From: a virus
Virus record (IMG/VR): IMGVR_UViG_3300045974_000156
Coordinates: 1 to 64,000 of that record
Direction: 5' to 3' (one strand)
DNA length: 64,000 nucleotides
Below, one piece after another: positions 1-64,000 of this stretch; the stretch's first letter is position 1, and each line of letters opens with the position of its first letter. Both the position numbers and the translations under genes were made by a program. The notes beneath the pieces were generated by a model, which was given only the letters and a program-made list of their open reading frames with translations, was not told the DNA's origin and searched no databases.

Positions 1-177
1 GTAGCAGGTATGGCTAAAAAGGCAGGACTACAGTCCCAGGGGGCACCAAACGTCCCAGTACCACCAAAGGCAGCAGGTTCCTCCGGTCAACCTAACGCAG
101 CATCGGTTCCGGCATCTCAGCCAGGACAAGCCAAGCCAAAACAAGCTCAACCGGGGCAGGCATCAGGTATAAAATAA
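1..177 (+). CDS. 3' end of an upstream gene; Pro/Gln/Ala-rich low-complexity tail (partial)
   Basis: Frame 1 is open from the window edge (VAGMAKKAGLQSQGAPNVPVPPK...QASGIK) to TAA at 175-177. Confidence 0.7.
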   Translation, partial: VAGMAKKAGLQSQGAPNVPVPPKAAGSSGQPNAASVPASQPGQAKPKQAQPGQASGIK

Positions 178-206
178 TTGATTTTATAGGCTGAGTAGTT
201 TATATT
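178..206 (+). promoter_or_regulatory. sigma70-like promoter for the terminase genes
   Basis: TTGATT(178-183)-17 bp-TATATT(201-206). Confidence 0.6.
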
Positions 207-237
207 CGTGAACAAGTGAGTTACGAACAGGATAACT

Positions 238-1017
238 ATGTCCGATGATGATAAGCAGAACCCCAAGTCCAAATCTAAACAGCCTTATAAATTACCAGGC
301 GGTGTAGGGTTCCATAGAGTAAAGAACTTAAAATGCTTCCCAGAAGTTAGGGAGCGTCTTGCTGATGGATGGTCTCTAGGCAATATAGCTGATTTAATTC
401 AAAAAGAGCACGATGAATATACTGATATAACAAAGCAGTCACTAGTCTCTATATTACACAGATATAGGAAGTCTATACCTCCAGGGGAACTAGCCCGAAA
501 AGCTATGCCCGCTGCTATACAAAACGCAGTTTTGGAAGTATCTGAGAGTCTTGATGAGATCAAAGCATTAAAAGATCTATACGACCTTCAGATAGAGCGC
601 ATCAAGATAGACTTCGGAACAGAAAAGAAAATAGGTAAGCTATTAGGCTCCCTGACACAAGACATTAGGACCCTGCGTGAGATAGTAGAGTCTAGTGCCA
701 AGCTTAAGTCTGACAAGGGGCTCATACCTAAGAATCTAGGCACGATGACCCACGAGATCCAAGGCGGCATTATGCACGCAGACGTATCTAATGTAGTCAC
801 ATCAAAGGTCTTGGAAGACCCCCAGAGTCGCAGCAAGGTTCTGAGCCTGATGCAAAAATTCATGAATCAGTCTAGCAAGATTGACATGGATGAAGTTAAT
901 AAAGCCATGACTCAGCTTCCCCAAGAAGCCAGCAAACAAATAGTAGATCTGGATAATATGGATGCAGAAGAATTGCTTAAGGAAACAGAACAAGAAGACA
1001 AGTCGGACGAATCCTAA
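238..1017 (+). CDS. putative terminase small subunit
   Basis: Lies directly upstream of TerL and overlaps it (TAATG). Has an N-terminal HTH-like segment (GWSLGNIADLIQ...ITKQSLVSILHRYRK) and a helical middle. The call is mainly positional. Confidence 0.55.
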   Translation: MSDDDKQNPKSKSKQPYKLPGGVGFHRVKNLKCFPEVRERLADGWSLGNIADLIQKEHDEYTDITKQSLVSILHRYRKSIPPGELARKAMPAAIQNAVLEVSESLDEIKALKDLYDLQIERIKIDFGTEKKIGKLLGSLTQDIRTLREIVESSAKLKSDKGLIPKNLGTMTHEIQGGIMHADVSNVVTSKVLEDPQSRSKVLSLMQKFMNQSSKIDMDEVNKAMTQLPQEASKQIVDLDNMDAEELLKETEQEDKSDES

Positions 1018-3041
1018 TGGCTGTTTCGTATAATAACGGAAGATATCGCAGCGAGATATCTCAAGAAGAAATAGCCAAGGATCTAGCTACCGAGATGGCT
1101 AGGTTGTCCCCGGTAGAGCGGTCTGCATTTGAACAAATAATGAAAGAGATGCAACAGAGCAGCAAGAGCAAGACACTTCAGACACTATTTAATTTAGAGT
1201 ACAAGTCACCACCAGTAGATCTCAGAACCTTCGTATATGATCCCGAGTATCTTGGCGAGACTTGCGATGTTTTATATCCTAAATTATTCAATGACTTACA
1301 TGAATTATTTGGTGGCGCATATCAAGAATGTATTTTAAGTGGCTCGATCGGATGGGGTAAAAGCTATCTTGCAAGTATAGGTATTTGCTACATTATTTAT
1401 CTTATTTCTTTACTTAGGGACCCTCAGAAGTCTCTCGGACTAAGCTCTGGATCTACCATAGACATCGTTGTTTTCTCCACCACAGAAGAACTAGCCCGCA
1501 AGGTCGCGTTCGACAATATTGTTAGTAAGATAAATGCTAGCCCTTATTTCGCAAAGAACTTCCCGTATAGGGAAACCAAGAAAGAACTTACCTTCCCTAA
1601 TAACGTCCGGGTAGCCCCAAGATCTACCAACGGAGAGTCAGCCCTCGGTCTAAACGTCTATGCGTTCTTCTTAGACGAAGCTGACTTCATGGGGCAGAAG
1701 AAAACTAAGAATACAGTTAACGGTGACGTAGATAAGGCAGAATCGATTTACAATATTATTAAGCGCCGTATGAAGTCTCGGTTCCAGAGGCAGGGTAAGT
1801 TACCCGGCATGATGTTCGTGGTTTCTTCTAAGAATACTTCAGATTCGTTTAGTGCCAGACTTATAAAACAATCAATGAATGACACTACTGTCTTTGTAAG
1901 AGATTATGCCACATGGGACGTAAAGCCTGAGCATTATTTTAGTTCTGGATGGTTTCATGTATTAGTAGGGAATGAACAGATAGAGTCCAAGATATTATCA
2001 AAAGAAGAAGCTGAACAATATTTAAAAGAAGGTGCGCCTGAAGGTTGTGTTTTTATAAAAGTTCCAGAAGATTTTAGGGCTGACTTCGTAAGAGACCTTG
2101 AGGGCAGTTGCAAAGATCTGGCCGGGATAGCAGTTATATCAGTTAGTCCATTTATACAAAAAAGAGATACCATAATTAAGGCTGTAAATTTAGGCAAACA
2201 GATGTATGGACCCAGCTTCACGCACCCATTTACGTCTATATCCTTTGAATCAGGCAGTAACGATAGAATAATATGGGATAGACTAGTAACACATGCCAGC
2301 CCTAGAGACTTTCTAGGTAGAGTAGGTCAGGTTTGGCAGCCCATCAGGAATCCCGGTGCGACTAGAAATATACATATAGATCCGTCTTTCACGAACGACT
2401 GTACCGGGTTCTGCATGGCTCATGTTAGTGGATATAAAAATGTCATAAGACGGGCTGGTGACGGTACAGAGTACAGGGAGCGAGCACCTGTCTATGTAGT
2501 AGACTTAGTATTACAGATAACACCACCCACGGGTGGCGAGATCATGATGGGCGATGTGCGCCAGTTCGTATATGACCTATCTGACCATGGGTTTATCATT
2601 GGTCAGATAACGTCAGATACCTATCAATCTAGGGATGGGCTTCAGATCTTATCTCAAAAAGGGTATAGCGCCAGCACCCTATCAGTAGATAAGACGACGG
2701 ATCCTTATGATAATCTAAAACTAGCCCTGTATGAAGAACGACTGCTCATGTACGACTATCAGCCTCTTAAAGATGAATTAATTGCTCTACAGAGAGATGT
2801 CGTTAAACGCAAGATTGACCACCCACCTAACGGTTCAAAAGATCTTGGTGATGCCTTGGCTGGTTGTCTATTTTCTCTTTCCCAGGTCTCGATAGCTGAT
2901 CCACTACCCATTCTAAAGTCCAGCACATCAACCGGACCTATGGTATCCGAATACGGAGCCCCGCTCTCGGAGGATAACAACTGGCATGATGTCATGCCTG
3001 CAATCTTTATAGGTGGTCGAGGCTTTGGTGAAGAAGAGTAA
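1017..3041 (+). CDS. terL: terminase large subunit
   Basis: Walker A GSIGWGKS, Walker B FFLDEAD, coupling motif VSS, nuclease acidic motifs IHIDPS and GSKDLGDALAG; followed by the portal gene. Confidence 0.93.
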   Translation: MAVSYNNGRYRSEISQEEIAKDLATEMARLSPVERSAFEQIMKEMQQSSKSKTLQTLFNLEYKSPPVDLRTFVYDPEYLGETCDVLYPKLFNDLHELFGGAYQECILSGSIGWGKSYLASIGICYIIYLISLLRDPQKSLGLSSGSTIDIVVFSTTEELARKVAFDNIVSKINASPYFAKNFPYRETKKELTFPNNVRVAPRSTNGESALGLNVYAFFLDEADFMGQKKTKNTVNGDVDKAESIYNIIKRRMKSRFQRQGKLPGMMFVVSSKNTSDSFSARLIKQSMNDTTVFVRDYATWDVKPEHYFSSGWFHVLVGNEQIESKILSKEEAEQYLKEGAPEGCVFIKVPEDFRADFVRDLEGSCKDLAGIAVISVSPFIQKRDTIIKAVNLGKQMYGPSFTHPFTSISFESGSNDRIIWDRLVTHASPRDFLGRVGQVWQPIRNPGATRNIHIDPSFTNDCTGFCMAHVSGYKNVIRRAGDGTEYRERAPVYVVDLVLQITPPTGGEIMMGDVRQFVYDLSDHGFIIGQITSDTYQSRDGLQILSQKGYSASTLSVDKTTDPYDNLKLALYEERLLMYDYQPLKDELIALQRDVVKRKIDHPPNGSKDLGDALAGCLFSLSQVSIADPLPILKSSTSTGPMVSEYGAPLSEDNNWHDVMPAIFIGGRGFGEEE

Positions 3042-3053
3042 ATATGCTAGAAT
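3025..3053 (+). promoter_or_regulatory. extended -10 promoter for the portal gene
   Basis: TTGGTG-17 bp-TAGAAT(3048-3053), with TG at 3045-3046. Confidence 0.5.
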
Positions 3054-3083
3054 GTTCTGAAATATCCCTCCCGGGAGCATAAT

Positions 3084-4910
3084 TTGGGCTTTATAAACAG
3101 GCTTGCTGGTCCTCTCCGGAGGGCCTTTTCATATAACAAGGACCAGCAGAATTCAATTCTAGCAAAGGGATCCCTATACCCACCGAATTTACCCGGAGGC
3201 ATACTTTCGGGTTACGACGGGCAAGGTATTACAGATAGTCTCAGATTAGATTATGATCTTCTTAGTGCTTATGCCGATTATGAGGGCATGGACAACTATG
3301 ATTTGATTTCCAGCGCCTTAGATATTCTAGCCAACGATGTCACGCAGCTAGATTATTCCAACGGAAAGTGCATGTGGACTACTTCCAAGGACGAGAATAT
3401 CAAGATTGTCCTAGACGACCTGTGGCACAAGACTCTCAGGATCGAAGAAGAGGCGTGGGAAATAGCCCGCACAATGGTAAAAATGGGGAATAATTACGAG
3501 GAGATTCTAGTTAATGACAAGGGCGTTTGTGGACTTAATTTCCTAGATCCAAAAACAATCAGGAGAATAGAAGGACCCTACGGTAACTTAGTAGGATTTG
3601 TTCAGGATTTCTCAGGAAAGACCGGATATACACCAGAAGAATACGAACGTGTATTACAAGCCAGTAGGGGCAGAGATAAGACCAGCAAATTTGAGATGAA
3701 CATGGCTATTACTGCTCTGGAACCCTGGGAAGTTACACATTTTAGGCTCAGGAGTAAAAATAGAAGATCTGCTTACGGTGTGAGCCAGATGGATGGAGCC
3801 CGGTGGGTCTGGAAGCGCCTGATGCTCTTAGAAGATGCCGCTACTGTATTCAGGGTCCAACGCGCTCCAGAACGTTATGCCTTCTATGTAGATGTCGGAG
3901 ACTTGCCCGCCAAGGAAGCACTTGCTTACCTGAATCAAGTCAGGTCGATGCACAAGAAAAAGAAGATGATAGATCCCCAGACAGGAAAGATGTCTCTCAG
4001 ATGGGAAGCTATATCTCCAGAAGAAGACATGTATATCCCGGTTCGCAAGGGAGTTCAGGGAGCCAGAGTAGAAGTTTTGCAAAGTCCCGCATGGCAATCG
4101 ACGGAAGACTTGAACTATTTTCAGGATAAATTATTCGGAGCCATGAAGGTTCCCAAGAGCTATCTAGCTCACGAAGCAGGCGTAGCCAAGGCAAGCCTAA
4201 GCAGCCAGGATGTAAATTTTGCAAAGACAGTTCTGCGTATCCAGCGTGAAATGAAAAACGGCTTTAAGAAAGTAGCTCGCACACATTTGGCAGCCCTAGG
4301 TATAGATCCATACGATGTTGATTACGACCTGAAGATGACAGTACCTTCTGCCATATTCGAGCTAGCCCAGCAAGAAGTCAGGGTAGCTCGCGCAGATCTG
4401 GCAAATAGGATGAAGGCAGACGTTTCACAATACTGGCTACTCTCTAACGTCTATAGTCTTAGTGATGATGAGATTAAAAATATATTCTTGCAGCAAAAAG
4501 AAGACATAGAGCGTCAAGCCAAGAACCAAGCCGCTGCCCAGTCAGCCATGGCACCTCCCGGCGGCGGAATGCCGATGGGACCCCCGGGTGGCGCACCCGG
4601 AATGCCGATGGGAGCCTCAGGAGCCCCAATGGGACCGCCGCCCGGAGCAGGACAGCCCCAAGCCCCAGTATCACCAGAACAAGCGGCTCAGATGCCCCCA
4701 GCGGCTCAAGAGAGCCTTCGACTCACAGGTCTACGAACACCGGGTTATGGGCGTATGACAGAGCAGCAGTTATTTGCAGGAAACAGAGAACATGAGAAAC
4801 GCTTAGAGGATAAATTTGATAAAATGCTACAGTCTGATAAGCTGACTCAACACAGGTTAATGGAAATCGGACAATTACTTGGCGAGCTTAGATCCGCCAG
4901 CAAACGTTAA
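3084..4910 (+). CDS. gp20: portal protein, T4 gp20 family, with Pro/Gly/Met-rich C-terminal tail
   Basis: Motifs YEGMDNYDLISSALDILAND, LMLLEDA...RAPERYAFYVDVGDLP, EDMYIPVRKG, DLNYFQDKLFGAMKVPKSYL. TTG start with GGGAG RBS. Confidence 0.93.
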   Translation: MGFINRLAGPLRRAFSYNKDQQNSILAKGSLYPPNLPGGILSGYDGQGITDSLRLDYDLLSAYADYEGMDNYDLISSALDILANDVTQLDYSNGKCMWTTSKDENIKIVLDDLWHKTLRIEEEAWEIARTMVKMGNNYEEILVNDKGVCGLNFLDPKTIRRIEGPYGNLVGFVQDFSGKTGYTPEEYERVLQASRGRDKTSKFEMNMAITALEPWEVTHFRLRSKNRRSAYGVSQMDGARWVWKRLMLLEDAATVFRVQRAPERYAFYVDVGDLPAKEALAYLNQVRSMHKKKKMIDPQTGKMSLRWEAISPEEDMYIPVRKGVQGARVEVLQSPAWQSTEDLNYFQDKLFGAMKVPKSYLAHEAGVAKASLSSQDVNFAKTVLRIQREMKNGFKKVARTHLAALGIDPYDVDYDLKMTVPSAIFELAQQEVRVARADLANRMKADVSQYWLLSNVYSLSDDEIKNIFLQQKEDIERQAKNQAAAQSAMAPPGGGMPMGPPGGAPGMPMGASGAPMGPPPGAGQPQAPVSPEQAAQMPPAAQESLRLTGLRTPGYGRMTEQQLFAGNREHEKRLEDKFDKMLQSDKLTQHRLMEIGQLLGELRSASKR

Positions 4911-4919
4911 GGAGTAGTC

Positions 4920-5789
4920 ATGGCAGACATGATCGTATCACCATCACTCTTGGAACCCTTAGTAAAGGGCTCTTATGAGCAGCTTTCTGGAAAAATAAAC
5001 GAGGCTGTAAGCAGAGATAGTGAGAATATCTTTGGTACCGGAACCGAAAAAGTAAGAATAATAGGCACTTTCAAGAATCATGTCATAGTAGTCAACGAAC
5101 ACGCAAAATTTGCAAAGGTCATGTTTGAGCAGACGGACACAGACCAGATAGTCATAACCGGTTTTAATAAACTAGATATCCCTGTAGTTGAATCCGGAGA
5201 TAAGCTGGTAGAAGCTAATTCAGGTCTAGCCAGTAAAGCAATAATGGAAGGCAGCACCGACCTAGCCAGATCCTTGATTCATGACATGATGCGTATGTCC
5301 TCAGGGGATAGAGATCAGGCTAGCAAGATCAAAGTAAACATGTACATGAACGATCTACCCTCAATTTCAGAAACACTAGATACGGTTCAGAAGATGGGGT
5401 TTGAATCGTATAAGAATGAGTACGAAGGCAAGTACACCAGTTTAGTATTAGATCCAGCTTATGCTATGGATCATAGGGTCGGTGAGGCGGTTACTCAGAA
5501 TCTAAACAATCTTCTAAATAATTATTACGAGATGTCTGAGCAAACCCTAGCACTTGTTGCAAAAATGACCAAAGTGACCGAAAATGACCCTACCAATGCT
5601 GAATTGAAGACTTTTATGGAATCCTTTGCAGATGATGTCTCAAAATCACATAGCGCCATGGCTACCTCTATGGCAGACGTTAGATCAATTCAGGCTCTTG
5701 GTATGTTATATGATGTCTCTGCGGAAAGATTCCAGAAGCAAGCGCACGTATTTAGACAACTTTCAAATGCCGTAGGAACTATAACCTAA
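4920..5789 (+). CDS. hypothetical head-assembly/prohead protein
   Basis: AAGGAG RBS; between portal and protease; several L/I/F-x-E motifs (KLVEAN, AIMEGS, TFMES). Confidence 0.6.
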   Translation: MADMIVSPSLLEPLVKGSYEQLSGKINEAVSRDSENIFGTGTEKVRIIGTFKNHVIVVNEHAKFAKVMFEQTDTDQIVITGFNKLDIPVVESGDKLVEANSGLASKAIMEGSTDLARSLIHDMMRMSSGDRDQASKIKVNMYMNDLPSISETLDTVQKMGFESYKNEYEGKYTSLVLDPAYAMDHRVGEAVTQNLNNLLNNYYEMSEQTLALVAKMTKVTENDPTNAELKTFMESFADDVSKSHSAMATSMADVRSIQALGMLYDVSAERFQKQAHVFRQLSNAVGTIT

Positions 5790-5806
5790 GGCAAGGAGCA
5801 TTAAAA

Positions 5807-6682
5807 ATGGCACGCAAACCCTTTAGAGTAACAGCATTGCACGAAGACCTCCTCAAAATAGGTCTAATTTCCGAGGAAGACGCTCACGCCGCCGAAGCTG
5901 AAGCCCAGGCTGCTGAACAAGAAGCCGAAGAAGTTAAGGACTTGGACGACAAGTTAGCCCACGAAGGCGACGAAATCGAGCACCAGGGCGAGGAAGACCA
6001 CAACCCAGAAGAGGAAGAAGAAGGACACAAGGTAGAAACAGAAGCCGAGGAAGCCGAGGAGCACGCTCGCAAATTAGAGCAGAAGGTAGCCGAACTAGAG
6101 AAGAAGCTAGCCTCCCTAGAGATGCACCACGATTCTAATTCACCACCCCCTGAAAATAAGAACCCAATGCACGTTCAAAAGCCTGCGGGCGCTGCACTAG
6201 GTATGCTAGGACAGCAGGAGAGCGCCGCACAGCGCATCAGCAATATGCTGGAGTCCTCAAAGCAGACTCTAGCCGAGTCCGATCAGGTTACCGCAGCAGA
6301 CGCCATCAAGGGCTTTGCACAGATCAGCCTAGTTGCTGATAAGCTAGCCGAGCGTCTTGCCGAAGTTGCCGTACAGCTACAGTCAGAGGAACTCGCCCAG
6401 TTCAGCGATGCCTATGACCAGCTAGCCGAAGAAGCTGCCGAGTCAGCCGAAACCCTACTTCACCTATCAGAGTCAGACGAAGACCTAAACGGCTCTGCAA
6501 TCGAAGAGGATTTCACCAGCATGACCAGCGCCCTCGTTGAAGGTCTAGAGATTTATGCAGACCTAGTTGAAGAGGATGAGTCAGAAGAAGACGACAAGAA
6601 GTGCAAGGATTGCGGCAAGGATCCCTGCGAGTGCGAGAAGGAAGAAGAGAAGGAAGAGAAAAAGGAAGAATCAAAAAAATAA
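5807..6682 (+). CDS. acidic prohead core/scaffold-like protein
   Basis: AAGGAG RBS, very Glu-rich, high-expression codon bias, many L-x-E motifs. Position equivalent to T4 genes 67/68. Ends TCA AAA AAA TAA. Confidence 0.7.
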   Translation: MARKPFRVTALHEDLLKIGLISEEDAHAAEAEAQAAEQEAEEVKDLDDKLAHEGDEIEHQGEEDHNPEEEEEGHKVETEAEEAEEHARKLEQKVAELEKKLASLEMHHDSNSPPPENKNPMHVQKPAGAALGMLGQQESAAQRISNMLESSKQTLAESDQVTAADAIKGFAQISLVADKLAERLAEVAVQLQSEELAQFSDAYDQLAEEAAESAETLLHLSESDEDLNGSAIEEDFTSMTSALVEGLEIYADLVEEDESEEDDKKCKDCGKDPCECEKEEEKEEKKEESKK

Positions 6683-6960
6683 TTCTCCGGGAGGGTAGGG
6701 TTGCTAGGAACGTAGATCCGGCTACAGGTGGTCCTGAAACGGGCAAGACAAGGACCACTAGAGGTCGGGAATACAACTATCGTAGCAACCGACTTAAGAA
6801 AATCGGAATAACTAAAGATTTTCTTCACCCTTTTAGGTATTTACGAAGAAAGGCTGGCGGTAGGTTTCACAGGATACTCGATATGAAACCTAACCGCCTA
6901 CGCCGAGACATAAAATTGCTAGGCAGGACGCCATACAAGTGGCGAAAATTCTTAAGATAG
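6679..6960 (+). CDS. Arg/Lys-rich 93-aa segment, probably translated as a -1 frameshift extension of the 5807 gene
   Basis: The open -1 frame fills the gap to the protease gene. No ATG/GTG/TTG in this frame after 6682 until near its end. Slippery A_AAA_AAA at 6673-6679. Confidence 0.65.
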   Translation: MILREGRVARNVDPATGGPETGKTRTTRGREYNYRSNRLKKIGITKDFLHPFRYLRRKAGGRFHRILDMKPNRLRRDIKLLGRTPYKWRKFLR

Positions 6961-6976
6961 TAAAGGTGATAAACAA

Positions 6977-8824
6977 ATGACTACCAAGAAACCAACGCTC
7001 AAGCCGGTCGATCTAGCCGAGAATGAGATTATTCAGGGCAGGGATCTGACCGAAGTAATCAGCATAGGCGAATATAAGGTCATTCAGGAAGATACAGGAA
7101 TCGGCAAGCCCAAGAAGATCAAGCTTGAGGGTCATTTTGGTAATGTCGATATTCCTACCGCAAATGGTAGGAGTTATCCAAGGTCACTATGGGAGCGAGA
7201 GCTTGTTAAGCTAGCCCCGGTAGTTGAAAGCCGCTCCATGTACGGAGAGCTAGACCACCCCAGCGATGGCAGGACAATGCTCAGTCGTGCAAGTCACGTT
7301 ATCACTGGTCTAAAGATTGAGGGTCATCAGGTTATAGGTACTGCCGAGGTTTTGGGAACTACCGCAGGAAAGAATCTGGCAGCCCTGTTAGAAGGTGGTT
7401 GCAAAGTAGGTATCAGCAGCCGTGGATTCGGCAGCACCCGCCCCGGACCAAAGGGTGAGGACGTAGTTCAGGACGATTACAAGCTAGTTACTTTCGACCT
7501 AGTAGCAGACCCGGCAGCCGGAGCTTTCCCTGCCGTATTTATCGAGTCAAAGGGTAATAAGATCCCAGCACGCGCCCTCACGGCAGACCAACTAAAAGAT
7601 ATAAACCCATCTCTCTACCAGGAAATTCGTGAGTCTGTAAAGACAGAGCAGAAGGCACCACTGGAAGAGAGCGAAGATCTAAAGTCCAGATTATTGGATC
7701 AGGCTCGTGAAGCACTCAGGAGCGAATTCAGCCGCAGCATGGCGGTTCATATCGCAGAAGCAAAGGCTGATCTTCGTGAAGAAGTAAAGGCAGAACTCAT
7801 GGCAGACCCGACCGTAGCCGGTGCAGCCAAGGCTCTAGATAATATTAAGAAGGCTATCGCGCCGTTCATGACCAGCGGTTATGTCATGGAAGCCGCCCAG
7901 AGCCTCAAGTCTGGACGCCTGACTCTTGCCGAGAGCAAGAACCAGAAGATCATGGAAGACAAGCTAGCTCAGGCTAATAAGGAAATTGAAGACCTAACCG
8001 GCACTCTCCGCACAGTCGGATACAAGTACTACCTAGAAACTCTAGTTAACCAATACAACGACGCAGATGCCATCAGGAAGCTAGTTGGAGATGTTAGCAA
8101 GTTTGATACATCCGAAGAACTAAAAGCAGCCGTAGAGTCTGTTAAGCAGTCTCTTGATACTGAGAAATCCAAGTATGAGCAGGCTACCAAGAAATCAGAA
8201 AAGATCGTAGAGAGTGTTCAGAAAGAAAAGCAGGATAATCTATCCGGTGAACTAAAGGAATACCAGCGTAGAGAACAGTTAGCCATGAAGCGCCTGATGG
8301 AGATGGAGAACGAACTAAAGTCCCTGTCTAGCGAATTCCACAAGGCTCAGTCAATATCAGAGCAGGCTAACTCATCTGTACAGCAAGTAACCGAAGAGAA
8401 GGAAAAACTAAGCGCCAAGGTAGATCGCGCAGTACAGATCATAGAGTCATACGAACAGAAGATCGCAGCCTCTGAAACAGAAACCCAGAAGGTTAAGAAC
8501 GAGTCCGAAGCCCTCAAGTTAAAGCTCTACGCAGAGCAGAAGCTATCTAGACACCCGAAAGCTGGCAAGATCCGTGAAGTACTGGAAGCCTCTAATCCAC
8601 GCTCATCCAGAGACATAGACCAGATCGTTGATAAATTCCGTGAACCAGAAGTAGATTCTGATTTACTAGAAGATGTCAGAGCCAGAACAAAGATGATGTT
8701 GGGTCGCCCCGGTGGTCGTCAGAGCACCCCAATGGAAGAAGAAACAAGAGTAAACAGTAGACCAATCCCGGCAATCGGAATTACACCAAACGACTTCAAG
8801 AAACTAGCCGGTATCAAGGATTAA
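6977..8824 (+). CDS. gp21: prohead core protease (T4 gp21-like) fused to a coiled-coil scaffold (gp22-like)
   Basis: NGRSYPRSLWERE, GELDHPS, GISSRGFGS, LVTFDLVADP in the first ~190 aa, then ~420 aa of charged coiled coil. Confidence 0.9.
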   Translation: MTTKKPTLKPVDLAENEIIQGRDLTEVISIGEYKVIQEDTGIGKPKKIKLEGHFGNVDIPTANGRSYPRSLWERELVKLAPVVESRSMYGELDHPSDGRTMLSRASHVITGLKIEGHQVIGTAEVLGTTAGKNLAALLEGGCKVGISSRGFGSTRPGPKGEDVVQDDYKLVTFDLVADPAAGAFPAVFIESKGNKIPARALTADQLKDINPSLYQEIRESVKTEQKAPLEESEDLKSRLLDQAREALRSEFSRSMAVHIAEAKADLREEVKAELMADPTVAGAAKALDNIKKAIAPFMTSGYVMEAAQSLKSGRLTLAESKNQKIMEDKLAQANKEIEDLTGTLRTVGYKYYLETLVNQYNDADAIRKLVGDVSKFDTSEELKAAVESVKQSLDTEKSKYEQATKKSEKIVESVQKEKQDNLSGELKEYQRREQLAMKRLMEMENELKSLSSEFHKAQSISEQANSSVQQVTEEKEKLSAKVDRAVQIIESYEQKIAASETETQKVKNESEALKLKLYAEQKLSRHPKAGKIREVLEASNPRSSRDIDQIVDKFREPEVDSDLLEDVRARTKMMLGRPGGRQSTPMEEETRVNSRPIPAIGITPNDFKKLAGIKD

Positions 8825-8827
8825 TAA

Positions 8828-9460
8828 ATGCCGAAGAGTGCATATCTAGAGAATAAGACCATAGATTGGTTAAGGGGGCAGACATTCCTGTCTCCCCCTA
8901 CCAATACTTATCTTGGACTTCTAGTAGCCACTCGTGGGTATGCTAATTTAGTAAGACAGTCCATGGTATTTATGGGCGACACTGTAATACCGACCACTCC
9001 CAACGGTAGTGTATATTTATGCACTACTCAGGGCGTATGCGGTGGCACAGAGCCAGCTTGGAATACCGCCCCGGGTAGCACCACAGCAGACGGGGCGGCA
9101 GTATGGACTGAACAAACAAATGCTATAAAATCCGGTACGGTAGTGGAAGTTAATTTCACCGGTACGAATTATAGCAGGCTGGCTATACCGTCTAATATGA
9201 CGGTCTGGTCTGGAACCCAAGGGCTTGGAACAACAGGAGCCAGCGTAGGGACCAGCGGTCAAACCAGTAATAATTTCCAGCTAACTATGGCATTACCTAT
9301 AGGCTCTCAATGGGGGCTATGCTGGGCATCATGTTTATGGGATTCCGCAACTGGTGGGAATCTGTTATACTGGGGTCCGTTGGATAATCCTCAGTATGTT
9401 AATGCTAGCTCTATCGCACCAATAATTTCTGCTGCCGCATTAAGAATTACCGAGAACTAG
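8828..9460 (+). CDS. small virion fibre-subunit-like protein
   Basis: SAYLENKTIDWLRG...PTNTYLGL, EV...NYSR, WG...LWDSATGGNLLYWGPL. I recognise this pattern from small phage 'tail fibre'-type structural proteins; it has an inserted GTEPAW...TADGAAVWT subdomain. Confidence 0.65.
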   Translation: MPKSAYLENKTIDWLRGQTFLSPPTNTYLGLLVATRGYANLVRQSMVFMGDTVIPTTPNGSVYLCTTQGVCGGTEPAWNTAPGSTTADGAAVWTEQTNAIKSGTVVEVNFTGTNYSRLAIPSNMTVWSGTQGLGTTGASVGTSGQTSNNFQLTMALPIGSQWGLCWASCLWDSATGGNLLYWGPLDNPQYVNASSIAPIISAAALRITEN

Positions 9461-9462
9461 AC

Positions 9463-9491
9463 TTCACATCTTTTTGTTTTAGTGGTATGCT
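9463..9491 (+). promoter_or_regulatory. sigma70-like promoter for the 192-aa subunit gene
   Basis: TTCACA-17 bp-TATGCT with an extended TG. Confidence 0.65.
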
Positions 9492-9535
9492 CTTCTTAAC
9501 ACTTTTGGTCTCAAGGGACCTCTTAGGAGTACACA

Positions 9536-10114
9536 ATGGCAATTAAATCAAACGACAAGATTTCCCCTGCTGAAAAAACAGTAGCAGGTATGGCGATGGC
9601 CCGTAATGAGGGTGGCGAGATTTTCGGACCAAAGTTCAGCGCCGACGTAGAGTGCGTGAGTCCAGAAGGGGCCCAGTGGAAAGATCGCTGGAATAACGCA
9701 GTTCAGCTCCAGGGCAAGATCGACCTCATGAACCGCTACTTCGGCACCAACACCGGAGTTGGAGGTCTTTACAACACTTGGTACGTTGGTCTTCACTCCA
9801 TCAACGCAACCAACAACGTCGCAGCAAACATGGGCGCTTGGGTATCAGCCGAAGTTGGCGGCTACGGTACATCCCGTCTAGCCTTTACTAACACAGCCCC
9901 ATTCACTACTCAGTCTAGCACCTGGTCTCTCTCATACGCCTTCACCACCAACACCTACACCGTGTCTGGTCTAGCCGTCTGCAACTATCAGGGTTCCGCT
10001 ACCGGAAACAGCACTGCTGGTATCATCTACTCGATGGGCGTGTTCAACGCAGGTTCCCGTCAGGTAATGCAGGCAGATACTTTAAATGTTACCCTTACTT
10101 TGTCTATGCAGTAG
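9536..10114 (+). CDS. highly expressed small virion structural protein (candidate major filament subunit)
   Basis: AGGAG RBS, own promoter and terminator, capsid-like codon bias. Motifs VEC...WKDRWNNAV..QGK..L...F...WYVGL and C-terminal DTLNVTLTLS. Confidence 0.7.
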   Translation: MAIKSNDKISPAEKTVAGMAMARNEGGEIFGPKFSADVECVSPEGAQWKDRWNNAVQLQGKIDLMNRYFGTNTGVGGLYNTWYVGLHSINATNNVAANMGAWVSAEVGGYGTSRLAFTNTAPFTTQSSTWSLSYAFTTNTYTVSGLAVCNYQGSATGNSTAGIIYSMGVFNAGSRQVMQADTLNVTLTLSMQ

Positions 10115-10152
10115 GAACGCTTAATACGTAGGTTGATAGTAACACCATCATT

Positions 10153-10193
10153 GATGGCGGCACCCTAGAATGGGTGACCGCCATCTGTGTTTT
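10153..10193 (+). terminator. rho-independent terminator
   Basis: GATGGCGG-CACCC / GGGTG-A-CCGCCATC stem followed by TGTGTTTT. Confidence 0.75.
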
Positions 10194-10198
10194 GAAAT

Positions 10199-10257
10199 TT
10201 GACTTCTTATTTTCAATGGTATACGGTCCTCTGATAGTTACTCTAACATTGGAGATC
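10199..10257 (+). promoter_or_regulatory. promoter plus RBS-sequestering hairpin for the HNH gene
   Basis: TTGACT-17 bp-TACGGT. GGT(C)CTCTGAT(A)GTTA (10225-10240) can pair with TAACATTGGAGATC (10244-10257), covering GGAG. Confidence 0.5.
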
Positions 10258-10261
10258 ACAC

Positions 10262-10936
10262 ATGGCTTTAACTAGACAGAGGAAAGTTACTCCCGAAATA
10301 GAAGCACAAATACGCAAAGAATATGAGGCAGGAGCATCCACTCCGTATCTAGCGGAGAAATATAAGATGTCTAGACCCACAGTTGGCTATTCTATTCAGA
10401 ATGCTGGAGGATCTCTAAGAGGAAGAGGCGGGCACATTTCTTCCCCAATAACTGGATTTGCAAATGATGAGATGCTGGTTAGAGAGGTTCACGCTGAATA
10501 TGAGAATGGTAAATCTCTTAAGGTTATAAAGCAGGAGAGAAATCTGAGTGCCCACGAAAGCATGATACTTAGCTCCTTCCGTAAATATGGTTTAGCAGTA
10601 AGAAACTGCGGAACTGTCCCTACGGTAGAAGCCTATATAGATAACCAAGGATATCGCAGGGTCAGAATAAACATAGAAGATCCCATGTGGAGTATGGCTC
10701 TATCAGGATATTATGGTGATAACAGGCGCACAGCCACAATCCTAGAGCATCGTCTAGTGATGGCTCGCAAGATAGGTCGCCCCTTGCGCGAAGAAGAAAC
10801 AGTCCACCATATAAATAATAACAAGCTAGACAACCGCCCCGAGAACCTTGAGCTTCATGTCGGTAATCATGGCAAGGGCGCGACACAAGCACACTGCCAT
10901 ACCTGTACATGTTTCAACGGCTCACAAAATATCTAG
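10262..10936 (+). CDS. free-standing HNH homing endonuclease with two N-terminal HTH-like repeats
   Basis: EHRLVMARKIGRPL...VHHINNNKLDNRPENLEL; repeated EYEAGAS/EYENGKS HTH starts. Confidence 0.9.
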   Translation: MALTRQRKVTPEIEAQIRKEYEAGASTPYLAEKYKMSRPTVGYSIQNAGGSLRGRGGHISSPITGFANDEMLVREVHAEYENGKSLKVIKQERNLSAHESMILSSFRKYGLAVRNCGTVPTVEAYIDNQGYRRVRINIEDPMWSMALSGYYGDNRRTATILEHRLVMARKIGRPLREEETVHHINNNKLDNRPENLELHVGNHGKGATQAHCHTCTCFNGSQNI

Positions 10937-10943
10937 CCCAGCG

Positions 10944-10972
10944 TTGACAACTAATCTGACCCTTGGTAGTGT
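10944..10972 (+). promoter_or_regulatory. sigma70-like promoter, probably giving a (near-)leaderless mRNA
   Basis: TTGACA-17 bp-TAGTGT with extended TG; ATG at 10980 and no SD. Confidence 0.6.
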
Positions 10973-10979
10973 AATGCCC

Positions 10980-11732
10980 ATGACCAAACCCAACGATGAA
11001 GTCGCAGCCGAAGCGCCCCTGGAGCATATTCCCGACGACCCAGGATACCACAATAAAAACCTACCAGAATCAATCACCAGAGTAATAGACGGCGGCACTT
11101 GGAAGAGGCAGGACACGGTGGTCCTGCTCCCAGCGGATACTCTAGTGCCCATGAAGTGCGCTATGTCCTGGTGGGGGCTTATATTTCCAGCCAATAACGG
11201 AGTAGTTAAGATCGGGCTCACCGGTCAGGAAGTCGGGGAAGCATATTCTAATGCTGTTCAGATGGTTCTAGATACCCCTCAACTACATAAATTTAAGTAC
11301 ATTCTTACAATCGAACACGACAATGTTCCCCCTCAGGACGGTGTATTACGGCTAATGAAGCGCATGGAAGAGTTCCCTGAATACAGTGCAATATCAGGAC
11401 TTTATTGGACTAAGGGAGAAGGCGGCGCACCTCAGATCTGGGGAGATATCAACGACCCACAGCTTAACTTTAGACCACAGCCTCCAGATCCGAATGGTGG
11501 TGTAGTTGAATGCTGTGGCATCGGTATGGGATTTGCGCTTTGGCGCATTGATATGTTCAAGGACGAGAAACTACGCAAGCCTTGGTTCAAGACAACATCC
11601 AGTAAAGAAGAAGGCATGTGTACTCAAGACCTATATTTCTGGACTGACGCTAGAAAATTTGGTTATAGGTGTGCCGTGGCGTGCGATGTACTGGTCGGGC
11701 ACTTCGACCACAAGACCGGAATCAACTGGTAG
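10980..11732 (+). CDS. GT-A fold (GT2-like) glycosyltransferase
   Basis: YILTIEHDNVPP (DXD-equivalent), ISGLY, GIGMGFALW, PWF, TQDLYF...GY...DVLVGH. Start revised from 10848 to 10980 to remove overlap with the HNH gene. Confidence 0.8.
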   Translation: MTKPNDEVAAEAPLEHIPDDPGYHNKNLPESITRVIDGGTWKRQDTVVLLPADTLVPMKCAMSWWGLIFPANNGVVKIGLTGQEVGEAYSNAVQMVLDTPQLHKFKYILTIEHDNVPPQDGVLRLMKRMEEFPEYSAISGLYWTKGEGGAPQIWGDINDPQLNFRPQPPDPNGGVVECCGIGMGFALWRIDMFKDEKLRKPWFKTTSSKEEGMCTQDLYFWTDARKFGYRCAVACDVLVGHFDHKTGINW

Positions 11733-11737
11733 AACCG

Positions 11738-12442
11738 ATGAGCGAACCCATTAGTTTTACTGATCCAGAATCTAGAGACTTCATCTGCACACCATACAGC
11801 ATCTGGTTTTTCGAGAACCAGATATGGAACACTATGTCTTGGTGTGGGATAAAGACGATGAAATCGCCTTCTGATATGTGGAATTATCAGGAGATAATTA
11901 GTAGAGTACGTCCTAGCCTTATAGTAGAGTTTGGGACGTATCAAGGTGGATCTGCACTATATATGGCAGAGATCCTGAGAACCCTTGGTCTCAAGTCTAG
12001 GGTCCTGACCGTAGACCCCAATGATTGGGGTATTCCAGATCAGGTCCGTAATCACCCGCTGATAGAGCTACATAGGACTATCTCCATAGACCCTAAGATA
12101 AAAGAAAGAATAAAGCTCCTGCGCGAAGCATACCCTGGTCCGATGTTTGTAATATTGGATGGGGATCACTCGGCAGAGAATGTATATCGTGAGCTACTGA
12201 TCATGAAGGACTTGACAGTTGCTGGCGACTATCTTATAAACGAAGACTCTAACATGAACGGGCATCCGATCATGTTGGATCACGACGGAGGATCAAGAGA
12301 TCCGGCTACATTTAAGCCCGGTCCTTGGGATGCGCTGAGAGCGTATGAAGAACAGTACCCGAATGACTACATTCACGATATAGCTATGGAGCATAGGTTC
12401 GGGTGGACACTAGCAACTGATGGCTATCTCTTGAGAAAGTAA
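11738..12442 (+). CDS. CmcI/cephalosporin-hydroxylase-family SAM methyltransferase (rhamnosyl O-methyltransferase-like)
   Basis: WCGIKTMKSPSDMWNYQEII..VRPSLIVEFGTYQGGSAL, VILDGDHSAENV..EL, GDYLINED, GPWDAL, DGYL. Start revised to 11738. Confidence 0.88.
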   Translation: MSEPISFTDPESRDFICTPYSIWFFENQIWNTMSWCGIKTMKSPSDMWNYQEIISRVRPSLIVEFGTYQGGSALYMAEILRTLGLKSRVLTVDPNDWGIPDQVRNHPLIELHRTISIDPKIKERIKLLREAYPGPMFVILDGDHSAENVYRELLIMKDLTVAGDYLINEDSNMNGHPIMLDHDGGSRDPATFKPGPWDALRAYEEQYPNDYIHDIAMEHRFGWTLATDGYLLRK

Positions 12443-12444
12443 CT

Positions 12445-13458
12445 ATGCCTAAAACAACACCACCAGGATATCCGTGTGGGTCAGCCTGCACAAGTAGAAA
12501 CCACCCCGGAGACTTGCTAGATTGCAATGATGTTAGCCTAATCGGACTACGATGGGCTCATGTAGAAGACACAGATTTACGAATGAGAATAATTCAGGAC
12601 GATTACAAGGAACTAATAAACCAATACAAGGAGCAAAAAATGGGAACACTCGATTACAAGGCAGTTACGACACTACCGGTAGGGCTAGAGGCTGCGAAGC
12701 TGCGTCAGCAGATGGAGGAACTACAGGCTAAGTTAGATAGCCTACCCAAATCTCCAGCAGACGAACTCAAGGCTAATCTAGATAAGCTATCCTCCAAGCT
12801 AACGGCTTTGGAGAATCCACCACCAAAGGTTACACCCGGTCTGAAGCTAGATCTTGGATGTGGTAATGCCGCTGCCAAGAAGCCCGGATTCATCGGCGTA
12901 GATATGGAGCAACGCGACGGTGTAGACTTGGTAGTAGATCTTACCAAGTTCCCGTGGCCATGGGCGGATAACTCAGTAGAGGAGGTTGTATGCTCGCACG
13001 TTGTCGAGCATATTCCAGCCATCGACCACGATTTCGTGCTGGTTAAGGATCCCGGCACCGACCTAGGGGTCTCTGTTCAGCGCGTCACCACCTACCCACG
13101 TATGGCGTTCTTTAATGAGCTATACAGGATTATGAAACCAGGGGCTAAGGCTTTTATCGAGACTCCCCACTGGGCATCAACCCGAGCCTATGGTGACCAG
13201 ACCCATGTATGGCCCCCTGTGTCAGAAATGTTCTTCTTCTATCTAAATAGGGAGTGGCGAGAGAATAATACTCCGCATTTCGACGCTAAACAGCGCCCGG
13301 AAGGGGCTAAGGGCGTCTTTACATGCGATTTCAAGTCCACCTGGGGCTATTCACTAGCCGGGTGGATGCAGGGGCGTAATGAGGAGTGGAAGCGTGACGC
13401 CTTGGATCGCTTCAAGGAAGCCGCTCAGGATACTCTCTGTACTCTGGTTAAGCAATAA
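12445..13458 (+). CDS. class I SAM-dependent methyltransferase with N-terminal coiled coil (possible start at 12640)
   Basis: KLDLGCG, GFIGVD, VDL..FPWPWADNSVEEV..SHVVEHI, NELYRIMKPG, TPHW...AYGDQTH. Confidence 0.85.
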   Translation: MPKTTPPGYPCGSACTSRNHPGDLLDCNDVSLIGLRWAHVEDTDLRMRIIQDDYKELINQYKEQKMGTLDYKAVTTLPVGLEAAKLRQQMEELQAKLDSLPKSPADELKANLDKLSSKLTALENPPPKVTPGLKLDLGCGNAAAKKPGFIGVDMEQRDGVDLVVDLTKFPWPWADNSVEEVVCSHVVEHIPAIDHDFVLVKDPGTDLGVSVQRVTTYPRMAFFNELYRIMKPGAKAFIETPHWASTRAYGDQTHVWPPVSEMFFFYLNREWRENNTPHFDAKQRPEGAKGVFTCDFKSTWGYSLAGWMQGRNEEWKRDALDRFKEAAQDTLCTLVKQ

Positions 13459-13460
13459 CC

Positions 13461-13506
13461 TTCCCCAAAGGGGCTCCCTAGTGTAAAATAGGGCACCAGG
13501 GAGCCC
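13461..13506 (+). promoter_or_regulatory. promoter inside an RBS-sequestering hairpin
   Basis: GGGCTCCCT(13471-79) pairs perfectly with AGGGAGCCC(13498-506, contains the SD), plus GTG/CAC. TAAAAT -10 at 13484-89 lies in the loop. Confidence 0.65.
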
Positions 13507-13508
13507 TC

Positions 13509-14540
13509 ATGGCTAGTCTTGCTATTACACATTCTTTCGTATCTGGAGTCGCAGACGGGGCAGATACTACTCTAGTCAGACCTTCTGACTGGAATAATAC
13601 ACATTCCATAACAGATCAGACATTTGATATATCCCACCTATCTCCAAGTGTAAGGCTAATAAATCCAAGACAGCTTGCTACTCTACGATGGTATCCGGCT
13701 AATTTGGTTGGACATACACCCCTAACAGGCTACACAGGAATACAAGGTTGCTGTTTTGATGGACTGAATATTTGGATAGGGTGTAATGGTGGGCTAAATA
13801 ATGTCTACAGATATAATCCCTATACTGGTGTGGTCACTACTGCTAAAACGGGAGTCACTACTCAAACTCTTTGTTTTGATGGTACGAATGTTTGGGGCGC
13901 AGCAGGCTCTACAGTTTTCTGGATTAACGCCGGGACACCGACAACGAATGGAACCATAACTGCCGGAACCAGCACTGTAGGTTGTTGTTTTGATGGGCAA
14001 TATATATGGGTTTCCGACGCAGGGTCCAACAATATATATAAAATCAACGCAGCAACAAAGACACTGGTTAGCGGTTATTCGGTCGGGCGAACCACCTATT
14101 CTTGTTGTTTTGATGGAACTTATGTCTGGTTTGGTGGATATCTGAATACAGGGCTAGTAAAATTTAATCCAACCACCAATACAGTAGTTAGTACTTATAC
14201 ATTCCCAACTTTTACAGGACCTGTCTGTTATGATGGTCAGTATTTGTGGACTGCGTATTATAATTCAATCGGACCCGGTGCTGTCTATAAAATTAACCCG
14301 AGTGACGGATCTATATTAAGCACTCTCACTCCGGGTAGCTATTTTTCTGCGGGTATTTGTTTTGATGGGAAATATATATGGGTATCCAGTATTGCTGGTA
14401 GCGTTGTTACTCAGATATCCACGGCAACCGGTACCATAATAGGTAATTACTCTGCAGGTACCAGCCCAATTAATATTTGCTTTGACGGGTCTAAAATTTG
14501 GGTTACTAATAATGGTGTTGGGTCTCTACAGATACTATAG
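13509..14540 (+). CDS. 7-bladed beta-propeller (YncE/Vgb-like) virion protein, paralogue 1
   Basis: Seven C-[FY]-DG-x-x-[IVL]-W repeats; N-terminal ITH...D...VRPSDWN..H motif. Confidence 0.8.
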   Translation: MASLAITHSFVSGVADGADTTLVRPSDWNNTHSITDQTFDISHLSPSVRLINPRQLATLRWYPANLVGHTPLTGYTGIQGCCFDGLNIWIGCNGGLNNVYRYNPYTGVVTTAKTGVTTQTLCFDGTNVWGAAGSTVFWINAGTPTTNGTITAGTSTVGCCFDGQYIWVSDAGSNNIYKINAATKTLVSGYSVGRTTYSCCFDGTYVWFGGYLNTGLVKFNPTTNTVVSTYTFPTFTGPVCYDGQYLWTAYYNSIGPGAVYKINPSDGSILSTLTPGSYFSAGICFDGKYIWVSSIAGSVVTQISTATGTIIGNYSAGTSPINICFDGSKIWVTNNGVGSLQIL

Positions 14541-14548
14541 GTCAAGAT

Positions 14549-15565
14549 ATGGCTATCACTCACACACTTGTTAATACAAATCTAGATAATTCTAATACAA
14601 CATTGGTGCATCCTGGGGATTGGAACGCCGATCATGTGATCGCCCCCGGGTCTATCACGCAGCAGATGCTAGCCCCCGGTGCCTATGTAAACTATGATCA
14701 GGTAGCACAACTCAGATGGTACGATGTTAATCGGACAGGATATGCTATCTCTACGCAACCGCAGCCTTGGGGTGGCTGTTTTGATGGTCAAAATATTTGG
14801 GTAGCAAACTATGGCGCATCTATTATGTCTAAGATAAATGTCAATACTTTGTCAGTGGCTAATGTAACAGTAGCGGGATCACTCACCGGTTGCTGTTTTG
14901 ACGGTCAGAATATATGGGCCACCAACACGGCTGGTTTATATAAAGTTCTAGCATCTACCGGAGCTACAGTGGGTACCTATACTATGCCATACGCATCATA
15001 CGCAAATTGTTGCTTTGATGGGCAGTATGTGTGGACGGCTAATTATTATAACACTAGTGTAACAAAATTTAATACATCCGGAGGCGTAGTAGGAACCTAC
15101 CCTGTTGGCGGTAATGCTTATTTCATTTGCTTCGATGGCACATATATTTGGACATATAATTATTCTAGTACCGCAGCCTCCATCAGTAAGGTCTTAGCCT
15201 CAAATGGAACCTTGGCTGGTGGACCATATTCAGCCCCTAATGAATCTGGAGGTCAAGGTGGCATTTGTTATGACGGAAAATATATTTGGGCGGGAGGGAC
15301 TTCTGTAGCTAAGTATGATCCATCTACTGGTACTAGAATTCAAACCATATCAACACTTGGTGGAGGAACTTGGGGCATGTGTTCAGATGGTTATTACGTA
15401 TGGACTGGCACAGGTAGTGCATCAGGGTATATTAATAAGATTAGGTGTTACGATGGTGCCCTGATAGCTACCCCGACCATAGGCGGCACTGCTGTGTCAC
15501 CCTGTTATGATGGTGTCAGAACTTGGGCTTTTTCATACGGTGGTAACACAGCGTATATTTTATAG
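14549..15565 (+). CDS. 7-bladed beta-propeller virion protein, paralogue 2
   Basis: Seven CxDG..xW repeats; same N-terminal ITH...VHPGDWN..H and QLRWY motifs. Confidence 0.8.
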   Translation: MAITHTLVNTNLDNSNTTLVHPGDWNADHVIAPGSITQQMLAPGAYVNYDQVAQLRWYDVNRTGYAISTQPQPWGGCFDGQNIWVANYGASIMSKINVNTLSVANVTVAGSLTGCCFDGQNIWATNTAGLYKVLASTGATVGTYTMPYASYANCCFDGQYVWTANYYNTSVTKFNTSGGVVGTYPVGGNAYFICFDGTYIWTYNYSSTAASISKVLASNGTLAGGPYSAPNESGGQGGICYDGKYIWAGGTSVAKYDPSTGTRIQTISTLGGGTWGMCSDGYYVWTGTGSASGYINKIRCYDGALIATPTIGGTAVSPCYDGVRTWAFSYGGNTAYIL

Positions 15566-15580
15566 TATTATGGTAACCAT

Positions 15581-16606
15581 ATGACTATTACTCATCAAAA
15601 AGTTAATACATACTCGGACGGAACACCGGCTACCGTTGTTCAACCTAGCAATTGGAATGCTACTCATACGATTGGGGCAGGGACCATAGGTTTAGCAGAG
15701 CTAGCCACAAATGCCATCCTAAATAGACAACAGATCGCCCAACAAAGATGGTACCAGGCTAACAAGACGGGAACCACTATCACTGTAAGCACAGGACCAT
15801 CTTACTGCTGTTGTGATGGTCAAAATATATGGGTATCTAACTCAGGAACTACAACAATATCAAAGATATCCATAGCAACCAAGACAGTAGTGGGCACCTA
15901 TACCGTAGGGACTAATCCTTATGGATGTTGTTATGACGGTCAAAATATCTGGGTATCTTGTTACGGCTCTAATAGGGTGTACGTTATAAAAGCATCTGAC
16001 GGTAGTGCAGTTAATAATTACGCGACAGGAACTGGACCTATCGGTATCAGTTTTGATGGTCAAAATATATGGTGCTGCAACTATGGTGGCGGCTCAGGTA
16101 ATACAATTACTAAATTACTGGCTAGCAACGGAAGCTTAGTCGGAACGTACTCCACAGGCACAGGTCCAAATTTGTGCTGCTATGACGGCACTTATATATG
16201 GACTAGTAATTACGGACCAGGAACAGGTAGTACTGTATCCAGATTATTGGCGTCGGACGGTAGCTCCCAGGGTACATTCGCGGCAGGTACTACGCCAGTC
16301 GGCATGTGTTTTGACGGTATTTATATTTGGGTATGTAATAACTCTGGAACCACCATTACAAAGCTCAAGGCGTCTGACGGATCCTCAGTAGGAACCTACA
16401 CACTAGGTAGTCAACCACAAAGTTGTTGTTTTGATGGTAGGTATGTTTGGGCAACGAACTATGCCAGCGGAACTGTTTATAAAGTATCCGCTGGAGATGG
16501 AACCATTCTTGGACCTTACACTGTAGGATCACTACCGATGGGGATTTGCTTCGATGGTGCCAATATATGGGCTGTAAATAACGGTGGAAATGTAACTCTT
16601 CTATAG
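15581..16606 (+). CDS. 7-bladed beta-propeller virion protein, paralogue 3
   Basis: Seven [CS]xDG..[IV]W repeats; ITH...VQPSNWN..H and QQRWY motifs. Confidence 0.8.
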   Translation: MTITHQKVNTYSDGTPATVVQPSNWNATHTIGAGTIGLAELATNAILNRQQIAQQRWYQANKTGTTITVSTGPSYCCCDGQNIWVSNSGTTTISKISIATKTVVGTYTVGTNPYGCCYDGQNIWVSCYGSNRVYVIKASDGSAVNNYATGTGPIGISFDGQNIWCCNYGGGSGNTITKLLASNGSLVGTYSTGTGPNLCCYDGTYIWTSNYGPGTGSTVSRLLASDGSSQGTFAAGTTPVGMCFDGIYIWVCNNSGTTITKLKASDGSSVGTYTLGSQPQSCCFDGRYVWATNYASGTVYKVSAGDGTILGPYTVGSLPMGICFDGANIWAVNNGGNVTLL

Positions 16607-16615
16607 GATAATATT

Positions 16616-16894
16616 ATGTCAGACATCAGCGGCGCTACAGGATCACCTCCGTTAATGACTATACTTCCAGCGCGCATAGGACCAATACTTAATTGGCGAT
16701 GCCCAAAGTGCTTATATATACATAGAGCACCAGCCCCCGAGGGCACACAAAAAGTCATTTGTTCCTGTATTGGGACTACCCAAAAGAGAACCACTAACGA
16801 AGTGGCTACAATATGGGTTTTTGATCCCATGGACCCACAGATGGCTGGGCACGTTTCAGTAAATAGTTGTACAATAATGGAGAGGGTTACCTAA
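16616..16894 (+). CDS. small hypothetical protein with possible Zn ribbon
   Basis: AGGA RBS; CPKC...CSC. Confidence 0.55.
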   Translation: MSDISGATGSPPLMTILPARIGPILNWRCPKCLYIHRAPAPEGTQKVICSCIGTTQKRTTNEVATIWVFDPMDPQMAGHVSVNSCTIMERVT

Positions 16895-16899
16895 TAAAA

Positions 16900-17100
16900 A
16901 TGGACTGCCAAGCCGCTATATCATGTCGCTCGACCATCAGGGAGACTCTTGCCCCCAGTGATGAGTCGTGTGATATGGAAATCCAGATCCCCATCGAGAT
17001 AGTGTACAGGGTCAGGTCTAGACCGAGCCGCGTGATCATTCCGCGCCGTAGACCAGATCCGGCTACCTATCCGACCGGACCACCGGCTAGAGGTATCTAG
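16900..17100 (+). CDS. 66-aa hypothetical protein carrying one acidic repeat unit and a basic Pro/Arg tail
   Basis: Fills the gap before the giant gene; RETLAPSDESCD resembles the giant protein's repeat. Start revised from 16867. Confidence 0.5.
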   Translation: MDCQAAISCRSTIRETLAPSDESCDMEIQIPIEIVYRVRSRPSRVIIPRRRPDPATYPTGPPARGI

Positions 17101-17102
17101 TA

Positions 17103-20100
17103 ATGGCTATTCAATTTATAGGCGCAACCACAGCGACAATAACGCTAACAACCTCTGTACAATACCCATTCATTTACGCTACACCCGATTGGCAACCCGG
17201 GGATCTTACTCTTCTACAAATCGTAGGGTGGAGTAAAAACTATATAGATCAGTCAGCCATAGCCGCGTACTGGCCTCAATGGACACTACTGACTAGTGAT
17301 GCAGATCAAACAATATACTACACTACTCAGACTAATCAGATCTGCGCCCAGACATATATATCTGGTTCTGGTGCTAATGTCGTCATTAACATGGCTACAT
17401 ATAGAGGTGTTAGTTCCGCAACATTTATAGGATCTTACGCACCCTCCGGGCTTGGGACAGTAGCAGCCCCTGTCAACGTTTCATGGAATAGCGGAGCTTC
17501 AACTACAGGTCCTTATAACGTTGTTGTATGTCTAGGCGAAGCAGACATGCTCAACTCGTCCGGAAATGCCTCGATTGCGTCATTCCGAGCTACTGGTGCC
17601 ATAACGACAACTAGGATAACAAGTACTAATCTAGTAACTGGTACTGGTGGATATAAGTTTGCTACTTCCGGAGGAATTTGGGATGTAGTAAAACCGACTG
17701 CTAGCGTGATAGGGAATCAAACCATTTCCTTTACTACATCAGGCGTCGGACCTTATTACAATGTCGAAGCAGGTATTGCCGAGGTAGAGTTAACTAGAGA
17801 TTATGCACCACAGTCAATCGAAGATGATAGTGACGCAATAGCTTCAGACTCATGTGACGCAAATGTATCAAGCTGTAACGAGGAATCCGAAGTCACTTCA
17901 ACGGCAGATGACTACCGTGCTGGATTCTATGTAAACGTAGTAGAGAACGAAGCCCCTATTCCGTCAGATCCTAGTGATGCAAGATTCTCCATAAATCTAG
18001 GCGAATCAGAGTCTCAGTCAGTAGATGATACTCATTGCTGGGACATACTCCACTCTGGTCATTGGGTCCGCAATACTAGTTATGCTGATATCGGATTAAT
18101 GACGACCGTAACCGTAACCATAACAGTACCTACATTGGTAGGATATGGCACCGCAGTATTTAAGAATGATGCAGGTACACTAACCCTGGGTATGCCAGCG
18201 GGCATACAATCTGGCGATATATTAATTGTTGCAATGAACGTCAATGGGGGTGCCTCAAGCACCACGCCTGCCGCCCCGTCAGGCTGGACACAAAAAGGTT
18301 GGGTAGTAAACAACCAGTTATCAATGTACTGGAAGCGCACGGATGGAACTGATACGAACGTAACCTTCTCTACAGCCATCAACAGTAGGTGCCTTGGTTT
18401 TGTCGTAGCATATAGAAATTGCATCGCCTCTGGAGATCCGTTTGATGTAGTCGGAACCTGCGCGAATGTATCAGGCTCATCCAATGCAACAGCACCTTCA
18501 ATAACAACAACTACTGCTAATAATAAAACTATAGCCTTAGGTATGGGTGTAAGTTTTTCAGGAAGCAGCGCCGCGTTGTCAGCCACATCCGGACCAGCCC
18601 TAAACCTAGTATCGCAGCAGATAAATTATTGGGCCGGGGCAGCATATCTGTATGGTGTCGGCGTATGGGATGTTACTAGTGCAACACCCGGGGCAACTGG
18701 AGCAGAAGTTATAAACTGGAGTGGTGGTGCCACTAACGTATTTACCGGCGCTCAGTTATTTTCATTACTCGGATCTACATTTACCAGTGCAGCGATAGCT
18801 CCAAGTAATTTTGTAGCTTCAGATTCTTTCGGGTCTATCAATAAAGCAGTCTCGATAGAAACTGAATCCATACAACCGTTAGATAACGTAGATAAAGCCG
18901 CCACTCTAGCTGGACGACTGCCGACTGCTGATTACGCAACACCTTCAGACGCTAATTTATATACTATGCGCTTGAATGCAGGAGGGGCTCGGGCGTCAGA
19001 AACTCAGGTACTGGTTGACAGCCTTGACGCTCGCGTAAAGTCTAGAAATATTGAAAATGACGTAAGTTCTATAGGTACTATCTCGTATGTAGGATCTGGC
19101 GCAACTGCACTGAGCCATAGATCCGCAGTAGAGGTATACGCCCCAATAGGTATCCTACCGGGGGATGTATTATTTCTAGTAATCGATACACTTTATGACC
19201 AGAACCAAACGGGTGTATACCCATCCATAGAAGGAACTTGGAGTACTCTGGCTGGTTTTGGAAACTGTGCAGCCATATTCTGGAAGTATGCAGAAGGTAC
19301 CGAGACATCATTTACATTAGACGGTACAAATGGCTCCTACGCATCAGCGTTTACCTTCGCATATCGCAATTGTAGCCCAGTTAATGCGGTAGGGTCTTAT
19401 AACTACAGTCAGGTAGGAGGTTCCACCACCTCGTTAACGACTATGACCCCGCAGATTCCTGGTTCTACTTTGGTGATGATAGGTGGAGGGTTAGTTCAAG
19501 ATCCTTCACTTATCTGGAATAATCCAGTAGTCGGTCCAATACCCACGACACTAAGAAACTCTACTTACTCAAGCTTCATAGGGTCGTACCAAACAAGTAT
19601 GGCTCTGTGGGATACTGTACAGACAGTCCCTGGAGCCACAGGATCTCCTACTATCTCTTACTCTGACGCGACCAGCGTCACATTATTCGGACAGTTCATA
19701 GCCCTATCCCCTGTATATAGCTATGTTGAGGAAGACGATACCGCAGGATTAATGATAAGTGCCAAGGAGGTAGAATCTACATACCTAACCCCCGTTGTTC
19801 TACCCGCACCAAGACCCTCGTTCGTAGCTGCCGGTGCGGTAGTCAATACATACGCAGCAACTACCTTATCAGTACCCCTCCCGGCAGGAATTCAGACAGG
19901 CGATTTACTAATAATCCAAGCCAACAACATAGGCGCAGGTCAGACAACTCCGGTCCCTGTGGCTCCAGGTTGGACCCTTCTTAATAGCTACGCAGCGTGT
20001 CTGGATGCCTTCTGGTACAAGATAGCAGTTCTTCCAGAGCAGCCAGTAACACTACAGACAACAACGCCCAACTGCTCTTTCTCTGCCGTGATGGTCGCCT

Positions 20101-23100
20101 ATAGGGGTGTAGACCAGAATAACCCCATAGATGTTTATCATGACTATGAAGCAGAATGTGGTGCTAATTCTCAAGTAAGCTCCACTGTTACCCCGAATTA
20201 CGCCAATGATACCCTACTTTATTTTGCATACTACTGGACCTCCGGTACCGTTTCAGCTTTCGTTTCGCTTACCGGAGCCACACCTACCCAGAGAGCTATC
20301 GCTAATATTCATGATACTTGGGGATATACAGGTACAGCAATATATGAAGGGGCTGGACCTACCAAGCCAGGTATAGCCTCCGGTACCACTACAGTAAATA
20401 TAAACGGAACTGCGGCTAATAACTGTATAGCGGGTATGATGGTAGCCCTTAAGGGAGCCACGGTAGCCGATATACTAGTTGGCAACGTATCTTTTGGTAC
20501 CAAAGATGACGGTACCATGTATGCAACACCGATAGATGGTAATCAGTCAAAGAATCATGTTAGTGTTTCAGAGTCAGAAGATAATGATACTTACGACTCC
20601 TTCGATGTCGGTGTTCGTGTTAAGGCACAAGAGATCGAAACTGAGAACATAAATCTAACTACTATCCCGACACTAGTTGGTTGGGGTGTGACAGCCTATT
20701 CAGAAGGTCCGACAATCACGGTACAGGTACCTACAGATCTTCAGGTCGGTGACTTGCTACTTCTCCCTTGGTTTAATTTTGGTCCACAACTAGTGCCACC
20801 AACAGGGTGGACAGCAGCCGGTGCTAACCTATATTGGGACTTATACGATGGTACACAGACATCCGTAACCCTGACAGGCGGCTCACCAGGAGCATCAGGA
20901 GCGTCAGCAGCTAACATCATCGCATACAGAGGTGCAGACCAGAATAACCCCATAGATGTTCAGGCGACATCCTTTGGTACCAATGTTCTTTCACTGATCA
21001 TACCTTCTGTAACCACAAGAAATGCAAACGAGAGAATACTAGACGTAGGCTTATTTTTTAATATTTATACTGATCCTGTATGGAACGGTGGTCCGATAAC
21101 CTATTCCAGTAGTATCTACCCACTTACAGGTACTTTTGCAAATTGGTCAGAAGGCTTTGCTTTTTGTGACTCGACAAAGCCTGTCGCGGGTGCCACGGGT
21201 ACCACAACCTTAACAACCGCAACAAATTCAGCTAATTTTTATGGTTGGAAGTATGCGATCAACCCAGCCACAGGGGACGACTACTCAGTAGGTTTCTGGT
21301 CAGCCAGAACAGAGTTAGATACATATACTTACGCACTAGATAGCGATGTACAAAGAGGCGGTATTAATCTAGGCAGAATGGGTATACTGGAGGCTTATAC
21401 ACCTGTAGATAATTGTGACAGTAAATTAAAGTCAGCAAATAGAGAAAATGACATAACTACGCCGAACAGTATTACCTATATCGGCAATAGCCCTCCGACT
21501 ATTTGGCAAAGTAATGTAGCTACAATACAAGTTCCAGATAACGTCCAAGCGGGTGATGTTCTCATATTCGTAGCAAGCTGCATCGTTGTAAACGGGTATC
21601 CTCCGACTATATCGGGAGCCTGGAACACCATCTATGGTGGACCGTACATAGGGGCTTATTGGAAGTATCACGATGGAATCGATACATCATTTACGGTAAA
21701 TGGTGTTGGATACTACGGAACTGGAGTTATAGAAGCTTATAGGGGTTGTGATCCCATAAACCCAATCGGCGCAACACTTTCAGCCGGTAATGCAGCCTTA
21801 TCGACCTACACCATAGGATCCATTACACCCTATGATGGTCAATCTACCGTAATCGCAGTCGGAGTATCAGTTAGTCAAAGTCAAGCGATGTCGTGGTTAC
21901 CTCCAACCGGATTAGCAACCAACCTAAGAGATCAGACCTTAGCAAACGTCTATGCTCAATACTGGGACAGTATAAGCATATGGGACGCACCTCAGTACAT
22001 TCAGGGCGCGACAGGCACAGAGACCCTCTCATGGACCGCAGGGACTTATGACAACCTAGCTGGTCTATTATTCTCCCTATCACCAGTATCTTCATACCCA
22101 GATGAAGATGAAGACATGGGTCTATTTCTAGGTAAAAAAGCACTAGAGACCTACACCTTCGCTGCTCAAGATCTACCACTTAAGAATATAAGCTTCGGCA
22201 CTGTTTATGGCGATGGGGTTCTTAATGCAACCCCTATTGATGGGCAGACACTTAAGTTAAAGTCTGGCGATGAATTTGTTGATTCTGTATCACCTCAAGA
22301 CGGAAACGAAGCTAAATATAAGTCAACCAATGCCGAGTTAGAATACGTTTCACCACAAGAATCTGCTACCTATGAGTACTACGGGGTCTCTGGTCATGAC
22401 CTAGTAGCACGAGATATCATCGAGTCAGAGGCTATATTACAGGACTCGAATAACGCTAAGTTCAAAATAACAGCCGCAGAGATAGAATACCCAACACCTC
22501 AAGAAGACTGTGATTTTTCATACTCATCTGCTAACAAAGAGGCAGAGTCCACTCAATTAAGCATAAGCCCGTTACCATACTTTGTCGGGGCAGGACCTCT
22601 AGTATTCACCTACACTGCACTCGGAGGCGTTACACCGTCGATCCCCAGCGGAACACTAGCTGGCGACTTAATGCTGTTAGTTACATTCACATCTAACTAT
22701 AATGGTGCAGGATTAACAAAACCGTCTGCTGACTGGACTTTAGTCGATCCGTCTGGTTATAGGGAATGGACTCTATACTATAAGTTTGCTACAGGGAGTG
22801 ATACCTCTCCGACAGTATATGGTGTAAGTAACAACAATGGTGCCGCCTATATAGCTACATATAGAAATGTAGATAACACAACCCCGTTTGATAGCTATGC
22901 TTCTGCCGGTGGAGCTTTTAACGCTTCCACAACATACACATCGGATCCTTATACTTTACCAGTATCTCTACTAAGTAATTACTTTTTTTCAATATCGATA
23001 AGTGGATCAGCCACAACGCAACGCTTTGCACAGGGCGATCCAAACAGCTTCACACAATATGTACTAGACGGACCATTCGCCTACAGTACAAAAACAAATA

Positions 23101-26100
23101 CAGAGACAGTGACGGTCGGAGGAAACGGTGCAATTAACATATTTTCGTTCTCACTGAATGCAAAAAACCCATTCACAGTAGATTCAAACACTCTAGGTCT
23201 AATTACACAAAAAGAAGAGTCCGAGGCAGCAATACCTCAAGAAGTCCAGACCGGAAGATACGGTACCAATAACTCCCAGTCCGAGACTTATGTCGTTGCA
23301 CAGGATATTTATGCGACAGGCAACAGACCTCCAGGTACTTTTGCTGATTCTACCCAGCCACTAGATTCATTCGATGTCGGAATAGCCTTCGCAGGTAAAG
23401 AATCTGATTCTGGTCAACCTGCGGATACTTATGCAAAAAGTAACAATCCTAATCGCGATCTTCAGGACTATGTAACACCTCAAGACTCTAATAATCTAAA
23501 ATTCCGGGCAGGTATATCTTATGACGACGGACCTATACCCCAAGAAGATCTAGATCTTGGTCTAAAGGTAAATGGAAAAGAACTAGAGCCTGTAGCACCA
23601 CTATTTTACTTCCAAGGCATAACTCCCACGGAGTTCCCGCCTGAGATAAATAATTTTTATACCTATACTTCTACACTGAGCGGACCATACGGGTCTCCAC
23701 TGGCCCCAGACGGCACAGCTACAGCGTATAGCGTAGGTACTCCACTTGGAACCGGACCTAACGCATTCTACCTACTAGGACCATCTCCTACTTATGTTAC
23801 AGGTAATCAATATGAGATAGGGTTCTGGGCAAAATATGGCGGTGGGACTCAGCCTGTTGTATATACCTGTACAGATAAAGTAAACGTATTTTTCGATGTC
23901 TCTACCGGTCTAGTTAATAATACATACCAACCCTTGGTCCCGGGTGTAGATTACGACACCATAAGCATGACCCAACTAGGTTCTACCGGTTGGTACTACT
24001 GTTACTGTAAGTTCACAGCAAGACAGACGTATACAAACGCCACATTTGGTCAGTTGATTTGGGGACTTACCAATAACACAGGATATTCTACATCTGGCGA
24101 TCTTATTTACATCTGGAAAGGCACTGTTGCGCTACCAGGTTCAAGTATAAATACACCGCAGGATGATGTTGACTACTTGTTGGTTAGCCCAAGAGAAGAA
24201 CAGGACACACTAGTAGTTAGCGGTGATAATCAAACACTTAAACTTAATAGCGGTTCGCCAGAGCTAGAGGTTCTATTCCCACAAGAGGATGTTGATGCTG
24301 CGTTTAGCATACAAGCTCAAGAAGCAGATGCTGGAGATCCGGAAGATGCATACTCTTATGACTTCCTAGATAGCTCTGGAAGAGGTAATAGCTATAGCAA
24401 AGATCAATCTGAATCCGTCATGGCGTCAGATTCTAGCAAGTCCAGCTTCAGGATCAACTTATCTGAAGCAGAAGCAGTAGCGGCTCAAGACCAAGAAATT
24501 ATCGGAAGCGTAAAGCTTACACGCCAAGAAGTAGATCTAAGCAGCGGAATGATTAATCTAACCGCTACACAGGCTCTACCATCACAAATAGGTAGCTGGG
24601 TCACCAGCACGGCGACGTTATCAGGTCCACTAGGATCCCCAGGTGCGGCTGACGGTTCTCCAGATGCCTACAGCATCAGCACCCCGATAGCCGCTGGTCC
24701 CAATACCTATTACTTAACAGGAACCACACAGACATATGTAGTTGGAAACACCTACTCGTTCGGATTCTGGGCCCTAAAAGGACCTGGGTCGAGCAATTAC
24801 GTTTGGTACAGCACAGATTCCGCCAAACTCTACTTCGATCTTTATAACGGGGTGTTCTACCCCAATGGCGCAGTACAGAATACAGACTACAGCACAGTAA
24901 GCATAATCGAATATGGCGACACTGGTTGGTACTACTGCTACGGTACATTCAAGGCTAGAGTCACTTCTAAGCAAGAGCAATGGGGTATATATAACGGCAC
25001 AGCATATTCGCAAGCTGGCGATACTATTTATGTCTGGAACGATACCGACCGCTCTCTAGCTCAGACTGGTAGTGGATTATTCGGACGAATATACGGAAAC
25101 TCTACCCCACTAGATGCTCAAGTTTCAATGTTTGGTATCAATGCGGAAGAGTCAGAAACCCTAACGCCTTCAGACAGCATACCTGCAACCACCATATCAT
25201 ACACGGTAGCTTATCAAGATTCTGTAACAGCACAGGACTCTAGCAACTCAAGACTAAAGAGCGCAAATCAAGAGCTTGATTACTTAGAAGCAGGACAAGA
25301 TAATGATGATCAAGACGCTAGATTCAAGGTAAGAGCAGCAGAGTCTGAATCCGAATCTCTAGGTAAGACTCCTCCTACGTTTGTAAACACAGGGGCATTT
25401 ACAGCCACTCCATCTACACTTATACAGGTACCTATACCGGCAGAAACTCAGGCTGGTGATGCGCTAATATTCTACTTCTACGGTGGTTATTATCCGCCAA
25501 CACTATCTGGGTGGAATCAGTTTTGTGTAAATACTATAAATAATGGTAATAACAGCGCCATATACTGGAAGATTGCATTAGGTAGCGGGCTAGATATCTA
25601 CCCGATCATAGGCGATGGTGTTAATTTTGCGACAGCAATGATAGTTGCATATCGTAATTGTAATCCAGTTAACCCTATAGATAGTTACGGAATAGGTGGG
25701 AATACTAGTACAACATCAGCTTCGATTGCAGGCGTAAGAACGCTATCAAGCAACACACTTCCAATAGTTATTGCTACCAACAATACATCAGGTACCCCAG
25801 CAGGATTTAATACCCCGACAGGGGCATGCACTACCCAGAGGGCTTTCGGATCTGGATTGGCAGGAAATACTATTGGTCAGGTACTCTGGGAAGGCAGCGT
25901 GCAGCCCAGTGCCGGATTCACGAATGCTGGCGAAACAATTACAGCTACAGCACTCTCATATTCAGTAAGCGGAATATTAATAAACTTAGCATCTTCCGGG
26001 GGCATAGATTCCGAAGATAGCGAATTAGTTACTATCGGACAGAAAATAGAGACTCAGATAGTTAGTGATGAATCACAAAAGTCTAACTTTAGTATTACCC

Positions 26101-29100
26101 AGTCAATTAAAGAAATCATATTAGGTGCCTCAGATACTGGTTCTTGGGACTACCTATCGGGCTCGCACACAGGGAATGTTTATAACAGAAATCAGTCAGA
26201 TTCTATACAGCTTATAGATGTAAATGGACAGTCACAATTCGTATTGACTGAGATATCAGAATCCATAATACCTCAAGACCTAGCAGCAGGTTCCCCTTCG
26301 TTTATCATGGACGAAGTAGAGTCTGTGGCTGGATTTGATGATATCTACACCGGACAAAGTATCACTGCAACGCAAGTCGAGACCGAGATACCTCTAGACT
26401 TTGACCAGGGAGGTAGGGCGTATCTAGCATCAGAGCAGGATCTGGACGTTGTAGCTATAGAACTTGAGTCTGACGCCGAACAGGTTGGCACAGCAGAGAT
26501 CGAGACACAGGTCATCACTCCAGACGAAGAGTCTGATTCTTATCAGATTTCCACAAATCTAAGTGAACAAGTCGAAGCACTCGATAGCCAGTACGTCAGT
26601 ATAATTAGCGGAGCAGACTACTCACAAGAAGACAGTTTATATCCTGACGACTCTCAAGACGTTGGACAAACATACAACGGCGAGCAGTTAGACGGTGATT
26701 TACAAGCTAGCGATGAGGAAGATCTGCTATCTAGCAACGGTGTTGATCAGCTAGAAGGCGATACCACACCTGTTGACGACCAGATCGCTGGAGTCCTAAA
26801 TGCATCAGATCTGTCCCAGGAAGATGACTTATACGCAGATGAATCACAGGACGGTGGTGTACTGAATGGATCTGATCAGTCCATAGAAGACAACATAACA
26901 TTAAGCGATGAACAGGATCTAGGTCTAGGTCTAGGATCTCAGATCGATGAAGAAGTATATCCTGATGAACTACATGACTCAAATATAGATATTAACTGCG
27001 AGACTCTTGAGGGTGATCTATACGCCGACGACTCACAATATGCAGGCATAGCACAAGGGTCGGATAACTCCCAAGAAAATAGTCTATATACTGATGACCA
27101 ACAAGATTTGGGTCTAAATGTCGGAAGTGAGACACAAGAATCATCTATCTCCACTGATGATCAACAAGAGTTGGGTCTGGACCTAGGCTCTGAGATACAA
27201 GAGTGGGACCTGTACACTGTCGAATCGCAAGATAATGGAACCTTGATAGGTTATGGAATCTCTCAAGAGGAGATCGCACAGTCCGAAGACTCACAAGATT
27301 CAGGTGTAACACCTGGTTCTGATAACTCTCAAGAGGACACCCTATACGCTGACGACCAACAGGAGCTAGGTCTAGACCTTGGTTCCGATACACAAGAAGA
27401 AGCCCCTTACGCCAGTGACGCACAGGAATTAACCATAATAAGTAGCTCCGAGTACCAAGATTACGACATATACGCAGGCGAGTCGCAAGAGGCAGGACTA
27501 GCTCAAGGGTCTGATAACTCTCAAGAAGAGGTTCTATATACTGACGATCAGCACGATTTGGGTCTAGGGCTCGGCTCAGACATACAAGAGGTAGATGTTT
27601 ACACCTCAGAGCAGCAAGATCTGATCTTATATATAGCTACTGAGGAATCCGAATCTGATCAGATTCTAGAATCGCAAGATTCTAACTACACCATAACCGC
27701 CGACGAATCAAACTCCGTTGAGGGTGTAGACCTTGAGATAGAGTCAGAAGACTGTACAACAAATATTTCTGAAAAGCTGACAACATATGCTCAAGAAGAG
27801 GTAAGTGCGTCTATAAGTTCCGAGGAATCAGATGATCTAGAACCGGTTGATGGACAGGACTTTACATTAACAGTAATTGGAGAGCTATTTGAATCAGGGC
27901 AGGGGTCGGATCTAGAAGAAATTAATCAGATCCTAGCAGGCGAATTAGATGAATCTGCCACAGGAGAAACACAAGAGGGTGTAGCACTAGCATTAACCAG
28001 AGCAGAACTAGAGTATGAGACTATATCTGATGAGCAAGAAGATGCTTATTTTGATATAACCGCCGAGTCCAGTGATTATGCTCAAGGTTCAGATCTTGAA
28101 GACTCTATACTGTCTGCAACAGTAGAAATATCCGAGCAGGCAGAGGCGTCCAGCGAAGAGACTACAAATAAAACATTGTGGGCATCAGAATCTGATGATT
28201 GGCAGCCATCCGACGAAATAACTGTCGGTAACACAATAGGGTTAGACGATTCTGCATATACATCCGCTGACGAATCTGAAGACTCCATTTACAGCATCCC
28301 GGCATCCCTGTACGAAACTGCCGAAGGCTCGGATGAGGGAACCGGCTCAGTGGTGGCTACATCTGATATCAACGAATCTACCTTGGGGTATGGCGAAGAA
28401 GACACTGCATTAAATCTAGGCTCTGATAACTCACAAGAGGAGAGCCCATATCTGGATGACTCACAAGAGTCAGGCTTAATCCAAGGATCTGATAACGCAC
28501 AAAACGATGATCTACAGTCTAGCGAGTTACAAGACTCAATCCAAGTATCTAGTCTAGATACACAGGATCAGGTCCCCTACGCTGACGATGTTCAGGATTT
28601 TGCAACAATAATAGGGCTGGATTCTTCTCAAGAACTGTACGCAGATGAATCACAGATCGGGGCGATACCTCATGCTGTAGAACTGCCCGAGTCCACCGAA
28701 GCCCAGGATTCTCAAGATCTATTGGTATATGCTTCGGACGACGAATCAGAGTCCACAGAGGCTCAAGAGTCACAGGATGTCAGCTACGTCATAACAGCCG
28801 AGCAGTCTGAATTTATCGTAGGCGTCGATGAAGAGGTAGATTCAGAATACTGCACTACGAACATATTAGAATACGTTATTACAAAAGATGAGCTAGAATC
28901 CGGATCATTTATAAACTCTGTGCTCTCGGATAGCCTAGAGGCTAGCGATGAAGTAGGGGCTAGTGTTGCCTTCGCAGAAGACTTATACGACTCAGAAGAG
29001 GCTCAAGATTCAGAAACTCTTGAGCTTAACCTTGGATCTTCCGAACTTGATCTTAACGAAGTTTCTCCAGAAGATTACGAGGTCGAAGGACTTGACTTAA

Positions 29101-32100
29101 GTGTATCAATATTAGATTACCAAGAGACCAATGATAGTTATGCATCGCTGCCTTCTCTAGAGTTAACAGAGTCAGAATCAGCAGAACCTTCAGACCTAGG
29201 GGAAGCCTCAGTCCAGACCACTTCAGCCCAAGCTGACGATACCCAAGGGGATGATTTTGAGCAAGCCGTAGGTGAATTCGCCGGGGAACTATCTGAATCC
29301 GTAGAAGGGGTTGACCAGCAGGATGCTTATGAATCTCTCTCAGGAGAATTATCTGAATCAGGACAAGGATCTGACCCCCAAGATGCTTCTTATCTATCAG
29401 CTAATGAGCTAAACGAACAAGCTCAGGTTGAGGATTCATGCTCTGCGTCAGTACTAGCTACTGCGGAATTATCAGAACAAGAGGAAGGATCCTCTCAGGA
29501 AACCACTGGGCTAACTATATCTGAGGTTGCAGAGGAGGCTATACAGCCTCTCGATGAACAGGAACTCCAGTTAGTACTAACATCTTCTGAGGCTGAGTTG
29601 TGGCAAGGTGAGTATTCTGAAGACTCTAGCTACGATATAACAGCAGAGGAATCCAACCATCTAATTTCAGCAGAGTTAGAAACAGAGTCTGAGGATGTAA
29701 ACTCAAATATAAATGAATCATCGAAGCCTGAAGATGAACAGGACGCATCCCACTCAATCGCACTAGGCTTAGAGGAGCAGGCTCAGGGTCTGGATTTTAG
29801 TGATTCTGCAACCGAGATAACCCTAGATGTAGTTGAGTATGCGACATCATCTGATGACCAGGACTTATTACTTGAAATAAGGTCAGACCTAGAAGAATAT
29901 GTATCAGGTCAGGATATCCAAGATCTAGGCAATGTATTACTAGCAGACGAGTCTGAATCAGTACAACCAGAAGATAACCAAGAGCAGTTATATAGCCTGT
30001 CGCTAGATCAGTCAGAGTCAGTGTCCGGACAGGACAACCAAGATCCAAGCATCACCATAGCTCAAGATATATCAGAATCGGTGTCAGGACAGGATAGTCA
30101 GGAAACCGTCGCCAGCCTGTCGCTGGACACATCTGACTCAGCCATGGGGGTTGATGAGCAGAACTCCTCAGAAACGGTCCACGGGGCACTAGAGGGATCG
30201 CAGGAGACATCCGCAGAACAAGACCAGACCCTAGCTCTCGGGTCAGAACAGTCAGAAAGCCCAGTACCCAGTGATGATCAGGAATACCTACTACTTCAGA
30301 TCTTCTACGATGAAGCCTCTGAAACTATCTCAGGCTCCGACGAGCAGAACTGCGCCCTTATTGCTCATGTTGAAGTATCAGAGTCTCAGGAATCCGATGA
30401 TCAACAGGACCTAGGTCTACAGCTATCCTCGGATATGCAAGAGGCTACTGAACCTGAAGATTACGAGTCAGCTTGCAACTTAATAGTCTCTATCGAGTAT
30501 GAGGATATAGGTGTAGTTGCCGACGAGGAGATTGAATCAGAGACATGCACCACAAACATGTCAGAGCGTCTGCATAGCAGCGAGTCTGAGGATTCTCAAT
30601 ACAGCATCACAGCAGAGGAGTTTGAAGAATTAACATGGCTCGACCCACAAGATTCTGCAAACACCTTAGATCAGAGCATCGAAGAGTACTTCACAGGATC
30701 TGACGACCAGAATCTAGAAATCACACTACAGTCTAGCCTGGCAGATTATGTCGAACCCAGCGACGAGACCGACTGCACATTACATGTAGCTTCAGAGATA
30801 GCTGAAGTTCAGGTAGCTGACGATTCCCAAGACTATATATTGTCATCCCTGATAGAAGAAGAGGAGTTCGTATCAGGATATGAAAATCAAGATAGCAACA
30901 TAGGTGTCAGCACATACTCTTCAGAATCCCAAGGTACCTATGATAACGAAGACTCCTCAGGGATCGTACCTGTAGAGTTATACGAAGAAGAGGTGACCTT
31001 AGACGATCAATCCGTTACTAACTCCGTAACTGCTGATTACATAGATTCACAAATTTCGGAAGATTCCCTTGATTCGATAGAGTCCCTAAGCGCAAGCACC
31101 TCAGACCACGCTACATGTCATGATGACCAAGTAAGCGCCATAGTTACACCATCCGAAGAACTAGAGTCTCAAGAATTTAATGAATCTTCTGACATAGCTA
31201 TGTTGCTAGGTCTAGACCTTGAGGAATCTGAAGAAGCAACAGAATACAGCATAGAGACAACTAGTTTGATGTCGGAAGAGTACGAGGTCATCGTAAATCC
31301 TGCCGATGATGAAGTTAACGCCGAAGATTGCACCACAAATATAAATGAGTTCTCCAACCCAGCAGAAGGGCAAGATTCTAGATTCCAGGTACTAAATAGC
31401 CAAGAAGAATCACAGTTGGCTGATGATAATCAGGAAATAGGGCTAGGCGTAGGTACTGAGACACTAGAGTCCTCTGATCAAGCCTCAGATGAGTCAGTAA
31501 TAGTTATAGGCTCAGGTGCCACAGACGTAGGCACTCCGCACGCAGCACCTTATGAGAGTGAAGCTACACAAATCGCCATTGGTTCCGAAGATTACAACGA
31601 TTCCGCAACAGCACTAGATTATCAGACCGATGGTATTCACTACGGTGCAAATTCAGGTAGTGATCAGATAGAAAACCCGATTACTCAAGACATCTACGAT
31701 ACTGCTATCAAGCTCGGTAGTGCTTCGGTTCTTGAGCAGTATACAGTCGTTAGTGATAATTTTGATCGCGGGCTAAATATATCTGCCTTTATGGCTGATT
31801 ATCAGGGCTCTGCTTCTTCTGGTGATGGATTCGGTACTGGTTTCCAGACAGATGCGTTCCAAGTGGGTATCGTATCAGTAGCAGGATCTCAGGTTCAACC
31901 TGCCGATGCAGAGATCAGCACAATCGATCTAGGTGCCCAGCCTGTAAATGGACACTATATCTATAGCAGGAACCTATCCGAGTACACTGCACCAAGCGAA
32001 ACAGAACAACTTAAGCTCTTAATTTCAGGGCTATACTCAGACAGCATATCTGACTTGGCTGACCTAGTATCCAATACCTACGTATTGTCTACAAATAGCC

Positions 32101-35100
32101 TAGAGACCGCTCAACCTAAGGATGATGGAGATCATAAACTTAACATCGTTGCAGAAGAGTCAGACAGTGTGCAGCCTTCTGATGATCAAGATATAGGTAT
32201 ATTATCAGGTTCTGATTACTCTCAGATGGAATTCGTACAAGCTCCTGACGAGTCCCTAGAGCTAGGATTAAACCTAAGTGCTTATAATCTAGATAGCACC
32301 CAGCCGCAAGATGACGAAGACATGTCGCTGGCTGTAGGATCTGACCAAACAGAAGGTGATCTACAGTCCAGTGACTCTCAAGAGTCTATTTTCCAGGTAT
32401 ATGTTCTCTCTGAATCAGTACAAGCCGCAGAGGATATCTCAGACTTATCATTAAACGTATTCTCCGAGGAAGAGGACTCTGACGCTCAAGGATCTGATCA
32501 GGATAATGCTAACGTAATACTAACATCGGATATAGATGAGAATGTACAGGGCTCAGAGTCAGAGGATGCTCAAGCCGCCTATACTGCTGATACATCAGAA
32601 TACGGGCAAGCTCTAGAATCAGAAGAAGTTAATAACATACTGTCTTCTGATCTATCAGAGGAAGCCTCTGGGTATGATAACCAAGATCTGGTCATTTACC
32701 TACTGGTAACTCAATCCGACGACATCCTGGGGTATGAGTCTGCTGATGCCCAGGTAGCCGTCTCACTAGATATATCAGAATCCGTATCAGGGTATGAAAA
32801 CGAAACCCAGGCTATAGAAGGCGGGGCTCAGAGCGAGTACGCCCAAGGTTCTGACGAGCAGGATTGTATATTACTGATGGTATCCGTGGATGAGTCAGAG
32901 TCTGCCGAGCCTTCCGATGCATTAGATATCACACTGCTGGTAGGTACCGAAGAATTAGAGCAGGCTCTCGCAGCCGATCAGGAAGTTGACTCGATTAATA
33001 TAGAATCAGCAGAATCTTACGATATCTGGGAAGCCTCAGATCTTGAGCAAGCATCAGCTATCTACTCAGATTCTGTCTCTGAGTACGAATTAGGCTATGA
33101 CGAAGATGATAGTGGTCTAGTACTAGGAACCGAACTTTCAGAATCCAGCATAGGATCTGACCTAAGTGACGTAACTTCAATAATAACCTCTGAGACTTCC
33201 GAATATGTATCTCCTGATGATCAGGGTGACTCCTCACTAGACTCAAATAATGACCAGATTGATAGTCTACAGGTTTCTGACCTAGAATCTGCCGCAGGAT
33301 TACTACAACCTGCCGATTCTGAAGAAGACATCACCTCTGACGACAATTACGATACTGTTGAAAATCTGGCTGCGTCCGAAATAGAATCCCTAGAGAGCAC
33401 CGACGAACAAGACAATATAGGGAACCTAGTAGCCGAGTCCCTAGAATACTTGGCAGGTTCTGACGACCAAGATGCTGATTTCAATATAACTGCATCACTA
33501 GATGAATCTGTAAACCCGAGTGACGAATCTGATTGTGCGTTAATCCTTGAGCTAGATATTACCGAAGATGCAGATCCTATGGATCTGGAGTCTGAGTCGG
33601 AAGATCTGACCACTAACCTCAAGGACTTCTCAACACCAAGCGACGAAAATGATTCTTCTCTAGATTCAAGCAACGAGGAAGTTGATGAACTGCTAGGATC
33701 TGATTTAGAAGCTGCCGGGTTAATGCAGCCTGCGCTAGATGAAGAGGATTACAACACTACTTATGACAATTCCGATCTAGGGCTCAACCCAGGTGTATCT
33801 GAAATAGACTCTCTAGAAGGCTCCGAGGCACAAGATAGTTCAGGTATCTTCGTAACACAGGCTGTAGACTATTCAGAAGGTTCTGATGAGCAGAATTCTA
33901 ATTTCAGCATACAGGTATCCGTAGACGAGTCCTCAAGTCCAAGCGATGAGTCCGATTGTGCGCTAGGATTAGTACTAGAGCAATACGAAAATATCTCTGC
34001 CGCTGAAGATGAGTCAGACAAGACAGAGAGCTTCTCTGCTGTTATAAGTGATTCCTCCGCTTCAAGCGAGGAGCAAGATTGCCTATACAGCATATCAGCA
34101 CAGACATCAGATGCCCCCGAAGGTGTAGATTACGAATACTCCGGTATTTCAAGAACCCACGACGAAGCCGAGTACACTGAAGCTGTCGATGAGCAGAATT
34201 GCACCATAAGAACACCTGTATATTATGTAGACTCCGGGTCATCGGCTGACGATTCAGACCTAGGTCTAAACGTATCTTGCTCTGATTCTGAAAGCCCCAG
34301 AGCCCTAGATGTCAACGAACTAGGACTAAACCTATCAGTAGAAGAACAAGAGCAAGCTCAAGGATCTGATACTGAAATCGGGGCAATACCTATTGCGGAG
34401 AATATCAGCGAGTTCTCTGAGCCTAGCGATATATCAGACGCAGCACCTTCTATCACCAGTGTCGAGTCAGACGACCAGGTAGCCGACGATTCTTACCTGA
34501 GTGCTTACTCCGGAGTCCTGACCCACTCAGAGTCCCTTGACGCAGCAGACGACCAGACTTTATCTCTAGACAGCTTCAGCGAAGAATCTGAAACCTGCAT
34601 AGGCTCTGATGATTGCACGATGTCGCTAGATCTTGGAACTGGTTATCAGGCTTCCCAGATATCGGTTGATTCTGAAGAAACAACCATGGTGTTCAGAAAT
34701 GGTTACAAGACCGGAAGCATAACACTATCTCTATTCGATGCCGGGTCGATGTTTGATCGAGACATATCAGACCAAGTATTCTCTTACGACGACTGCGACT
34801 CGATCCAGCCTCTCGGAGCCACAGAGCTTGAGTCCCTGACCCCCTCTGATTCACAGAATCAATCTAGCCAAAACGGAAATAACAGTACAGAAAGTGTCAA
34901 CGCTTCGGACGGGTCTATAGCCGGTGTGGTCATAAACCCAAGAATTTCAGAATCCTGCATCTCAACTGATGGTAATGACGTAATAGAGCGTATCGCTTCT
35001 CGTTTATCTGAATCCGCTGTCGCATCTGATAGGTATGTGGTTGGAATTGCGTTCGGTAGAACCTCAAGCGAGCGCAGCGTCCCGACTGACTTGATGACTC

Positions 35101-35954
35101 AACGCGCCCGCATGGTCGCAGGATATATCGACAGCCCAGTAGCTTACGAAGAGTCGGGTATATTCGGAATGGCACCTGGTACACAGGTCGAGTACATAAC
35201 CCCGGATGACTCTCAGGGCTCAACAGTCTCTACGGTGAACCACTCTGTTGAAGTCCTCGACCCAAGCGAAGGTCAGCACAGCGGCGTATCTCACAATGTA
35301 TTTGGGTCTGAATACTTTGACGGGTCTGACGAGAGCGAAGGCAAGCTTGGAGTAGCCCACATAGCTGTAAATATGCAATCATCTTCGATATTCAGCGAGG
35401 ACCTATCTGTCGTAGCTAGCATCTCTGGAAACGATATCTCTACTGGTAACGTAAACACACTTATGGGTACAGGTATTTTATTAAATATCGACATGAGTTC
35501 AGTGTCTTCCATGACCAACAAGATAATAAGTCGTCAACGTCACGAGGATGATATAAGCTACATCTCCGATGCAACGCAAGATAACAATAACTACACTTAT
35601 TTCTATATATTCTGTGGCTTCGATGGAATCTCAACCCTACCGTCCAACAAGAGACTAATGTATAAGAAATACGATAGCTTAGGTCTAAGATTTATGATAG
35701 ATATAGATCAATATCTTGATATGGCTGGACTAGGTTCTGTAGTTGACGCTATCCTGACCACACCTTCAGGTCTAGTAAATATCACAGACTTGAATGTAAA
35801 TGTCATCGACGCTGAACACCACTCCATGATGATTTCGATGCCTGCATACATACTTACAAATCTACAGAAGGGTGCCTATACACTAGACTTAGGCATAACA
35901 GACCCAACCGGAACTCGCAGGTCGCTATATAGAGGACCTGTTATAATTATCTAA
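17103..35954 (+). CDS. giant 6283-aa virion-associated repeat protein
   Basis: Uninterrupted ORF with GAGGT RBS. Contains eight beta-rich GD-x-L...WT...[YF]WK...AYR domains, two PDG/ADG...GWYYCY carbohydrate-binding-like domains, a ~3100-aa acidic 20-aa-repeat core and a C-terminal Ig/adaptor-like domain (GAYTLDLGITD...LYRGPVIII). Confidence 0.85.
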   Translation: MAIQFIGATTATITLTTSVQYPFIYATPDWQPGDLTLLQIVGWSKNYIDQSAIAAYWPQWTLLTSDADQTIYYTTQTNQICAQTYISGSGANVVINMATYRGVSSATFIGSYAPSGLGTVAAPVNVSWNSGASTTGPYNVVVCLGEADMLNSSGNASIASFRATGAITTTRITSTNLVTGTGGYKFATSGGIWDVVKPTASVIGNQTISFTTSGVGPYYNVEAGIAEVELTRDYAPQSIEDDSDAIASDSCDANVSSCNEESEVTSTADDYRAGFYVNVVENEAPIPSDPSDARFSINLGESESQSVDDTHCWDILHSGHWVRNTSYADIGLMTTVTVTITVPTLVGYGTAVFKNDAGTLTLGMPAGIQSGDILIVAMNVNGGASSTTPAAPSGWTQKGWVVNNQLSMYWKRTDGTDTNVTFSTAINSRCLGFVVAYRNCIASGDPFDVVGTCANVSGSSNATAPSITTTTANNKTIALGMGVSFSGSSAALSATSGPALNLVSQQINYWAGAAYLYGVGVWDVTSATPGATGAEVINWSGGATNVFTGAQLFSLLGSTFTSAAIAPSNFVASDSFGSINKAVSIETESIQPLDNVDKAATLAGRLPTADYATPSDANLYTMRLNAGGARASETQVLVDSLDARVKSRNIENDVSSIGTISYVGSGATALSHRSAVEVYAPIGILPGDVLFLVIDTLYDQNQTGVYPSIEGTWSTLAGFGNCAAIFWKYAEGTETSFTLDGTNGSYASAFTFAYRNCSPVNAVGSYNYSQVGGSTTSLTTMTPQIPGSTLVMIGGGLVQDPSLIWNNPVVGPIPTTLRNSTYSSFIGSYQTSMALWDTVQTVPGATGSPTISYSDATSVTLFGQFIALSPVYSYVEEDDTAGLMISAKEVESTYLTPVVLPAPRPSFVAAGAVVNTYAATTLSVPLPAGIQTGDLLIIQANNIGAGQTTPVPVAPGWTLLNSYAACLDAFWYKIAVLPEQPVTLQTTTPNCSFSAVMVAYRGVDQNNPIDVYHDYEAECGANSQVSSTVTPNYANDTLLYFAYYWTSGTVSAFVSLTGATPTQRAIANIHDTWGYTGTAIYEGAGPTKPGIASGTTTVNINGTAANNCIAGMMVALKGATVADILVGNVSFGTKDDGTMYATPIDGNQSKNHVSVSESEDNDTYDSFDVGVRVKAQEIETENINLTTIPTLVGWGVTAYSEGPTITVQVPTDLQVGDLLLLPWFNFGPQLVPPTGWTAAGANLYWDLYDGTQTSVTLTGGSPGASGASAANIIAYRGADQNNPIDVQATSFGTNVLSLIIPSVTTRNANERILDVGLFFNIYTDPVWNGGPITYSSSIYPLTGTFANWSEGFAFCDSTKPVAGATGTTTLTTATNSANFYGWKYAINPATGDDYSVGFWSARTELDTYTYALDSDVQRGGINLGRMGILEAYTPVDNCDSKLKSANRENDITTPNSITYIGNSPPTIWQSNVATIQVPDNVQAGDVLIFVASCIVVNGYPPTISGAWNTIYGGPYIGAYWKYHDGIDTSFTVNGVGYYGTGVIEAYRGCDPINPIGATLSAGNAALSTYTIGSITPYDGQSTVIAVGVSVSQSQAMSWLPPTGLATNLRDQTLANVYAQYWDSISIWDAPQYIQGATGTETLSWTAGTYDNLAGLLFSLSPVSSYPDEDEDMGLFLGKKALETYTFAAQDLPLKNISFGTVYGDGVLNATPIDGQTLKLKSGDEFVDSVSPQDGNEAKYKSTNAELEYVSPQESATYEYYGVSGHDLVARDIIESEAILQDSNNAKFKITAAEIEYPTPQEDCDFSYSSANKEAESTQLSISPLPYFVGAGPLVFTYTALGGVTPSIPSGTLAGDLMLLVTFTSNYNGAGLTKPSADWTLVDPSGYREWTLYYKFATGSDTSPTVYGVSNNNGAAYIATYRNVDNTTPFDSYASAGGAFNASTTYTSDPYTLPVSLLSNYFFSISISGSATTQRFAQGDPNSFTQYVLDGPFAYSTKTNTETVTVGGNGAINIFSFSLNAKNPFTVDSNTLGLITQKEESEAAIPQEVQTGRYGTNNSQSETYVVAQDIYATGNRPPGTFADSTQPLDSFDVGIAFAGKESDSGQPADTYAKSNNPNRDLQDYVTPQDSNNLKFRAGISYDDGPIPQEDLDLGLKVNGKELEPVAPLFYFQGITPTEFPPEINNFYTYTSTLSGPYGSPLAPDGTATAYSVGTPLGTGPNAFYLLGPSPTYVTGNQYEIGFWAKYGGGTQPVVYTCTDKVNVFFDVSTGLVNNTYQPLVPGVDYDTISMTQLGSTGWYYCYCKFTARQTYTNATFGQLIWGLTNNTGYSTSGDLIYIWKGTVALPGSSINTPQDDVDYLLVSPREEQDTLVVSGDNQTLKLNSGSPELEVLFPQEDVDAAFSIQAQEADAGDPEDAYSYDFLDSSGRGNSYSKDQSESVMASDSSKSSFRINLSEAEAVAAQDQEIIGSVKLTRQEVDLSSGMINLTATQALPSQIGSWVTSTATLSGPLGSPGAADGSPDAYSISTPIAAGPNTYYLTGTTQTYVVGNTYSFGFWALKGPGSSNYVWYSTDSAKLYFDLYNGVFYPNGAVQNTDYSTVSIIEYGDTGWYYCYGTFKARVTSKQEQWGIYNGTAYSQAGDTIYVWNDTDRSLAQTGSGLFGRIYGNSTPLDAQVSMFGINAEESETLTPSDSIPATTISYTVAYQDSVTAQDSSNSRLKSANQELDYLEAGQDNDDQDARFKVRAAESESESLGKTPPTFVNTGAFTATPSTLIQVPIPAETQAGDALIFYFYGGYYPPTLSGWNQFCVNTINNGNNSAIYWKIALGSGLDIYPIIGDGVNFATAMIVAYRNCNPVNPIDSYGIGGNTSTTSASIAGVRTLSSNTLPIVIATNNTSGTPAGFNTPTGACTTQRAFGSGLAGNTIGQVLWEGSVQPSAGFTNAGETITATALSYSVSGILINLASSGGIDSEDSELVTIGQKIETQIVSDESQKSNFSITQSIKEIILGASDTGSWDYLSGSHTGNVYNRNQSDSIQLIDVNGQSQFVLTEISESIIPQDLAAGSPSFIMDEVESVAGFDDIYTGQSITATQVETEIPLDFDQGGRAYLASEQDLDVVAIELESDAEQVGTAEIETQVITPDEESDSYQISTNLSEQVEALDSQYVSIISGADYSQEDSLYPDDSQDVGQTYNGEQLDGDLQASDEEDLLSSNGVDQLEGDTTPVDDQIAGVLNASDLSQEDDLYADESQDGGVLNGSDQSIEDNITLSDEQDLGLGLGSQIDEEVYPDELHDSNIDINCETLEGDLYADDSQYAGIAQGSDNSQENSLYTDDQQDLGLNVGSETQESSISTDDQQELGLDLGSEIQEWDLYTVESQDNGTLIGYGISQEEIAQSEDSQDSGVTPGSDNSQEDTLYADDQQELGLDLGSDTQEEAPYASDAQELTIISSSEYQDYDIYAGESQEAGLAQGSDNSQEEVLYTDDQHDLGLGLGSDIQEVDVYTSEQQDLILYIATEESESDQILESQDSNYTITADESNSVEGVDLEIESEDCTTNISEKLTTYAQEEVSASISSEESDDLEPVDGQDFTLTVIGELFESGQGSDLEEINQILAGELDESATGETQEGVALALTRAELEYETISDEQEDAYFDITAESSDYAQGSDLEDSILSATVEISEQAEASSEETTNKTLWASESDDWQPSDEITVGNTIGLDDSAYTSADESEDSIYSIPASLYETAEGSDEGTGSVVATSDINESTLGYGEEDTALNLGSDNSQEESPYLDDSQESGLIQGSDNAQNDDLQSSELQDSIQVSSLDTQDQVPYADDVQDFATIIGLDSSQELYADESQIGAIPHAVELPESTEAQDSQDLLVYASDDESESTEAQESQDVSYVITAEQSEFIVGVDEEVDSEYCTTNILEYVITKDELESGSFINSVLSDSLEASDEVGASVAFAEDLYDSEEAQDSETLELNLGSSELDLNEVSPEDYEVEGLDLSVSILDYQETNDSYASLPSLELTESESAEPSDLGEASVQTTSAQADDTQGDDFEQAVGEFAGELSESVEGVDQQDAYESLSGELSESGQGSDPQDASYLSANELNEQAQVEDSCSASVLATAELSEQEEGSSQETTGLTISEVAEEAIQPLDEQELQLVLTSSEAELWQGEYSEDSSYDITAEESNHLISAELETESEDVNSNINESSKPEDEQDASHSIALGLEEQAQGLDFSDSATEITLDVVEYATSSDDQDLLLEIRSDLEEYVSGQDIQDLGNVLLADESESVQPEDNQEQLYSLSLDQSESVSGQDNQDPSITIAQDISESVSGQDSQETVASLSLDTSDSAMGVDEQNSSETVHGALEGSQETSAEQDQTLALGSEQSESPVPSDDQEYLLLQIFYDEASETISGSDEQNCALIAHVEVSESQESDDQQDLGLQLSSDMQEATEPEDYESACNLIVSIEYEDIGVVADEEIESETCTTNMSERLHSSESEDSQYSITAEEFEELTWLDPQDSANTLDQSIEEYFTGSDDQNLEITLQSSLADYVEPSDETDCTLHVASEIAEVQVADDSQDYILSSLIEEEEFVSGYENQDSNIGVSTYSSESQGTYDNEDSSGIVPVELYEEEVTLDDQSVTNSVTADYIDSQISEDSLDSIESLSASTSDHATCHDDQVSAIVTPSEELESQEFNESSDIAMLLGLDLEESEEATEYSIETTSLMSEEYEVIVNPADDEVNAEDCTTNINEFSNPAEGQDSRFQVLNSQEESQLADDNQEIGLGVGTETLESSDQASDESVIVIGSGATDVGTPHAAPYESEATQIAIGSEDYNDSATALDYQTDGIHYGANSGSDQIENPITQDIYDTAIKLGSASVLEQYTVVSDNFDRGLNISAFMADYQGSASSGDGFGTGFQTDAFQVGIVSVAGSQVQPADAEISTIDLGAQPVNGHYIYSRNLSEYTAPSETEQLKLLISGLYSDSISDLADLVSNTYVLSTNSLETAQPKDDGDHKLNIVAEESDSVQPSDDQDIGILSGSDYSQMEFVQAPDESLELGLNLSAYNLDSTQPQDDEDMSLAVGSDQTEGDLQSSDSQESIFQVYVLSESVQAAEDISDLSLNVFSEEEDSDAQGSDQDNANVILTSDIDENVQGSESEDAQAAYTADTSEYGQALESEEVNNILSSDLSEEASGYDNQDLVIYLLVTQSDDILGYESADAQVAVSLDISESVSGYENETQAIEGGAQSEYAQGSDEQDCILLMVSVDESESAEPSDALDITLLVGTEELEQALAADQEVDSINIESAESYDIWEASDLEQASAIYSDSVSEYELGYDEDDSGLVLGTELSESSIGSDLSDVTSIITSETSEYVSPDDQGDSSLDSNNDQIDSLQVSDLESAAGLLQPADSEEDITSDDNYDTVENLAASEIESLESTDEQDNIGNLVAESLEYLAGSDDQDADFNITASLDESVNPSDESDCALILELDITEDADPMDLESESEDLTTNLKDFSTPSDENDSSLDSSNEEVDELLGSDLEAAGLMQPALDEEDYNTTYDNSDLGLNPGVSEIDSLEGSEAQDSSGIFVTQAVDYSEGSDEQNSNFSIQVSVDESSSPSDESDCALGLVLEQYENISAAEDESDKTESFSAVISDSSASSEEQDCLYSISAQTSDAPEGVDYEYSGISRTHDEAEYTEAVDEQNCTIRTPVYYVDSGSSADDSDLGLNVSCSDSESPRALDVNELGLNLSVEEQEQAQGSDTEIGAIPIAENISEFSEPSDISDAAPSITSVESDDQVADDSYLSAYSGVLTHSESLDAADDQTLSLDSFSEESETCIGSDDCTMSLDLGTGYQASQISVDSEETTMVFRNGYKTGSITLSLFDAGSMFDRDISDQVFSYDDCDSIQPLGATELESLTPSDSQNQSSQNGNNSTESVNASDGSIAGVVINPRISESCISTDGNDVIERIASRLSESAVASDRYVVGIAFGRTSSERSVPTDLMTQRARMVAGYIDSPVAYEESGIFGMAPGTQVEYITPDDSQGSTVSTVNHSVEVLDPSEGQHSGVSHNVFGSEYFDGSDESEGKLGVAHIAVNMQSSSIFSEDLSVVASISGNDISTGNVNTLMGTGILLNIDMSSVSSMTNKIISRQRHEDDISYISDATQDNNNYTYFYIFCGFDGISTLPSNKRLMYKKYDSLGLRFMIDIDQYLDMAGLGSVVDAILTTPSGLVNITDLNVNVIDAEHHSMMISMPAYILTNLQKGAYTLDLGITDPTGTRRSLYRGPVIII
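26000..35350 (+). repeat. degenerate acidic ~20-aa (60-nt) protein repeat array, E-x5-D-x13
   Basis: Consecutive units such as ESVEGVDQQDAYESLSGELS / ESGQGSDPQDASYLSANELN / EQAQVEDSCSASVLATAELS / EQEEGSSQETTGLTISEVAE. Boundaries approximate. Confidence 0.85.
35939..35947 (+). promoter_or_regulatory. perfect extended -10 element in the last codons of the giant gene
   Basis: TG-T-TATAAT. Confidence 0.5.
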
Positions 35955-35986
35955 GGTATACTAGACCAGATTTTATAGGAACTAAC

Positions 35987-36076
35987 GTGAAAAAGACTTT
36001 TACAATTATCCCTAATATGACTGACGGGTGGGACTATATCCTACAGATAACTAACGTCAATAAGGTTCGGAGATAA
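35987..36076 (+). CDS. 29-aa ORF resembling the C-terminal strands of an FN3 domain (not in the ORF track)
   Basis: AGGA RBS 6 nt before GTG; MKKTFTIIPNMTDGWDYILQITNVNKVRR; stop lies 1 nt before the next ATG. Confidence 0.45.
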   Translation: MKKTFTIIPNMTDGWDYILQITNVNKVRR

Positions 36077-36077
36077 T

Positions 36078-39000
36078 ATGACAGTCGTTACTAGCGCGAG
36101 CGCCTCTGTGTCAGGTACCAACATAACAGTTAGCTGGTCGTGCCCATATTATCCTTATAGTTGGACGATCAGTGGAAGTATTTACAATTCAGTTCCTGGA
36201 GGCAGTAGAAGTTATACATTTACAGGGGTAGGGGCTGGCACTTATTCATTTCAGGTAGGTCCAACGCCTGGTGGTGGTATAGCTGATACATCTACAAGGG
36301 CAACCAACTCAGTAACAGTATTTACACCGCCTAGCGCGCCAAGAACCATAGTAGCCTCACTGGGTACTATAGATGCAAATGGCAATTACCCCATAAACCT
36401 GTCTTGGCTAGCACCCTCCAGTACAGGAGGATCGGCTATCACCGGATATACAGTCACACCCTCTCCTGCTGCACCTGGTTCTACTATATCAATAACAGGT
36501 ACTACAGCGGTAGTCAGTAAATTAGCTAGAGGGCAAACATACATATTTACGGTACGGGCTGGTAATGCATATGGTACAGGACTTGGGGCGAATTCAAACT
36601 CTATCCAGGATGGTATTCAGACAGTACCGGGAGCCTCAACTGGTGTAGTAGCCTCAACATCCGGAATAGGTGCAGGGGTAACGATAAATCTAAGCTGGAC
36701 TGCCCCTGTGGATACCGGAGGTGTGGCGATCACTGGCTACAACGTAGCACCTTCACCAGCCATACCGGGCAGTACTACCGTGGTGAACCTGGCTGCCAAG
36801 ACTGCTGTTATTTCAAATATTCCATACTCTGCACCTCCCACTCTGTATACAAATACGTTCACTGTAAGTGCTAGCAATATAGTAGGCACAGGTCCGGATA
36901 GCGACCCTTCCAACAGCATATATCTGTTATACGGTACTCTACACAACAATGGGTATCTGGATTACCAAACAACATCACAAGATCCGTTCGATTCTGGTAA
37001 TAATCTAAGACCCAAATTAGAGGTAGACACCCTAACACTAACAGGACCGACAGTAGATAAATATGCCAAGAGTAATAATCCATTTGGCGAAAGAGAAGAA
37101 TACGTAACACCATATGATAATTACAAAGGTGGTTTCAAGCTTGGAAATAACACCTACATAGACGACCAATTAGCAGTACCTGAAGATGCCTGTGATGGAA
37201 TAAAGTCACTAAAGGTAAAACAAGAAGAGTACTCGACACCAAAAGATAACCTATTCGATGCAGCTAAGATCGTCAATAAAGAGATACAGGAAAGTCCCAC
37301 AACATTTGATAAGGTCAACGCCGGTCTTCATGTGTTTTCAGAACAGGAGGACGACCTACTCTCACCTTTAGAATATAACGATCTCAAGTTAAAAATCAGT
37401 GTTTCATTCTTAGAGCAAATGCCAGAACCCCAGGATGGGATAGAGTGGGAGTATATCTCCGGGCTTCACTACGGTATTTATCGTCGCAACCAAGAAGAAT
37501 ACCCACACCCAGACGATGCATGTGATTGTAGGTATAGTATCGGGGCTAAGGCTAAGGGGGCTGAAGCCCCAACCCTTAGCGATGGTTGCCTTACAGCTCT
37601 ACCTTACAACGATAAGATAAAAGAATACGTATCAGGCCCTGCGGATGGTTATATAGGTGGGCATCATGTGATGGCTGAGTATATAGACTCTGAGACACAA
37701 CCTATATTGCAAGATGGTAATGATGCTGGTTTTGGGTATTTTGCAGAACAACATGATGATAACGATACAATATTTACAGACTCTGAAACGTCCTTTAGAT
37801 ACTATGGCACTACAGGATTTGAAAAAAATCTAGAAGGACCCCTGGACAAATGGGCTAATAATATAAGTTATGTAATAGGCTTCAAGGATGACGGACCTAT
37901 ATGCTATGAGGACCAAAAAGCAGGCATTATTTGGGGTGTAAATCAAGAAGATTATGCCACTGCATCGGCTGAAGGGACCAGTGAGAAGATCGGTTCTCTC
38001 GTGTATGGCGAGGAGCTTGATTATAATTCTGCCTGGCAGGACACCAAAGATCCTATTCAGTTCTGGGTACCTGCCTCACAACCATGGCTTGCTAGCTCAG
38101 GTATAAGTTCTGTAAATAGAACGACAGTAACACTTCCACCAGAAATGTTAAAGGGTGATGTACTGATCCTTGTATTTATTCATTATAACAGCAGCATAGA
38201 TGCTGCCGGGTATACAAAACTGGGTACTAGACAACTATTAGATTGGGGCGACGGTGCCTTCAGTTATGCAGATATTTATTGGAAACGTGCAACTGGGCTA
38301 GAGTCACCACTCCCCATAGAAGTTAACGATGTAGGCACATTTGCCCAGATATATGCTTTCCGAGATTGTAATCCTGAAAACCCGCCAATCGAGCAGTTCC
38401 AGATGGGCGATGGCAGTACACTATCATTTACGTCCAGTATAGATAGCACAGAACCAATATACATCGGTATTACTTCTACCTTGGGAGATTATGGTCCACT
38501 CATTTCCGTAGCCGATCCTTTGTACTTCCCAGTCTCAGGTGTCAATCTTTTTAATCTCGGAGTCGGCGTAAACGTAGAAATATGGGAGGGTTACCAACCA
38601 CAGGCTGGTTCCATCTTGTCAGGTACCTCTTCTCCGACTGGTGGTGGTTGTGTAAATGCGTTATTTAATTTCATTGCCATACCTGGGTACTGGACCAATG
38701 TTTCGACCGCAGCAATTATCACTACTGGTGAGATAAATGAAGAAAAAAATGTCATAGCTTTTGATGACTATACCTTCGATTATAAGAGCGGTCATGGTGG
38801 CTATGTATATAATAGAGCCCTAGAAGAGACAATAACCCTACAGGATCAGCCGTTATTCCATGACGAAATGTTCTTGATAGATCCCTATAAATATGCGGAA
38901 GAGTCTGATATGTGTGATGTGACCCCATCAGACGACTCTAGGGCTGGTAAGTATGTACTGGTTGAGTCAGATCAGGGTGATGTCATAGACCTGGATTACA

Positions 39001-42000
39001 AATTCACTACCGTACAGTTCCTACTATTAGGTCAAAAAGAAGATAAGATATCCGCCCCGAAGGATAAATGCGACTGTCATATTTCAGTTAATAGTGATAA
39101 ATCAGAGTCCATAACAACCAACGTGGCTCCATTCTTCGTCGGAAATGGACCCCCAGCAGTCATATCAAAGCCTGCATTAAATAACGGAAGAACACCCAAT
39201 CTAAGCATTACACCATGGGCAGCAATACTACCGAGAGATTTTCTATTAGCCACAGTTCATGCCTCAGACGTTCCTCCTGCATCAGCATATGCCGCTAATG
39301 CCGCAGTAGCCGTAGCAGCAGCTACCGCAGCAAATGATGTTGCTGTCGCCGCAGCCGCAGCCGCAGCCGCAGCCCCTAGTGACGTAAACCTTGCAGCAAT
39401 TGCTGTATCCACCGCTGCTGCCGCATCCAAGGCTGCAACGACTTCTGCCATAGCATCATCTGTAGCCACAGATGCAGCCGATCCTGCTGGTGCTGCAATG
39501 CGGGCTGCCACCAACGCTGCCGCAACTGCCGCAACTGCCGCCAGAACAGCAGCTAATGCAGCTACTGCTGCCGCTAATGCCGCCGCCGCCATCGTGGCTG
39601 CCGCCGCCGCCTTAGAGGCTGTAGATCCTGGCGCTGCCTTACGAGCCGCAGAGGCTACTGCCGCCGCAGCCTCCGCATATGTACTTGACACCATAGCTGC
39701 TGCAATTTCAGCCACCAGTGACGCAGCCATTGCAATCTCTAACGCCCGTAATGCCGCTGCAACTGCCGCTAATGCCGCCGCCGCCGCAGCCAACATAGCC
39801 ACGATTGCTGCCACCTCGGCATCAAACGCATCAAACTCTTTAATCAATGCCGCCGCTGCAATGGTAGCTGCTGCCTTGGGTAATGCAAATCTCATTGCCG
39901 CAAACTCTGCTGCCCGAACTGCTGCAACCTCAACCTCAACCGCCGCAGTGGCTGCCAATACCAGAAGTCTCGCAGCAGCAAATGCATTAACTGCCGCCGG
40001 GGCTGCTGAAGCCGCAGCTTCGATAGCCACCATAGCCATAAACGACGCTGCGGCTTCTCCTTATGATCAGGATCTAGCTAACGCTGCCGCATCCGCTGCT
40101 AGTGCTGCTGCTAGTGCCACCGTCGTCGCCGCAACTGCCGCAGCACAAAATCATGCAGCCTTTGTAACTGCCATTATCCCTGCATCGAGCCGCGCAGACG
40201 CAGCCACTACAATTGCCAATAATGCCTCTAGTGCTTCAGATGCTGTTGCTTCCATAGCAGTAGCTTCTCCATTAAATATTCACATAGTCGCAGCCTCTAA
40301 TGCAGTAAACGCCGCAGCGATTGCTGCATCCACTTACGCTTCTGACGCCGCAGATGATGCTGTTGCGATTACCAATGCTTCTCTGGCTGCCGATGCTGCC
40401 GAAATAGCAACTTCCGATGCTGCTAGCGTGACTACGCCAATCGCAACCGCTGGGTTTATTAATAGCCAAGCAGTCCTGAATGCTATATCTACAGCCGCAG
40501 CCGCAGATCCTGCTGCTGTTATCGCTCATGCCTCCAGAGCCTCCACAGCCGCCGACATAGCTCTCGCCGCTGCCGCTGCCGCAACAACTGCTGCTGATGC
40601 CGCTGATGCTGCTGCAATTGCAACTGCCGCAGCCACGACACCAACTGCCGCTGCAACTGCCGCCGACGCTACAGCTACAGCCACCGCAACTGCCGCCGAC
40701 GCTACAGCTACAGCCTCGGGTAATGCAGGACTTGTGGTTTTCACAACGGAAGACTCAAACCTCGTTACAACCGCAAAAACTTCTGCTGGGTATGCAGACT
40801 CTGCCGCAACTGCTGCATTCCGAGCAGCAGATAGGGCTACTGCCACAGCCTTAGATCCTTCCGTTATTGCCGCAGCCAGAGCAACAACAGCCATTGCCGC
40901 AGCCGCAGCCGCTCCAGATGACCAGAATCTAGCTCATGCCGCAACTGTTGCTATTGCTAATGCAGCCGCAAACCCACCCAAGGGTATAGTATTCCATAGT
41001 GATTGGACCGTCTTACCAGTCTGCGGTCCAATGCACGCCTTCTGGAAGATAACGACAGGCGCAGAGCCACCTGTCATAATACCTTCAGTCCAGAACCATG
41101 TAGTTATGGGATCCATTACTGCTTATAGAGGTGTCGATGTAGCTTATGCTGATCCTATTACTGATATAGGACCAAGCATGTCTGATACGAAGAAGGGTCC
41201 CACTTCTGGTTATGGTGGTCAAACTTACGACGGATCTACACCTTATGTCCCGGGTGAACAGCAATACCCTATATACATATATTATCCAAAGCTTGTACCC
41301 CTCCAAACACTGAGTTATCAATTACCATCACCCTCACCAAAGGGACCTCATGAGAGGATGATTGCAATCACAGGGTACAATCTAAACGGCGGCGGTTCCG
41401 GCTTTTATCCATCTACTACTAAAGATCCAGATCCTAAGACACACATCTTGCCTGGGCTCATGCCTTATACAAGAAATGTACTGAGCGGGAATGGACCTAC
41501 GATACCCTATACATACAATGATGTCCTTCAAGTAATTAATGGATCCGGGTCAACGATCTCTAAAACAAATCAAGTTGGAACCGGATGGGGAACTTATATA
41601 TTCGACGGTGACACTATTAATGAAGGTCCATCCGAAGCACCTCTCCCAGTTTTACAGGTGTACGCACCGACTAGGACCACATTCTATGGATTTGTGATAT
41701 CTCTACGGGGTTCGTTTATCTCAAATACAGAGAATGCTGGCGTTAATATGAATCGGGTGTCAGATGACCCTAATTATGTAACATCTCTGGATAATTACGA
41801 AGTAGAAGTTAGACCTACTAGGGCTGCACAAAAAGGACCTATAGATCCACCAGATGTTGAAAGTGAACGTCTTTGGATGCCAGGTGGTCCGTGTAAAGAG
41901 AGAGATGTCAAAGGTCCTATAGATTATTGTGATTATGAATACGTACCTGCAAACATGTTAGTATCCTATGATGATCGCCTATTAACAGCTAAACCTTCGG

Positions 42001-42491
42001 ATGCCTGCAAGTCATTACTTCGCAGTGCAAATAAGTACTCCGATTCCGAGTACTCTGCCAAACCAATGGACGAAGGTATCGGCGGTACATCACTTTACGG
42101 TATAGATTCTTCTACAGATGAGTACACCGCACCTTCGGACGAATACGGAGCCCCGCAAGAAGGTGAACAAAAATATGATATAGGGGTACCTGTAGATGAT
42201 TGTGGTGGTGGTGTTCAAGGTCCAAAGGGTCCTAGAAATATCGTAGAGTACCTCGGTGGAATGGAAGCAGAAGAACCAGGTATAAAGAGCAATAACTACC
42301 AAGAAGAAGATCTATATCCAAGCGAAGAATCGGACGTAGATGTTAAGTGGGGTTATCGTGCTGTTAATGTTGGCGAGAGGGCGCGTCCGTTAGATTATTA
42401 CCTCGAAGCTAACAAAATAGGACGGGATATACCTACCGACTCTGTAGAGGTCTTGGGGTGGGAAGATGCCGTTGTTATCAAGTCTCCATGA
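36078..42491 (+). CDS. 2137-aa virion-associated protein: FN3 domains, acidic repeats, beta domains and a long Ala-rich insertion
   Basis: About 3 FN3 repeats (PSAPR...LSWLAPSSTGGSAITGYTVT...YIFTVRAGNAYGTG), E-x5-D repeats, two GD-x-L...AYR-type domains, and an Ala-rich tract at ~39280-40970. Confidence 0.85.
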   Translation: MTVVTSASASVSGTNITVSWSCPYYPYSWTISGSIYNSVPGGSRSYTFTGVGAGTYSFQVGPTPGGGIADTSTRATNSVTVFTPPSAPRTIVASLGTIDANGNYPINLSWLAPSSTGGSAITGYTVTPSPAAPGSTISITGTTAVVSKLARGQTYIFTVRAGNAYGTGLGANSNSIQDGIQTVPGASTGVVASTSGIGAGVTINLSWTAPVDTGGVAITGYNVAPSPAIPGSTTVVNLAAKTAVISNIPYSAPPTLYTNTFTVSASNIVGTGPDSDPSNSIYLLYGTLHNNGYLDYQTTSQDPFDSGNNLRPKLEVDTLTLTGPTVDKYAKSNNPFGEREEYVTPYDNYKGGFKLGNNTYIDDQLAVPEDACDGIKSLKVKQEEYSTPKDNLFDAAKIVNKEIQESPTTFDKVNAGLHVFSEQEDDLLSPLEYNDLKLKISVSFLEQMPEPQDGIEWEYISGLHYGIYRRNQEEYPHPDDACDCRYSIGAKAKGAEAPTLSDGCLTALPYNDKIKEYVSGPADGYIGGHHVMAEYIDSETQPILQDGNDAGFGYFAEQHDDNDTIFTDSETSFRYYGTTGFEKNLEGPLDKWANNISYVIGFKDDGPICYEDQKAGIIWGVNQEDYATASAEGTSEKIGSLVYGEELDYNSAWQDTKDPIQFWVPASQPWLASSGISSVNRTTVTLPPEMLKGDVLILVFIHYNSSIDAAGYTKLGTRQLLDWGDGAFSYADIYWKRATGLESPLPIEVNDVGTFAQIYAFRDCNPENPPIEQFQMGDGSTLSFTSSIDSTEPIYIGITSTLGDYGPLISVADPLYFPVSGVNLFNLGVGVNVEIWEGYQPQAGSILSGTSSPTGGGCVNALFNFIAIPGYWTNVSTAAIITTGEINEEKNVIAFDDYTFDYKSGHGGYVYNRALEETITLQDQPLFHDEMFLIDPYKYAEESDMCDVTPSDDSRAGKYVLVESDQGDVIDLDYKFTTVQFLLLGQKEDKISAPKDKCDCHISVNSDKSESITTNVAPFFVGNGPPAVISKPALNNGRTPNLSITPWAAILPRDFLLATVHASDVPPASAYAANAAVAVAAATAANDVAVAAAAAAAAAPSDVNLAAIAVSTAAAASKAATTSAIASSVATDAADPAGAAMRAATNAAATAATAARTAANAATAAANAAAAIVAAAAALEAVDPGAALRAAEATAAAASAYVLDTIAAAISATSDAAIAISNARNAAATAANAAAAAANIATIAATSASNASNSLINAAAAMVAAALGNANLIAANSAARTAATSTSTAAVAANTRSLAAANALTAAGAAEAAASIATIAINDAAASPYDQDLANAAASAASAAASATVVAATAAAQNHAAFVTAIIPASSRADAATTIANNASSASDAVASIAVASPLNIHIVAASNAVNAAAIAASTYASDAADDAVAITNASLAADAAEIATSDAASVTTPIATAGFINSQAVLNAISTAAAADPAAVIAHASRASTAADIALAAAAAATTAADAADAAAIATAAATTPTAAATAADATATATATAADATATASGNAGLVVFTTEDSNLVTTAKTSAGYADSAATAAFRAADRATATALDPSVIAAARATTAIAAAAAAPDDQNLAHAATVAIANAAANPPKGIVFHSDWTVLPVCGPMHAFWKITTGAEPPVIIPSVQNHVVMGSITAYRGVDVAYADPITDIGPSMSDTKKGPTSGYGGQTYDGSTPYVPGEQQYPIYIYYPKLVPLQTLSYQLPSPSPKGPHERMIAITGYNLNGGGSGFYPSTTKDPDPKTHILPGLMPYTRNVLSGNGPTIPYTYNDVLQVINGSGSTISKTNQVGTGWGTYIFDGDTINEGPSEAPLPVLQVYAPTRTTFYGFVISLRGSFISNTENAGVNMNRVSDDPNYVTSLDNYEVEVRPTRAAQKGPIDPPDVESERLWMPGGPCKERDVKGPIDYCDYEYVPANMLVSYDDRLLTAKPSDACKSLLRSANKYSDSEYSAKPMDEGIGGTSLYGIDSSTDEYTAPSDEYGAPQEGEQKYDIGVPVDDCGGGVQGPKGPRNIVEYLGGMEAEEPGIKSNNYQEEDLYPSEESDVDVKWGYRAVNVGERARPLDYYLEANKIGRDIPTDSVEVLGWEDAVVIKSP

Positions 42492-42508
42492 GTAATTTCC
42501 AAAATAAT

Positions 42509-42537
42509 TTGACAAAAACCAACAAATACTCCAAAAT
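42509..42537 (+). promoter_or_regulatory. sigma70-like promoter for the major capsid gene
   Basis: TTGACA-17 bp-CAAAAT, about 108 nt before the ATG at 42646. Confidence 0.65.
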
Positions 42538-42645
42538 CCGCATTGTTATCGAGTTACCCCGATGGACCCCGGGAGGGGCACCCAGAGGGCAGCAAGTAAA
42601 TCCCCAGACCCGTATTTTACGGACAACAAAAGGACAATAAAGATT

Positions 42646-44241
42646 ATGGCACCTTCAGCAAGAATGCTAGCCGAAAAGGCTGGAATAGAATCCCGCAAGA
42701 CAATCATGGACGAGTCCTACATGGGCGCGCTCTCCTCAAAGTGGGGAGAGTTCCTAGAGGGCGTTCCTGGTCGCAGCGAGTCAGACCGTTATCTACGCGG
42801 CTGCACCGCAATCCTGATGGAGAATCAGTCAGAGTGGCTACAGAGCATGGACGAGGACACCCGTCAGGCTAACGTAGGTACTTTCACCAAGTTCATCTTC
42901 CCAATCCTCCGCAGGGTATTCCCAAACCTCATCGCTAACGAGATCGTATCCGTTCAGCCGATGACTGCCCCAACTGGCGCTGTATTCTTCCTAGACTACG
43001 TTTACGCTAGCTCCAAGGGTCAGACCGGTTATACCCCGGGCGCAAATGGCGCAGCAGTAGGCGCAACTCCTGGTTATAACTCCTCTGGAACTAACCCTAA
43101 CGCAACCTTCCCTGACCAGTTTGACCAGAATTACTCAGCCGAGTTCATCAACGGCGAGCCTCTAGTCACAGGCGGCAGCGGCAAGTACGGCGGCGTCGGC
43201 GCAGCAATCAGCACCGTTAAGCTAGCTTGGGCTCCAGTTCGTGACGTAGACTCCGTTAACAGCTACTCCGTAGTTATCTCCGAAGTAGCCCAGAGCACTG
43301 GCGCAGTAGTTCAGAGCGCCACTATGAACGCTGGCGGCGGATCCTTCACCTTCAGCACTGGTGCAATCACCAATGCAGCCGGATCACTGAGCCTCAACGA
43401 CGGAACCCTAACCGGTTTCAAGTTTGAGAACGCAGTTGGCGCAGGTAATCAGGTTTTGGCTTACTACTTCTACAACGGTGAAGCCAATAGCTCGATCCCA
43501 CAGATCAGCCTAAACGTTCGCCAGCTACCTGTTCAGGCAATTCCTCGCCGCCTCAAGGCGCTATGGTCCAGCGAAGCTGCTGAAGATCTACGCGCTCTAC
43601 ACGGCGTAGACGCCGAAGCAGAAATGGTCGCCACTATCGCCCAGGAAATCGCGCTAGAGATCGACCGTGAAATCATCCAGGACCTCTTCAAGAACAGCAC
43701 CGGAACCACCGCTTCTTGGGACAGGACCCCTCCTGCCGCAATCTCTGAGCACGATCACATCCGCTCACTGATTACCCAGATCAGCACCGTATCAAACCTC
43801 ATTCACAAGAAGACCCTCCGTAGCCCTGCAAACTTCATCGTTACTTCTCCGGAAGTCAGCGCCCTGTTTGCTCAGTTAACTACTCATGGTGATTTCAATA
43901 CCATCTTTAGCTCTGACACTGGCACCCCATACGGAAGCCGCGACGTTCCCCGCCCCCTAAGCCGTCAGGGACAGTTCGGCGTATACAAGGTCGGAACCCT
44001 CATGGGCAAGTGGACCGTATATGAGGATCCATACTTCACCCGTAACCAGATGCTAGTCGGTCTAAAGGGCGATGGATATCTGAACGCCGGATATGCATGG
44101 GCTCCTTATGTCCCGCTTCAGGTCACTCCTACGTTCCTCGATCCAGCTGATATGACAATGAGGAAGGGTCTCCGTACTCGCTATGCCAAGAAACTTCTCC
44201 GTTCAGAATTCTACGGAAGCATTGCGGTCTCGAATCTTTAA
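42646..44241 (+). CDS. gp23: major capsid protein, T4 gp23 family
   Basis: IANEIVSVQPMTAPTGAVFFL, RRLKALWSSEAAEDLRALHGVDAEAEM, EIALEIDREII, APYVPLQ, KGLRTRY. Strong codon bias. Start revised from 42562 to 42646 (AAGGA RBS, downstream of the promoter). Confidence 0.96.
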   Translation: MAPSARMLAEKAGIESRKTIMDESYMGALSSKWGEFLEGVPGRSESDRYLRGCTAILMENQSEWLQSMDEDTRQANVGTFTKFIFPILRRVFPNLIANEIVSVQPMTAPTGAVFFLDYVYASSKGQTGYTPGANGAAVGATPGYNSSGTNPNATFPDQFDQNYSAEFINGEPLVTGGSGKYGGVGAAISTVKLAWAPVRDVDSVNSYSVVISEVAQSTGAVVQSATMNAGGGSFTFSTGAITNAAGSLSLNDGTLTGFKFENAVGAGNQVLAYYFYNGEANSSIPQISLNVRQLPVQAIPRRLKALWSSEAAEDLRALHGVDAEAEMVATIAQEIALEIDREIIQDLFKNSTGTTASWDRTPPAAISEHDHIRSLITQISTVSNLIHKKTLRSPANFIVTSPEVSALFAQLTTHGDFNTIFSSDTGTPYGSRDVPRPLSRQGQFGVYKVGTLMGKWTVYEDPYFTRNQMLVGLKGDGYLNAGYAWAPYVPLQVTPTFLDPADMTMRKGLRTRYAKKLLRSEFYGSIAVSNL

Positions 44242-44265
44242 CAACTAGCCAGAAACCCAGTATTT

Positions 44266-44303
44266 CAGAGGGGCTGTCCGAAAGGGCAGCCCCTCTGTCT
44301 TTT
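44266..44303 (+). terminator. rho-independent terminator after the major capsid gene
   Basis: CAGAGGGGCTGTCC-GAAA-GGGCAGCCCCTCTG followed by TCTTTT. Confidence 0.92.
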
Positions 44304-44410
44304 GTGTGTACTCGTAGCGCATGACAAACTGAGAAATTTATAGAATTAAAAATGTAGCTACGTCTACCCGTGCAGCATGACGCTTTTGGCGTCATATGAC
44401 AAGGGTATAC

Positions 44411-44477
44411 TTGACAACTAGTATGCTCTGTTGTACTCTTCTTTTATGACACTCTCGTGTGTCCGGAAAAGAGTATA
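44411..44477 (+). promoter_or_regulatory. promoter plus RBS-sequestering hairpin for the LAGLIDADG-methyltransferase gene
   Basis: TTGACA-17 bp-TACTCT. TGTACTCTT pairs with AAGAGTATA just before the ATG; inner GACAC/GTGTC stem. Confidence 0.65.
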
Positions 44478-44481
44478 TTGA

Positions 44482-46308
44482 ATGGATTTAAATACATGGT
44501 CCCCTGAACTAGCTTGGTGGCTGGGTGTAACTTTTGGCGACGGCTACTCCAGGCACAATGATACTCACATATCTACTACCCTAACTAGTGGTGACTATGA
44601 TCTGGTCGCTAAGTGGATTATTCTCGGTGGGGGCTCGGTAGACAAAATAACCAAGAGGTATTCTGGAAAATGCTGGGACGCTAATATTTACGATCCCAGA
44701 TATGCCAAATGGCTCTCAGATAAATACGGAATGAACGGTAGGAAGGATGACAAACTTGAGTGGCCCTCCGACCTTCCAGCAGATCTGTACTCTCATTTTG
44801 TTAGGGGACTATGGGACACTGATGGTAATTTAACGCATATCCGGCCAACTGATACCCGAGCAGGAAAACTAGCCGTAACTTTTTTCAATAAAGGATATAA
44901 ACTAGTTGAAGGATTGGTGTCCAACTTTCCAGAACTTAAGCTTAAAGACGGAACCATGACTTCAGGACCATACAAAGGCTACAAGTACATGAAGGCTACA
45001 ATTACTGGACCTGGAGCAGTTATATTTGGAGAGAAGGTATACAAAGATGCACCACAGCATATTAGGTGCGACAGAAAGTACAATATTTTCAATACGTTTT
45101 ATTCTTGGTTTCAGAGTAGTAATAATTCTTGTAAGACTTGTGGGGCATTATGTAAGCGTGGGGAAGATTTTTGTGCATATCATCGCAAGTTCAACGGATC
45201 CAATCCACCTCCGTGTGAATGCGGTGTAGAGCTTATTTACGCCTTTAATAAATGTCAAAAGTGCTACAGGAGAGACTACAGAGGGGGGGTTCGCGATTGG
45301 AGTCCTGCAATTTTACAACAGTTGGCAGATTTTCCAGTAGAGTGCTGGCATGATTATTCGGACTCTTATAAATCAGAAGCCTTGGATGTACTAGAGGGTA
45401 TATTCTCTACTCGCAAGTTTCCAGAGTACATATTTGAAAACCCACCATCAGATCTATCCTCGGTAACACAAGGTAAACTTACCTTTAACCAAATTACTCA
45501 TACTATTTCTAATGTAGGTTGGTCAGGACAACCACTGTGTACTTCTTTTTATAGGCATAGATTTGATGCTAAATATTTAGAGGGTATGTCGATAAGAGAA
45601 GCCTACGCAGATCCAAAATCACTAAGATCCGCACTCAAATACCAACTAGATCACCGCGATCCTATCAGACCCAAGAGAGTTATAAAGGCACTATCAGCAA
45701 AACACAAGACCCCAACCAACTTCGCCCCTGTGCTAGCCCGATGGCTGGTAGACCGGTATTGCCCTCAGGGTGGCACCGTATTTGACCCCTGTTCTGGCTA
45801 TGGTGGTAGATTACTAGGAAGTCTAGCCAGTAATAAGAATGTTCATTATATAGGTCACGATATAGAGCCGCTCACGATAGAGGCTGGTAAGAAAATGTGC
45901 GCTAACCTAGGTACAGATCGCGCCACGCTGGAGATCAAAGCCCTAGAGTCAGATGACCCATTTCCAAAAAGCGACTTACTGATGACATGCCCACCTTATT
46001 ATAATAGAGAGGTCTATGGTGAAGCTTCCGAAGCTTCTGCCAAGTCTTATGAAACCTACGGAGCCTGGCTTCAAGGTTGGATGGGCAAGCTGCTGGATAA
46101 AGCCCAAGCCTCTACAAAGACTCTAGCTATCTGCGTTAGTACTTTTAGGTTAAATAACGACAAGGTAGAGTTTCCAAACGATCTAAGATCCTTAATCCAA
46201 AATAAAGGCATGAAGATCCGAGAGGAGCTATTTTGGGAAACATCTACTTTTGGTAAAAAAGCCAGTGGCAAGGGGCGTCAAGAACATATTTTCGTGGTGG
46301 ACTTCTGA
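44482..46308 (+). CDS. LAGLIDADG endonuclease domain + Cys-rich linker + amino-(N6A/N4C) DNA methyltransferase fusion
   Basis: Two LAGLIDADG helices, LAWWLGVTFGDG and HFVRGLWDTDG; CKTC/CAYH and CEC/CQKC linker; SAM motif VFDPCSGYGGRLLG; catalytic TCPPYY..EVY. Confidence 0.85.
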   Translation: MDLNTWSPELAWWLGVTFGDGYSRHNDTHISTTLTSGDYDLVAKWIILGGGSVDKITKRYSGKCWDANIYDPRYAKWLSDKYGMNGRKDDKLEWPSDLPADLYSHFVRGLWDTDGNLTHIRPTDTRAGKLAVTFFNKGYKLVEGLVSNFPELKLKDGTMTSGPYKGYKYMKATITGPGAVIFGEKVYKDAPQHIRCDRKYNIFNTFYSWFQSSNNSCKTCGALCKRGEDFCAYHRKFNGSNPPPCECGVELIYAFNKCQKCYRRDYRGGVRDWSPAILQQLADFPVECWHDYSDSYKSEALDVLEGIFSTRKFPEYIFENPPSDLSSVTQGKLTFNQITHTISNVGWSGQPLCTSFYRHRFDAKYLEGMSIREAYADPKSLRSALKYQLDHRDPIRPKRVIKALSAKHKTPTNFAPVLARWLVDRYCPQGGTVFDPCSGYGGRLLGSLASNKNVHYIGHDIEPLTIEAGKKMCANLGTDRATLEIKALESDDPFPKSDLLMTCPPYYNREVYGEASEASAKSYETYGAWLQGWMGKLLDKAQASTKTLAICVSTFRLNNDKVEFPNDLRSLIQNKGMKIREELFWETSTFGKKASGKGRQEHIFVVDF

Positions 46309-46514
46309 TGCACCCACCCTGTAGCGAGTCAGCCCAGTATCTCTATATGGAGTTTCTGGAGGAACAAAGAATGATTAATCTTGGGCTCAATAGTGAAATT
46401 ATGAGTTATGACCACGAGTTCCCAGAGGATCCCATGGTGGGCGATTGGCTTGATTATTTATGGGAAAAACTACCCCGTGGGACCCAGATAGGTAACGAGG
46501 TAATGGCTGGCTAA
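46308..46514 (+). CDS. small hypothetical protein
   Basis: TGATG coupling to the upstream gene; no recognisable motif. Confidence 0.45.
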   Translation: MHPPCSESAQYLYMEFLEEQRMINLGLNSEIMSYDHEFPEDPMVGDWLDYLWEKLPRGTQIGNEVMAG

Positions 46515-46515
46515 T

Positions 46516-46962
46516 TTACTTCTTAGCCACCGCTTTCTTAGCTGCACGCCTAGCAAGAACCATTTTTAATCTCTCAGGAGTGACCTTCTGGTCTACCCAC
46601 CAGTCTGCCCAATCTTGGGACATATTGTTTAGGTGGCGGCTTCTGCGCGGGGTCATCATACTACCCGGGACACGCCCAGTCTTATTTCCAGCGATGACAA
46701 GATCTTCATCACTTTCAACTATTCTGTATTTATTTATTGGGTGCTTCTCGCTTTCTTGTGCTACCAATTCTCGCCAAGGCTTGCGAATCCCGGTAGATCT
46801 CAAGGCAGCCGATTTCATGATAGCCCTTCGTTCTTTGTCTTTTTGATCCACAGGTACTTGGTCTATCGCTCTAGGTTTATTCAGACGTTGCGATCCCTGA
46901 GGCATAATCGGAACATCAGAGTGCATAGTCTCATTTAACATATAAGCATCAATCCAGGACAT
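46516..46962 (-). CDS. hypothetical protein, possible internal head protein
   Basis: GGGG RBS and a TGATAAAAT extended -10 on the minus strand (46996-46988). L/I-x-E motifs (MLNET, IVESD) and a basic C-terminus. Confidence 0.6.
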   Translation of the reverse strand: MSWIDAYMLNETMHSDVPIMPQGSQRLNKPRAIDQVPVDQKDKERRAIMKSAALRSTGIRKPWRELVAQESEKHPINKYRIVESDEDLVIAGNKTGRVPGSMMTPRRSRHLNNMSQDWADWWVDQKVTPERLKMVLARRAAKKAVAKK

Positions 46963-47003
46963 AAATACCCCGTCAGCAGTTTCAATTATTTTATCATAAA
47001 ACT

Positions 47004-47028
47004 AAAAAACCACCCCTGAGGGTGGTTT
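47004..47028 (-). terminator. rho-independent terminator for the 47368-47054 gene
   Basis: Minus strand reads AAACCACCC-TCAG-GGGTGGTTTTTT. Confidence 0.75.
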
Positions 47029-47053
47029 CTCGTCCCGCCGATGCTGTCTAGCT

Positions 47054-47368
47054 CTAGCAACCAGTGCCGAGATCAGGGGTCTGATCGACCTGAAAGATGC
47101 TCAGGAGAAACTTATCCCAAGTGGTCTGGTCTTCCTTCGGTGACTTCTCAGGTGCGCCGCTGCTGACCACAAGCCGGTGACGAATTCCGGGCTTCTGGCA
47201 GCCAAGTCGATTCTGGGCAATCAGCCGCCCACGGGCTCGGCTCCACTGATCGTGAGGATTAGCCCTAGAGTAAGCCACAATCACCTTCTGCCCCTCAAGC
47301 TTATATGCAAAAGTAAGACGCTGCTCAGGGAAGTGCCGGATCTCGATCTTCTGGTTCTCGTTTGTCAT
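47054..47368 (-). CDS. small hypothetical phage protein, probable early gene
   Basis: AAGGAG RBS; start revised from 47404. YSRANPHDQWSRARGRLIAQNRL resembles a common small phage protein motif. Own promoter and terminator. Confidence 0.7.
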   Translation of the reverse strand: MTNENQKIEIRHFPEQRLTFAYKLEGQKVIVAYSRANPHDQWSRARGRLIAQNRLGCQKPGIRHRLVVSSGAPEKSPKEDQTTWDKFLLSIFQVDQTPDLGTGC

Positions 47369-47399
47369 CTCTTTCTCCTTTGTGTACTTCGCAGGAAGA

Positions 47400-47465
47400 A
47401 CCATAGACCAGATAGCAAGCCAGAGTCAAGATCTTTGTTGACCCCACCAGCAACCATGCTACAAT
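47400..47465. promoter_or_regulatory. back-to-back divergent sigma70-like promoters
   Basis: Minus strand: TTGACT(47429-24)-18 bp-TATGGT(47405-00). Plus strand: TTGACC(47438-43)-16 bp-TACAAT(47460-65) with extended TG. Confidence 0.6.
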
Positions 47466-47499
47466 CAGCTTTAGATTTTATCCTACGGAGATTTCAAAA

Positions 47500-47778
47500 A
47501 TGAAAAAGACAGTCTATACTTTACGTCCCGGTATTTCGATTCTTGCCTATAAGGGTCGCCGCGTAATGCCTGGCGAGTGGATCGATGACAATACTCTAGT
47601 CAATAATCCTTCTTTCATGCCAATGGTTGCCGACTTTCCGGAACCTCAGATTAGGGAGCAGATGCCTGTCCCGGTAGCCCCGCTACTAACTGAACAGATG
47701 CCCGTCAGCAAGCCCACAGTGGTTCAGGAAGCCCCCGTAGAGAAGCTTGAGAAGCCTCACAAGGGTAAGAGGGGCTAG
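47500..47778 (+). CDS. small hypothetical protein, possibly head-associated
   Basis: GGAG RBS; repeated IREQMPV / LTEQMPV / VQEAPV motifs. Confidence 0.65.
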   Translation: MKKTVYTLRPGISILAYKGRRVMPGEWIDDNTLVNNPSFMPMVADFPEPQIREQMPVPVAPLLTEQMPVSKPTVVQEAPVEKLEKPHKGKRG

Positions 47779-47779
47779 T

Positions 47780-48313
47780 ATGTCAGAAATAGACATAGGG
47801 GCTTTGAAATCTATTGTTGATAAACAGAGGGCTGATTTCATTGAGAGGTTAGAAAAAGAAATCGGACCTGTTACCGGTGCAAAATTGGAAGATCTGCGGG
47901 AGCAGTATTGGATTGATACAAAAAACGCAGAAGCACTCCATAACCTGTATACAAAATCCGCCATAGTAGCCATTGCCACCGATAATTATATGGGGCAGTT
48001 CGGAATAACAGAGGAGATCCGTAATCAAGCCAACGATTTGATGCAAAAAATAGATGCGCTAGTTAGGGCTCAGAATATCAGAAAAAATGAATCAGATGAT
48101 AGGCTTATGGTAGCCAATAAGGCTATGTTCGATCAACTAAGTACGGAAAATAAAACAATCGGACTAGATTTCTTAGATTCACGATATCTAAAAAAGGAAG
48201 AATCAGAGGAGGCGATGAAGGCTCCACTTCCAGAAGCGTATGGTGTTAATTTGAAAAGATTTAAGGAGTTGGCTTACAAGGACACTACTCATACTGTTGG
48301 AGGTAAGATCTAA
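47780..48313 (+). CDS. hypothetical helical protein
   Basis: GAGGGG RBS; start revised from 47747. Confidence 0.65.
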   Translation: MSEIDIGALKSIVDKQRADFIERLEKEIGPVTGAKLEDLREQYWIDTKNAEALHNLYTKSAIVAIATDNYMGQFGITEEIRNQANDLMQKIDALVRAQNIRKNESDDRLMVANKAMFDQLSTENKTIGLDFLDSRYLKKEESEEAMKAPLPEAYGVNLKRFKELAYKDTTHTVGGKI

Positions 48314-48555
48314 TGACTGCCACATTACCTGATGGTACCAAGTTAGAAGGTACACCAGAAGAAATTAGTAAAGCTCTGAGCCTCATGGGAACATCAAAAC
48401 AGGCTGTGCCTTATTATGTACCTTATCAACCTATTTGGGTCATTCCACCATATACACAACCATATAATCCGCAGCCGTGGTACACGATATCTTCAAATAC
48501 TATCGGGACATCGGTAGCCGAGAATCCGAAGATAACGTATAGTGTTATAAACTAG
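48313..48555 (+). CDS. small hypothetical protein with a Pro/Tyr-rich segment
   Basis: GGAGG RBS; TAATG coupling. Confidence 0.7.
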   Translation: MTATLPDGTKLEGTPEEISKALSLMGTSKQAVPYYVPYQPIWVIPPYTQPYNPQPWYTISSNTIGTSVAENPKITYSVIN

Positions 48556-48719
48556 CCCGGCTTGGTAGTCCCGTAGGATATATAGCCTCGTGGCTGGTAT
48601 CATGGTAGTACCTGAATTTTGTCTAGACTGGTAAAAACTCCAGCCTGTACAACCATGTATAATTATATTATCCTAAGAGGGCTTACCTAACTGGAACATA
48701 GATTCGATTAGAGGGCCCG

Positions 48720-49229
48720 TTGATCCTTCAACCCATCATATCGCGTCCAGGTCCACAAGGTCCAGCAGGAGCTACAGGTCCACAAGGACCCCAAGGTCCC
48801 GAAGGACCGCAAGGACCACAAGGACATACAGGACCCGCCGGACCTCAAAGTAATGGTGGGGCGGTTATTCTTGGGGCAACGTGTACATCACTGGATAATG
48901 TTGGGGATCTGGTGTATATTGCAGGGTCAGGGATGATCGTATCTAGAGCAGATCCTACTAATAACTCGAAAATGCCAGCAGTCGGTTGTATTATTTCCAA
49001 ATCATCAGATACGGATTGTGAAGTGCAAGTAGGCTCTGTTGTTACAAACGTGTATTCAGGATTAGTACCTGGAAAGATTTACTTTGTAGGTACAGATGGT
49101 AGTATTACAGTATCTAGACCGACACCGCAAATAGGAAGGTCGCTCTTGGTACAACCCGTGGGAGTAGCATTAGATATTTCAAAGTTTCTGATCAATCCGA
49201 GCCCCACCATAACCCGATTAATAGGATAA
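48720..49229 (+). CDS. collagen-like protein with a capsid-cement/fibre-anchor-like C-terminal domain
   Basis: 11 Gly-X-Y triplets, then VGDLVYI...ADP...AVG...[13 protein letters not shown]...P...QPVGVA. Confidence 0.75.
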
Positions 49230-49232
49230 TTT

Positions 49233-49601
49233 ATGACAAAAAAGATCAATAATAACAAGCATCTGAAGCCAAAGCAGAAGAAAGCCGAGAAGGTTCAGAA
49301 AGAACTTCAGCTTGATAGCGACACTAGACTTAATTTCTGTAGATTAGAGGCTGAAGTTAGGGCTTCTAAGAATCAGCTAACCATGGAACAGATGAAACTA
49401 ACTCAGCTTATCAAGGATCTGGATAAAGAGGGGGTTATTGCCAAGTCCCAAGTAGCCGTTTATGAGTCTGCCAAGCAATTGCACCTAATGGAAGCTAAAT
49501 ATTTCGAGCTTAAAAAGGACATAGAGAAAAAGCTCAACATAGAATTGAAAGATTATGGATTCGATGATGAGACCGGGATTTTGCATAAAATAGAATCGTA
49601 G
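49233..49601 (+). CDS. coiled-coil hypothetical protein (possible fibre chaperone)
   Basis: AGGA RBS; heptad-like charged helix; lies between two fibre genes. Confidence 0.55.
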   Translation: MTKKINNNKHLKPKQKKAEKVQKELQLDSDTRLNFCRLEAEVRASKNQLTMEQMKLTQLIKDLDKEGVIAKSQVAVYESAKQLHLMEAKYFELKKDIEKKLNIELKDYGFDDETGILHKIES

Positions 49602-49609
49602 GCTACACT
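49581..49609 (+). promoter_or_regulatory. sigma70-like promoter for the 430-aa fibre gene
   Basis: TTGCAT-17 bp-TACACT. Confidence 0.55.
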
Positions 49610-49666
49610 TTAATTAACGATTCCCCCCACCCAGCAGACTCCATTGTCTGCCCAAAAGGATAGATT

Positions 49667-50959
49667 ATGGCCCTACGTAAATTTCTTTTCATGAGTTCTG
49701 AAGGCTATTACCAAGAAGCACAGCCGACTGACTCGCTAGACCTCGGTGGACTAACGATGAGCGGTGCCATCGACATGTCCCCCGATGGCGGAACTACAAC
49801 CTACAAAGTTACCAATGTAGCTGCTGCTACTGTTGCCGGTGACGCGCTAATCTTCGGACAGAGCGGCGTAACCCTAGGCGATAGCATCATCCTAGGTGGA
49901 ACTTCACTCGCCAGCGGAAAGAGCTTGACTCTATCCGGCGGTGGAACAATCACCGGTCTACCCCTAACCCCTGCTGGCGCAACCGAAGCCGCTTCCAAGT
50001 CATACGTTGACTCGGTAGCTCAGGGTCTAAACATCCACACCCCAGTAGACGCCCTAGCAGCCTCTAACATCACCACCCTATCTGGTCTAACCACCACCGT
50101 AGACGGCATCGCCCTAGACACTGACGGTCAGCGCGTTCTATTGAACGGTCAGACCAACCCAGTAGACAACGGCATCTACGTTGTACACTCTGGATCCTGG
50201 ACCCGCGCTGCCGACATGGCAGTTGGTTATCATGCAGCCGGTACCTTCGTATTCGTCCACGCTGGTGGAACTACTTACGGATCCACTGGTTGGGTTGCCA
50301 ACGTTGACAATCCTAACGACGTAGTTGGCACCAATGCAGATACCTTCATCCAGTTCTCAGGCGCAGGCACCTACCTAGGATCTGGTGGTATTCAGCTAGT
50401 CGGTAATACCTTCTCTGTAAACCTAAACACCAATCCCGGTCTACAGATCACCGCTAACAAGCTAGAAGCCAAGCCAGACAACACCCGTGGTATGGCTAAG
50501 GACTCAAGCGGCTTGTTCGTAGAGGTAGATAACACCACCATTACCTTCAACGGTTCTGGTCAGCTAGCCGCAACCAACGCTCAGTCAGCTATCTATGCCA
50601 ACAGGGTAGAGAACTCCGTCACCGCAGGAACTGGCGGCGTATCCGCTGGCGATCCTGTATACGTATCAGCCAACAGCACTGTCGCCAAGGCAGATACCGA
50701 TTCCGACGCTCACTCACGCTGCATCGGTCTAGCACTCGCCAACGTAGCAGCCACCAACCCAGTAGAGATCGTATCCAGCGGACCTCTCGCTGGCGTTCTC
50801 TCTGGCGCTACCGCAGGTCAGCCTTACTACCTAGCCACTGGCGGTGGTATCGCTACCTCTCCCCCGGGCGCAGGCAAGCGCGTAATCCGCGTAGGCGTTG
50901 CTGTCAGCGCAACCGACTTGTTCGTACAGATCCTAGACTATGGCAAAAAGGCTGCTTAA
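49667..50959 (+). CDS. highly expressed virion fibre/decoration protein
   Basis: AASKSYVD...VDGIAL...RVLL..QT...NGIYVV..G.WTRAAD fibre motif. C-terminal domain is paralogous to the 48720 gene (AGDPVYV...KAD...IGLA...GQPYYL...RVGVA). Capsid-like codon bias. Confidence 0.8.
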   Translation: MALRKFLFMSSEGYYQEAQPTDSLDLGGLTMSGAIDMSPDGGTTTYKVTNVAAATVAGDALIFGQSGVTLGDSIILGGTSLASGKSLTLSGGGTITGLPLTPAGATEAASKSYVDSVAQGLNIHTPVDALAASNITTLSGLTTTVDGIALDTDGQRVLLNGQTNPVDNGIYVVHSGSWTRAADMAVGYHAAGTFVFVHAGGTTYGSTGWVANVDNPNDVVGTNADTFIQFSGAGTYLGSGGIQLVGNTFSVNLNTNPGLQITANKLEAKPDNTRGMAKDSSGLFVEVDNTTITFNGSGQLAATNAQSAIYANRVENSVTAGTGGVSAGDPVYVSANSTVAKADTDSDAHSRCIGLALANVAATNPVEIVSSGPLAGVLSGATAGQPYYLATGGGIATSPPGAGKRVIRVGVAVSATDLFVQILDYGKKAA

Positions 50960-50971
50960 GGCAAATTCTAT

Positions 50972-51028
50972 TTGACATAATCCGCACACTGTGGCATGGT
51001 AGTCCTCTAACCGGAGGCTACCATGCCA
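50972..51028 (+). promoter_or_regulatory. promoter plus hairpin sequestering the SD and start codon of the GIY-YIG gene
   Basis: TTGACA-17 bp-CATGGT. TGGCATGGTAG-T-CCTC pairs with GAGG-CTACCATGCCA (15 bp), burying the SD and ATG. Confidence 0.85.
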
Positions 51029-51595
51029 TTTGTGTATAGTTTGCTTGAACCCCTGACCCACGAAGTACGCTACATAGGCTGTACAAAAGGCTCCTTGAGT
51101 CAGAGACTCTCTACTCATATTTCTAGGGCAAAACAAGGGTTGACCAATGTCAGTTGTTTTGACTGGATTCGTGAATTGTCAGAGCAAGGGCTAAGACCTA
51201 AGATCCTACTAGAATCTGAGCACCTAGATTCGGATGCAGCTTATGCCGAGGAAACTAGGCTGATAGATATGTATCGAAGCAAAGGTGCCAGAATATTGAA
51301 TAAAGCTAGTGGTGGTCCGGGCTGTTCTGGAGCCATCAGAAGTGCAGAAACCAGACTCAAGATGGGTTTAGCTAAGAAAGACATTCCAAAGACACAAGAG
51401 CACAGGCTGAATCTAGCAATTGCAAACGGCGGCAAAGATTTCATAGACAACACTGGTGCTGTCTATAAGAATATTCATGAGGCTGGAGAAAAACTCGGCA
51501 TCGCGTACCAAAATATATGGAAAGTATTAGCCGGTAAACGCAAGTCAGCCGGTGGCAGAACCTTTAAGTATATTGAGCAGTCCAGTAATTTGTAG
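51023..51595 (+). CDS. free-standing GIY-YIG homing endonuclease with NUMOD3- and NUMOD1-like DNA-binding modules
   Basis: FVYSL...VRYIGCT...QRLSTH, catalytic E...I...LN...GG, RSAETRLKMGLAK, YKNIHEAG.KLGI...I..VL.GKRKSAGG.TF.Y. Confidence 0.9.
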   Translation: MPFVYSLLEPLTHEVRYIGCTKGSLSQRLSTHISRAKQGLTNVSCFDWIRELSEQGLRPKILLESEHLDSDAAYAEETRLIDMYRSKGARILNKASGGPGCSGAIRSAETRLKMGLAKKDIPKTQEHRLNLAIANGGKDFIDNTGAVYKNIHEAGEKLGIAYQNIWKVLAGKRKSAGGRTFKYIEQSSNL

Positions 51596-51653
51596 TTACT
51601 GATCTTACCTGTTATTCTTATTTTGGACTTACACTTTATCCCAAGAGGCTATC

Positions 51654-51884
51654 ATGGCTATTATGAAATGGATTTTCAACCAAGGCGTAAATACTGCTAG
51701 GATGCCGTTGCCCGCAGGCACCAGGAATCTAGCTATTTACAAGCACTCTCCTCTACAGGGCGAGATTCACCAGCTTACCTTTGCCCCAAATGCCACTAGT
51801 GCCTCAGTTGCTATCGGCACAGGATCCATCGCTCAGGTACGAGCCCTAGCAGCAGAGCACTATCGTTACCAGAACGCAGACTAG
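51654..51884 (+). CDS. small beta-rich hypothetical (probably virion) protein
   Basis: GAGG RBS; within the structural module. Confidence 0.6.
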   Translation: MAIMKWIFNQGVNTARMPLPAGTRNLAIYKHSPLQGEIHQLTFAPNATSASVAIGTGSIAQVRALAAEHYRYQNAD

Positions 51885-51899
51885 ATGTAACTCAGGCTG

Positions 51900-51952
51900 G
51901 TTCTGGCTGATTTTTTGTGGGATAATGCTATGGATCCTACCGGAGCCAGAAC
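51900..51952 (+). promoter_or_regulatory. extended -10 promoter inside an RBS-occluding hairpin
   Basis: GTTCTGGCT pairs with AGCCAGAAC and GTGGGAT with ATCCTAC; TG-G-GATAAT at 51918-51926. Confidence 0.55.
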
Positions 51953-52465
51953 ATGCCTGCAATTAATCTCATCATACCCACCAAAGATTCGGTTGAGGGG
52001 TATGAAGAAGAAATAGAGACACATACAGACGGTCTCGCGGCAGCAGGGTTCTACCCACAAATAGGTAGTGTTAATAATTTACTTGCTGGAATGGAACGAG
52101 ATACCTCCGGTAACCTGACATTCAAGGATCAGGTTGCCGGAGGTCCTTATACCCTTACTCAATTACTAGCATCCGGTGGAAGCGGGACTACTAACGTAGT
52201 TTCGACTTTCTCTATTTCACTAAATCCCCCTACAAGCGAGATATTTGGAACTGTCACGGGGCTTGCTGGCGCACCTGTGAGGGTCGCTGGCTTTTCTGTA
52301 ATGGAGCAAGGTGTTTCCGTTACCACTGGTTTAGTTTATGATGTACAGGTAATAAGTTTGACCGCTGATGGTTTTAACTATAGATTATCTATCGGACGAG
52401 ATGAATGGTGGCCCGGACCCGGAACCATGACTCTTAATGTCCAGTACCTCTGGAGCGCCACATGA
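51953..52465 (+). CDS. hypothetical virion structural protein
   Basis: GGAG RBS; beta-rich; ATGA overlap with the 1984-aa gene. Confidence 0.65.
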   Translation: MPAINLIIPTKDSVEGYEEEIETHTDGLAAAGFYPQIGSVNNLLAGMERDTSGNLTFKDQVAGGPYTLTQLLASGGSGTTNVVSTFSISLNPPTSEIFGTVTGLAGAPVRVAGFSVMEQGVSVTTGLVYDVQVISLTADGFNYRLSIGRDEWWPGPGTMTLNVQYLWSAT

Positions 52466-55400
52466 GTATTATTCAGGATCCGGCAGGAGCAGGAGCAGCG
52501 AACGTAGTAGACGCTGAGTCTCCTGACTTCACAAGTAAAAAGGCATTAGTTGTCGCCATTAGTGCCGATTATAGCAAGTCAAACCAAACAGTTTCTAACT
52601 CCCTGACCGGAACAGCCAATATATCCATAAGTACGGCTGCCGCCAGTACTTGTGGTATTCAGGTGGCAGGAACATGGACAGGCACCCTTCTATTTGAGTC
52701 TACTCTAGACGGGTCCACATGGGTCTCTGTGTTGGGCGCATCGGTACCTGGAAATATAACATCAACAAGTACAACCTCTAATGGCGTGTGGTTAGTAGCC
52801 ACTTCAGGTATAAATGCCTTAAGGGTCAGGGGTAGCACAGTCGGATCAGGCACAGCTATTGTAACGCTATCAGCATCACTAGTTGCACAAGAGGTGTCGA
52901 TTACATCCACTACTGGGTTAACAGACGCACAGCTTAGGGCTTCTCCCATATCAGTAACTTCATCATTACCGAGTGGAGCCTCCACGGCAGCGTTACAGAA
53001 TTCGATCAATACTACCCTGACCGAGATATCCGGTCAGTTACCTACCACTCTGGGTGCAAAGACAACCGCAAATTCAGTAGCTGTTAATGTAGCTTCGGAT
53101 CAGACAGTGGTGGTATCTGCATCTTCATTACCTCTGCCGACAGGCGCTGCACAAGACTCTACTTTGACAAGTGGAAGCCAGAAAACACAAGTAACAGCAC
53201 TCCCATCAATCCCGGCAGGCACAAATACCATAGGTGCCGTTAACCAAGGTACTGGAGGGGTTAGTGCGTGGAAGATAGATGGCTCAGGATTTACACAGCC
53301 TGTTTCAGCCGCATCTTTGCCCCTACCCAGCGGCGCAGCCACTAGTGCGCTACAAACGAGCGGTAATAGCACCCTAAGCACCATATCAGGGCAGTTACCA
53401 GCATCACTCGGGGCAAAGACTACCTCGGCGTCGGTTGCCGTTAATATAGCATCTGATCAGACCGTACCGGTTTCCGGAACGGTTGTGGCTACTCAGTCCA
53501 CAGCAGCAAATCTAAATGCAACCGTAGTAGGCGCAGGCATAGGCGGAACTCCCGCTGGTGGTGTATTATCTGTTCAGGGCGTAGCTAGCATGACAGCCCT
53601 GAAGGTCGATGGGTCGGGTGTTACCCAACCCGTATCTGCCACCGCCCTACCTCTCCCTACCGGTGCCTCGACAGCAGCACTCCAGACAACTGGAAACTCC
53701 ACACTGACAGCTATCTCAGGGCAGATTCCTTCAACTCTGGGGGCTAAGACAACAGCAGCGTCCCTGGCAGTAAATATAGCGTCTGATCAGACAGTTCCTG
53801 TATCGGTAGCTACATTCCCGTTACCAACCGGAGCAGCTACTTCGGCAAATCAGACCGGAGGCGGTCAGAAGACACAAATAGTAGATGCATCCGGAAATGT
53901 ACAACCGGCAGGAGATACCGTAGCTAGATCTTCGTTTCAAAAGATAACAGACGGATTCAACGGTCCTGTGGCTGTTAAGGCTGCATCTACCGCACCAGCC
54001 GCAACAGACCCCTCCCTGGTAGTTTCTATTTCACCTAATACACCGACCCTACCAGTATCGGCGTCAGCCCTACCGCTACCAACCGGCGCTGCAACAGCAG
54101 TACTACAGTCAACTATCTCCGGTCAGCTACCAGGAACTCTAGGATCCAAGATAACCTCTGCATCGTTGGCGGTTAACATTGCCAGCGATCAGACCGTTCC
54201 AGTTAGTGCGTCTGCTCTACCCCTACCAAGCGGAGCAGCTACTTCAGCAAAACAGCCTGCACTTGGAGTAGCAGGCACCCCGTCAGCAGATGTTTTGACT
54301 ATTCAGGGTAACGCCTCAGGAACGCCGATCCCAGTTTCCGGATCAGTAGCCCTAACCGCCGGATCCAGCACTATCGGTAAAGTAGACCAAGGCGTAGCAG
54401 GAGCCTCGGCTTGGAAAGTTGATGGATCTGCTGTAACTCAGCCTATCTCGGCAGCCTCCTTGCCGTTGCCGACAGGTGCAGCAACATCCGCAAATCTAAC
54501 GACACTGGGCGCTCAGACTACAAAAATTAACGATGGGACAAACACTGTTACCGTAAAAGCAGCCAGTACTGCTGCCGTAGCAACAGACACCGCGATAGTC
54601 GTAGCCATCAGTCCGAATAATCCGATCACTACCTCTGGAACTTCCACTGTTACACAGTCTACCGCTGCCAACCTGAACGCAACCGTGACACAGGGTCCCG
54701 CTGGCGCAGCGGCTTGGAAGGTAGATGGGTCTGCTGTTACTCAGCCTATCTCTGGAACCATTACAGCAAACCAAGGTTCCGCTAGTGTCACAGCTTGGAA
54801 GGTTGACGGATCTGCTGTAACTCAGCCGGTTTCTGGAACCATAACAGCATCCCAGGCAACTGCTGGAAATCTAAACGCAACCGTAGCCCAAGGCGCAGCG
54901 GGGGCTACAGCTTGGAAAGTAGACGGTTCTGCCGTCACTCAGCCGGTCAGCGCCTCCGCGCTTCCGTTACCTGCCGGTGCAGCCACCAGCGCATTACAGA
55001 CAACCGGTAATACATCCCTATCAGCCATAGCAGGGCAGCTACCCTCATCCTTGGGTGCAAAGACTACCGCCAATTCAATGGCTGTTAATATCGCATCCGA
55101 TCAGACTGTACCGGTCAGCGCCCTGATCCTACCTCTTCCATCTGGTGCCTCGACCGCTGCAAAACAGCCAGCACTGGGCGTAGCCGGTACCCCATCTACA
55201 GATGTCCTGACAATTCAGGGTATCACCAGCATGACCGCTCTAAAAGTCGATGGTTCCGGAATTACACAGCCTGTTAGTGGGACATTCTGGCAGACAACCC
55301 AGCCAGTATCGGCAGCCTCGTTACCTCTGCCTATTGGCGCAGCTACATCGGCAAACTTAACTACTATTGGAAGCCAGACTACTAAGATAAACGACGGAAC

Positions 55401-58400
55401 CAACACGGCAGCAGTTAAGGCAGCCTCTACCGCCCCGGTAGCTGCTGATCCTTCACTAGTTGTAGCTATCTCTCCAAATACAGCAACCCTACCTGTATCT
55501 GCCGCCTCCCTGCCTCTTCCTACCGGAGCCGCAACCTCCGCGCTTCAGACAACAGGAAACTCGTCGCTATCTGCAATATCAGGTCAGTTACCAGCCTCGC
55601 TTGGAGCCAAGACCACCGCAGCATCTATGGCTGTAAATATTGCCTCAGATCAGAACGTACCTGTGACCGGCACCATAACAGCGGCGCAGGCAACTGCTGG
55701 AAATCTAAACGCAACCGTTGTTCAGGGTGCAGCCGGTGCGTCAGCATGGAAAGTAGACGGGTCGGCTGTTACTCAGCCCGTGAGCGCCGCAGCACTCCCA
55801 CTCCCTACCGGCGCAGCCACTTCCGCAAATCAGACTACCTTGGGAAGCCAGACTAGTAAGATTAACGACGGCACATATACAGCAACAATTAAGACTGCCG
55901 GTACCGCAGCAGTTACTGGCGACACCGCTTTGGTTGTCGCTCTATCTCCCAACTCATCAACCCCGAACACCCTAGATCTAAATAACACAGGAACATTAGG
56001 ATCCCTTAATGCCACTATAGTATTTAATTGTTCTGGAATGTCCACAGCTACCTTTAGTGTAACAGGGACTTGGGTAGGAACAACCCAGTTCCAAGGTAGT
56101 GTCGATGGTACAAACTGGTTTGCGGCAGACGCATGGAATATGTCTACCGGATTGTTTATAACTAGTATAACCGCTAACGGTAACTTTCTAGTCGGCATTG
56201 CAGGTCTCAAGCAGTTCCGACTAATAATGTCATCTTATACCTCAGGAACAGCCTCTATTGCTTATAATATAAGCGTAAGAGAAAGCGGACAGCAGACCGG
56301 AAACCTGATCGTAGACGCAAATAACAATGGTCCCGTGACCGTGAAGCAAGCCAATACGGCACCTGTAGCTACGGACATGGCTTTGGTCGTAGCTATCTCG
56401 CCAAACTCTCCAACTCTGGCTACTTCCGTATCTTCTCTACCTCTTCCAACCGGGGCATCTACTGCTGCTCTCCAGACTACCGGAAACGCGACCCTGACAA
56501 CCATCTCTGGACAGCTACCGGCTACCCTCGGTGCGAAGACCGTAGCAAACTCAACGTCGGTCAACATAGCTTCTGACCAGACTGTTCCAGTCAGCGCCGC
56601 AGCCCTGCCCCTCCCGAGTGGTGCAGCCACAAGTGCATTACAGACTAGCGGCAACTCAACGCTGACCACAATATCCGGACAGCTTCCTACAACCCTAGGA
56701 ACAAAGACAACTGCAAACTCCGTTGCGGTTAATATCGCATCAGACCAAATAGTACCGGTATCTGGAACCATAACAGCCGCTCAGTCTACTGCTGCAAACC
56801 TTGCCGCAACCGTTACTCAGGGTCCTGCCGGGGCTAGCGCCTGGAAAGTAGATGGAAGCGCAGTTACACAACCCATTAGTGCTACCGCGCTACCCCTACC
56901 GACAGGGGCAGCAACATCCGCCAACTTGACTACAGTAGGGTCACAGACAACTAAAATAAATGATGGGACTAATACAGCCACAGTTAAGGCTGCATCGACA
57001 TCCCCTGTAATCACAGATACATCCTTGGTTGTAGCCATTTCTCCCAATACAGCAACCCTGCCTATCTCAGCAGCATCATTACCTTTACCATCAGGCGCAG
57101 CAACAGCCGCAAATCTAACAACAATCGGTAGCCAGACATCAAAAATAAATGACGGTACAAATACTGCGGCAGTAAAAGCTGCCAGTACCGCAGCAGTAGC
57201 AGCAGATCCTGCTCTGGTCGTAGCAATTAGCCCGAATAATACACTCAACATAAATGCCTCTGCTTTGCCTCTACCATCTGGCGCATCTACTGCGGCTCTA
57301 CAGACTAGTGGTAACTCAACCCTAACCACTATATCTAGCCAATTACCAACTACTCTAGGCACAAAAACCACTGCTAACTCCATAGCAATTAATATTGCGT
57401 CAGATCAGACAGTCCCTGTTAGCGCCATAGCCCTGCCTCTACCTACTGGTGCTGCAACATCCGCAAATCTAACAACCCTTGGTGCCCAGACAACAAAAAT
57501 TAATGACGGGACCAATACTGCGGCTGTTAAGGCAGCCTCGACAGCAGCCCTGGCTACCGACTCTGCCCTTGTGGTAGCAATATCTCCAAACTCTCCATTT
57601 ACATTACCGTCCGGTGCCTCAACTTCAGCAAACCAGACTACCTTGGGATCGCAGACCACTAAGCTAAATGACGGTACAAATACCGTTACAGTAAAGGCAG
57701 CCTCAACCGCCGCACTAGCTACTGATACAGCCTTGGTCGTGGCGATGTCTCCAAATTCTCCATTTGCTTTGCCCTCCGGAGCCTCGACATCCAGTAATCA
57801 GATTACTCTCGGGGCACAGACTACAACCATAAACGATGGCACCAATACCGCTGCTGTTACGGCAGCCTCTACCGCCCCTACTGCAACAGATGCTGCGTTG
57901 GTAGTAGCTATATCTCCGAATTCACATATAAATGGAATCCTGAAGCCTTTATATGGTGCATCAGGTCAGGCTATGACCATAACCCTAGCAAGCCTAACGT
58001 CAACATCCGCCCGAGCAAGTACCGCTGTAGATAATACAACAAACTTATTCGAGGATGTACTGTTCTTTGTAAAGACTACATCAGCAGCAGCCGCCACCAG
58101 CGCCACAGGGTATGTAAATATTTACGGCTATGGCTCTGTGGATGGCGGTACAACATACCCAGAAGGCATTACAGGGGCAGACGCAGCAGTTACCCTATCA
58201 AATCCTCCAAACTTGGTATTACTAGCCCAGATAACGCTAAACGCAAACAGCAAGACAGCTACCGCAGGACCGTTCTCCTTCTGTCGCCAGTATGGCATCG
58301 ACAGACTCCCGGCTAGGTGGGGTCTTGTATTTGTAAATCTAAGTGGTGCAACACTTAACGCAACTGCCGGTAATCATGCTATTACATGGCAGGGCATAAA

Positions 58401-58416
58401 CGGACAACTAATATAA
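52462..58416 (+). CDS. 1984-aa modular Ala/Ser/Thr-rich repeat fibre protein
   Basis: Recurrent blocks LPLPxGAxT, ISGQLPxxLGxKT...AVNIASDQ, KINDGTNT..VKAAST...LVVAISPN and WKVDGSAVTQP. Two copies of a GTWxGT..F..S.DG..W beta domain and a globular C-terminal domain. Confidence 0.85.
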   Translation: MSIIQDPAGAGAANVVDAESPDFTSKKALVVAISADYSKSNQTVSNSLTGTANISISTAAASTCGIQVAGTWTGTLLFESTLDGSTWVSVLGASVPGNITSTSTTSNGVWLVATSGINALRVRGSTVGSGTAIVTLSASLVAQEVSITSTTGLTDAQLRASPISVTSSLPSGASTAALQNSINTTLTEISGQLPTTLGAKTTANSVAVNVASDQTVVVSASSLPLPTGAAQDSTLTSGSQKTQVTALPSIPAGTNTIGAVNQGTGGVSAWKIDGSGFTQPVSAASLPLPSGAATSALQTSGNSTLSTISGQLPASLGAKTTSASVAVNIASDQTVPVSGTVVATQSTAANLNATVVGAGIGGTPAGGVLSVQGVASMTALKVDGSGVTQPVSATALPLPTGASTAALQTTGNSTLTAISGQIPSTLGAKTTAASLAVNIASDQTVPVSVATFPLPTGAATSANQTGGGQKTQIVDASGNVQPAGDTVARSSFQKITDGFNGPVAVKAASTAPAATDPSLVVSISPNTPTLPVSASALPLPTGAATAVLQSTISGQLPGTLGSKITSASLAVNIASDQTVPVSASALPLPSGAATSAKQPALGVAGTPSADVLTIQGNASGTPIPVSGSVALTAGSSTIGKVDQGVAGASAWKVDGSAVTQPISAASLPLPTGAATSANLTTLGAQTTKINDGTNTVTVKAASTAAVATDTAIVVAISPNNPITTSGTSTVTQSTAANLNATVTQGPAGAAAWKVDGSAVTQPISGTITANQGSASVTAWKVDGSAVTQPVSGTITASQATAGNLNATVAQGAAGATAWKVDGSAVTQPVSASALPLPAGAATSALQTTGNTSLSAIAGQLPSSLGAKTTANSMAVNIASDQTVPVSALILPLPSGASTAAKQPALGVAGTPSTDVLTIQGITSMTALKVDGSGITQPVSGTFWQTTQPVSAASLPLPIGAATSANLTTIGSQTTKINDGTNTAAVKAASTAPVAADPSLVVAISPNTATLPVSAASLPLPTGAATSALQTTGNSSLSAISGQLPASLGAKTTAASMAVNIASDQNVPVTGTITAAQATAGNLNATVVQGAAGASAWKVDGSAVTQPVSAAALPLPTGAATSANQTTLGSQTSKINDGTYTATIKTAGTAAVTGDTALVVALSPNSSTPNTLDLNNTGTLGSLNATIVFNCSGMSTATFSVTGTWVGTTQFQGSVDGTNWFAADAWNMSTGLFITSITANGNFLVGIAGLKQFRLIMSSYTSGTASIAYNISVRESGQQTGNLIVDANNNGPVTVKQANTAPVATDMALVVAISPNSPTLATSVSSLPLPTGASTAALQTTGNATLTTISGQLPATLGAKTVANSTSVNIASDQTVPVSAAALPLPSGAATSALQTSGNSTLTTISGQLPTTLGTKTTANSVAVNIASDQIVPVSGTITAAQSTAANLAATVTQGPAGASAWKVDGSAVTQPISATALPLPTGAATSANLTTVGSQTTKINDGTNTATVKAASTSPVITDTSLVVAISPNTATLPISAASLPLPSGAATAANLTTIGSQTSKINDGTNTAAVKAASTAAVAADPALVVAISPNNTLNINASALPLPSGASTAALQTSGNSTLTTISSQLPTTLGTKTTANSIAINIASDQTVPVSAIALPLPTGAATSANLTTLGAQTTKINDGTNTAAVKAASTAALATDSALVVAISPNSPFTLPSGASTSANQTTLGSQTTKLNDGTNTVTVKAASTAALATDTALVVAMSPNSPFALPSGASTSSNQITLGAQTTTINDGTNTAAVTAASTAPTATDAALVVAISPNSHINGILKPLYGASGQAMTITLASLTSTSARASTAVDNTTNLFEDVLFFVKTTSAAAATSATGYVNIYGYGSVDGGTTYPEGITGADAAVTLSNPPNLVLLAQITLNANSKTATAGPFSFCRQYGIDRLPARWGLVFVNLSGATLNATAGNHAITWQGINGQLI

Positions 58417-59066
58417 TGTCAGCCTTCATAAATGCAGCAAACGCTTATATAAGCGCCACTTATGTCACTACTGCCACCCAACCCTTGACCATCATGTGTA
58501 GGTTTAATCTACCTAGCATTGTGGTTAGGTACCGAGATATCATATCATTGGATCCAAACATAACTCTGCAAACATTCACTGACGGGATCACTCTAAATTT
58601 CGGAACCGGTAACTCAGATAATCTAGGACCACTGCTGGCTATCAATACTTGGTATCACGCAGCATATGTATGCGTACCTACATCGACAACATCTAGACAG
58701 ATATATGGGTACCTGAACGGGGACTTGGTGGTAAACGTAACCGACACAGCGTCTACATTTGCAGCAACTACAAGGCTAGTTGTAGGTAATAATAGAGTAT
58801 CTACAAACGCTGGTCTACAGGGGCAAATTAGAGATGTTCGCGTTTGGAACCGAGCCCTTACAGCAACAAATATACTGGAAGAAAAGAATTCAGTAGTCCC
58901 TTTTAATGACGAGGGTCTAATTTCATTTCTTCCCTTGGACACTAGTCTAGTGAGGGATCAAGGTAGTTCTCGGTTTGTATGGACTAATACCGCAGGAGTA
59001 ACTTTGCAGCATGGTGGTATGCGAGGCTCTTATCCTTCCCGCAATCCCCGTACATTAAGATTTTAG
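58416..59066 (+). CDS. LamG/concanavalin-A-like lectin domain protein
   Basis: TIMCRF, NTWYHAA, YLNG, L.VG, GQIRDVRVWNRALT..I, GLISFLPL. Start revised to 58416 (TAATG). Confidence 0.85.
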   Translation: MSAFINAANAYISATYVTTATQPLTIMCRFNLPSIVVRYRDIISLDPNITLQTFTDGITLNFGTGNSDNLGPLLAINTWYHAAYVCVPTSTTSRQIYGYLNGDLVVNVTDTASTFAATTRLVVGNNRVSTNAGLQGQIRDVRVWNRALTATNILEEKNSVVPFNDEGLISFLPLDTSLVRDQGSSRFVWTNTAGVTLQHGGMRGSYPSRNPRTLRF

Positions 59067-59075
59067 GAGACCAAG

Positions 59076-60128
59076 ATGGCAAACCAAATCGTAACACTCA
59101 GGACCAGCACCAGTAGCGACGGTAGCTTTACTGTATCTGGCGTATTTTGGCTACCAGCCCCCACTGGCAACGTAGTTCCACAACCCACGTTCACCAGCCA
59201 TGTTCCTTTTATAGATTCCGATACGCTATTGGCACTACAACTAGGCACCTTCGTGGAGGTCCCTTTCACTTCAGGACAATATCCACAGGGAACAAGCGCC
59301 ACTGATATACAGTCAGATCTTGTCAGCAGGTATGACGCCGCCCAGACACAACTAATGAATGCGTCCGTAGGTAGTTCTGCTGCAAGTGTATTCGATAAGA
59401 CTAGTTGGAAATCATGGACCCCGGCTTGCCCATCAGTTCCAGTAAAAGGCTCACCGGTCAGCGTAGGAGCACCCTCTCAGGCAGACGGTAGCCCTTATTT
59501 TAGCCCCTGCATGTTCCCATCAGGAGTATTTTTGTATGTAACAGGTGCCGATGATACCGGGGCACCCTTTTCTGATATAAGTGATGTAGCCGGGGATGAG
59601 ATATCTACATTTTCATTTAATGACTGGATCCTGATAGCTGGCGGCGGTATTATTTTCCAAGGTGCCCAGGTTGGTGATTATTTGACCTTCCAAGTGTATT
59701 GCCCAGCGACACCGGTTACACCTAACTTAACTAATACAGGAAACTGTAATGTAGTGAGTGGCGTAATAGTCCCGGCTGCCGGGAATGGTTCTTATAACGT
59801 AGACCTAACCCTAGCCAATCCAATTCTGACACCCTCTAAGAACGGCTACTGGGAGTGGGATTTCCCCAATACAGGCAGAGGTAATGTCGCGGCTGGTGTT
59901 CCTGGTGAAGCAGGGGCTCAATTAGTAGCCGCCGATGTACCCTTGGCTCAGTTCGCAAACAGGTATCAGCTATTAGGCTCAGGAATAGTTGATTTTACAA
60001 TCCCGGCAATTCAGCCCAAGATTTGCTTACCACACTGGAAAATAAAGACGACGCTGCATAATTCAGGACATACTGGGCTCAAGGCAGTATGGCATATGAC
60101 TACCGCAAGAGTACAGACTATACACTAA
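59076..60128 (+). CDS. hypothetical beta-rich virion protein
   Basis: AGGAG RBS; within the structural module. Confidence 0.65.
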   Translation: MANQIVTLRTSTSSDGSFTVSGVFWLPAPTGNVVPQPTFTSHVPFIDSDTLLALQLGTFVEVPFTSGQYPQGTSATDIQSDLVSRYDAAQTQLMNASVGSSAASVFDKTSWKSWTPACPSVPVKGSPVSVGAPSQADGSPYFSPCMFPSGVFLYVTGADDTGAPFSDISDVAGDEISTFSFNDWILIAGGGIIFQGAQVGDYLTFQVYCPATPVTPNLTNTGNCNVVSGVIVPAAGNGSYNVDLTLANPILTPSKNGYWEWDFPNTGRGNVAAGVPGEAGAQLVAADVPLAQFANRYQLLGSGIVDFTIPAIQPKICLPHWKIKTTLHNSGHTGLKAVWHMTTARVQTIH

Positions 60129-60137
60129 GAGGTGTTT

Positions 60138-60443
60138 ATGGACTGGTTATGGCCAATCAAAACAGGTAAGACGTTCTTCGATTACTGGTCCCTTATTCAT
60201 TTTTTCTTCTGGGCGGTGGTGGGATCTACGTTCGCCCACACAGCAATGGGGCGCACTAAGGTCTTCGGCATATGTATGGCACTAGCCTACTTGTGGGAAT
60301 TTATGGAGCGTTATCTGGAAGTTAAGTACCCTAATGTGTTTCTGACTCCAGAGAGTTGGGTAAACTCTTATGTCAGTGATCCTCTGATGTGTGTAATTGG
60401 ACTCCTGGTAGCTTGGTACGGGTTTGATAACTGGAGACCGTAG
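60138..60443 (+). CDS. small integral membrane protein with D-x-WS-x-x-H / WE-x-x-E / E..N...D motifs
   Basis: Three hydrophobic segments carrying FDYWSLIH, YLWEFME and PESWVNSYVSD, as in small membrane metallohydrolase-like families. Start 60132 (GTG) or 60138. Confidence 0.65.
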   Translation: MDWLWPIKTGKTFFDYWSLIHFFFWAVVGSTFAHTAMGRTKVFGICMALAYLWEFMERYLEVKYPNVFLTPESWVNSYVSDPLMCVIGLLVAWYGFDNWRP

Positions 60444-60444
60444 T

Positions 60445-60798
60445 ATGACCCACCGCATATTAGTGGTAGACGACGATCTAGTTAATAGGAAGATACTAAA
60501 ACATCTCGTTGAGCGTAGAGGTCACAGGGTAGACCTAGCCATCGACGGTCTTAGAGCCTTGACTATGGCTAACGTGGAAAACTACTCACTAATACTTTTA
60601 GATATCAGTATGCCTGACATGGATGGTATAGAGGTCGCAACTATTCTACGAGAGACAGGGCTAAAAATCCCGATCATTGCTGTCACAGCCACCTCTAATC
60701 TAAAATCCCAATGTTTAGAGGTGGGCATGAACGGGTTTATAGATAAACCTATAAATACTGTTGAATTAGATGAGATTTTAAATAAATGGTGTTCTTAA
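60445..60798 (+). CDS. stand-alone CheY-like response regulator receiver
   Basis: RILVVDDD, LILLDISMPDMDG (phospho-Asp), IIAVTA, FIDKP. GGAG RBS; start revised to 60445. Confidence 0.93.
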   Translation: MTHRILVVDDDLVNRKILKHLVERRGHRVDLAIDGLRALTMANVENYSLILLDISMPDMDGIEVATILRETGLKIPIIAVTATSNLKSQCLEVGMNGFIDKPINTVELDEILNKWCS

Positions 60799-60824
60799 AG
60801 TTACCGTAGAAAGTGGGTCCATAA

Positions 60825-61319
60825 ATGACAACCAAGATAGGATTCTCCACCCCTAACTGGTTTAACCCAGTATCTTGGGTGATCAGAAAGATAACGAAAT
60901 CCAAGTGCAGCCACGCCTGGTTCCTGTATCACGATCAGGATTGGGACGCCGATATGGTCATGGAGGCTCACGAGTTAGGTTTTCGCCTTATACCCTATGA
61001 GCATTTCAAGATGAACAACATAGTGGTAGGTGTATTTACACCGCAGCACTCGATAGATGAAGGCATGAAGAGAGTTGCCCTAGAGTATCTTGGTACTCAC
61101 TATAATTATCTAGGGTTATTTGGCATGACTGTGGTAAAGTTAGGTCAGTGGCTGAAGCGAAAATGGAATAACCCTTATAGGACATCCGGTAGCGTTTTTT
61201 GTTCCGAGGCTGTATGCTTGGCTATGCAGTGGTCTAAGGGTTATGAATATTTCGCAGAAGACTCAGAGTCCATGGATCCTGAAACATTGATGGAGCTAAT
61301 GGAGAAAGGTGCCGTCTAG
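60825..61319 (+). CDS. permuted papain-like NlpC/P60 (YiiX/YebB-like) amidase/peptidase
   Basis: IRKITKSKCSHAWF (His), VMEA, LGTHYNY, VFCSEAV (C-terminal catalytic Cys), P..L. Confidence 0.82.
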   Translation: MTTKIGFSTPNWFNPVSWVIRKITKSKCSHAWFLYHDQDWDADMVMEAHELGFRLIPYEHFKMNNIVVGVFTPQHSIDEGMKRVALEYLGTHYNYLGLFGMTVVKLGQWLKRKWNNPYRTSGSVFCSEAVCLAMQWSKGYEYFAEDSESMDPETLMELMEKGAV

Positions 61320-61976
61320 ATGTCTGATCGTATCCAGACAGGTCAATCCGAAACCGTCGAGTTCTTGGCGGTAGATAATAATGCTGCGTTCATAACAGGC
61401 GCAACAGATATAGTCATAATGGTTAGGCGCGAGTCAGACCAGTTTATACTGGATTGGTCAGACGATACTTTTAAGCATTCAGGGTGGACTAGCCCAAACT
61501 GGACACTGACCGAAGTAGATAGCGTTAACTGCCCTGGACAGTACAGACTAACCAAAACAGGGCATCTGAATGGATTTAACCCGAGTTCTATTACCAATCT
61601 GACGCCGAATGATGACTATTATTTTGTAGTTTTTCAAAAACCAGGTGTATCTACCCGAGCCAGTAATCTACCAGCCACAGGCGAACTCAAGGTTGGTCAA
61701 TATCTAGATATGTTGACACCGTTAGCTATAGCCAGTGCAATATGGAATGCTCAGGAAAACAGCCATCAGCTAGCGGGAAGCCTAGGGCGAGCACTTTCTA
61801 TGGTTAGGAAGTCAAGGACAAATAGAGAAATTGTCTCAGTAGGTAAACATTCCAATTTCGTTCTCTACGACGACGATTCTATTACCCCTATACTGGTATC
61901 TGATGTAACTGGTCCCAGCGGGGAGGCTATCAGTATCCCAAGTGGAACACCGTCTAATAGAACCAAAGGAGCCTAA
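61320..61976 (+). CDS. hypothetical virion protein
   Basis: Abuts the upstream gene; IASAIWN...GSLGRAL and VLYDDD..TP motifs typical of phage structural proteins. Confidence 0.65.
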   Translation: MSDRIQTGQSETVEFLAVDNNAAFITGATDIVIMVRRESDQFILDWSDDTFKHSGWTSPNWTLTEVDSVNCPGQYRLTKTGHLNGFNPSSITNLTPNDDYYFVVFQKPGVSTRASNLPATGELKVGQYLDMLTPLAIASAIWNAQENSHQLAGSLGRALSMVRKSRTNREIVSVGKHSNFVLYDDDSITPILVSDVTGPSGEAISIPSGTPSNRTKGA

Positions 61977-61978
61977 TC

Positions 61979-62605
61979 ATGGTTACCAATGGTCTAGGGG
62001 TCGGTGGGTTAGTAACCGAGGTCCTTGCGTTCCACAGGTATCCTTTTAGGAAGGTTTGTCCGCAGCCACTACAGATACCAATGTCAAACTACCCATCGGC
62101 AGTACCGATGGGGATGCCCTCTCAGCCAAGCCCCGCCGCGTTTATTGACTCTGGACGTAGCAAAGTCTTTGTATTGCAATCTAGCAGCGTGAATATACAG
62201 CCGATGTCTCAAGCGGGAGCATCACAGCCCCTTGTTTACTTTGCTCAGGCACCAAAGACATTTACACTAGTTCCCGGGACCCTGAATTCTATGAAATTCG
62301 ACGGATCCAAGCCTCTTGGAGTGCCCACCATCGCTCTCCAGGCTGCACAGGCTAATACACCGATGCCTATGGGCTCACCTCCAGAGGTCAGGACAATGCC
62401 CAGCGGCATACCCGCCGATCAAGGTATTACTATGTTGGCTAAGGGTGAAGCCGCCGGGGTATATAAATTGGAATTAACTCCCCCGGCTTCCCCTACACAC
62501 CCAGAGCCAGACCCAAGCGAGATACAAAACCAAGATGTTTACGGATTATTGAAGCTGCCTACCGTGATTATACCTGAGGTAGACTGTGGATGCGATGATT
62601 GTTAA
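61979..62605 (+). CDS. Pro-rich hypothetical protein
   Basis: AAGGAG RBS; MVTNGLG..GLVT N-terminus; ends DCGCDDC. Confidence 0.6.
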   Translation: MVTNGLGVGGLVTEVLAFHRYPFRKVCPQPLQIPMSNYPSAVPMGMPSQPSPAAFIDSGRSKVFVLQSSSVNIQPMSQAGASQPLVYFAQAPKTFTLVPGTLNSMKFDGSKPLGVPTIALQAAQANTPMPMGSPPEVRTMPSGIPADQGITMLAKGEAAGVYKLELTPPASPTHPEPDPSEIQNQDVYGLLKLPTVIIPEVDCGCDDC

Positions 62606-62634
62606 GTGAACAACCCCTTGTTTTATGGTATTAT
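62606..62634 (+). promoter_or_regulatory. extended -10 promoter for the neck gene
   Basis: GTGAAC-17 bp-TATTAT with extended TG. Confidence 0.5.
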
Positions 62635-62666
62635 TGCCAGTAGTTTATCTTTGATCCGGAGCCATC

Positions 62667-63425
62667 ATGCAGAATGAAAGAATGACCAAGGAGGAGATTC
62701 AGACTTGGTGTCTTCATAAACTTGGTGCGCCTTTTACCAAAGTTGAGATTGGTCAAGAAAATCTAGATTATTGTGTAGAAGAGGCTTGTCGTTGGTTTAG
62801 TGCCAAAAAAGGTTATAAAGAGACAATAACAGTTGCTGTTGGTGGCGGTGTAGCCCTATATGATCTGCCAGATCAGGTAGATACAGTTCTGGATTGCACC
62901 TTTTCATCAAGCACACTCGATTATTCTTATCTTGTGGACCCAATGAGCCTAATCGGTGGGCAGATCCCTACTGCAATGTTTGGTTACGGTGGTAGTGGTA
63001 ATATGGGCGGAATGGGTGGTGGGGATTCTGGTGGGTTCTTATCTTCTTATGCTCAATTTACACAATATCTAGGCATGGCGAAGAGAATCCTCAATGCAGA
63101 ATCTGATTGGGTTCAGGTAAATAGGCAACTCCTGGTTCTCCCACCCCCAAGACAGTCAGGTCTTATCGTGATGGAGTACAAGACACACGCCTTCACAGTA
63201 GAGAAGCTTAATGAACGTGATCATGACCTAGTTAAGAGAAAGGTCCTGTGCCTAGTAAAAGAATTCGTAGGGCGTGTACGCTCTAAGTTTGGAAATTATC
63301 CTACAGCACAAGGGCAGGAAGCTGTAGATGGTGGTGCGTTATTACAAGAATCCGAAAAAGAATTCCAGCTACTCGAAGAAGAGATTTTCAACTCAGGCTT
63401 CCCAATGGGAATTCTCGTCGGCTAA
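62667..63425 (+). CDS. gp13: neck protein, T4 gp13-like
   Basis: CLHKLGAPFTKVEI..ENLDYCVEEA and KE.VGRVRSKF...P.......DG..L..E...E...LEEE....P...G match gp13 motifs. Confidence 0.85.
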   Translation: MQNERMTKEEIQTWCLHKLGAPFTKVEIGQENLDYCVEEACRWFSAKKGYKETITVAVGGGVALYDLPDQVDTVLDCTFSSSTLDYSYLVDPMSLIGGQIPTAMFGYGGSGNMGGMGGGDSGGFLSSYAQFTQYLGMAKRILNAESDWVQVNRQLLVLPPPRQSGLIVMEYKTHAFTVEKLNERDHDLVKRKVLCLVKEFVGRVRSKFGNYPTAQGQEAVDGGALLQESEKEFQLLEEEIFNSGFPMGILVG

Positions 63426-63426
63426 A

Positions 63427-63455
63427 TTGACCTCATTGAGAAACCACTGTATATT
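63427..63455 (+). promoter_or_regulatory. sigma70-like promoter giving a leaderless transcript
   Basis: TTGACC-17 bp-TATATT, then 6 nt, then ATG (63462); no SD. Confidence 0.7.
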
Positions 63456-63461
63456 ACTTAT

Positions 63462-64000
63462 ATGCCAAGATCAAAAGAACAACTAAAGGCGTATCAGAGA
63501 GAATATGCCGAGAAAAACAGAGAGAAGATCCGCAAGTACAGCCGAGAGTGGTTAGCTAAGAAGCGTGCTGAGAATCCTGAAAAATATAAAAAACGCAGTA
63601 AGGAGTACAGAGAGGCTAATGCAGAAAAAATCAGGGAGTATGAGAGGCTCAGGTCTATAAAAAGACGGGACTCTGACCCTGAGGGTCATAGAACTTATAT
63701 GAGAAAATACAAGGAGGAGAATCGAGAAAAACTAAACGAGCAGAGTAGGCTTTGGGCTGCCGAACAGCGGGCTACCAATCCGGAATTTAAGTCTAGAGAG
63801 TTAGCCAACAGTAGGAAATTTGAGAAAAGGAATTTCATGAAGCGACGAGAGACTAAACTTTTAGAGAAATACGGTATAACTAATGATGATTATGACCGTA
63901 TGCTAGAACTACAGGACGGTAAGTGCGCCATATGTGGGACAACAGAGCCAGGAGCTAAAAAGAAATACTTTTGCGTCGATCATTGCCATACCACTAAAAA
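63462..64000 (+). CDS. endonuclease VII-like (HNH) homing endonuclease, partial (runs off the window; not in the ORF track)
   Basis: Hand translation: [26 protein letters not shown]... charged helical repeats, then [29 protein letters not shown]...FCVDHCH. Confidence 0.88.

Follow-up and report, generated by a model that had tools for sequence, protein, structure and literature searches.

A phage locus that probably encodes a hyper-expanded beads-on-a-rope virion fibre

The window analysed here is the first 64,000 nucleotides of IMG/VR record IMGVR_UViG_3300045974_000156, an 83.9-kb, 42%-complete record of an uncultured pond phage. Its head module contains, between the prohead protease and the capsid genes, the gene of a 192-aa protein and that of a giant protein of 6283 aa (Table 1). 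The 192-aa gene and the adjoining 210-aa gene are located 7 kb upstream of the giant gene on the same strand, and the interval is occupied by a homing endonuclease, three enzyme-like genes and three propeller-like genes. The contig most closely related to this one encodes, just downstream of its 192-aa homologue, counterparts of the 294-aa protein (4.8e-130) and the second methyltransferase (3.1e-84), and the enzyme-like genes are possible candidates for fibre-modifying enzymes.

Table 1 Features of the locus (positions in the window)
Feature	Position	Strand	Evidence
210-aa putative bead protein, Gp80 (fibre I / whisker) family	8828..9460	+	ORF; PF23140, phrog_240
Promoter-like site before the 192-aa gene	9463..9491	+	9/12 consensus matches with TG; weak
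192-aa putative divergent Gp80-type bead, phrog_8123-type branch; candidate abundant bead	9536..10114	+	ORF, model, family matches
GC-rich hairpin and U-rich run, terminator-like, after the 192-aa gene	~10149..10203	+	RNA fold
Three enzyme-like genes: 294-aa unknown, CmcI-type methyltransferase, class I methyltransferase	10848..13458	+	PF04989 1e-51
6283-aa giant protein	17103..35954	+	ORF
Giant, N-terminal half (aa 1-3000): globular beta domains and 28 putative rope units	17103..26102	+	
Giant, acidic repeat core (aa 3001-5900): 20-residue E-x5-D units	26103..34802	+	
Giant, five more linker-type putative rope units (aa 5906-6065)	34818..35297	+	linker-type matrix
Giant, small/hydrophobic-rich stretch, earlier read as a second repeat	35358..35525	+	no period demonstrable
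Giant, C-terminal ~133-aa domain, candidate anchor	35553..35951	+	phrog_1084 6.4e-6
2137-aa second repeat-bearing protein	36078..42491	+	ORF; fn3, putative rope units, GD...AYR domains

Identity autocorrelation over aa 3001-5900 of the giant was highest at lags of 20, 60, 40 and 80 residues (0.171, 0.146, 0.142 and 0.135, respectively, against a mean of 0.090). An iterated weight matrix detected 122 units in this core, with successive spacings of exactly 20 residues in 76 cases, 21 in 17 and 22 in 11; spacings of 40-43, 50 and 82 residues suggest that ~15 units were missed, giving an estimated core total of ~137. A linker-type matrix added 28 units in aa 1-3000 and another five in aa 5901-6283, and it found 14 in the 2137-aa protein; at the same threshold it had no hits in the 11,337 residues of 32 other window proteins. 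The giant therefore has 155 detected units, 122 in the core and 33 among the globular domains, and ~170 by estimate, so that the 150-200 units proposed earlier from length in a sequence-only reading of the window were a fair guess. Hydrophobic residues occupy positions 2, 6, 16 and 18 of the 20-residue unit, and this strand-like alternation in tandem ~20-residue units is what would be expected of a rope. Asp and Glu make up 23-30% of most 250-residue blocks of the core (16% in one block) and Lys and Arg 0-2%, and Ser is frequent at three positions of the unit. The core contains no tandem repeats at the DNA level, and a 40,208-base contig from a second assembly of the run covers it whole with no differences. 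The stretch near the C-terminus that had been described as three units of a different repeat could not be upheld as such, as no period stands out in its 56 residues.

By alignment, a ~200-aa all-beta 'GD...AYR' domain occurs eight times in aa 1-3000 of the giant; another beta domain, of ~190 aa, was read from the sequence in two copies, and the ten domains are spaced by one to five of the repeat units. A predicted model from this half (pLDDT 81.9) gave best structural matches of only Z ≤ 7.5, to jelly-roll binding domains. At the other end, the C-terminal domain matches phrog_1084, a family of unknown function, with its last ~65 aa showing weak similarity to a ~55-aa beta-sandwich-type domain that is repeated in two proteins. 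The C-terminal domain did not match Pfam Gp77 or the Bas63 collar (BLASTP E 0.7 against gp77 and E 24 against the collar), and no Gp77-type collar was found in the whole 83.9-kb, 42%-complete record, PF23148 reaching 13.1 bits at best. The 2137-aa protein carries one or more fn3 domains (Pfam, 6e-12) and at least two GD...AYR domains, one of which is split by a ~600-aa Ala-rich insert.

The 210-aa protein is, by sequence, a member of the Gp80 family (PF23140, 1.6e-16, 61.2 bits with a cut-off of 27). It also matches phrog_240 (5.7e-8), as do GP4 gp80 (7e-33) and the Bas63 whisker gp5 (6.2e-29), as well as PDB chain 8jou_a (phmmer E 0.0045), and around aa 39-98 it is interrupted by a small insert domain that matches tail proteins. 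The 192-aa protein itself matched no Pfam family. Its predicted model (pLDDT 72.8) ranked 8jou_a, the GP4 fibre I, first of 48,161 PDB chains (Z 7.7, rmsd 3.8, 116 of 136 residues aligned), followed among whiskers by 9mt4_K of Bas63 (Z 6.5) and 9c39_K of the Sf14 neck (Z 6.3), all of these values, 7.7 included, being in the 'middling' range of the tool's scale. Within the 192-aa family, 23 of 46 members match Pfam Gp80 at E ≤ 0.01 (best 1.7e-8), one of them at 29 bits against the cut-off of 27. In hhalign a deeper profile of the family aligned with the Gp80 set over 107 columns with E 0.0044 and a probability of only 7.9%, and a shallow profile gave no alignment. Because half of the relatives match Gp80 and the model comes closest in the PDB to GP4 fibre I and the Bas63/Sf14 whisker, we assign the 192-aa protein as a putative divergent Gp80 branch, with a predicted open beta-sandwich fold like that of gp80 and the whisker at middling Z.

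The earlier view that the 192-aa gene has a capsid-like codon bias and the 210-aa gene an ordinary one was borne out by codon adaptation indices against the capsid gene of 0.636 and 0.422, respectively, compared to 0.40-0.52 for ordinary genes and 0.731 for the capsid gene itself. This bias, resembling that of high-copy head genes, suggests an abundant protein, which would fit a bead needed in hundreds. A terminator-like element after the gene, a GC-rich hairpin and a U-rich run, was likewise confirmed; RNA folding of 10105-10265 gave z -2.29 and a 13-pair stem followed by UGUGUUUUG, and a simple terminator scan did not pick up this hairpin. As for the gene's own promoter, a promoter-like site is indeed present, but such sites are barely enriched (four in 2 kb, compared to 2.4 expected in shuffles).

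The N-terminal arm of the 192-aa protein had been aligned with repeat units of the giant and proposed to share the repeat. Its best ungapped match in the giant, at aa 2082, is the unit cited at that time, with six identities in 20 residues and a BLOSUM62 score of 26; however, 21% of 300 random 20-mers from other window proteins match the giant equally well. With the repeat matrix the arm scored -5.95 bits, and the N-termini of 10 of 31 other proteins scored at least as high. The arm-to-repeat alignment is hence attributed to chance. In 28 of 37 IMG/VR loci the family match begins at residue 26 or later, placing the arm outside the conserved part, and the arm was rejected as a conserved donor strand on both grounds.

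The proposed co-occurrence of the two gene types was observed. A same-strand ORF with a 20- or 40-residue period lies less than 3 kb from a relative of the 192-aa gene at 30 of 46 loci, compared to 1 of 386 distant control ORFs, and the strict chained E-x5-[DE] motif was found at 19 of 46 loci versus 0 of 506. Clustering of the loci at 70% identity left 16 clusters, 12 with a periodic neighbour; each of the other four has one flank of at most 2.9 kb (52 bp to 2,863 bp). The pairing spans podophage-like, myophage-like and other contexts. In Vibrio phage VS-ABTNL-3, PVS_14 with repeats of ~21 residues precedes the bead gene PVS_15, and in GP4, gp79, which follows gp80, has a period of 20 residues and may be the GP4 rope. 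The putative ropes of relatives typically have 8-23 units together with tip domains, such as a GD...AYR-like N-terminal domain read from the sequence at one locus (L004) and a LamG domain at another (L036), and the giant would therefore follow the same plan, enlarged. In acidity its units far exceed those of the small ropes, which are neutral and rich in Ala and Thr, and matrices derived from the giant found two or more units at only 3 of 37 related loci.

In Bas63 the collar protein has an N-terminal 'rope', which is wrapped by whisker dimers 'like beads on a string' and completes their incomplete sandwiches, an arrangement described as homologous to GP4 fibre 1 and its rope (PMC12609058). 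For A1002, an augmented beta-sheet is described between 11 dimers of two different small proteins and a ~300 Å rope of 226-268 residues, at 20-24 rope residues per dimer (PMC13730344). In the Bas63 collar (9mt4_G), two dimers share the ~48 rope residues that precede Cys52. A spacing of one dimer for each 20-residue unit is consistent with the rope residues per dimer in both phages, and the rise in solved ropes is ~2.7 nm from one dimer site to the next. No rope chain in the PDB was matched when a linker stretch, two small ropes and GP4 gp79 were used as sequence queries, and gp79 itself is absent there by sequence; the GP4 rope may have been deposited without its sequence.

Taken together, we consider it probable that the locus encodes a hyper-expanded 'beads-on-a-rope' virion fibre, in which the giant is the rope and the 192-aa and 210-aa proteins are the beads. 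Each unit of the rope would offer two short beta-strand-like stretches (positions 16 and 18, then 2 and 6), and bead dimers, of the abundant 192-aa protein as judged by codon bias or of the rarer 210-aa protein, the closer Gp80 relative, would clamp round it, a rope strand completing the open beta-sandwich of the bead as in GP4 fibre I, the Bas63/Sf14 whiskers and the chain-like fibre of A1002. With one dimer per unit, ~155-170 dimers or ~310 beads would be placed on each rope, and the number of units would set the fibre length, which at ~2.7 nm per dimer would be roughly 0.4 micron. The ten N-terminal globular beta domains, probably binding modules, would be strung between short rope stretches, and attachment to the particle is probably the role of the small C-terminal domain. 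Docking, stoichiometry, length, attachment site and tip-domain ligands are inferred. The sequence-only reading had already suggested a repeat protein that docks subunits by beta-strand completion, and this part agrees with the GP4, Bas63/Sf14 and A1002 architecture, with the bead family and with the co-occurrence, but not with the arm evidence it had invoked; it had also assumed one subunit per repeat, in place of which the solved examples suggest one dimer, and a length of ~1 micron, which presupposed a fully extended chain and has to be revised downwards.

Some features count against the beads-on-a-rope reading. An investment of ~310 beads per rope is heavy and has no precedent. Other points on the same side are the acidity of the giant relative to the small ropes, the 7-kb distance of the bead genes, the lack of a Gp77-type collar in the 42%-complete record and of a known collar match for the C-terminal domain, the 192-aa protein matching no Pfam family of its own, its middling Z and the weak profile alignment of its family with Gp80, and the solved ropes left unmatched by sequence. 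A more far-reaching version is put forward tentatively: the whole 2,900-residue acidic core may be coated by ~140 dimers of the 192-aa protein into a fibre of ~0.4 micron, whose extremely negative rope-loop charge, together with the methyltransferases and the 294-aa protein, may tune a polyanionic, possibly glycosylated brush for catching hosts in pond water.

Alternatively, beads might occupy only the neutral linker-type units, of which the giant has 33 and the 2137-aa protein 14, leaving the acidic core as a bead-free, extended and perhaps glycosylated polyanionic stalk. A core composition unlike that of any small rope beside a bead gene, the enzyme genes in the cassette and the frequent Ser at three unit positions would fit such a partly coated fibre. 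However, the core shares the E-x5-D frame and the hydrophobic positions with the linker units and the small ropes, its exact 20-residue phase over 2,900 residues would be needless for a mere spacer, and the codon bias of the 192-aa gene suggests a very high copy number; we regard this arrangement as rather unlikely. It is improbable that the 20-residue units fold by themselves into a beta-solenoid or a multi-chain beta-fibre that Gp80-type proteins only cap or join. Regular short beta-type repeats build fibres in other viruses, as in the adenovirus and reovirus shafts, but the units here have only ~4 hydrophobic positions per 20 and about a quarter of acidic residues, and the consistent pairing with a bead gene and the solved precedents favour docking.

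The position of the 192-aa gene between protease and capsid genes, its capsid-like codon bias and the labels 'head protein' or 'head decoration' that PHROG gives to the bead family would also suit a high-copy capsid decoration protein, linked to the repeat genes through a shared head-appendage module and not by direct docking. Yet the same labels cover GP4 gp80 and Bas63 gp5, whose structures show them as fibre beads on a rope, Bas63 likewise has its collar and whisker genes inside the head module, and adjacency to a repeat gene holds across podophage-like, myophage-like and other contexts, which makes a decoration protein quite improbable. Least probable is an internal head or scaffold polyprotein that is cut into acidic peptides by a T4-type prohead protease. 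The T4 enzyme cleaves at (L/I)-x-E, and L or I does precede the conserved E by two residues in 44 of 122 units of a protein encoded between protease and capsid gene; against this, the giant carries ten globular beta domains in its N-terminal half, and homologous small repeat proteins bear LamG or other surface-type domains and adjoin fibre-bead genes.

If the beads-on-a-rope reading holds, this locus and the 30 related loci suggest that the design is widespread in uncultured phages, that a second bead branch (192-aa / phrog_8123 type) is paired with a recognisable E-x5-D 20-residue rope, and that the design may be scaled by an order of magnitude through unit addition alone. Many 'hypothetical' repeat proteins could be annotated by a simple rule, namely a 20-residue period in the product of a gene next to a Gp80-type gene. 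Should the core be fully coated, the fibre would be longer than the phage itself and more than 10 times longer than the longest solved beads-on-a-rope fibre, with its length written in the repeat number of one gene. More generally, the locus would offer a testable case of template-based length control, and its modular scaffold might in principle be used to present a small protein in hundreds of copies.

To our knowledge, the first cryo-EM views of beads-on-a-rope fibres date from 2023, and the few phages in which they have been seen have 2 to 11 bead dimers. The comparisons drawn earlier, with chaperone-usher pili and tape-measure proteins, hold as analogies and not as class memberships. In the former an outside strand completes an incomplete beta-sandwich, as in the docking proposed here, but each subunit gives its N-terminal strand to the next, whereas here one long chain would supply all; the arm is unlike the repeat, and general family scans of the 40 window ORFs turned up neither a chaperone nor an usher. 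Like a tape-measure protein, the giant would set the length of a structure as a single template, but tape-measure proteins are helical, reside inside the tail tube and leave on infection, while the giant is encoded among the head genes, between those of the prohead protease and the capsid, and has no Pfam or PHROG tape-measure match.

The solved fibres are closer. In the Ralstonia podophage GP4 (PDB 8JOU), gp80 dimers sit on a separately encoded rope with an Ig-like fibre-tail adaptor, gp77; the 210-aa protein belongs to the Pfam family of gp80, gp80 is the best structural match of the 192-aa model, and gp79, next after gp80, shares the 20-residue period of the putative ropes at this locus and its relatives. 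GP4 differs in having five dimers, compared to ~155-170 units in the giant, whose rope is hyper-acidic and fused to many globular domains, and the Gp77-type adaptor was not found in the 42%-complete record. In the myophages Bas63 and Sf14 (PDB 9MT4 and 9C39), as proposed here, a single polypeptide holds the rope and, C-terminal to it, a small domain; the bead and collar genes are within the head gene cluster, each dimer takes about 22 rope residues, and the whisker chains rank high among the structural matches of the 192-aa model. They differ in having two dimers per rope and in a collar family, phrog_3977, to which the C-terminus of the giant has no match. The Pseudomonas podophage A1002, whose nozzle-rope gp39 carries dimers of gp40 and gp41, resembles the locus in its two weakly similar bead proteins, comparable to the 210-aa and 192-aa pair, in a rope ending in a small Ig-like domain and in dimers bound by beta-sheet augmentation, but it has 11 dimers over ~300 Å and its rope belongs to the tail nozzle protein. 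The beads-on-a-rope kind of fibre is thus known from few phages, and the locus described here most likely encodes the same kind, many times longer.

The acidic repeat part of the 6283-aa protein (the core, aa 3001-5900) has a sharp 20-residue period, with Asp and Glu making up 23-30% of most 250-residue blocks (16% in one) and Lys and Arg 0-2%. An iterated weight matrix tiled the core with 122 units, spaced 20-22 residues apart in 104 of 121 cases, with the consensus [SA]-[ED]-[LQE]-[SE]-E-S-[LVA]-x-[GPA]-S-D-x-Q-D-x-[GS]-L-x-[LI]-[GTS]. The same frame recurs in a less acidic form (E-x3-P-x-D-x2-D ... h-x-h), with 28 such units separating the globular domains in the N-terminal half, 5 ahead of the C-terminal domain and 14 in the 2137-aa protein; the other proteins of the window, 11,337 residues, gave 0 unit matches at the same threshold. 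No DNA-level tandem repeats were found in the unit-bearing core, which marks the units as old and diverged. When the core (aa 3000-5900) was compared with proteins of 3,455-10,996 aa, it was itself the sole match among the 925 candidates scored. A sequencing-run search found the stretch in a single public run, a pond metagenome that may be the source of the record, and listed no RNA run holding it. In a second assembly of the pond run, one 40,208-base contig spans 17000-36100 with 0 differences; the giant reading frame is not an assembly artefact.

Of the two small proteins, the 210-aa protein matched Pfam Gp80 ('podophage GP4 fibre I protein') with 61.2 bits and also matched the GP4 chain 8jou_a directly. 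The 192-aa protein itself gave no family match, no BLASTP match to the 210-aa protein and no tblastn match in 50,697 phage records. Its AlphaFold model (pLDDT 72.8; residues 1-28 below 50) ranked GP4 fibre I first among 48,161 PDB representatives (Z 7.7, 116 of 136 residues), ahead of the whisker chains of phages Sf14 and Bas63 at Z 6.3-6.5; PRMT barrel domains, along with segments of large chains from two other tailed viruses, fall in the same range, at Z 7.0 or less. Pfam Gp80 was matched by 23 of the 46 members of the 192-aa family. All five relatives tested matched phrog_8123, one of them also matching phrog_240, which includes GP4 gp80 as well as the whisker protein gp5 of Bas63. In hhalign against the Gp80 set, a shallow family alignment (A1) gave no match and a deeper one (A6) a weak match (E 0.0044, probability 7.9%) over the residues that the structural alignment also covers. 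From sequence and modelled structure, we conclude that the 210-aa protein is Gp80-type and that the 192-aa protein likely represents a divergent branch of the same type. Its closest relative (P0005, 63% identical, on a 39 kb contig) is absent from the metagenome-scan loci. Among BFVD predicted viral structures, the 192-aa model had 30 matches at E<=0.001, nearly all nameless, including proteins of haloarchaeal tailed viruses and of archaeal filamentous viruses (lipothrixviruses).

Relatives of the 192-aa protein were collected from 46 loci (37 from IMG/VR and nine from metagenomes), and their surroundings were searched for repeat genes, a co-occurrence that the sequence-only reading had proposed as a check. 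It was borne out: an ORF of 150 aa or more, on the same strand and with a 20- or 40-residue period, lies within 3 kb in 30 of 46 loci, compared with 1 of 386 ORFs further away. Under a stricter rule, at least three chained [hydrophobic]-x-E-x5-[DE] motifs spaced by 19-22 residues, the counts were 19 of 46 loci and 0 of 506. Among the 16 loci with no periodic neighbour, 11 have less than 3 kb downstream and two more satisfy the motif rule with a period of 26 residues. After clustering at 70% identity, a periodic neighbour is present in 12 of 16 clusters; for the remaining four, one flank spans no more than 2.9 kb. The same reading had also matched the N-terminal arm of the 192-aa protein to the repeat of the giant, which did not hold up: the best ungapped match is the unit it cited, a match equalled or bettered by a fifth of random 20-mers drawn from other proteins. 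Under the repeat matrix the arm scored -5.95 bits, equalled or exceeded by 10 of 31 other N-termini, and it lacks conservation beyond eight close homologues. Similarity to the 192-aa protein begins at residue 26 or later in 28 of the 37 IMG/VR loci, and in several loci the domain forms the end of a longer protein.

The neighbouring repeats read as a neutral version of the giant's units (L-[ST]-E-[SA]-h-x3-D per 20 residues) and number 8-23 units; they would be 'ropes', chains clamped by dimers of the Gp80-type 'beads'. Two neighbours have tip domains, one (L004) reading in sequence like the giant's GD...AYR domain and the other (L036) a LamG domain (3.3e-20). In GP4, the 325-aa gp79 directly follows gp80, has a 20-residue period of Gly or small and hydrophobic residues, and matches phrog_19041 'virion structural protein'; a sequence search for it in the PDB found nothing. 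It may be the GP4 rope. The isolated 43.6-kb Vibrio phage VS-ABTNL-3 carries the same pair, both annotated hypothetical: a 329-aa protein with about nine repeats of ~21 residues, then a 167-aa phrog_8123-type bead (2.9e-51). The strongest period is 40 rather than 20 in nine of the 30 loci with rope neighbours (L004, L014, L015, L023, L026, L033, L040, L041 and L044), implying alternating unit types, which might reflect two non-equivalent halves of the bead dimer or two kinds of bead. Several small rope ORFs (loci L003, L005 and L017) have 3-5 consecutive arginines at their end, perhaps a signal for attachment or packaging.

The N-terminal half of the giant repeats a ~200-aa all-beta domain eight times, with conserved G-D, then A-Y-R, then N-P-I-D, and another beta domain twice. 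The model of the GD...AYR domain is confident (pLDDT 81.9); Foldseek returned no match at E<=0.001, and VIA a best Z of 7.5 to assorted generic jelly-roll binding domains, giving the domain no family assignment. Searched as four pieces against Pfam and PHROGs, the giant matched phrog_1084 and, weakly, LtfC (E 0.07), and nothing else. Phrog_1084, of unknown function, was the sole match of the C-terminal 133 aa, which showed no match to GP4 gp77 or the Bas63 collar. Among 1.84 billion representatives, the C-terminal 204 aa found just two proteins, both distant and both containing repeated domains of beta-sandwich type. Atlas look-ups yielded nameless viral clusters alone; for the C-terminus these included minor shares of LtfC and BppU_N. 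The N-terminal domains and the C-terminus of the giant are reasonable candidates for lectin-like tips and an anchor, respectively. An insert splits one GD...AYR domain of the 2137-aa protein, and the DNA tandem repeats of both giant genes are confined to this insert.

The record comprises 83,891 bases (CheckV completeness 42%), of which the window is the first 64 kb. Its gene order places the finding among the clustered head genes of a distant T4-like phage, whose capsid protein has its nearest relatives, at 30-35% identity, in uncultured huge phages. Mobile nucleases are dotted through the head module. Two further genes share the codon bias of the capsid gene, and their products are probably high-copy head proteins.

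Features of the window, in gene order, followed by further window features and related phage loci
Sequence	Position	Strand	Feature
Window		+	Large terminase
Window		+	Portal
Window		+	Two unknowns
Window		+	T4 gp21-type prohead protease
Window	8828-9460	+	210-aa protein
Window	9536-10114	+	192-aa protein
Window	10262-10936	+	HNH endonuclease with helix-turn-helix domain, directly 3' of the two bead genes
Window		+	294-aa unknown
Window		+	Two methyltransferases, one of CmcI type (1e-51)
Window	13509-16606	+	Three tandem propeller-like paralogues, ~340 aa each; weak beta-propeller matches (DUF5074, YncE-like)
Window	17103-35954	+	6283-aa protein
Window	36078-42491	+	2137-aa protein
Window		+	T4 gp23-type major capsid (3.2e-69)
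Window	~39100-41000		Ala-rich insert, ~600 residues
Window	5807-6682		CAI 0.713
Window	49667-50959		CAI 0.727; matches head-decoration / virion structural PHROGs
Window	51023-51595		Second endonuclease gene
GP4 (L051, MH638294)	7948-8925	-	gp79
VS-ABTNL-3 (L049, MF497422)	7972-9480		Repeat gene and bead gene pair
Bas63 (L059, MZ501086)	3307-4139		Collar gp4 and whisker gp5 genes, flanked by portal and prohead protease genes

The most likely reading of the giant is a rope, enlarged ~7-20-fold compared with its relatives and 14-80-fold compared with the solved examples. Dimers of the abundant 192-aa bead would coat it and the 210-aa bead would play a minor role. The capsid-like codon bias claimed earlier for the 192-aa gene stands and fits such a coating: its CAI of 0.636 falls within the 0.62-0.73 of the capsid, protease and decoration-like genes and outside the 0.40-0.52 of ordinary genes. 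With ~155-170 units of 2.7 nm, the fibre would be roughly 0.4 micron long; the 1 micron first estimated assumed a fully stretched chain. The units had initially been considered as prohead-protease cleavage sites of an internal acidic polyprotein, a reading dropped because the bead and rope homology and the co-occurrence appeared. Doubt about the rope reading comes from the core being far more acidic than any small rope, from the bead genes lying 7 kb from the giant, and from the fact that no collar was found within the record, itself incomplete. A complex prediction of two 192-aa chains (alignment A1) with a 60-residue, three-unit core piece (aa 4281-4340), entered without an alignment and of uncertain fold in its own right, scored 0.00 against a mark of 0.32, a result that weighs neither for nor against binding. 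The registers were shifted in a MAFFT alignment of 55 three-unit pieces (A3, 144 columns), which was hence set aside.

A full-text search of open-access papers found no giant ropes, the A1002 and Bas63 papers being the only ones there to name a rope protein; smaller ropes have been solved. In the Bas63 report (PMC12609058), an Ig-like collar protein has an N-terminal rope that carries whisker dimers 'like beads on a string', threads the grooves of the whiskers and completes their incomplete sandwiches; its authors relate these whiskers to GP4 fibre 1, with a separate rope and five dimers. The position of the Bas63 genes provides a solved precedent for bead and rope genes in the head module, as in the window. 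The A1002 report (PMC13730344) describes an augmented beta-sheet of 11 dimers and a rope that measures ~300 A and comprises residues 243-468, 3-32 and 96-107. Its figures give 20-24 residues and ~27 A of rope per dimer, and the Bas63 collar (gp4, 9mt4_G) has ~48 residues ahead of its first globular cysteine for two dimers, so a unit of 20 residues, with its two short strand-like stretches, fits one dimer. A1002 also uses two bead proteins, of 16% identity (PMC13730344), resembling the pair of 210-aa and 192-aa proteins.
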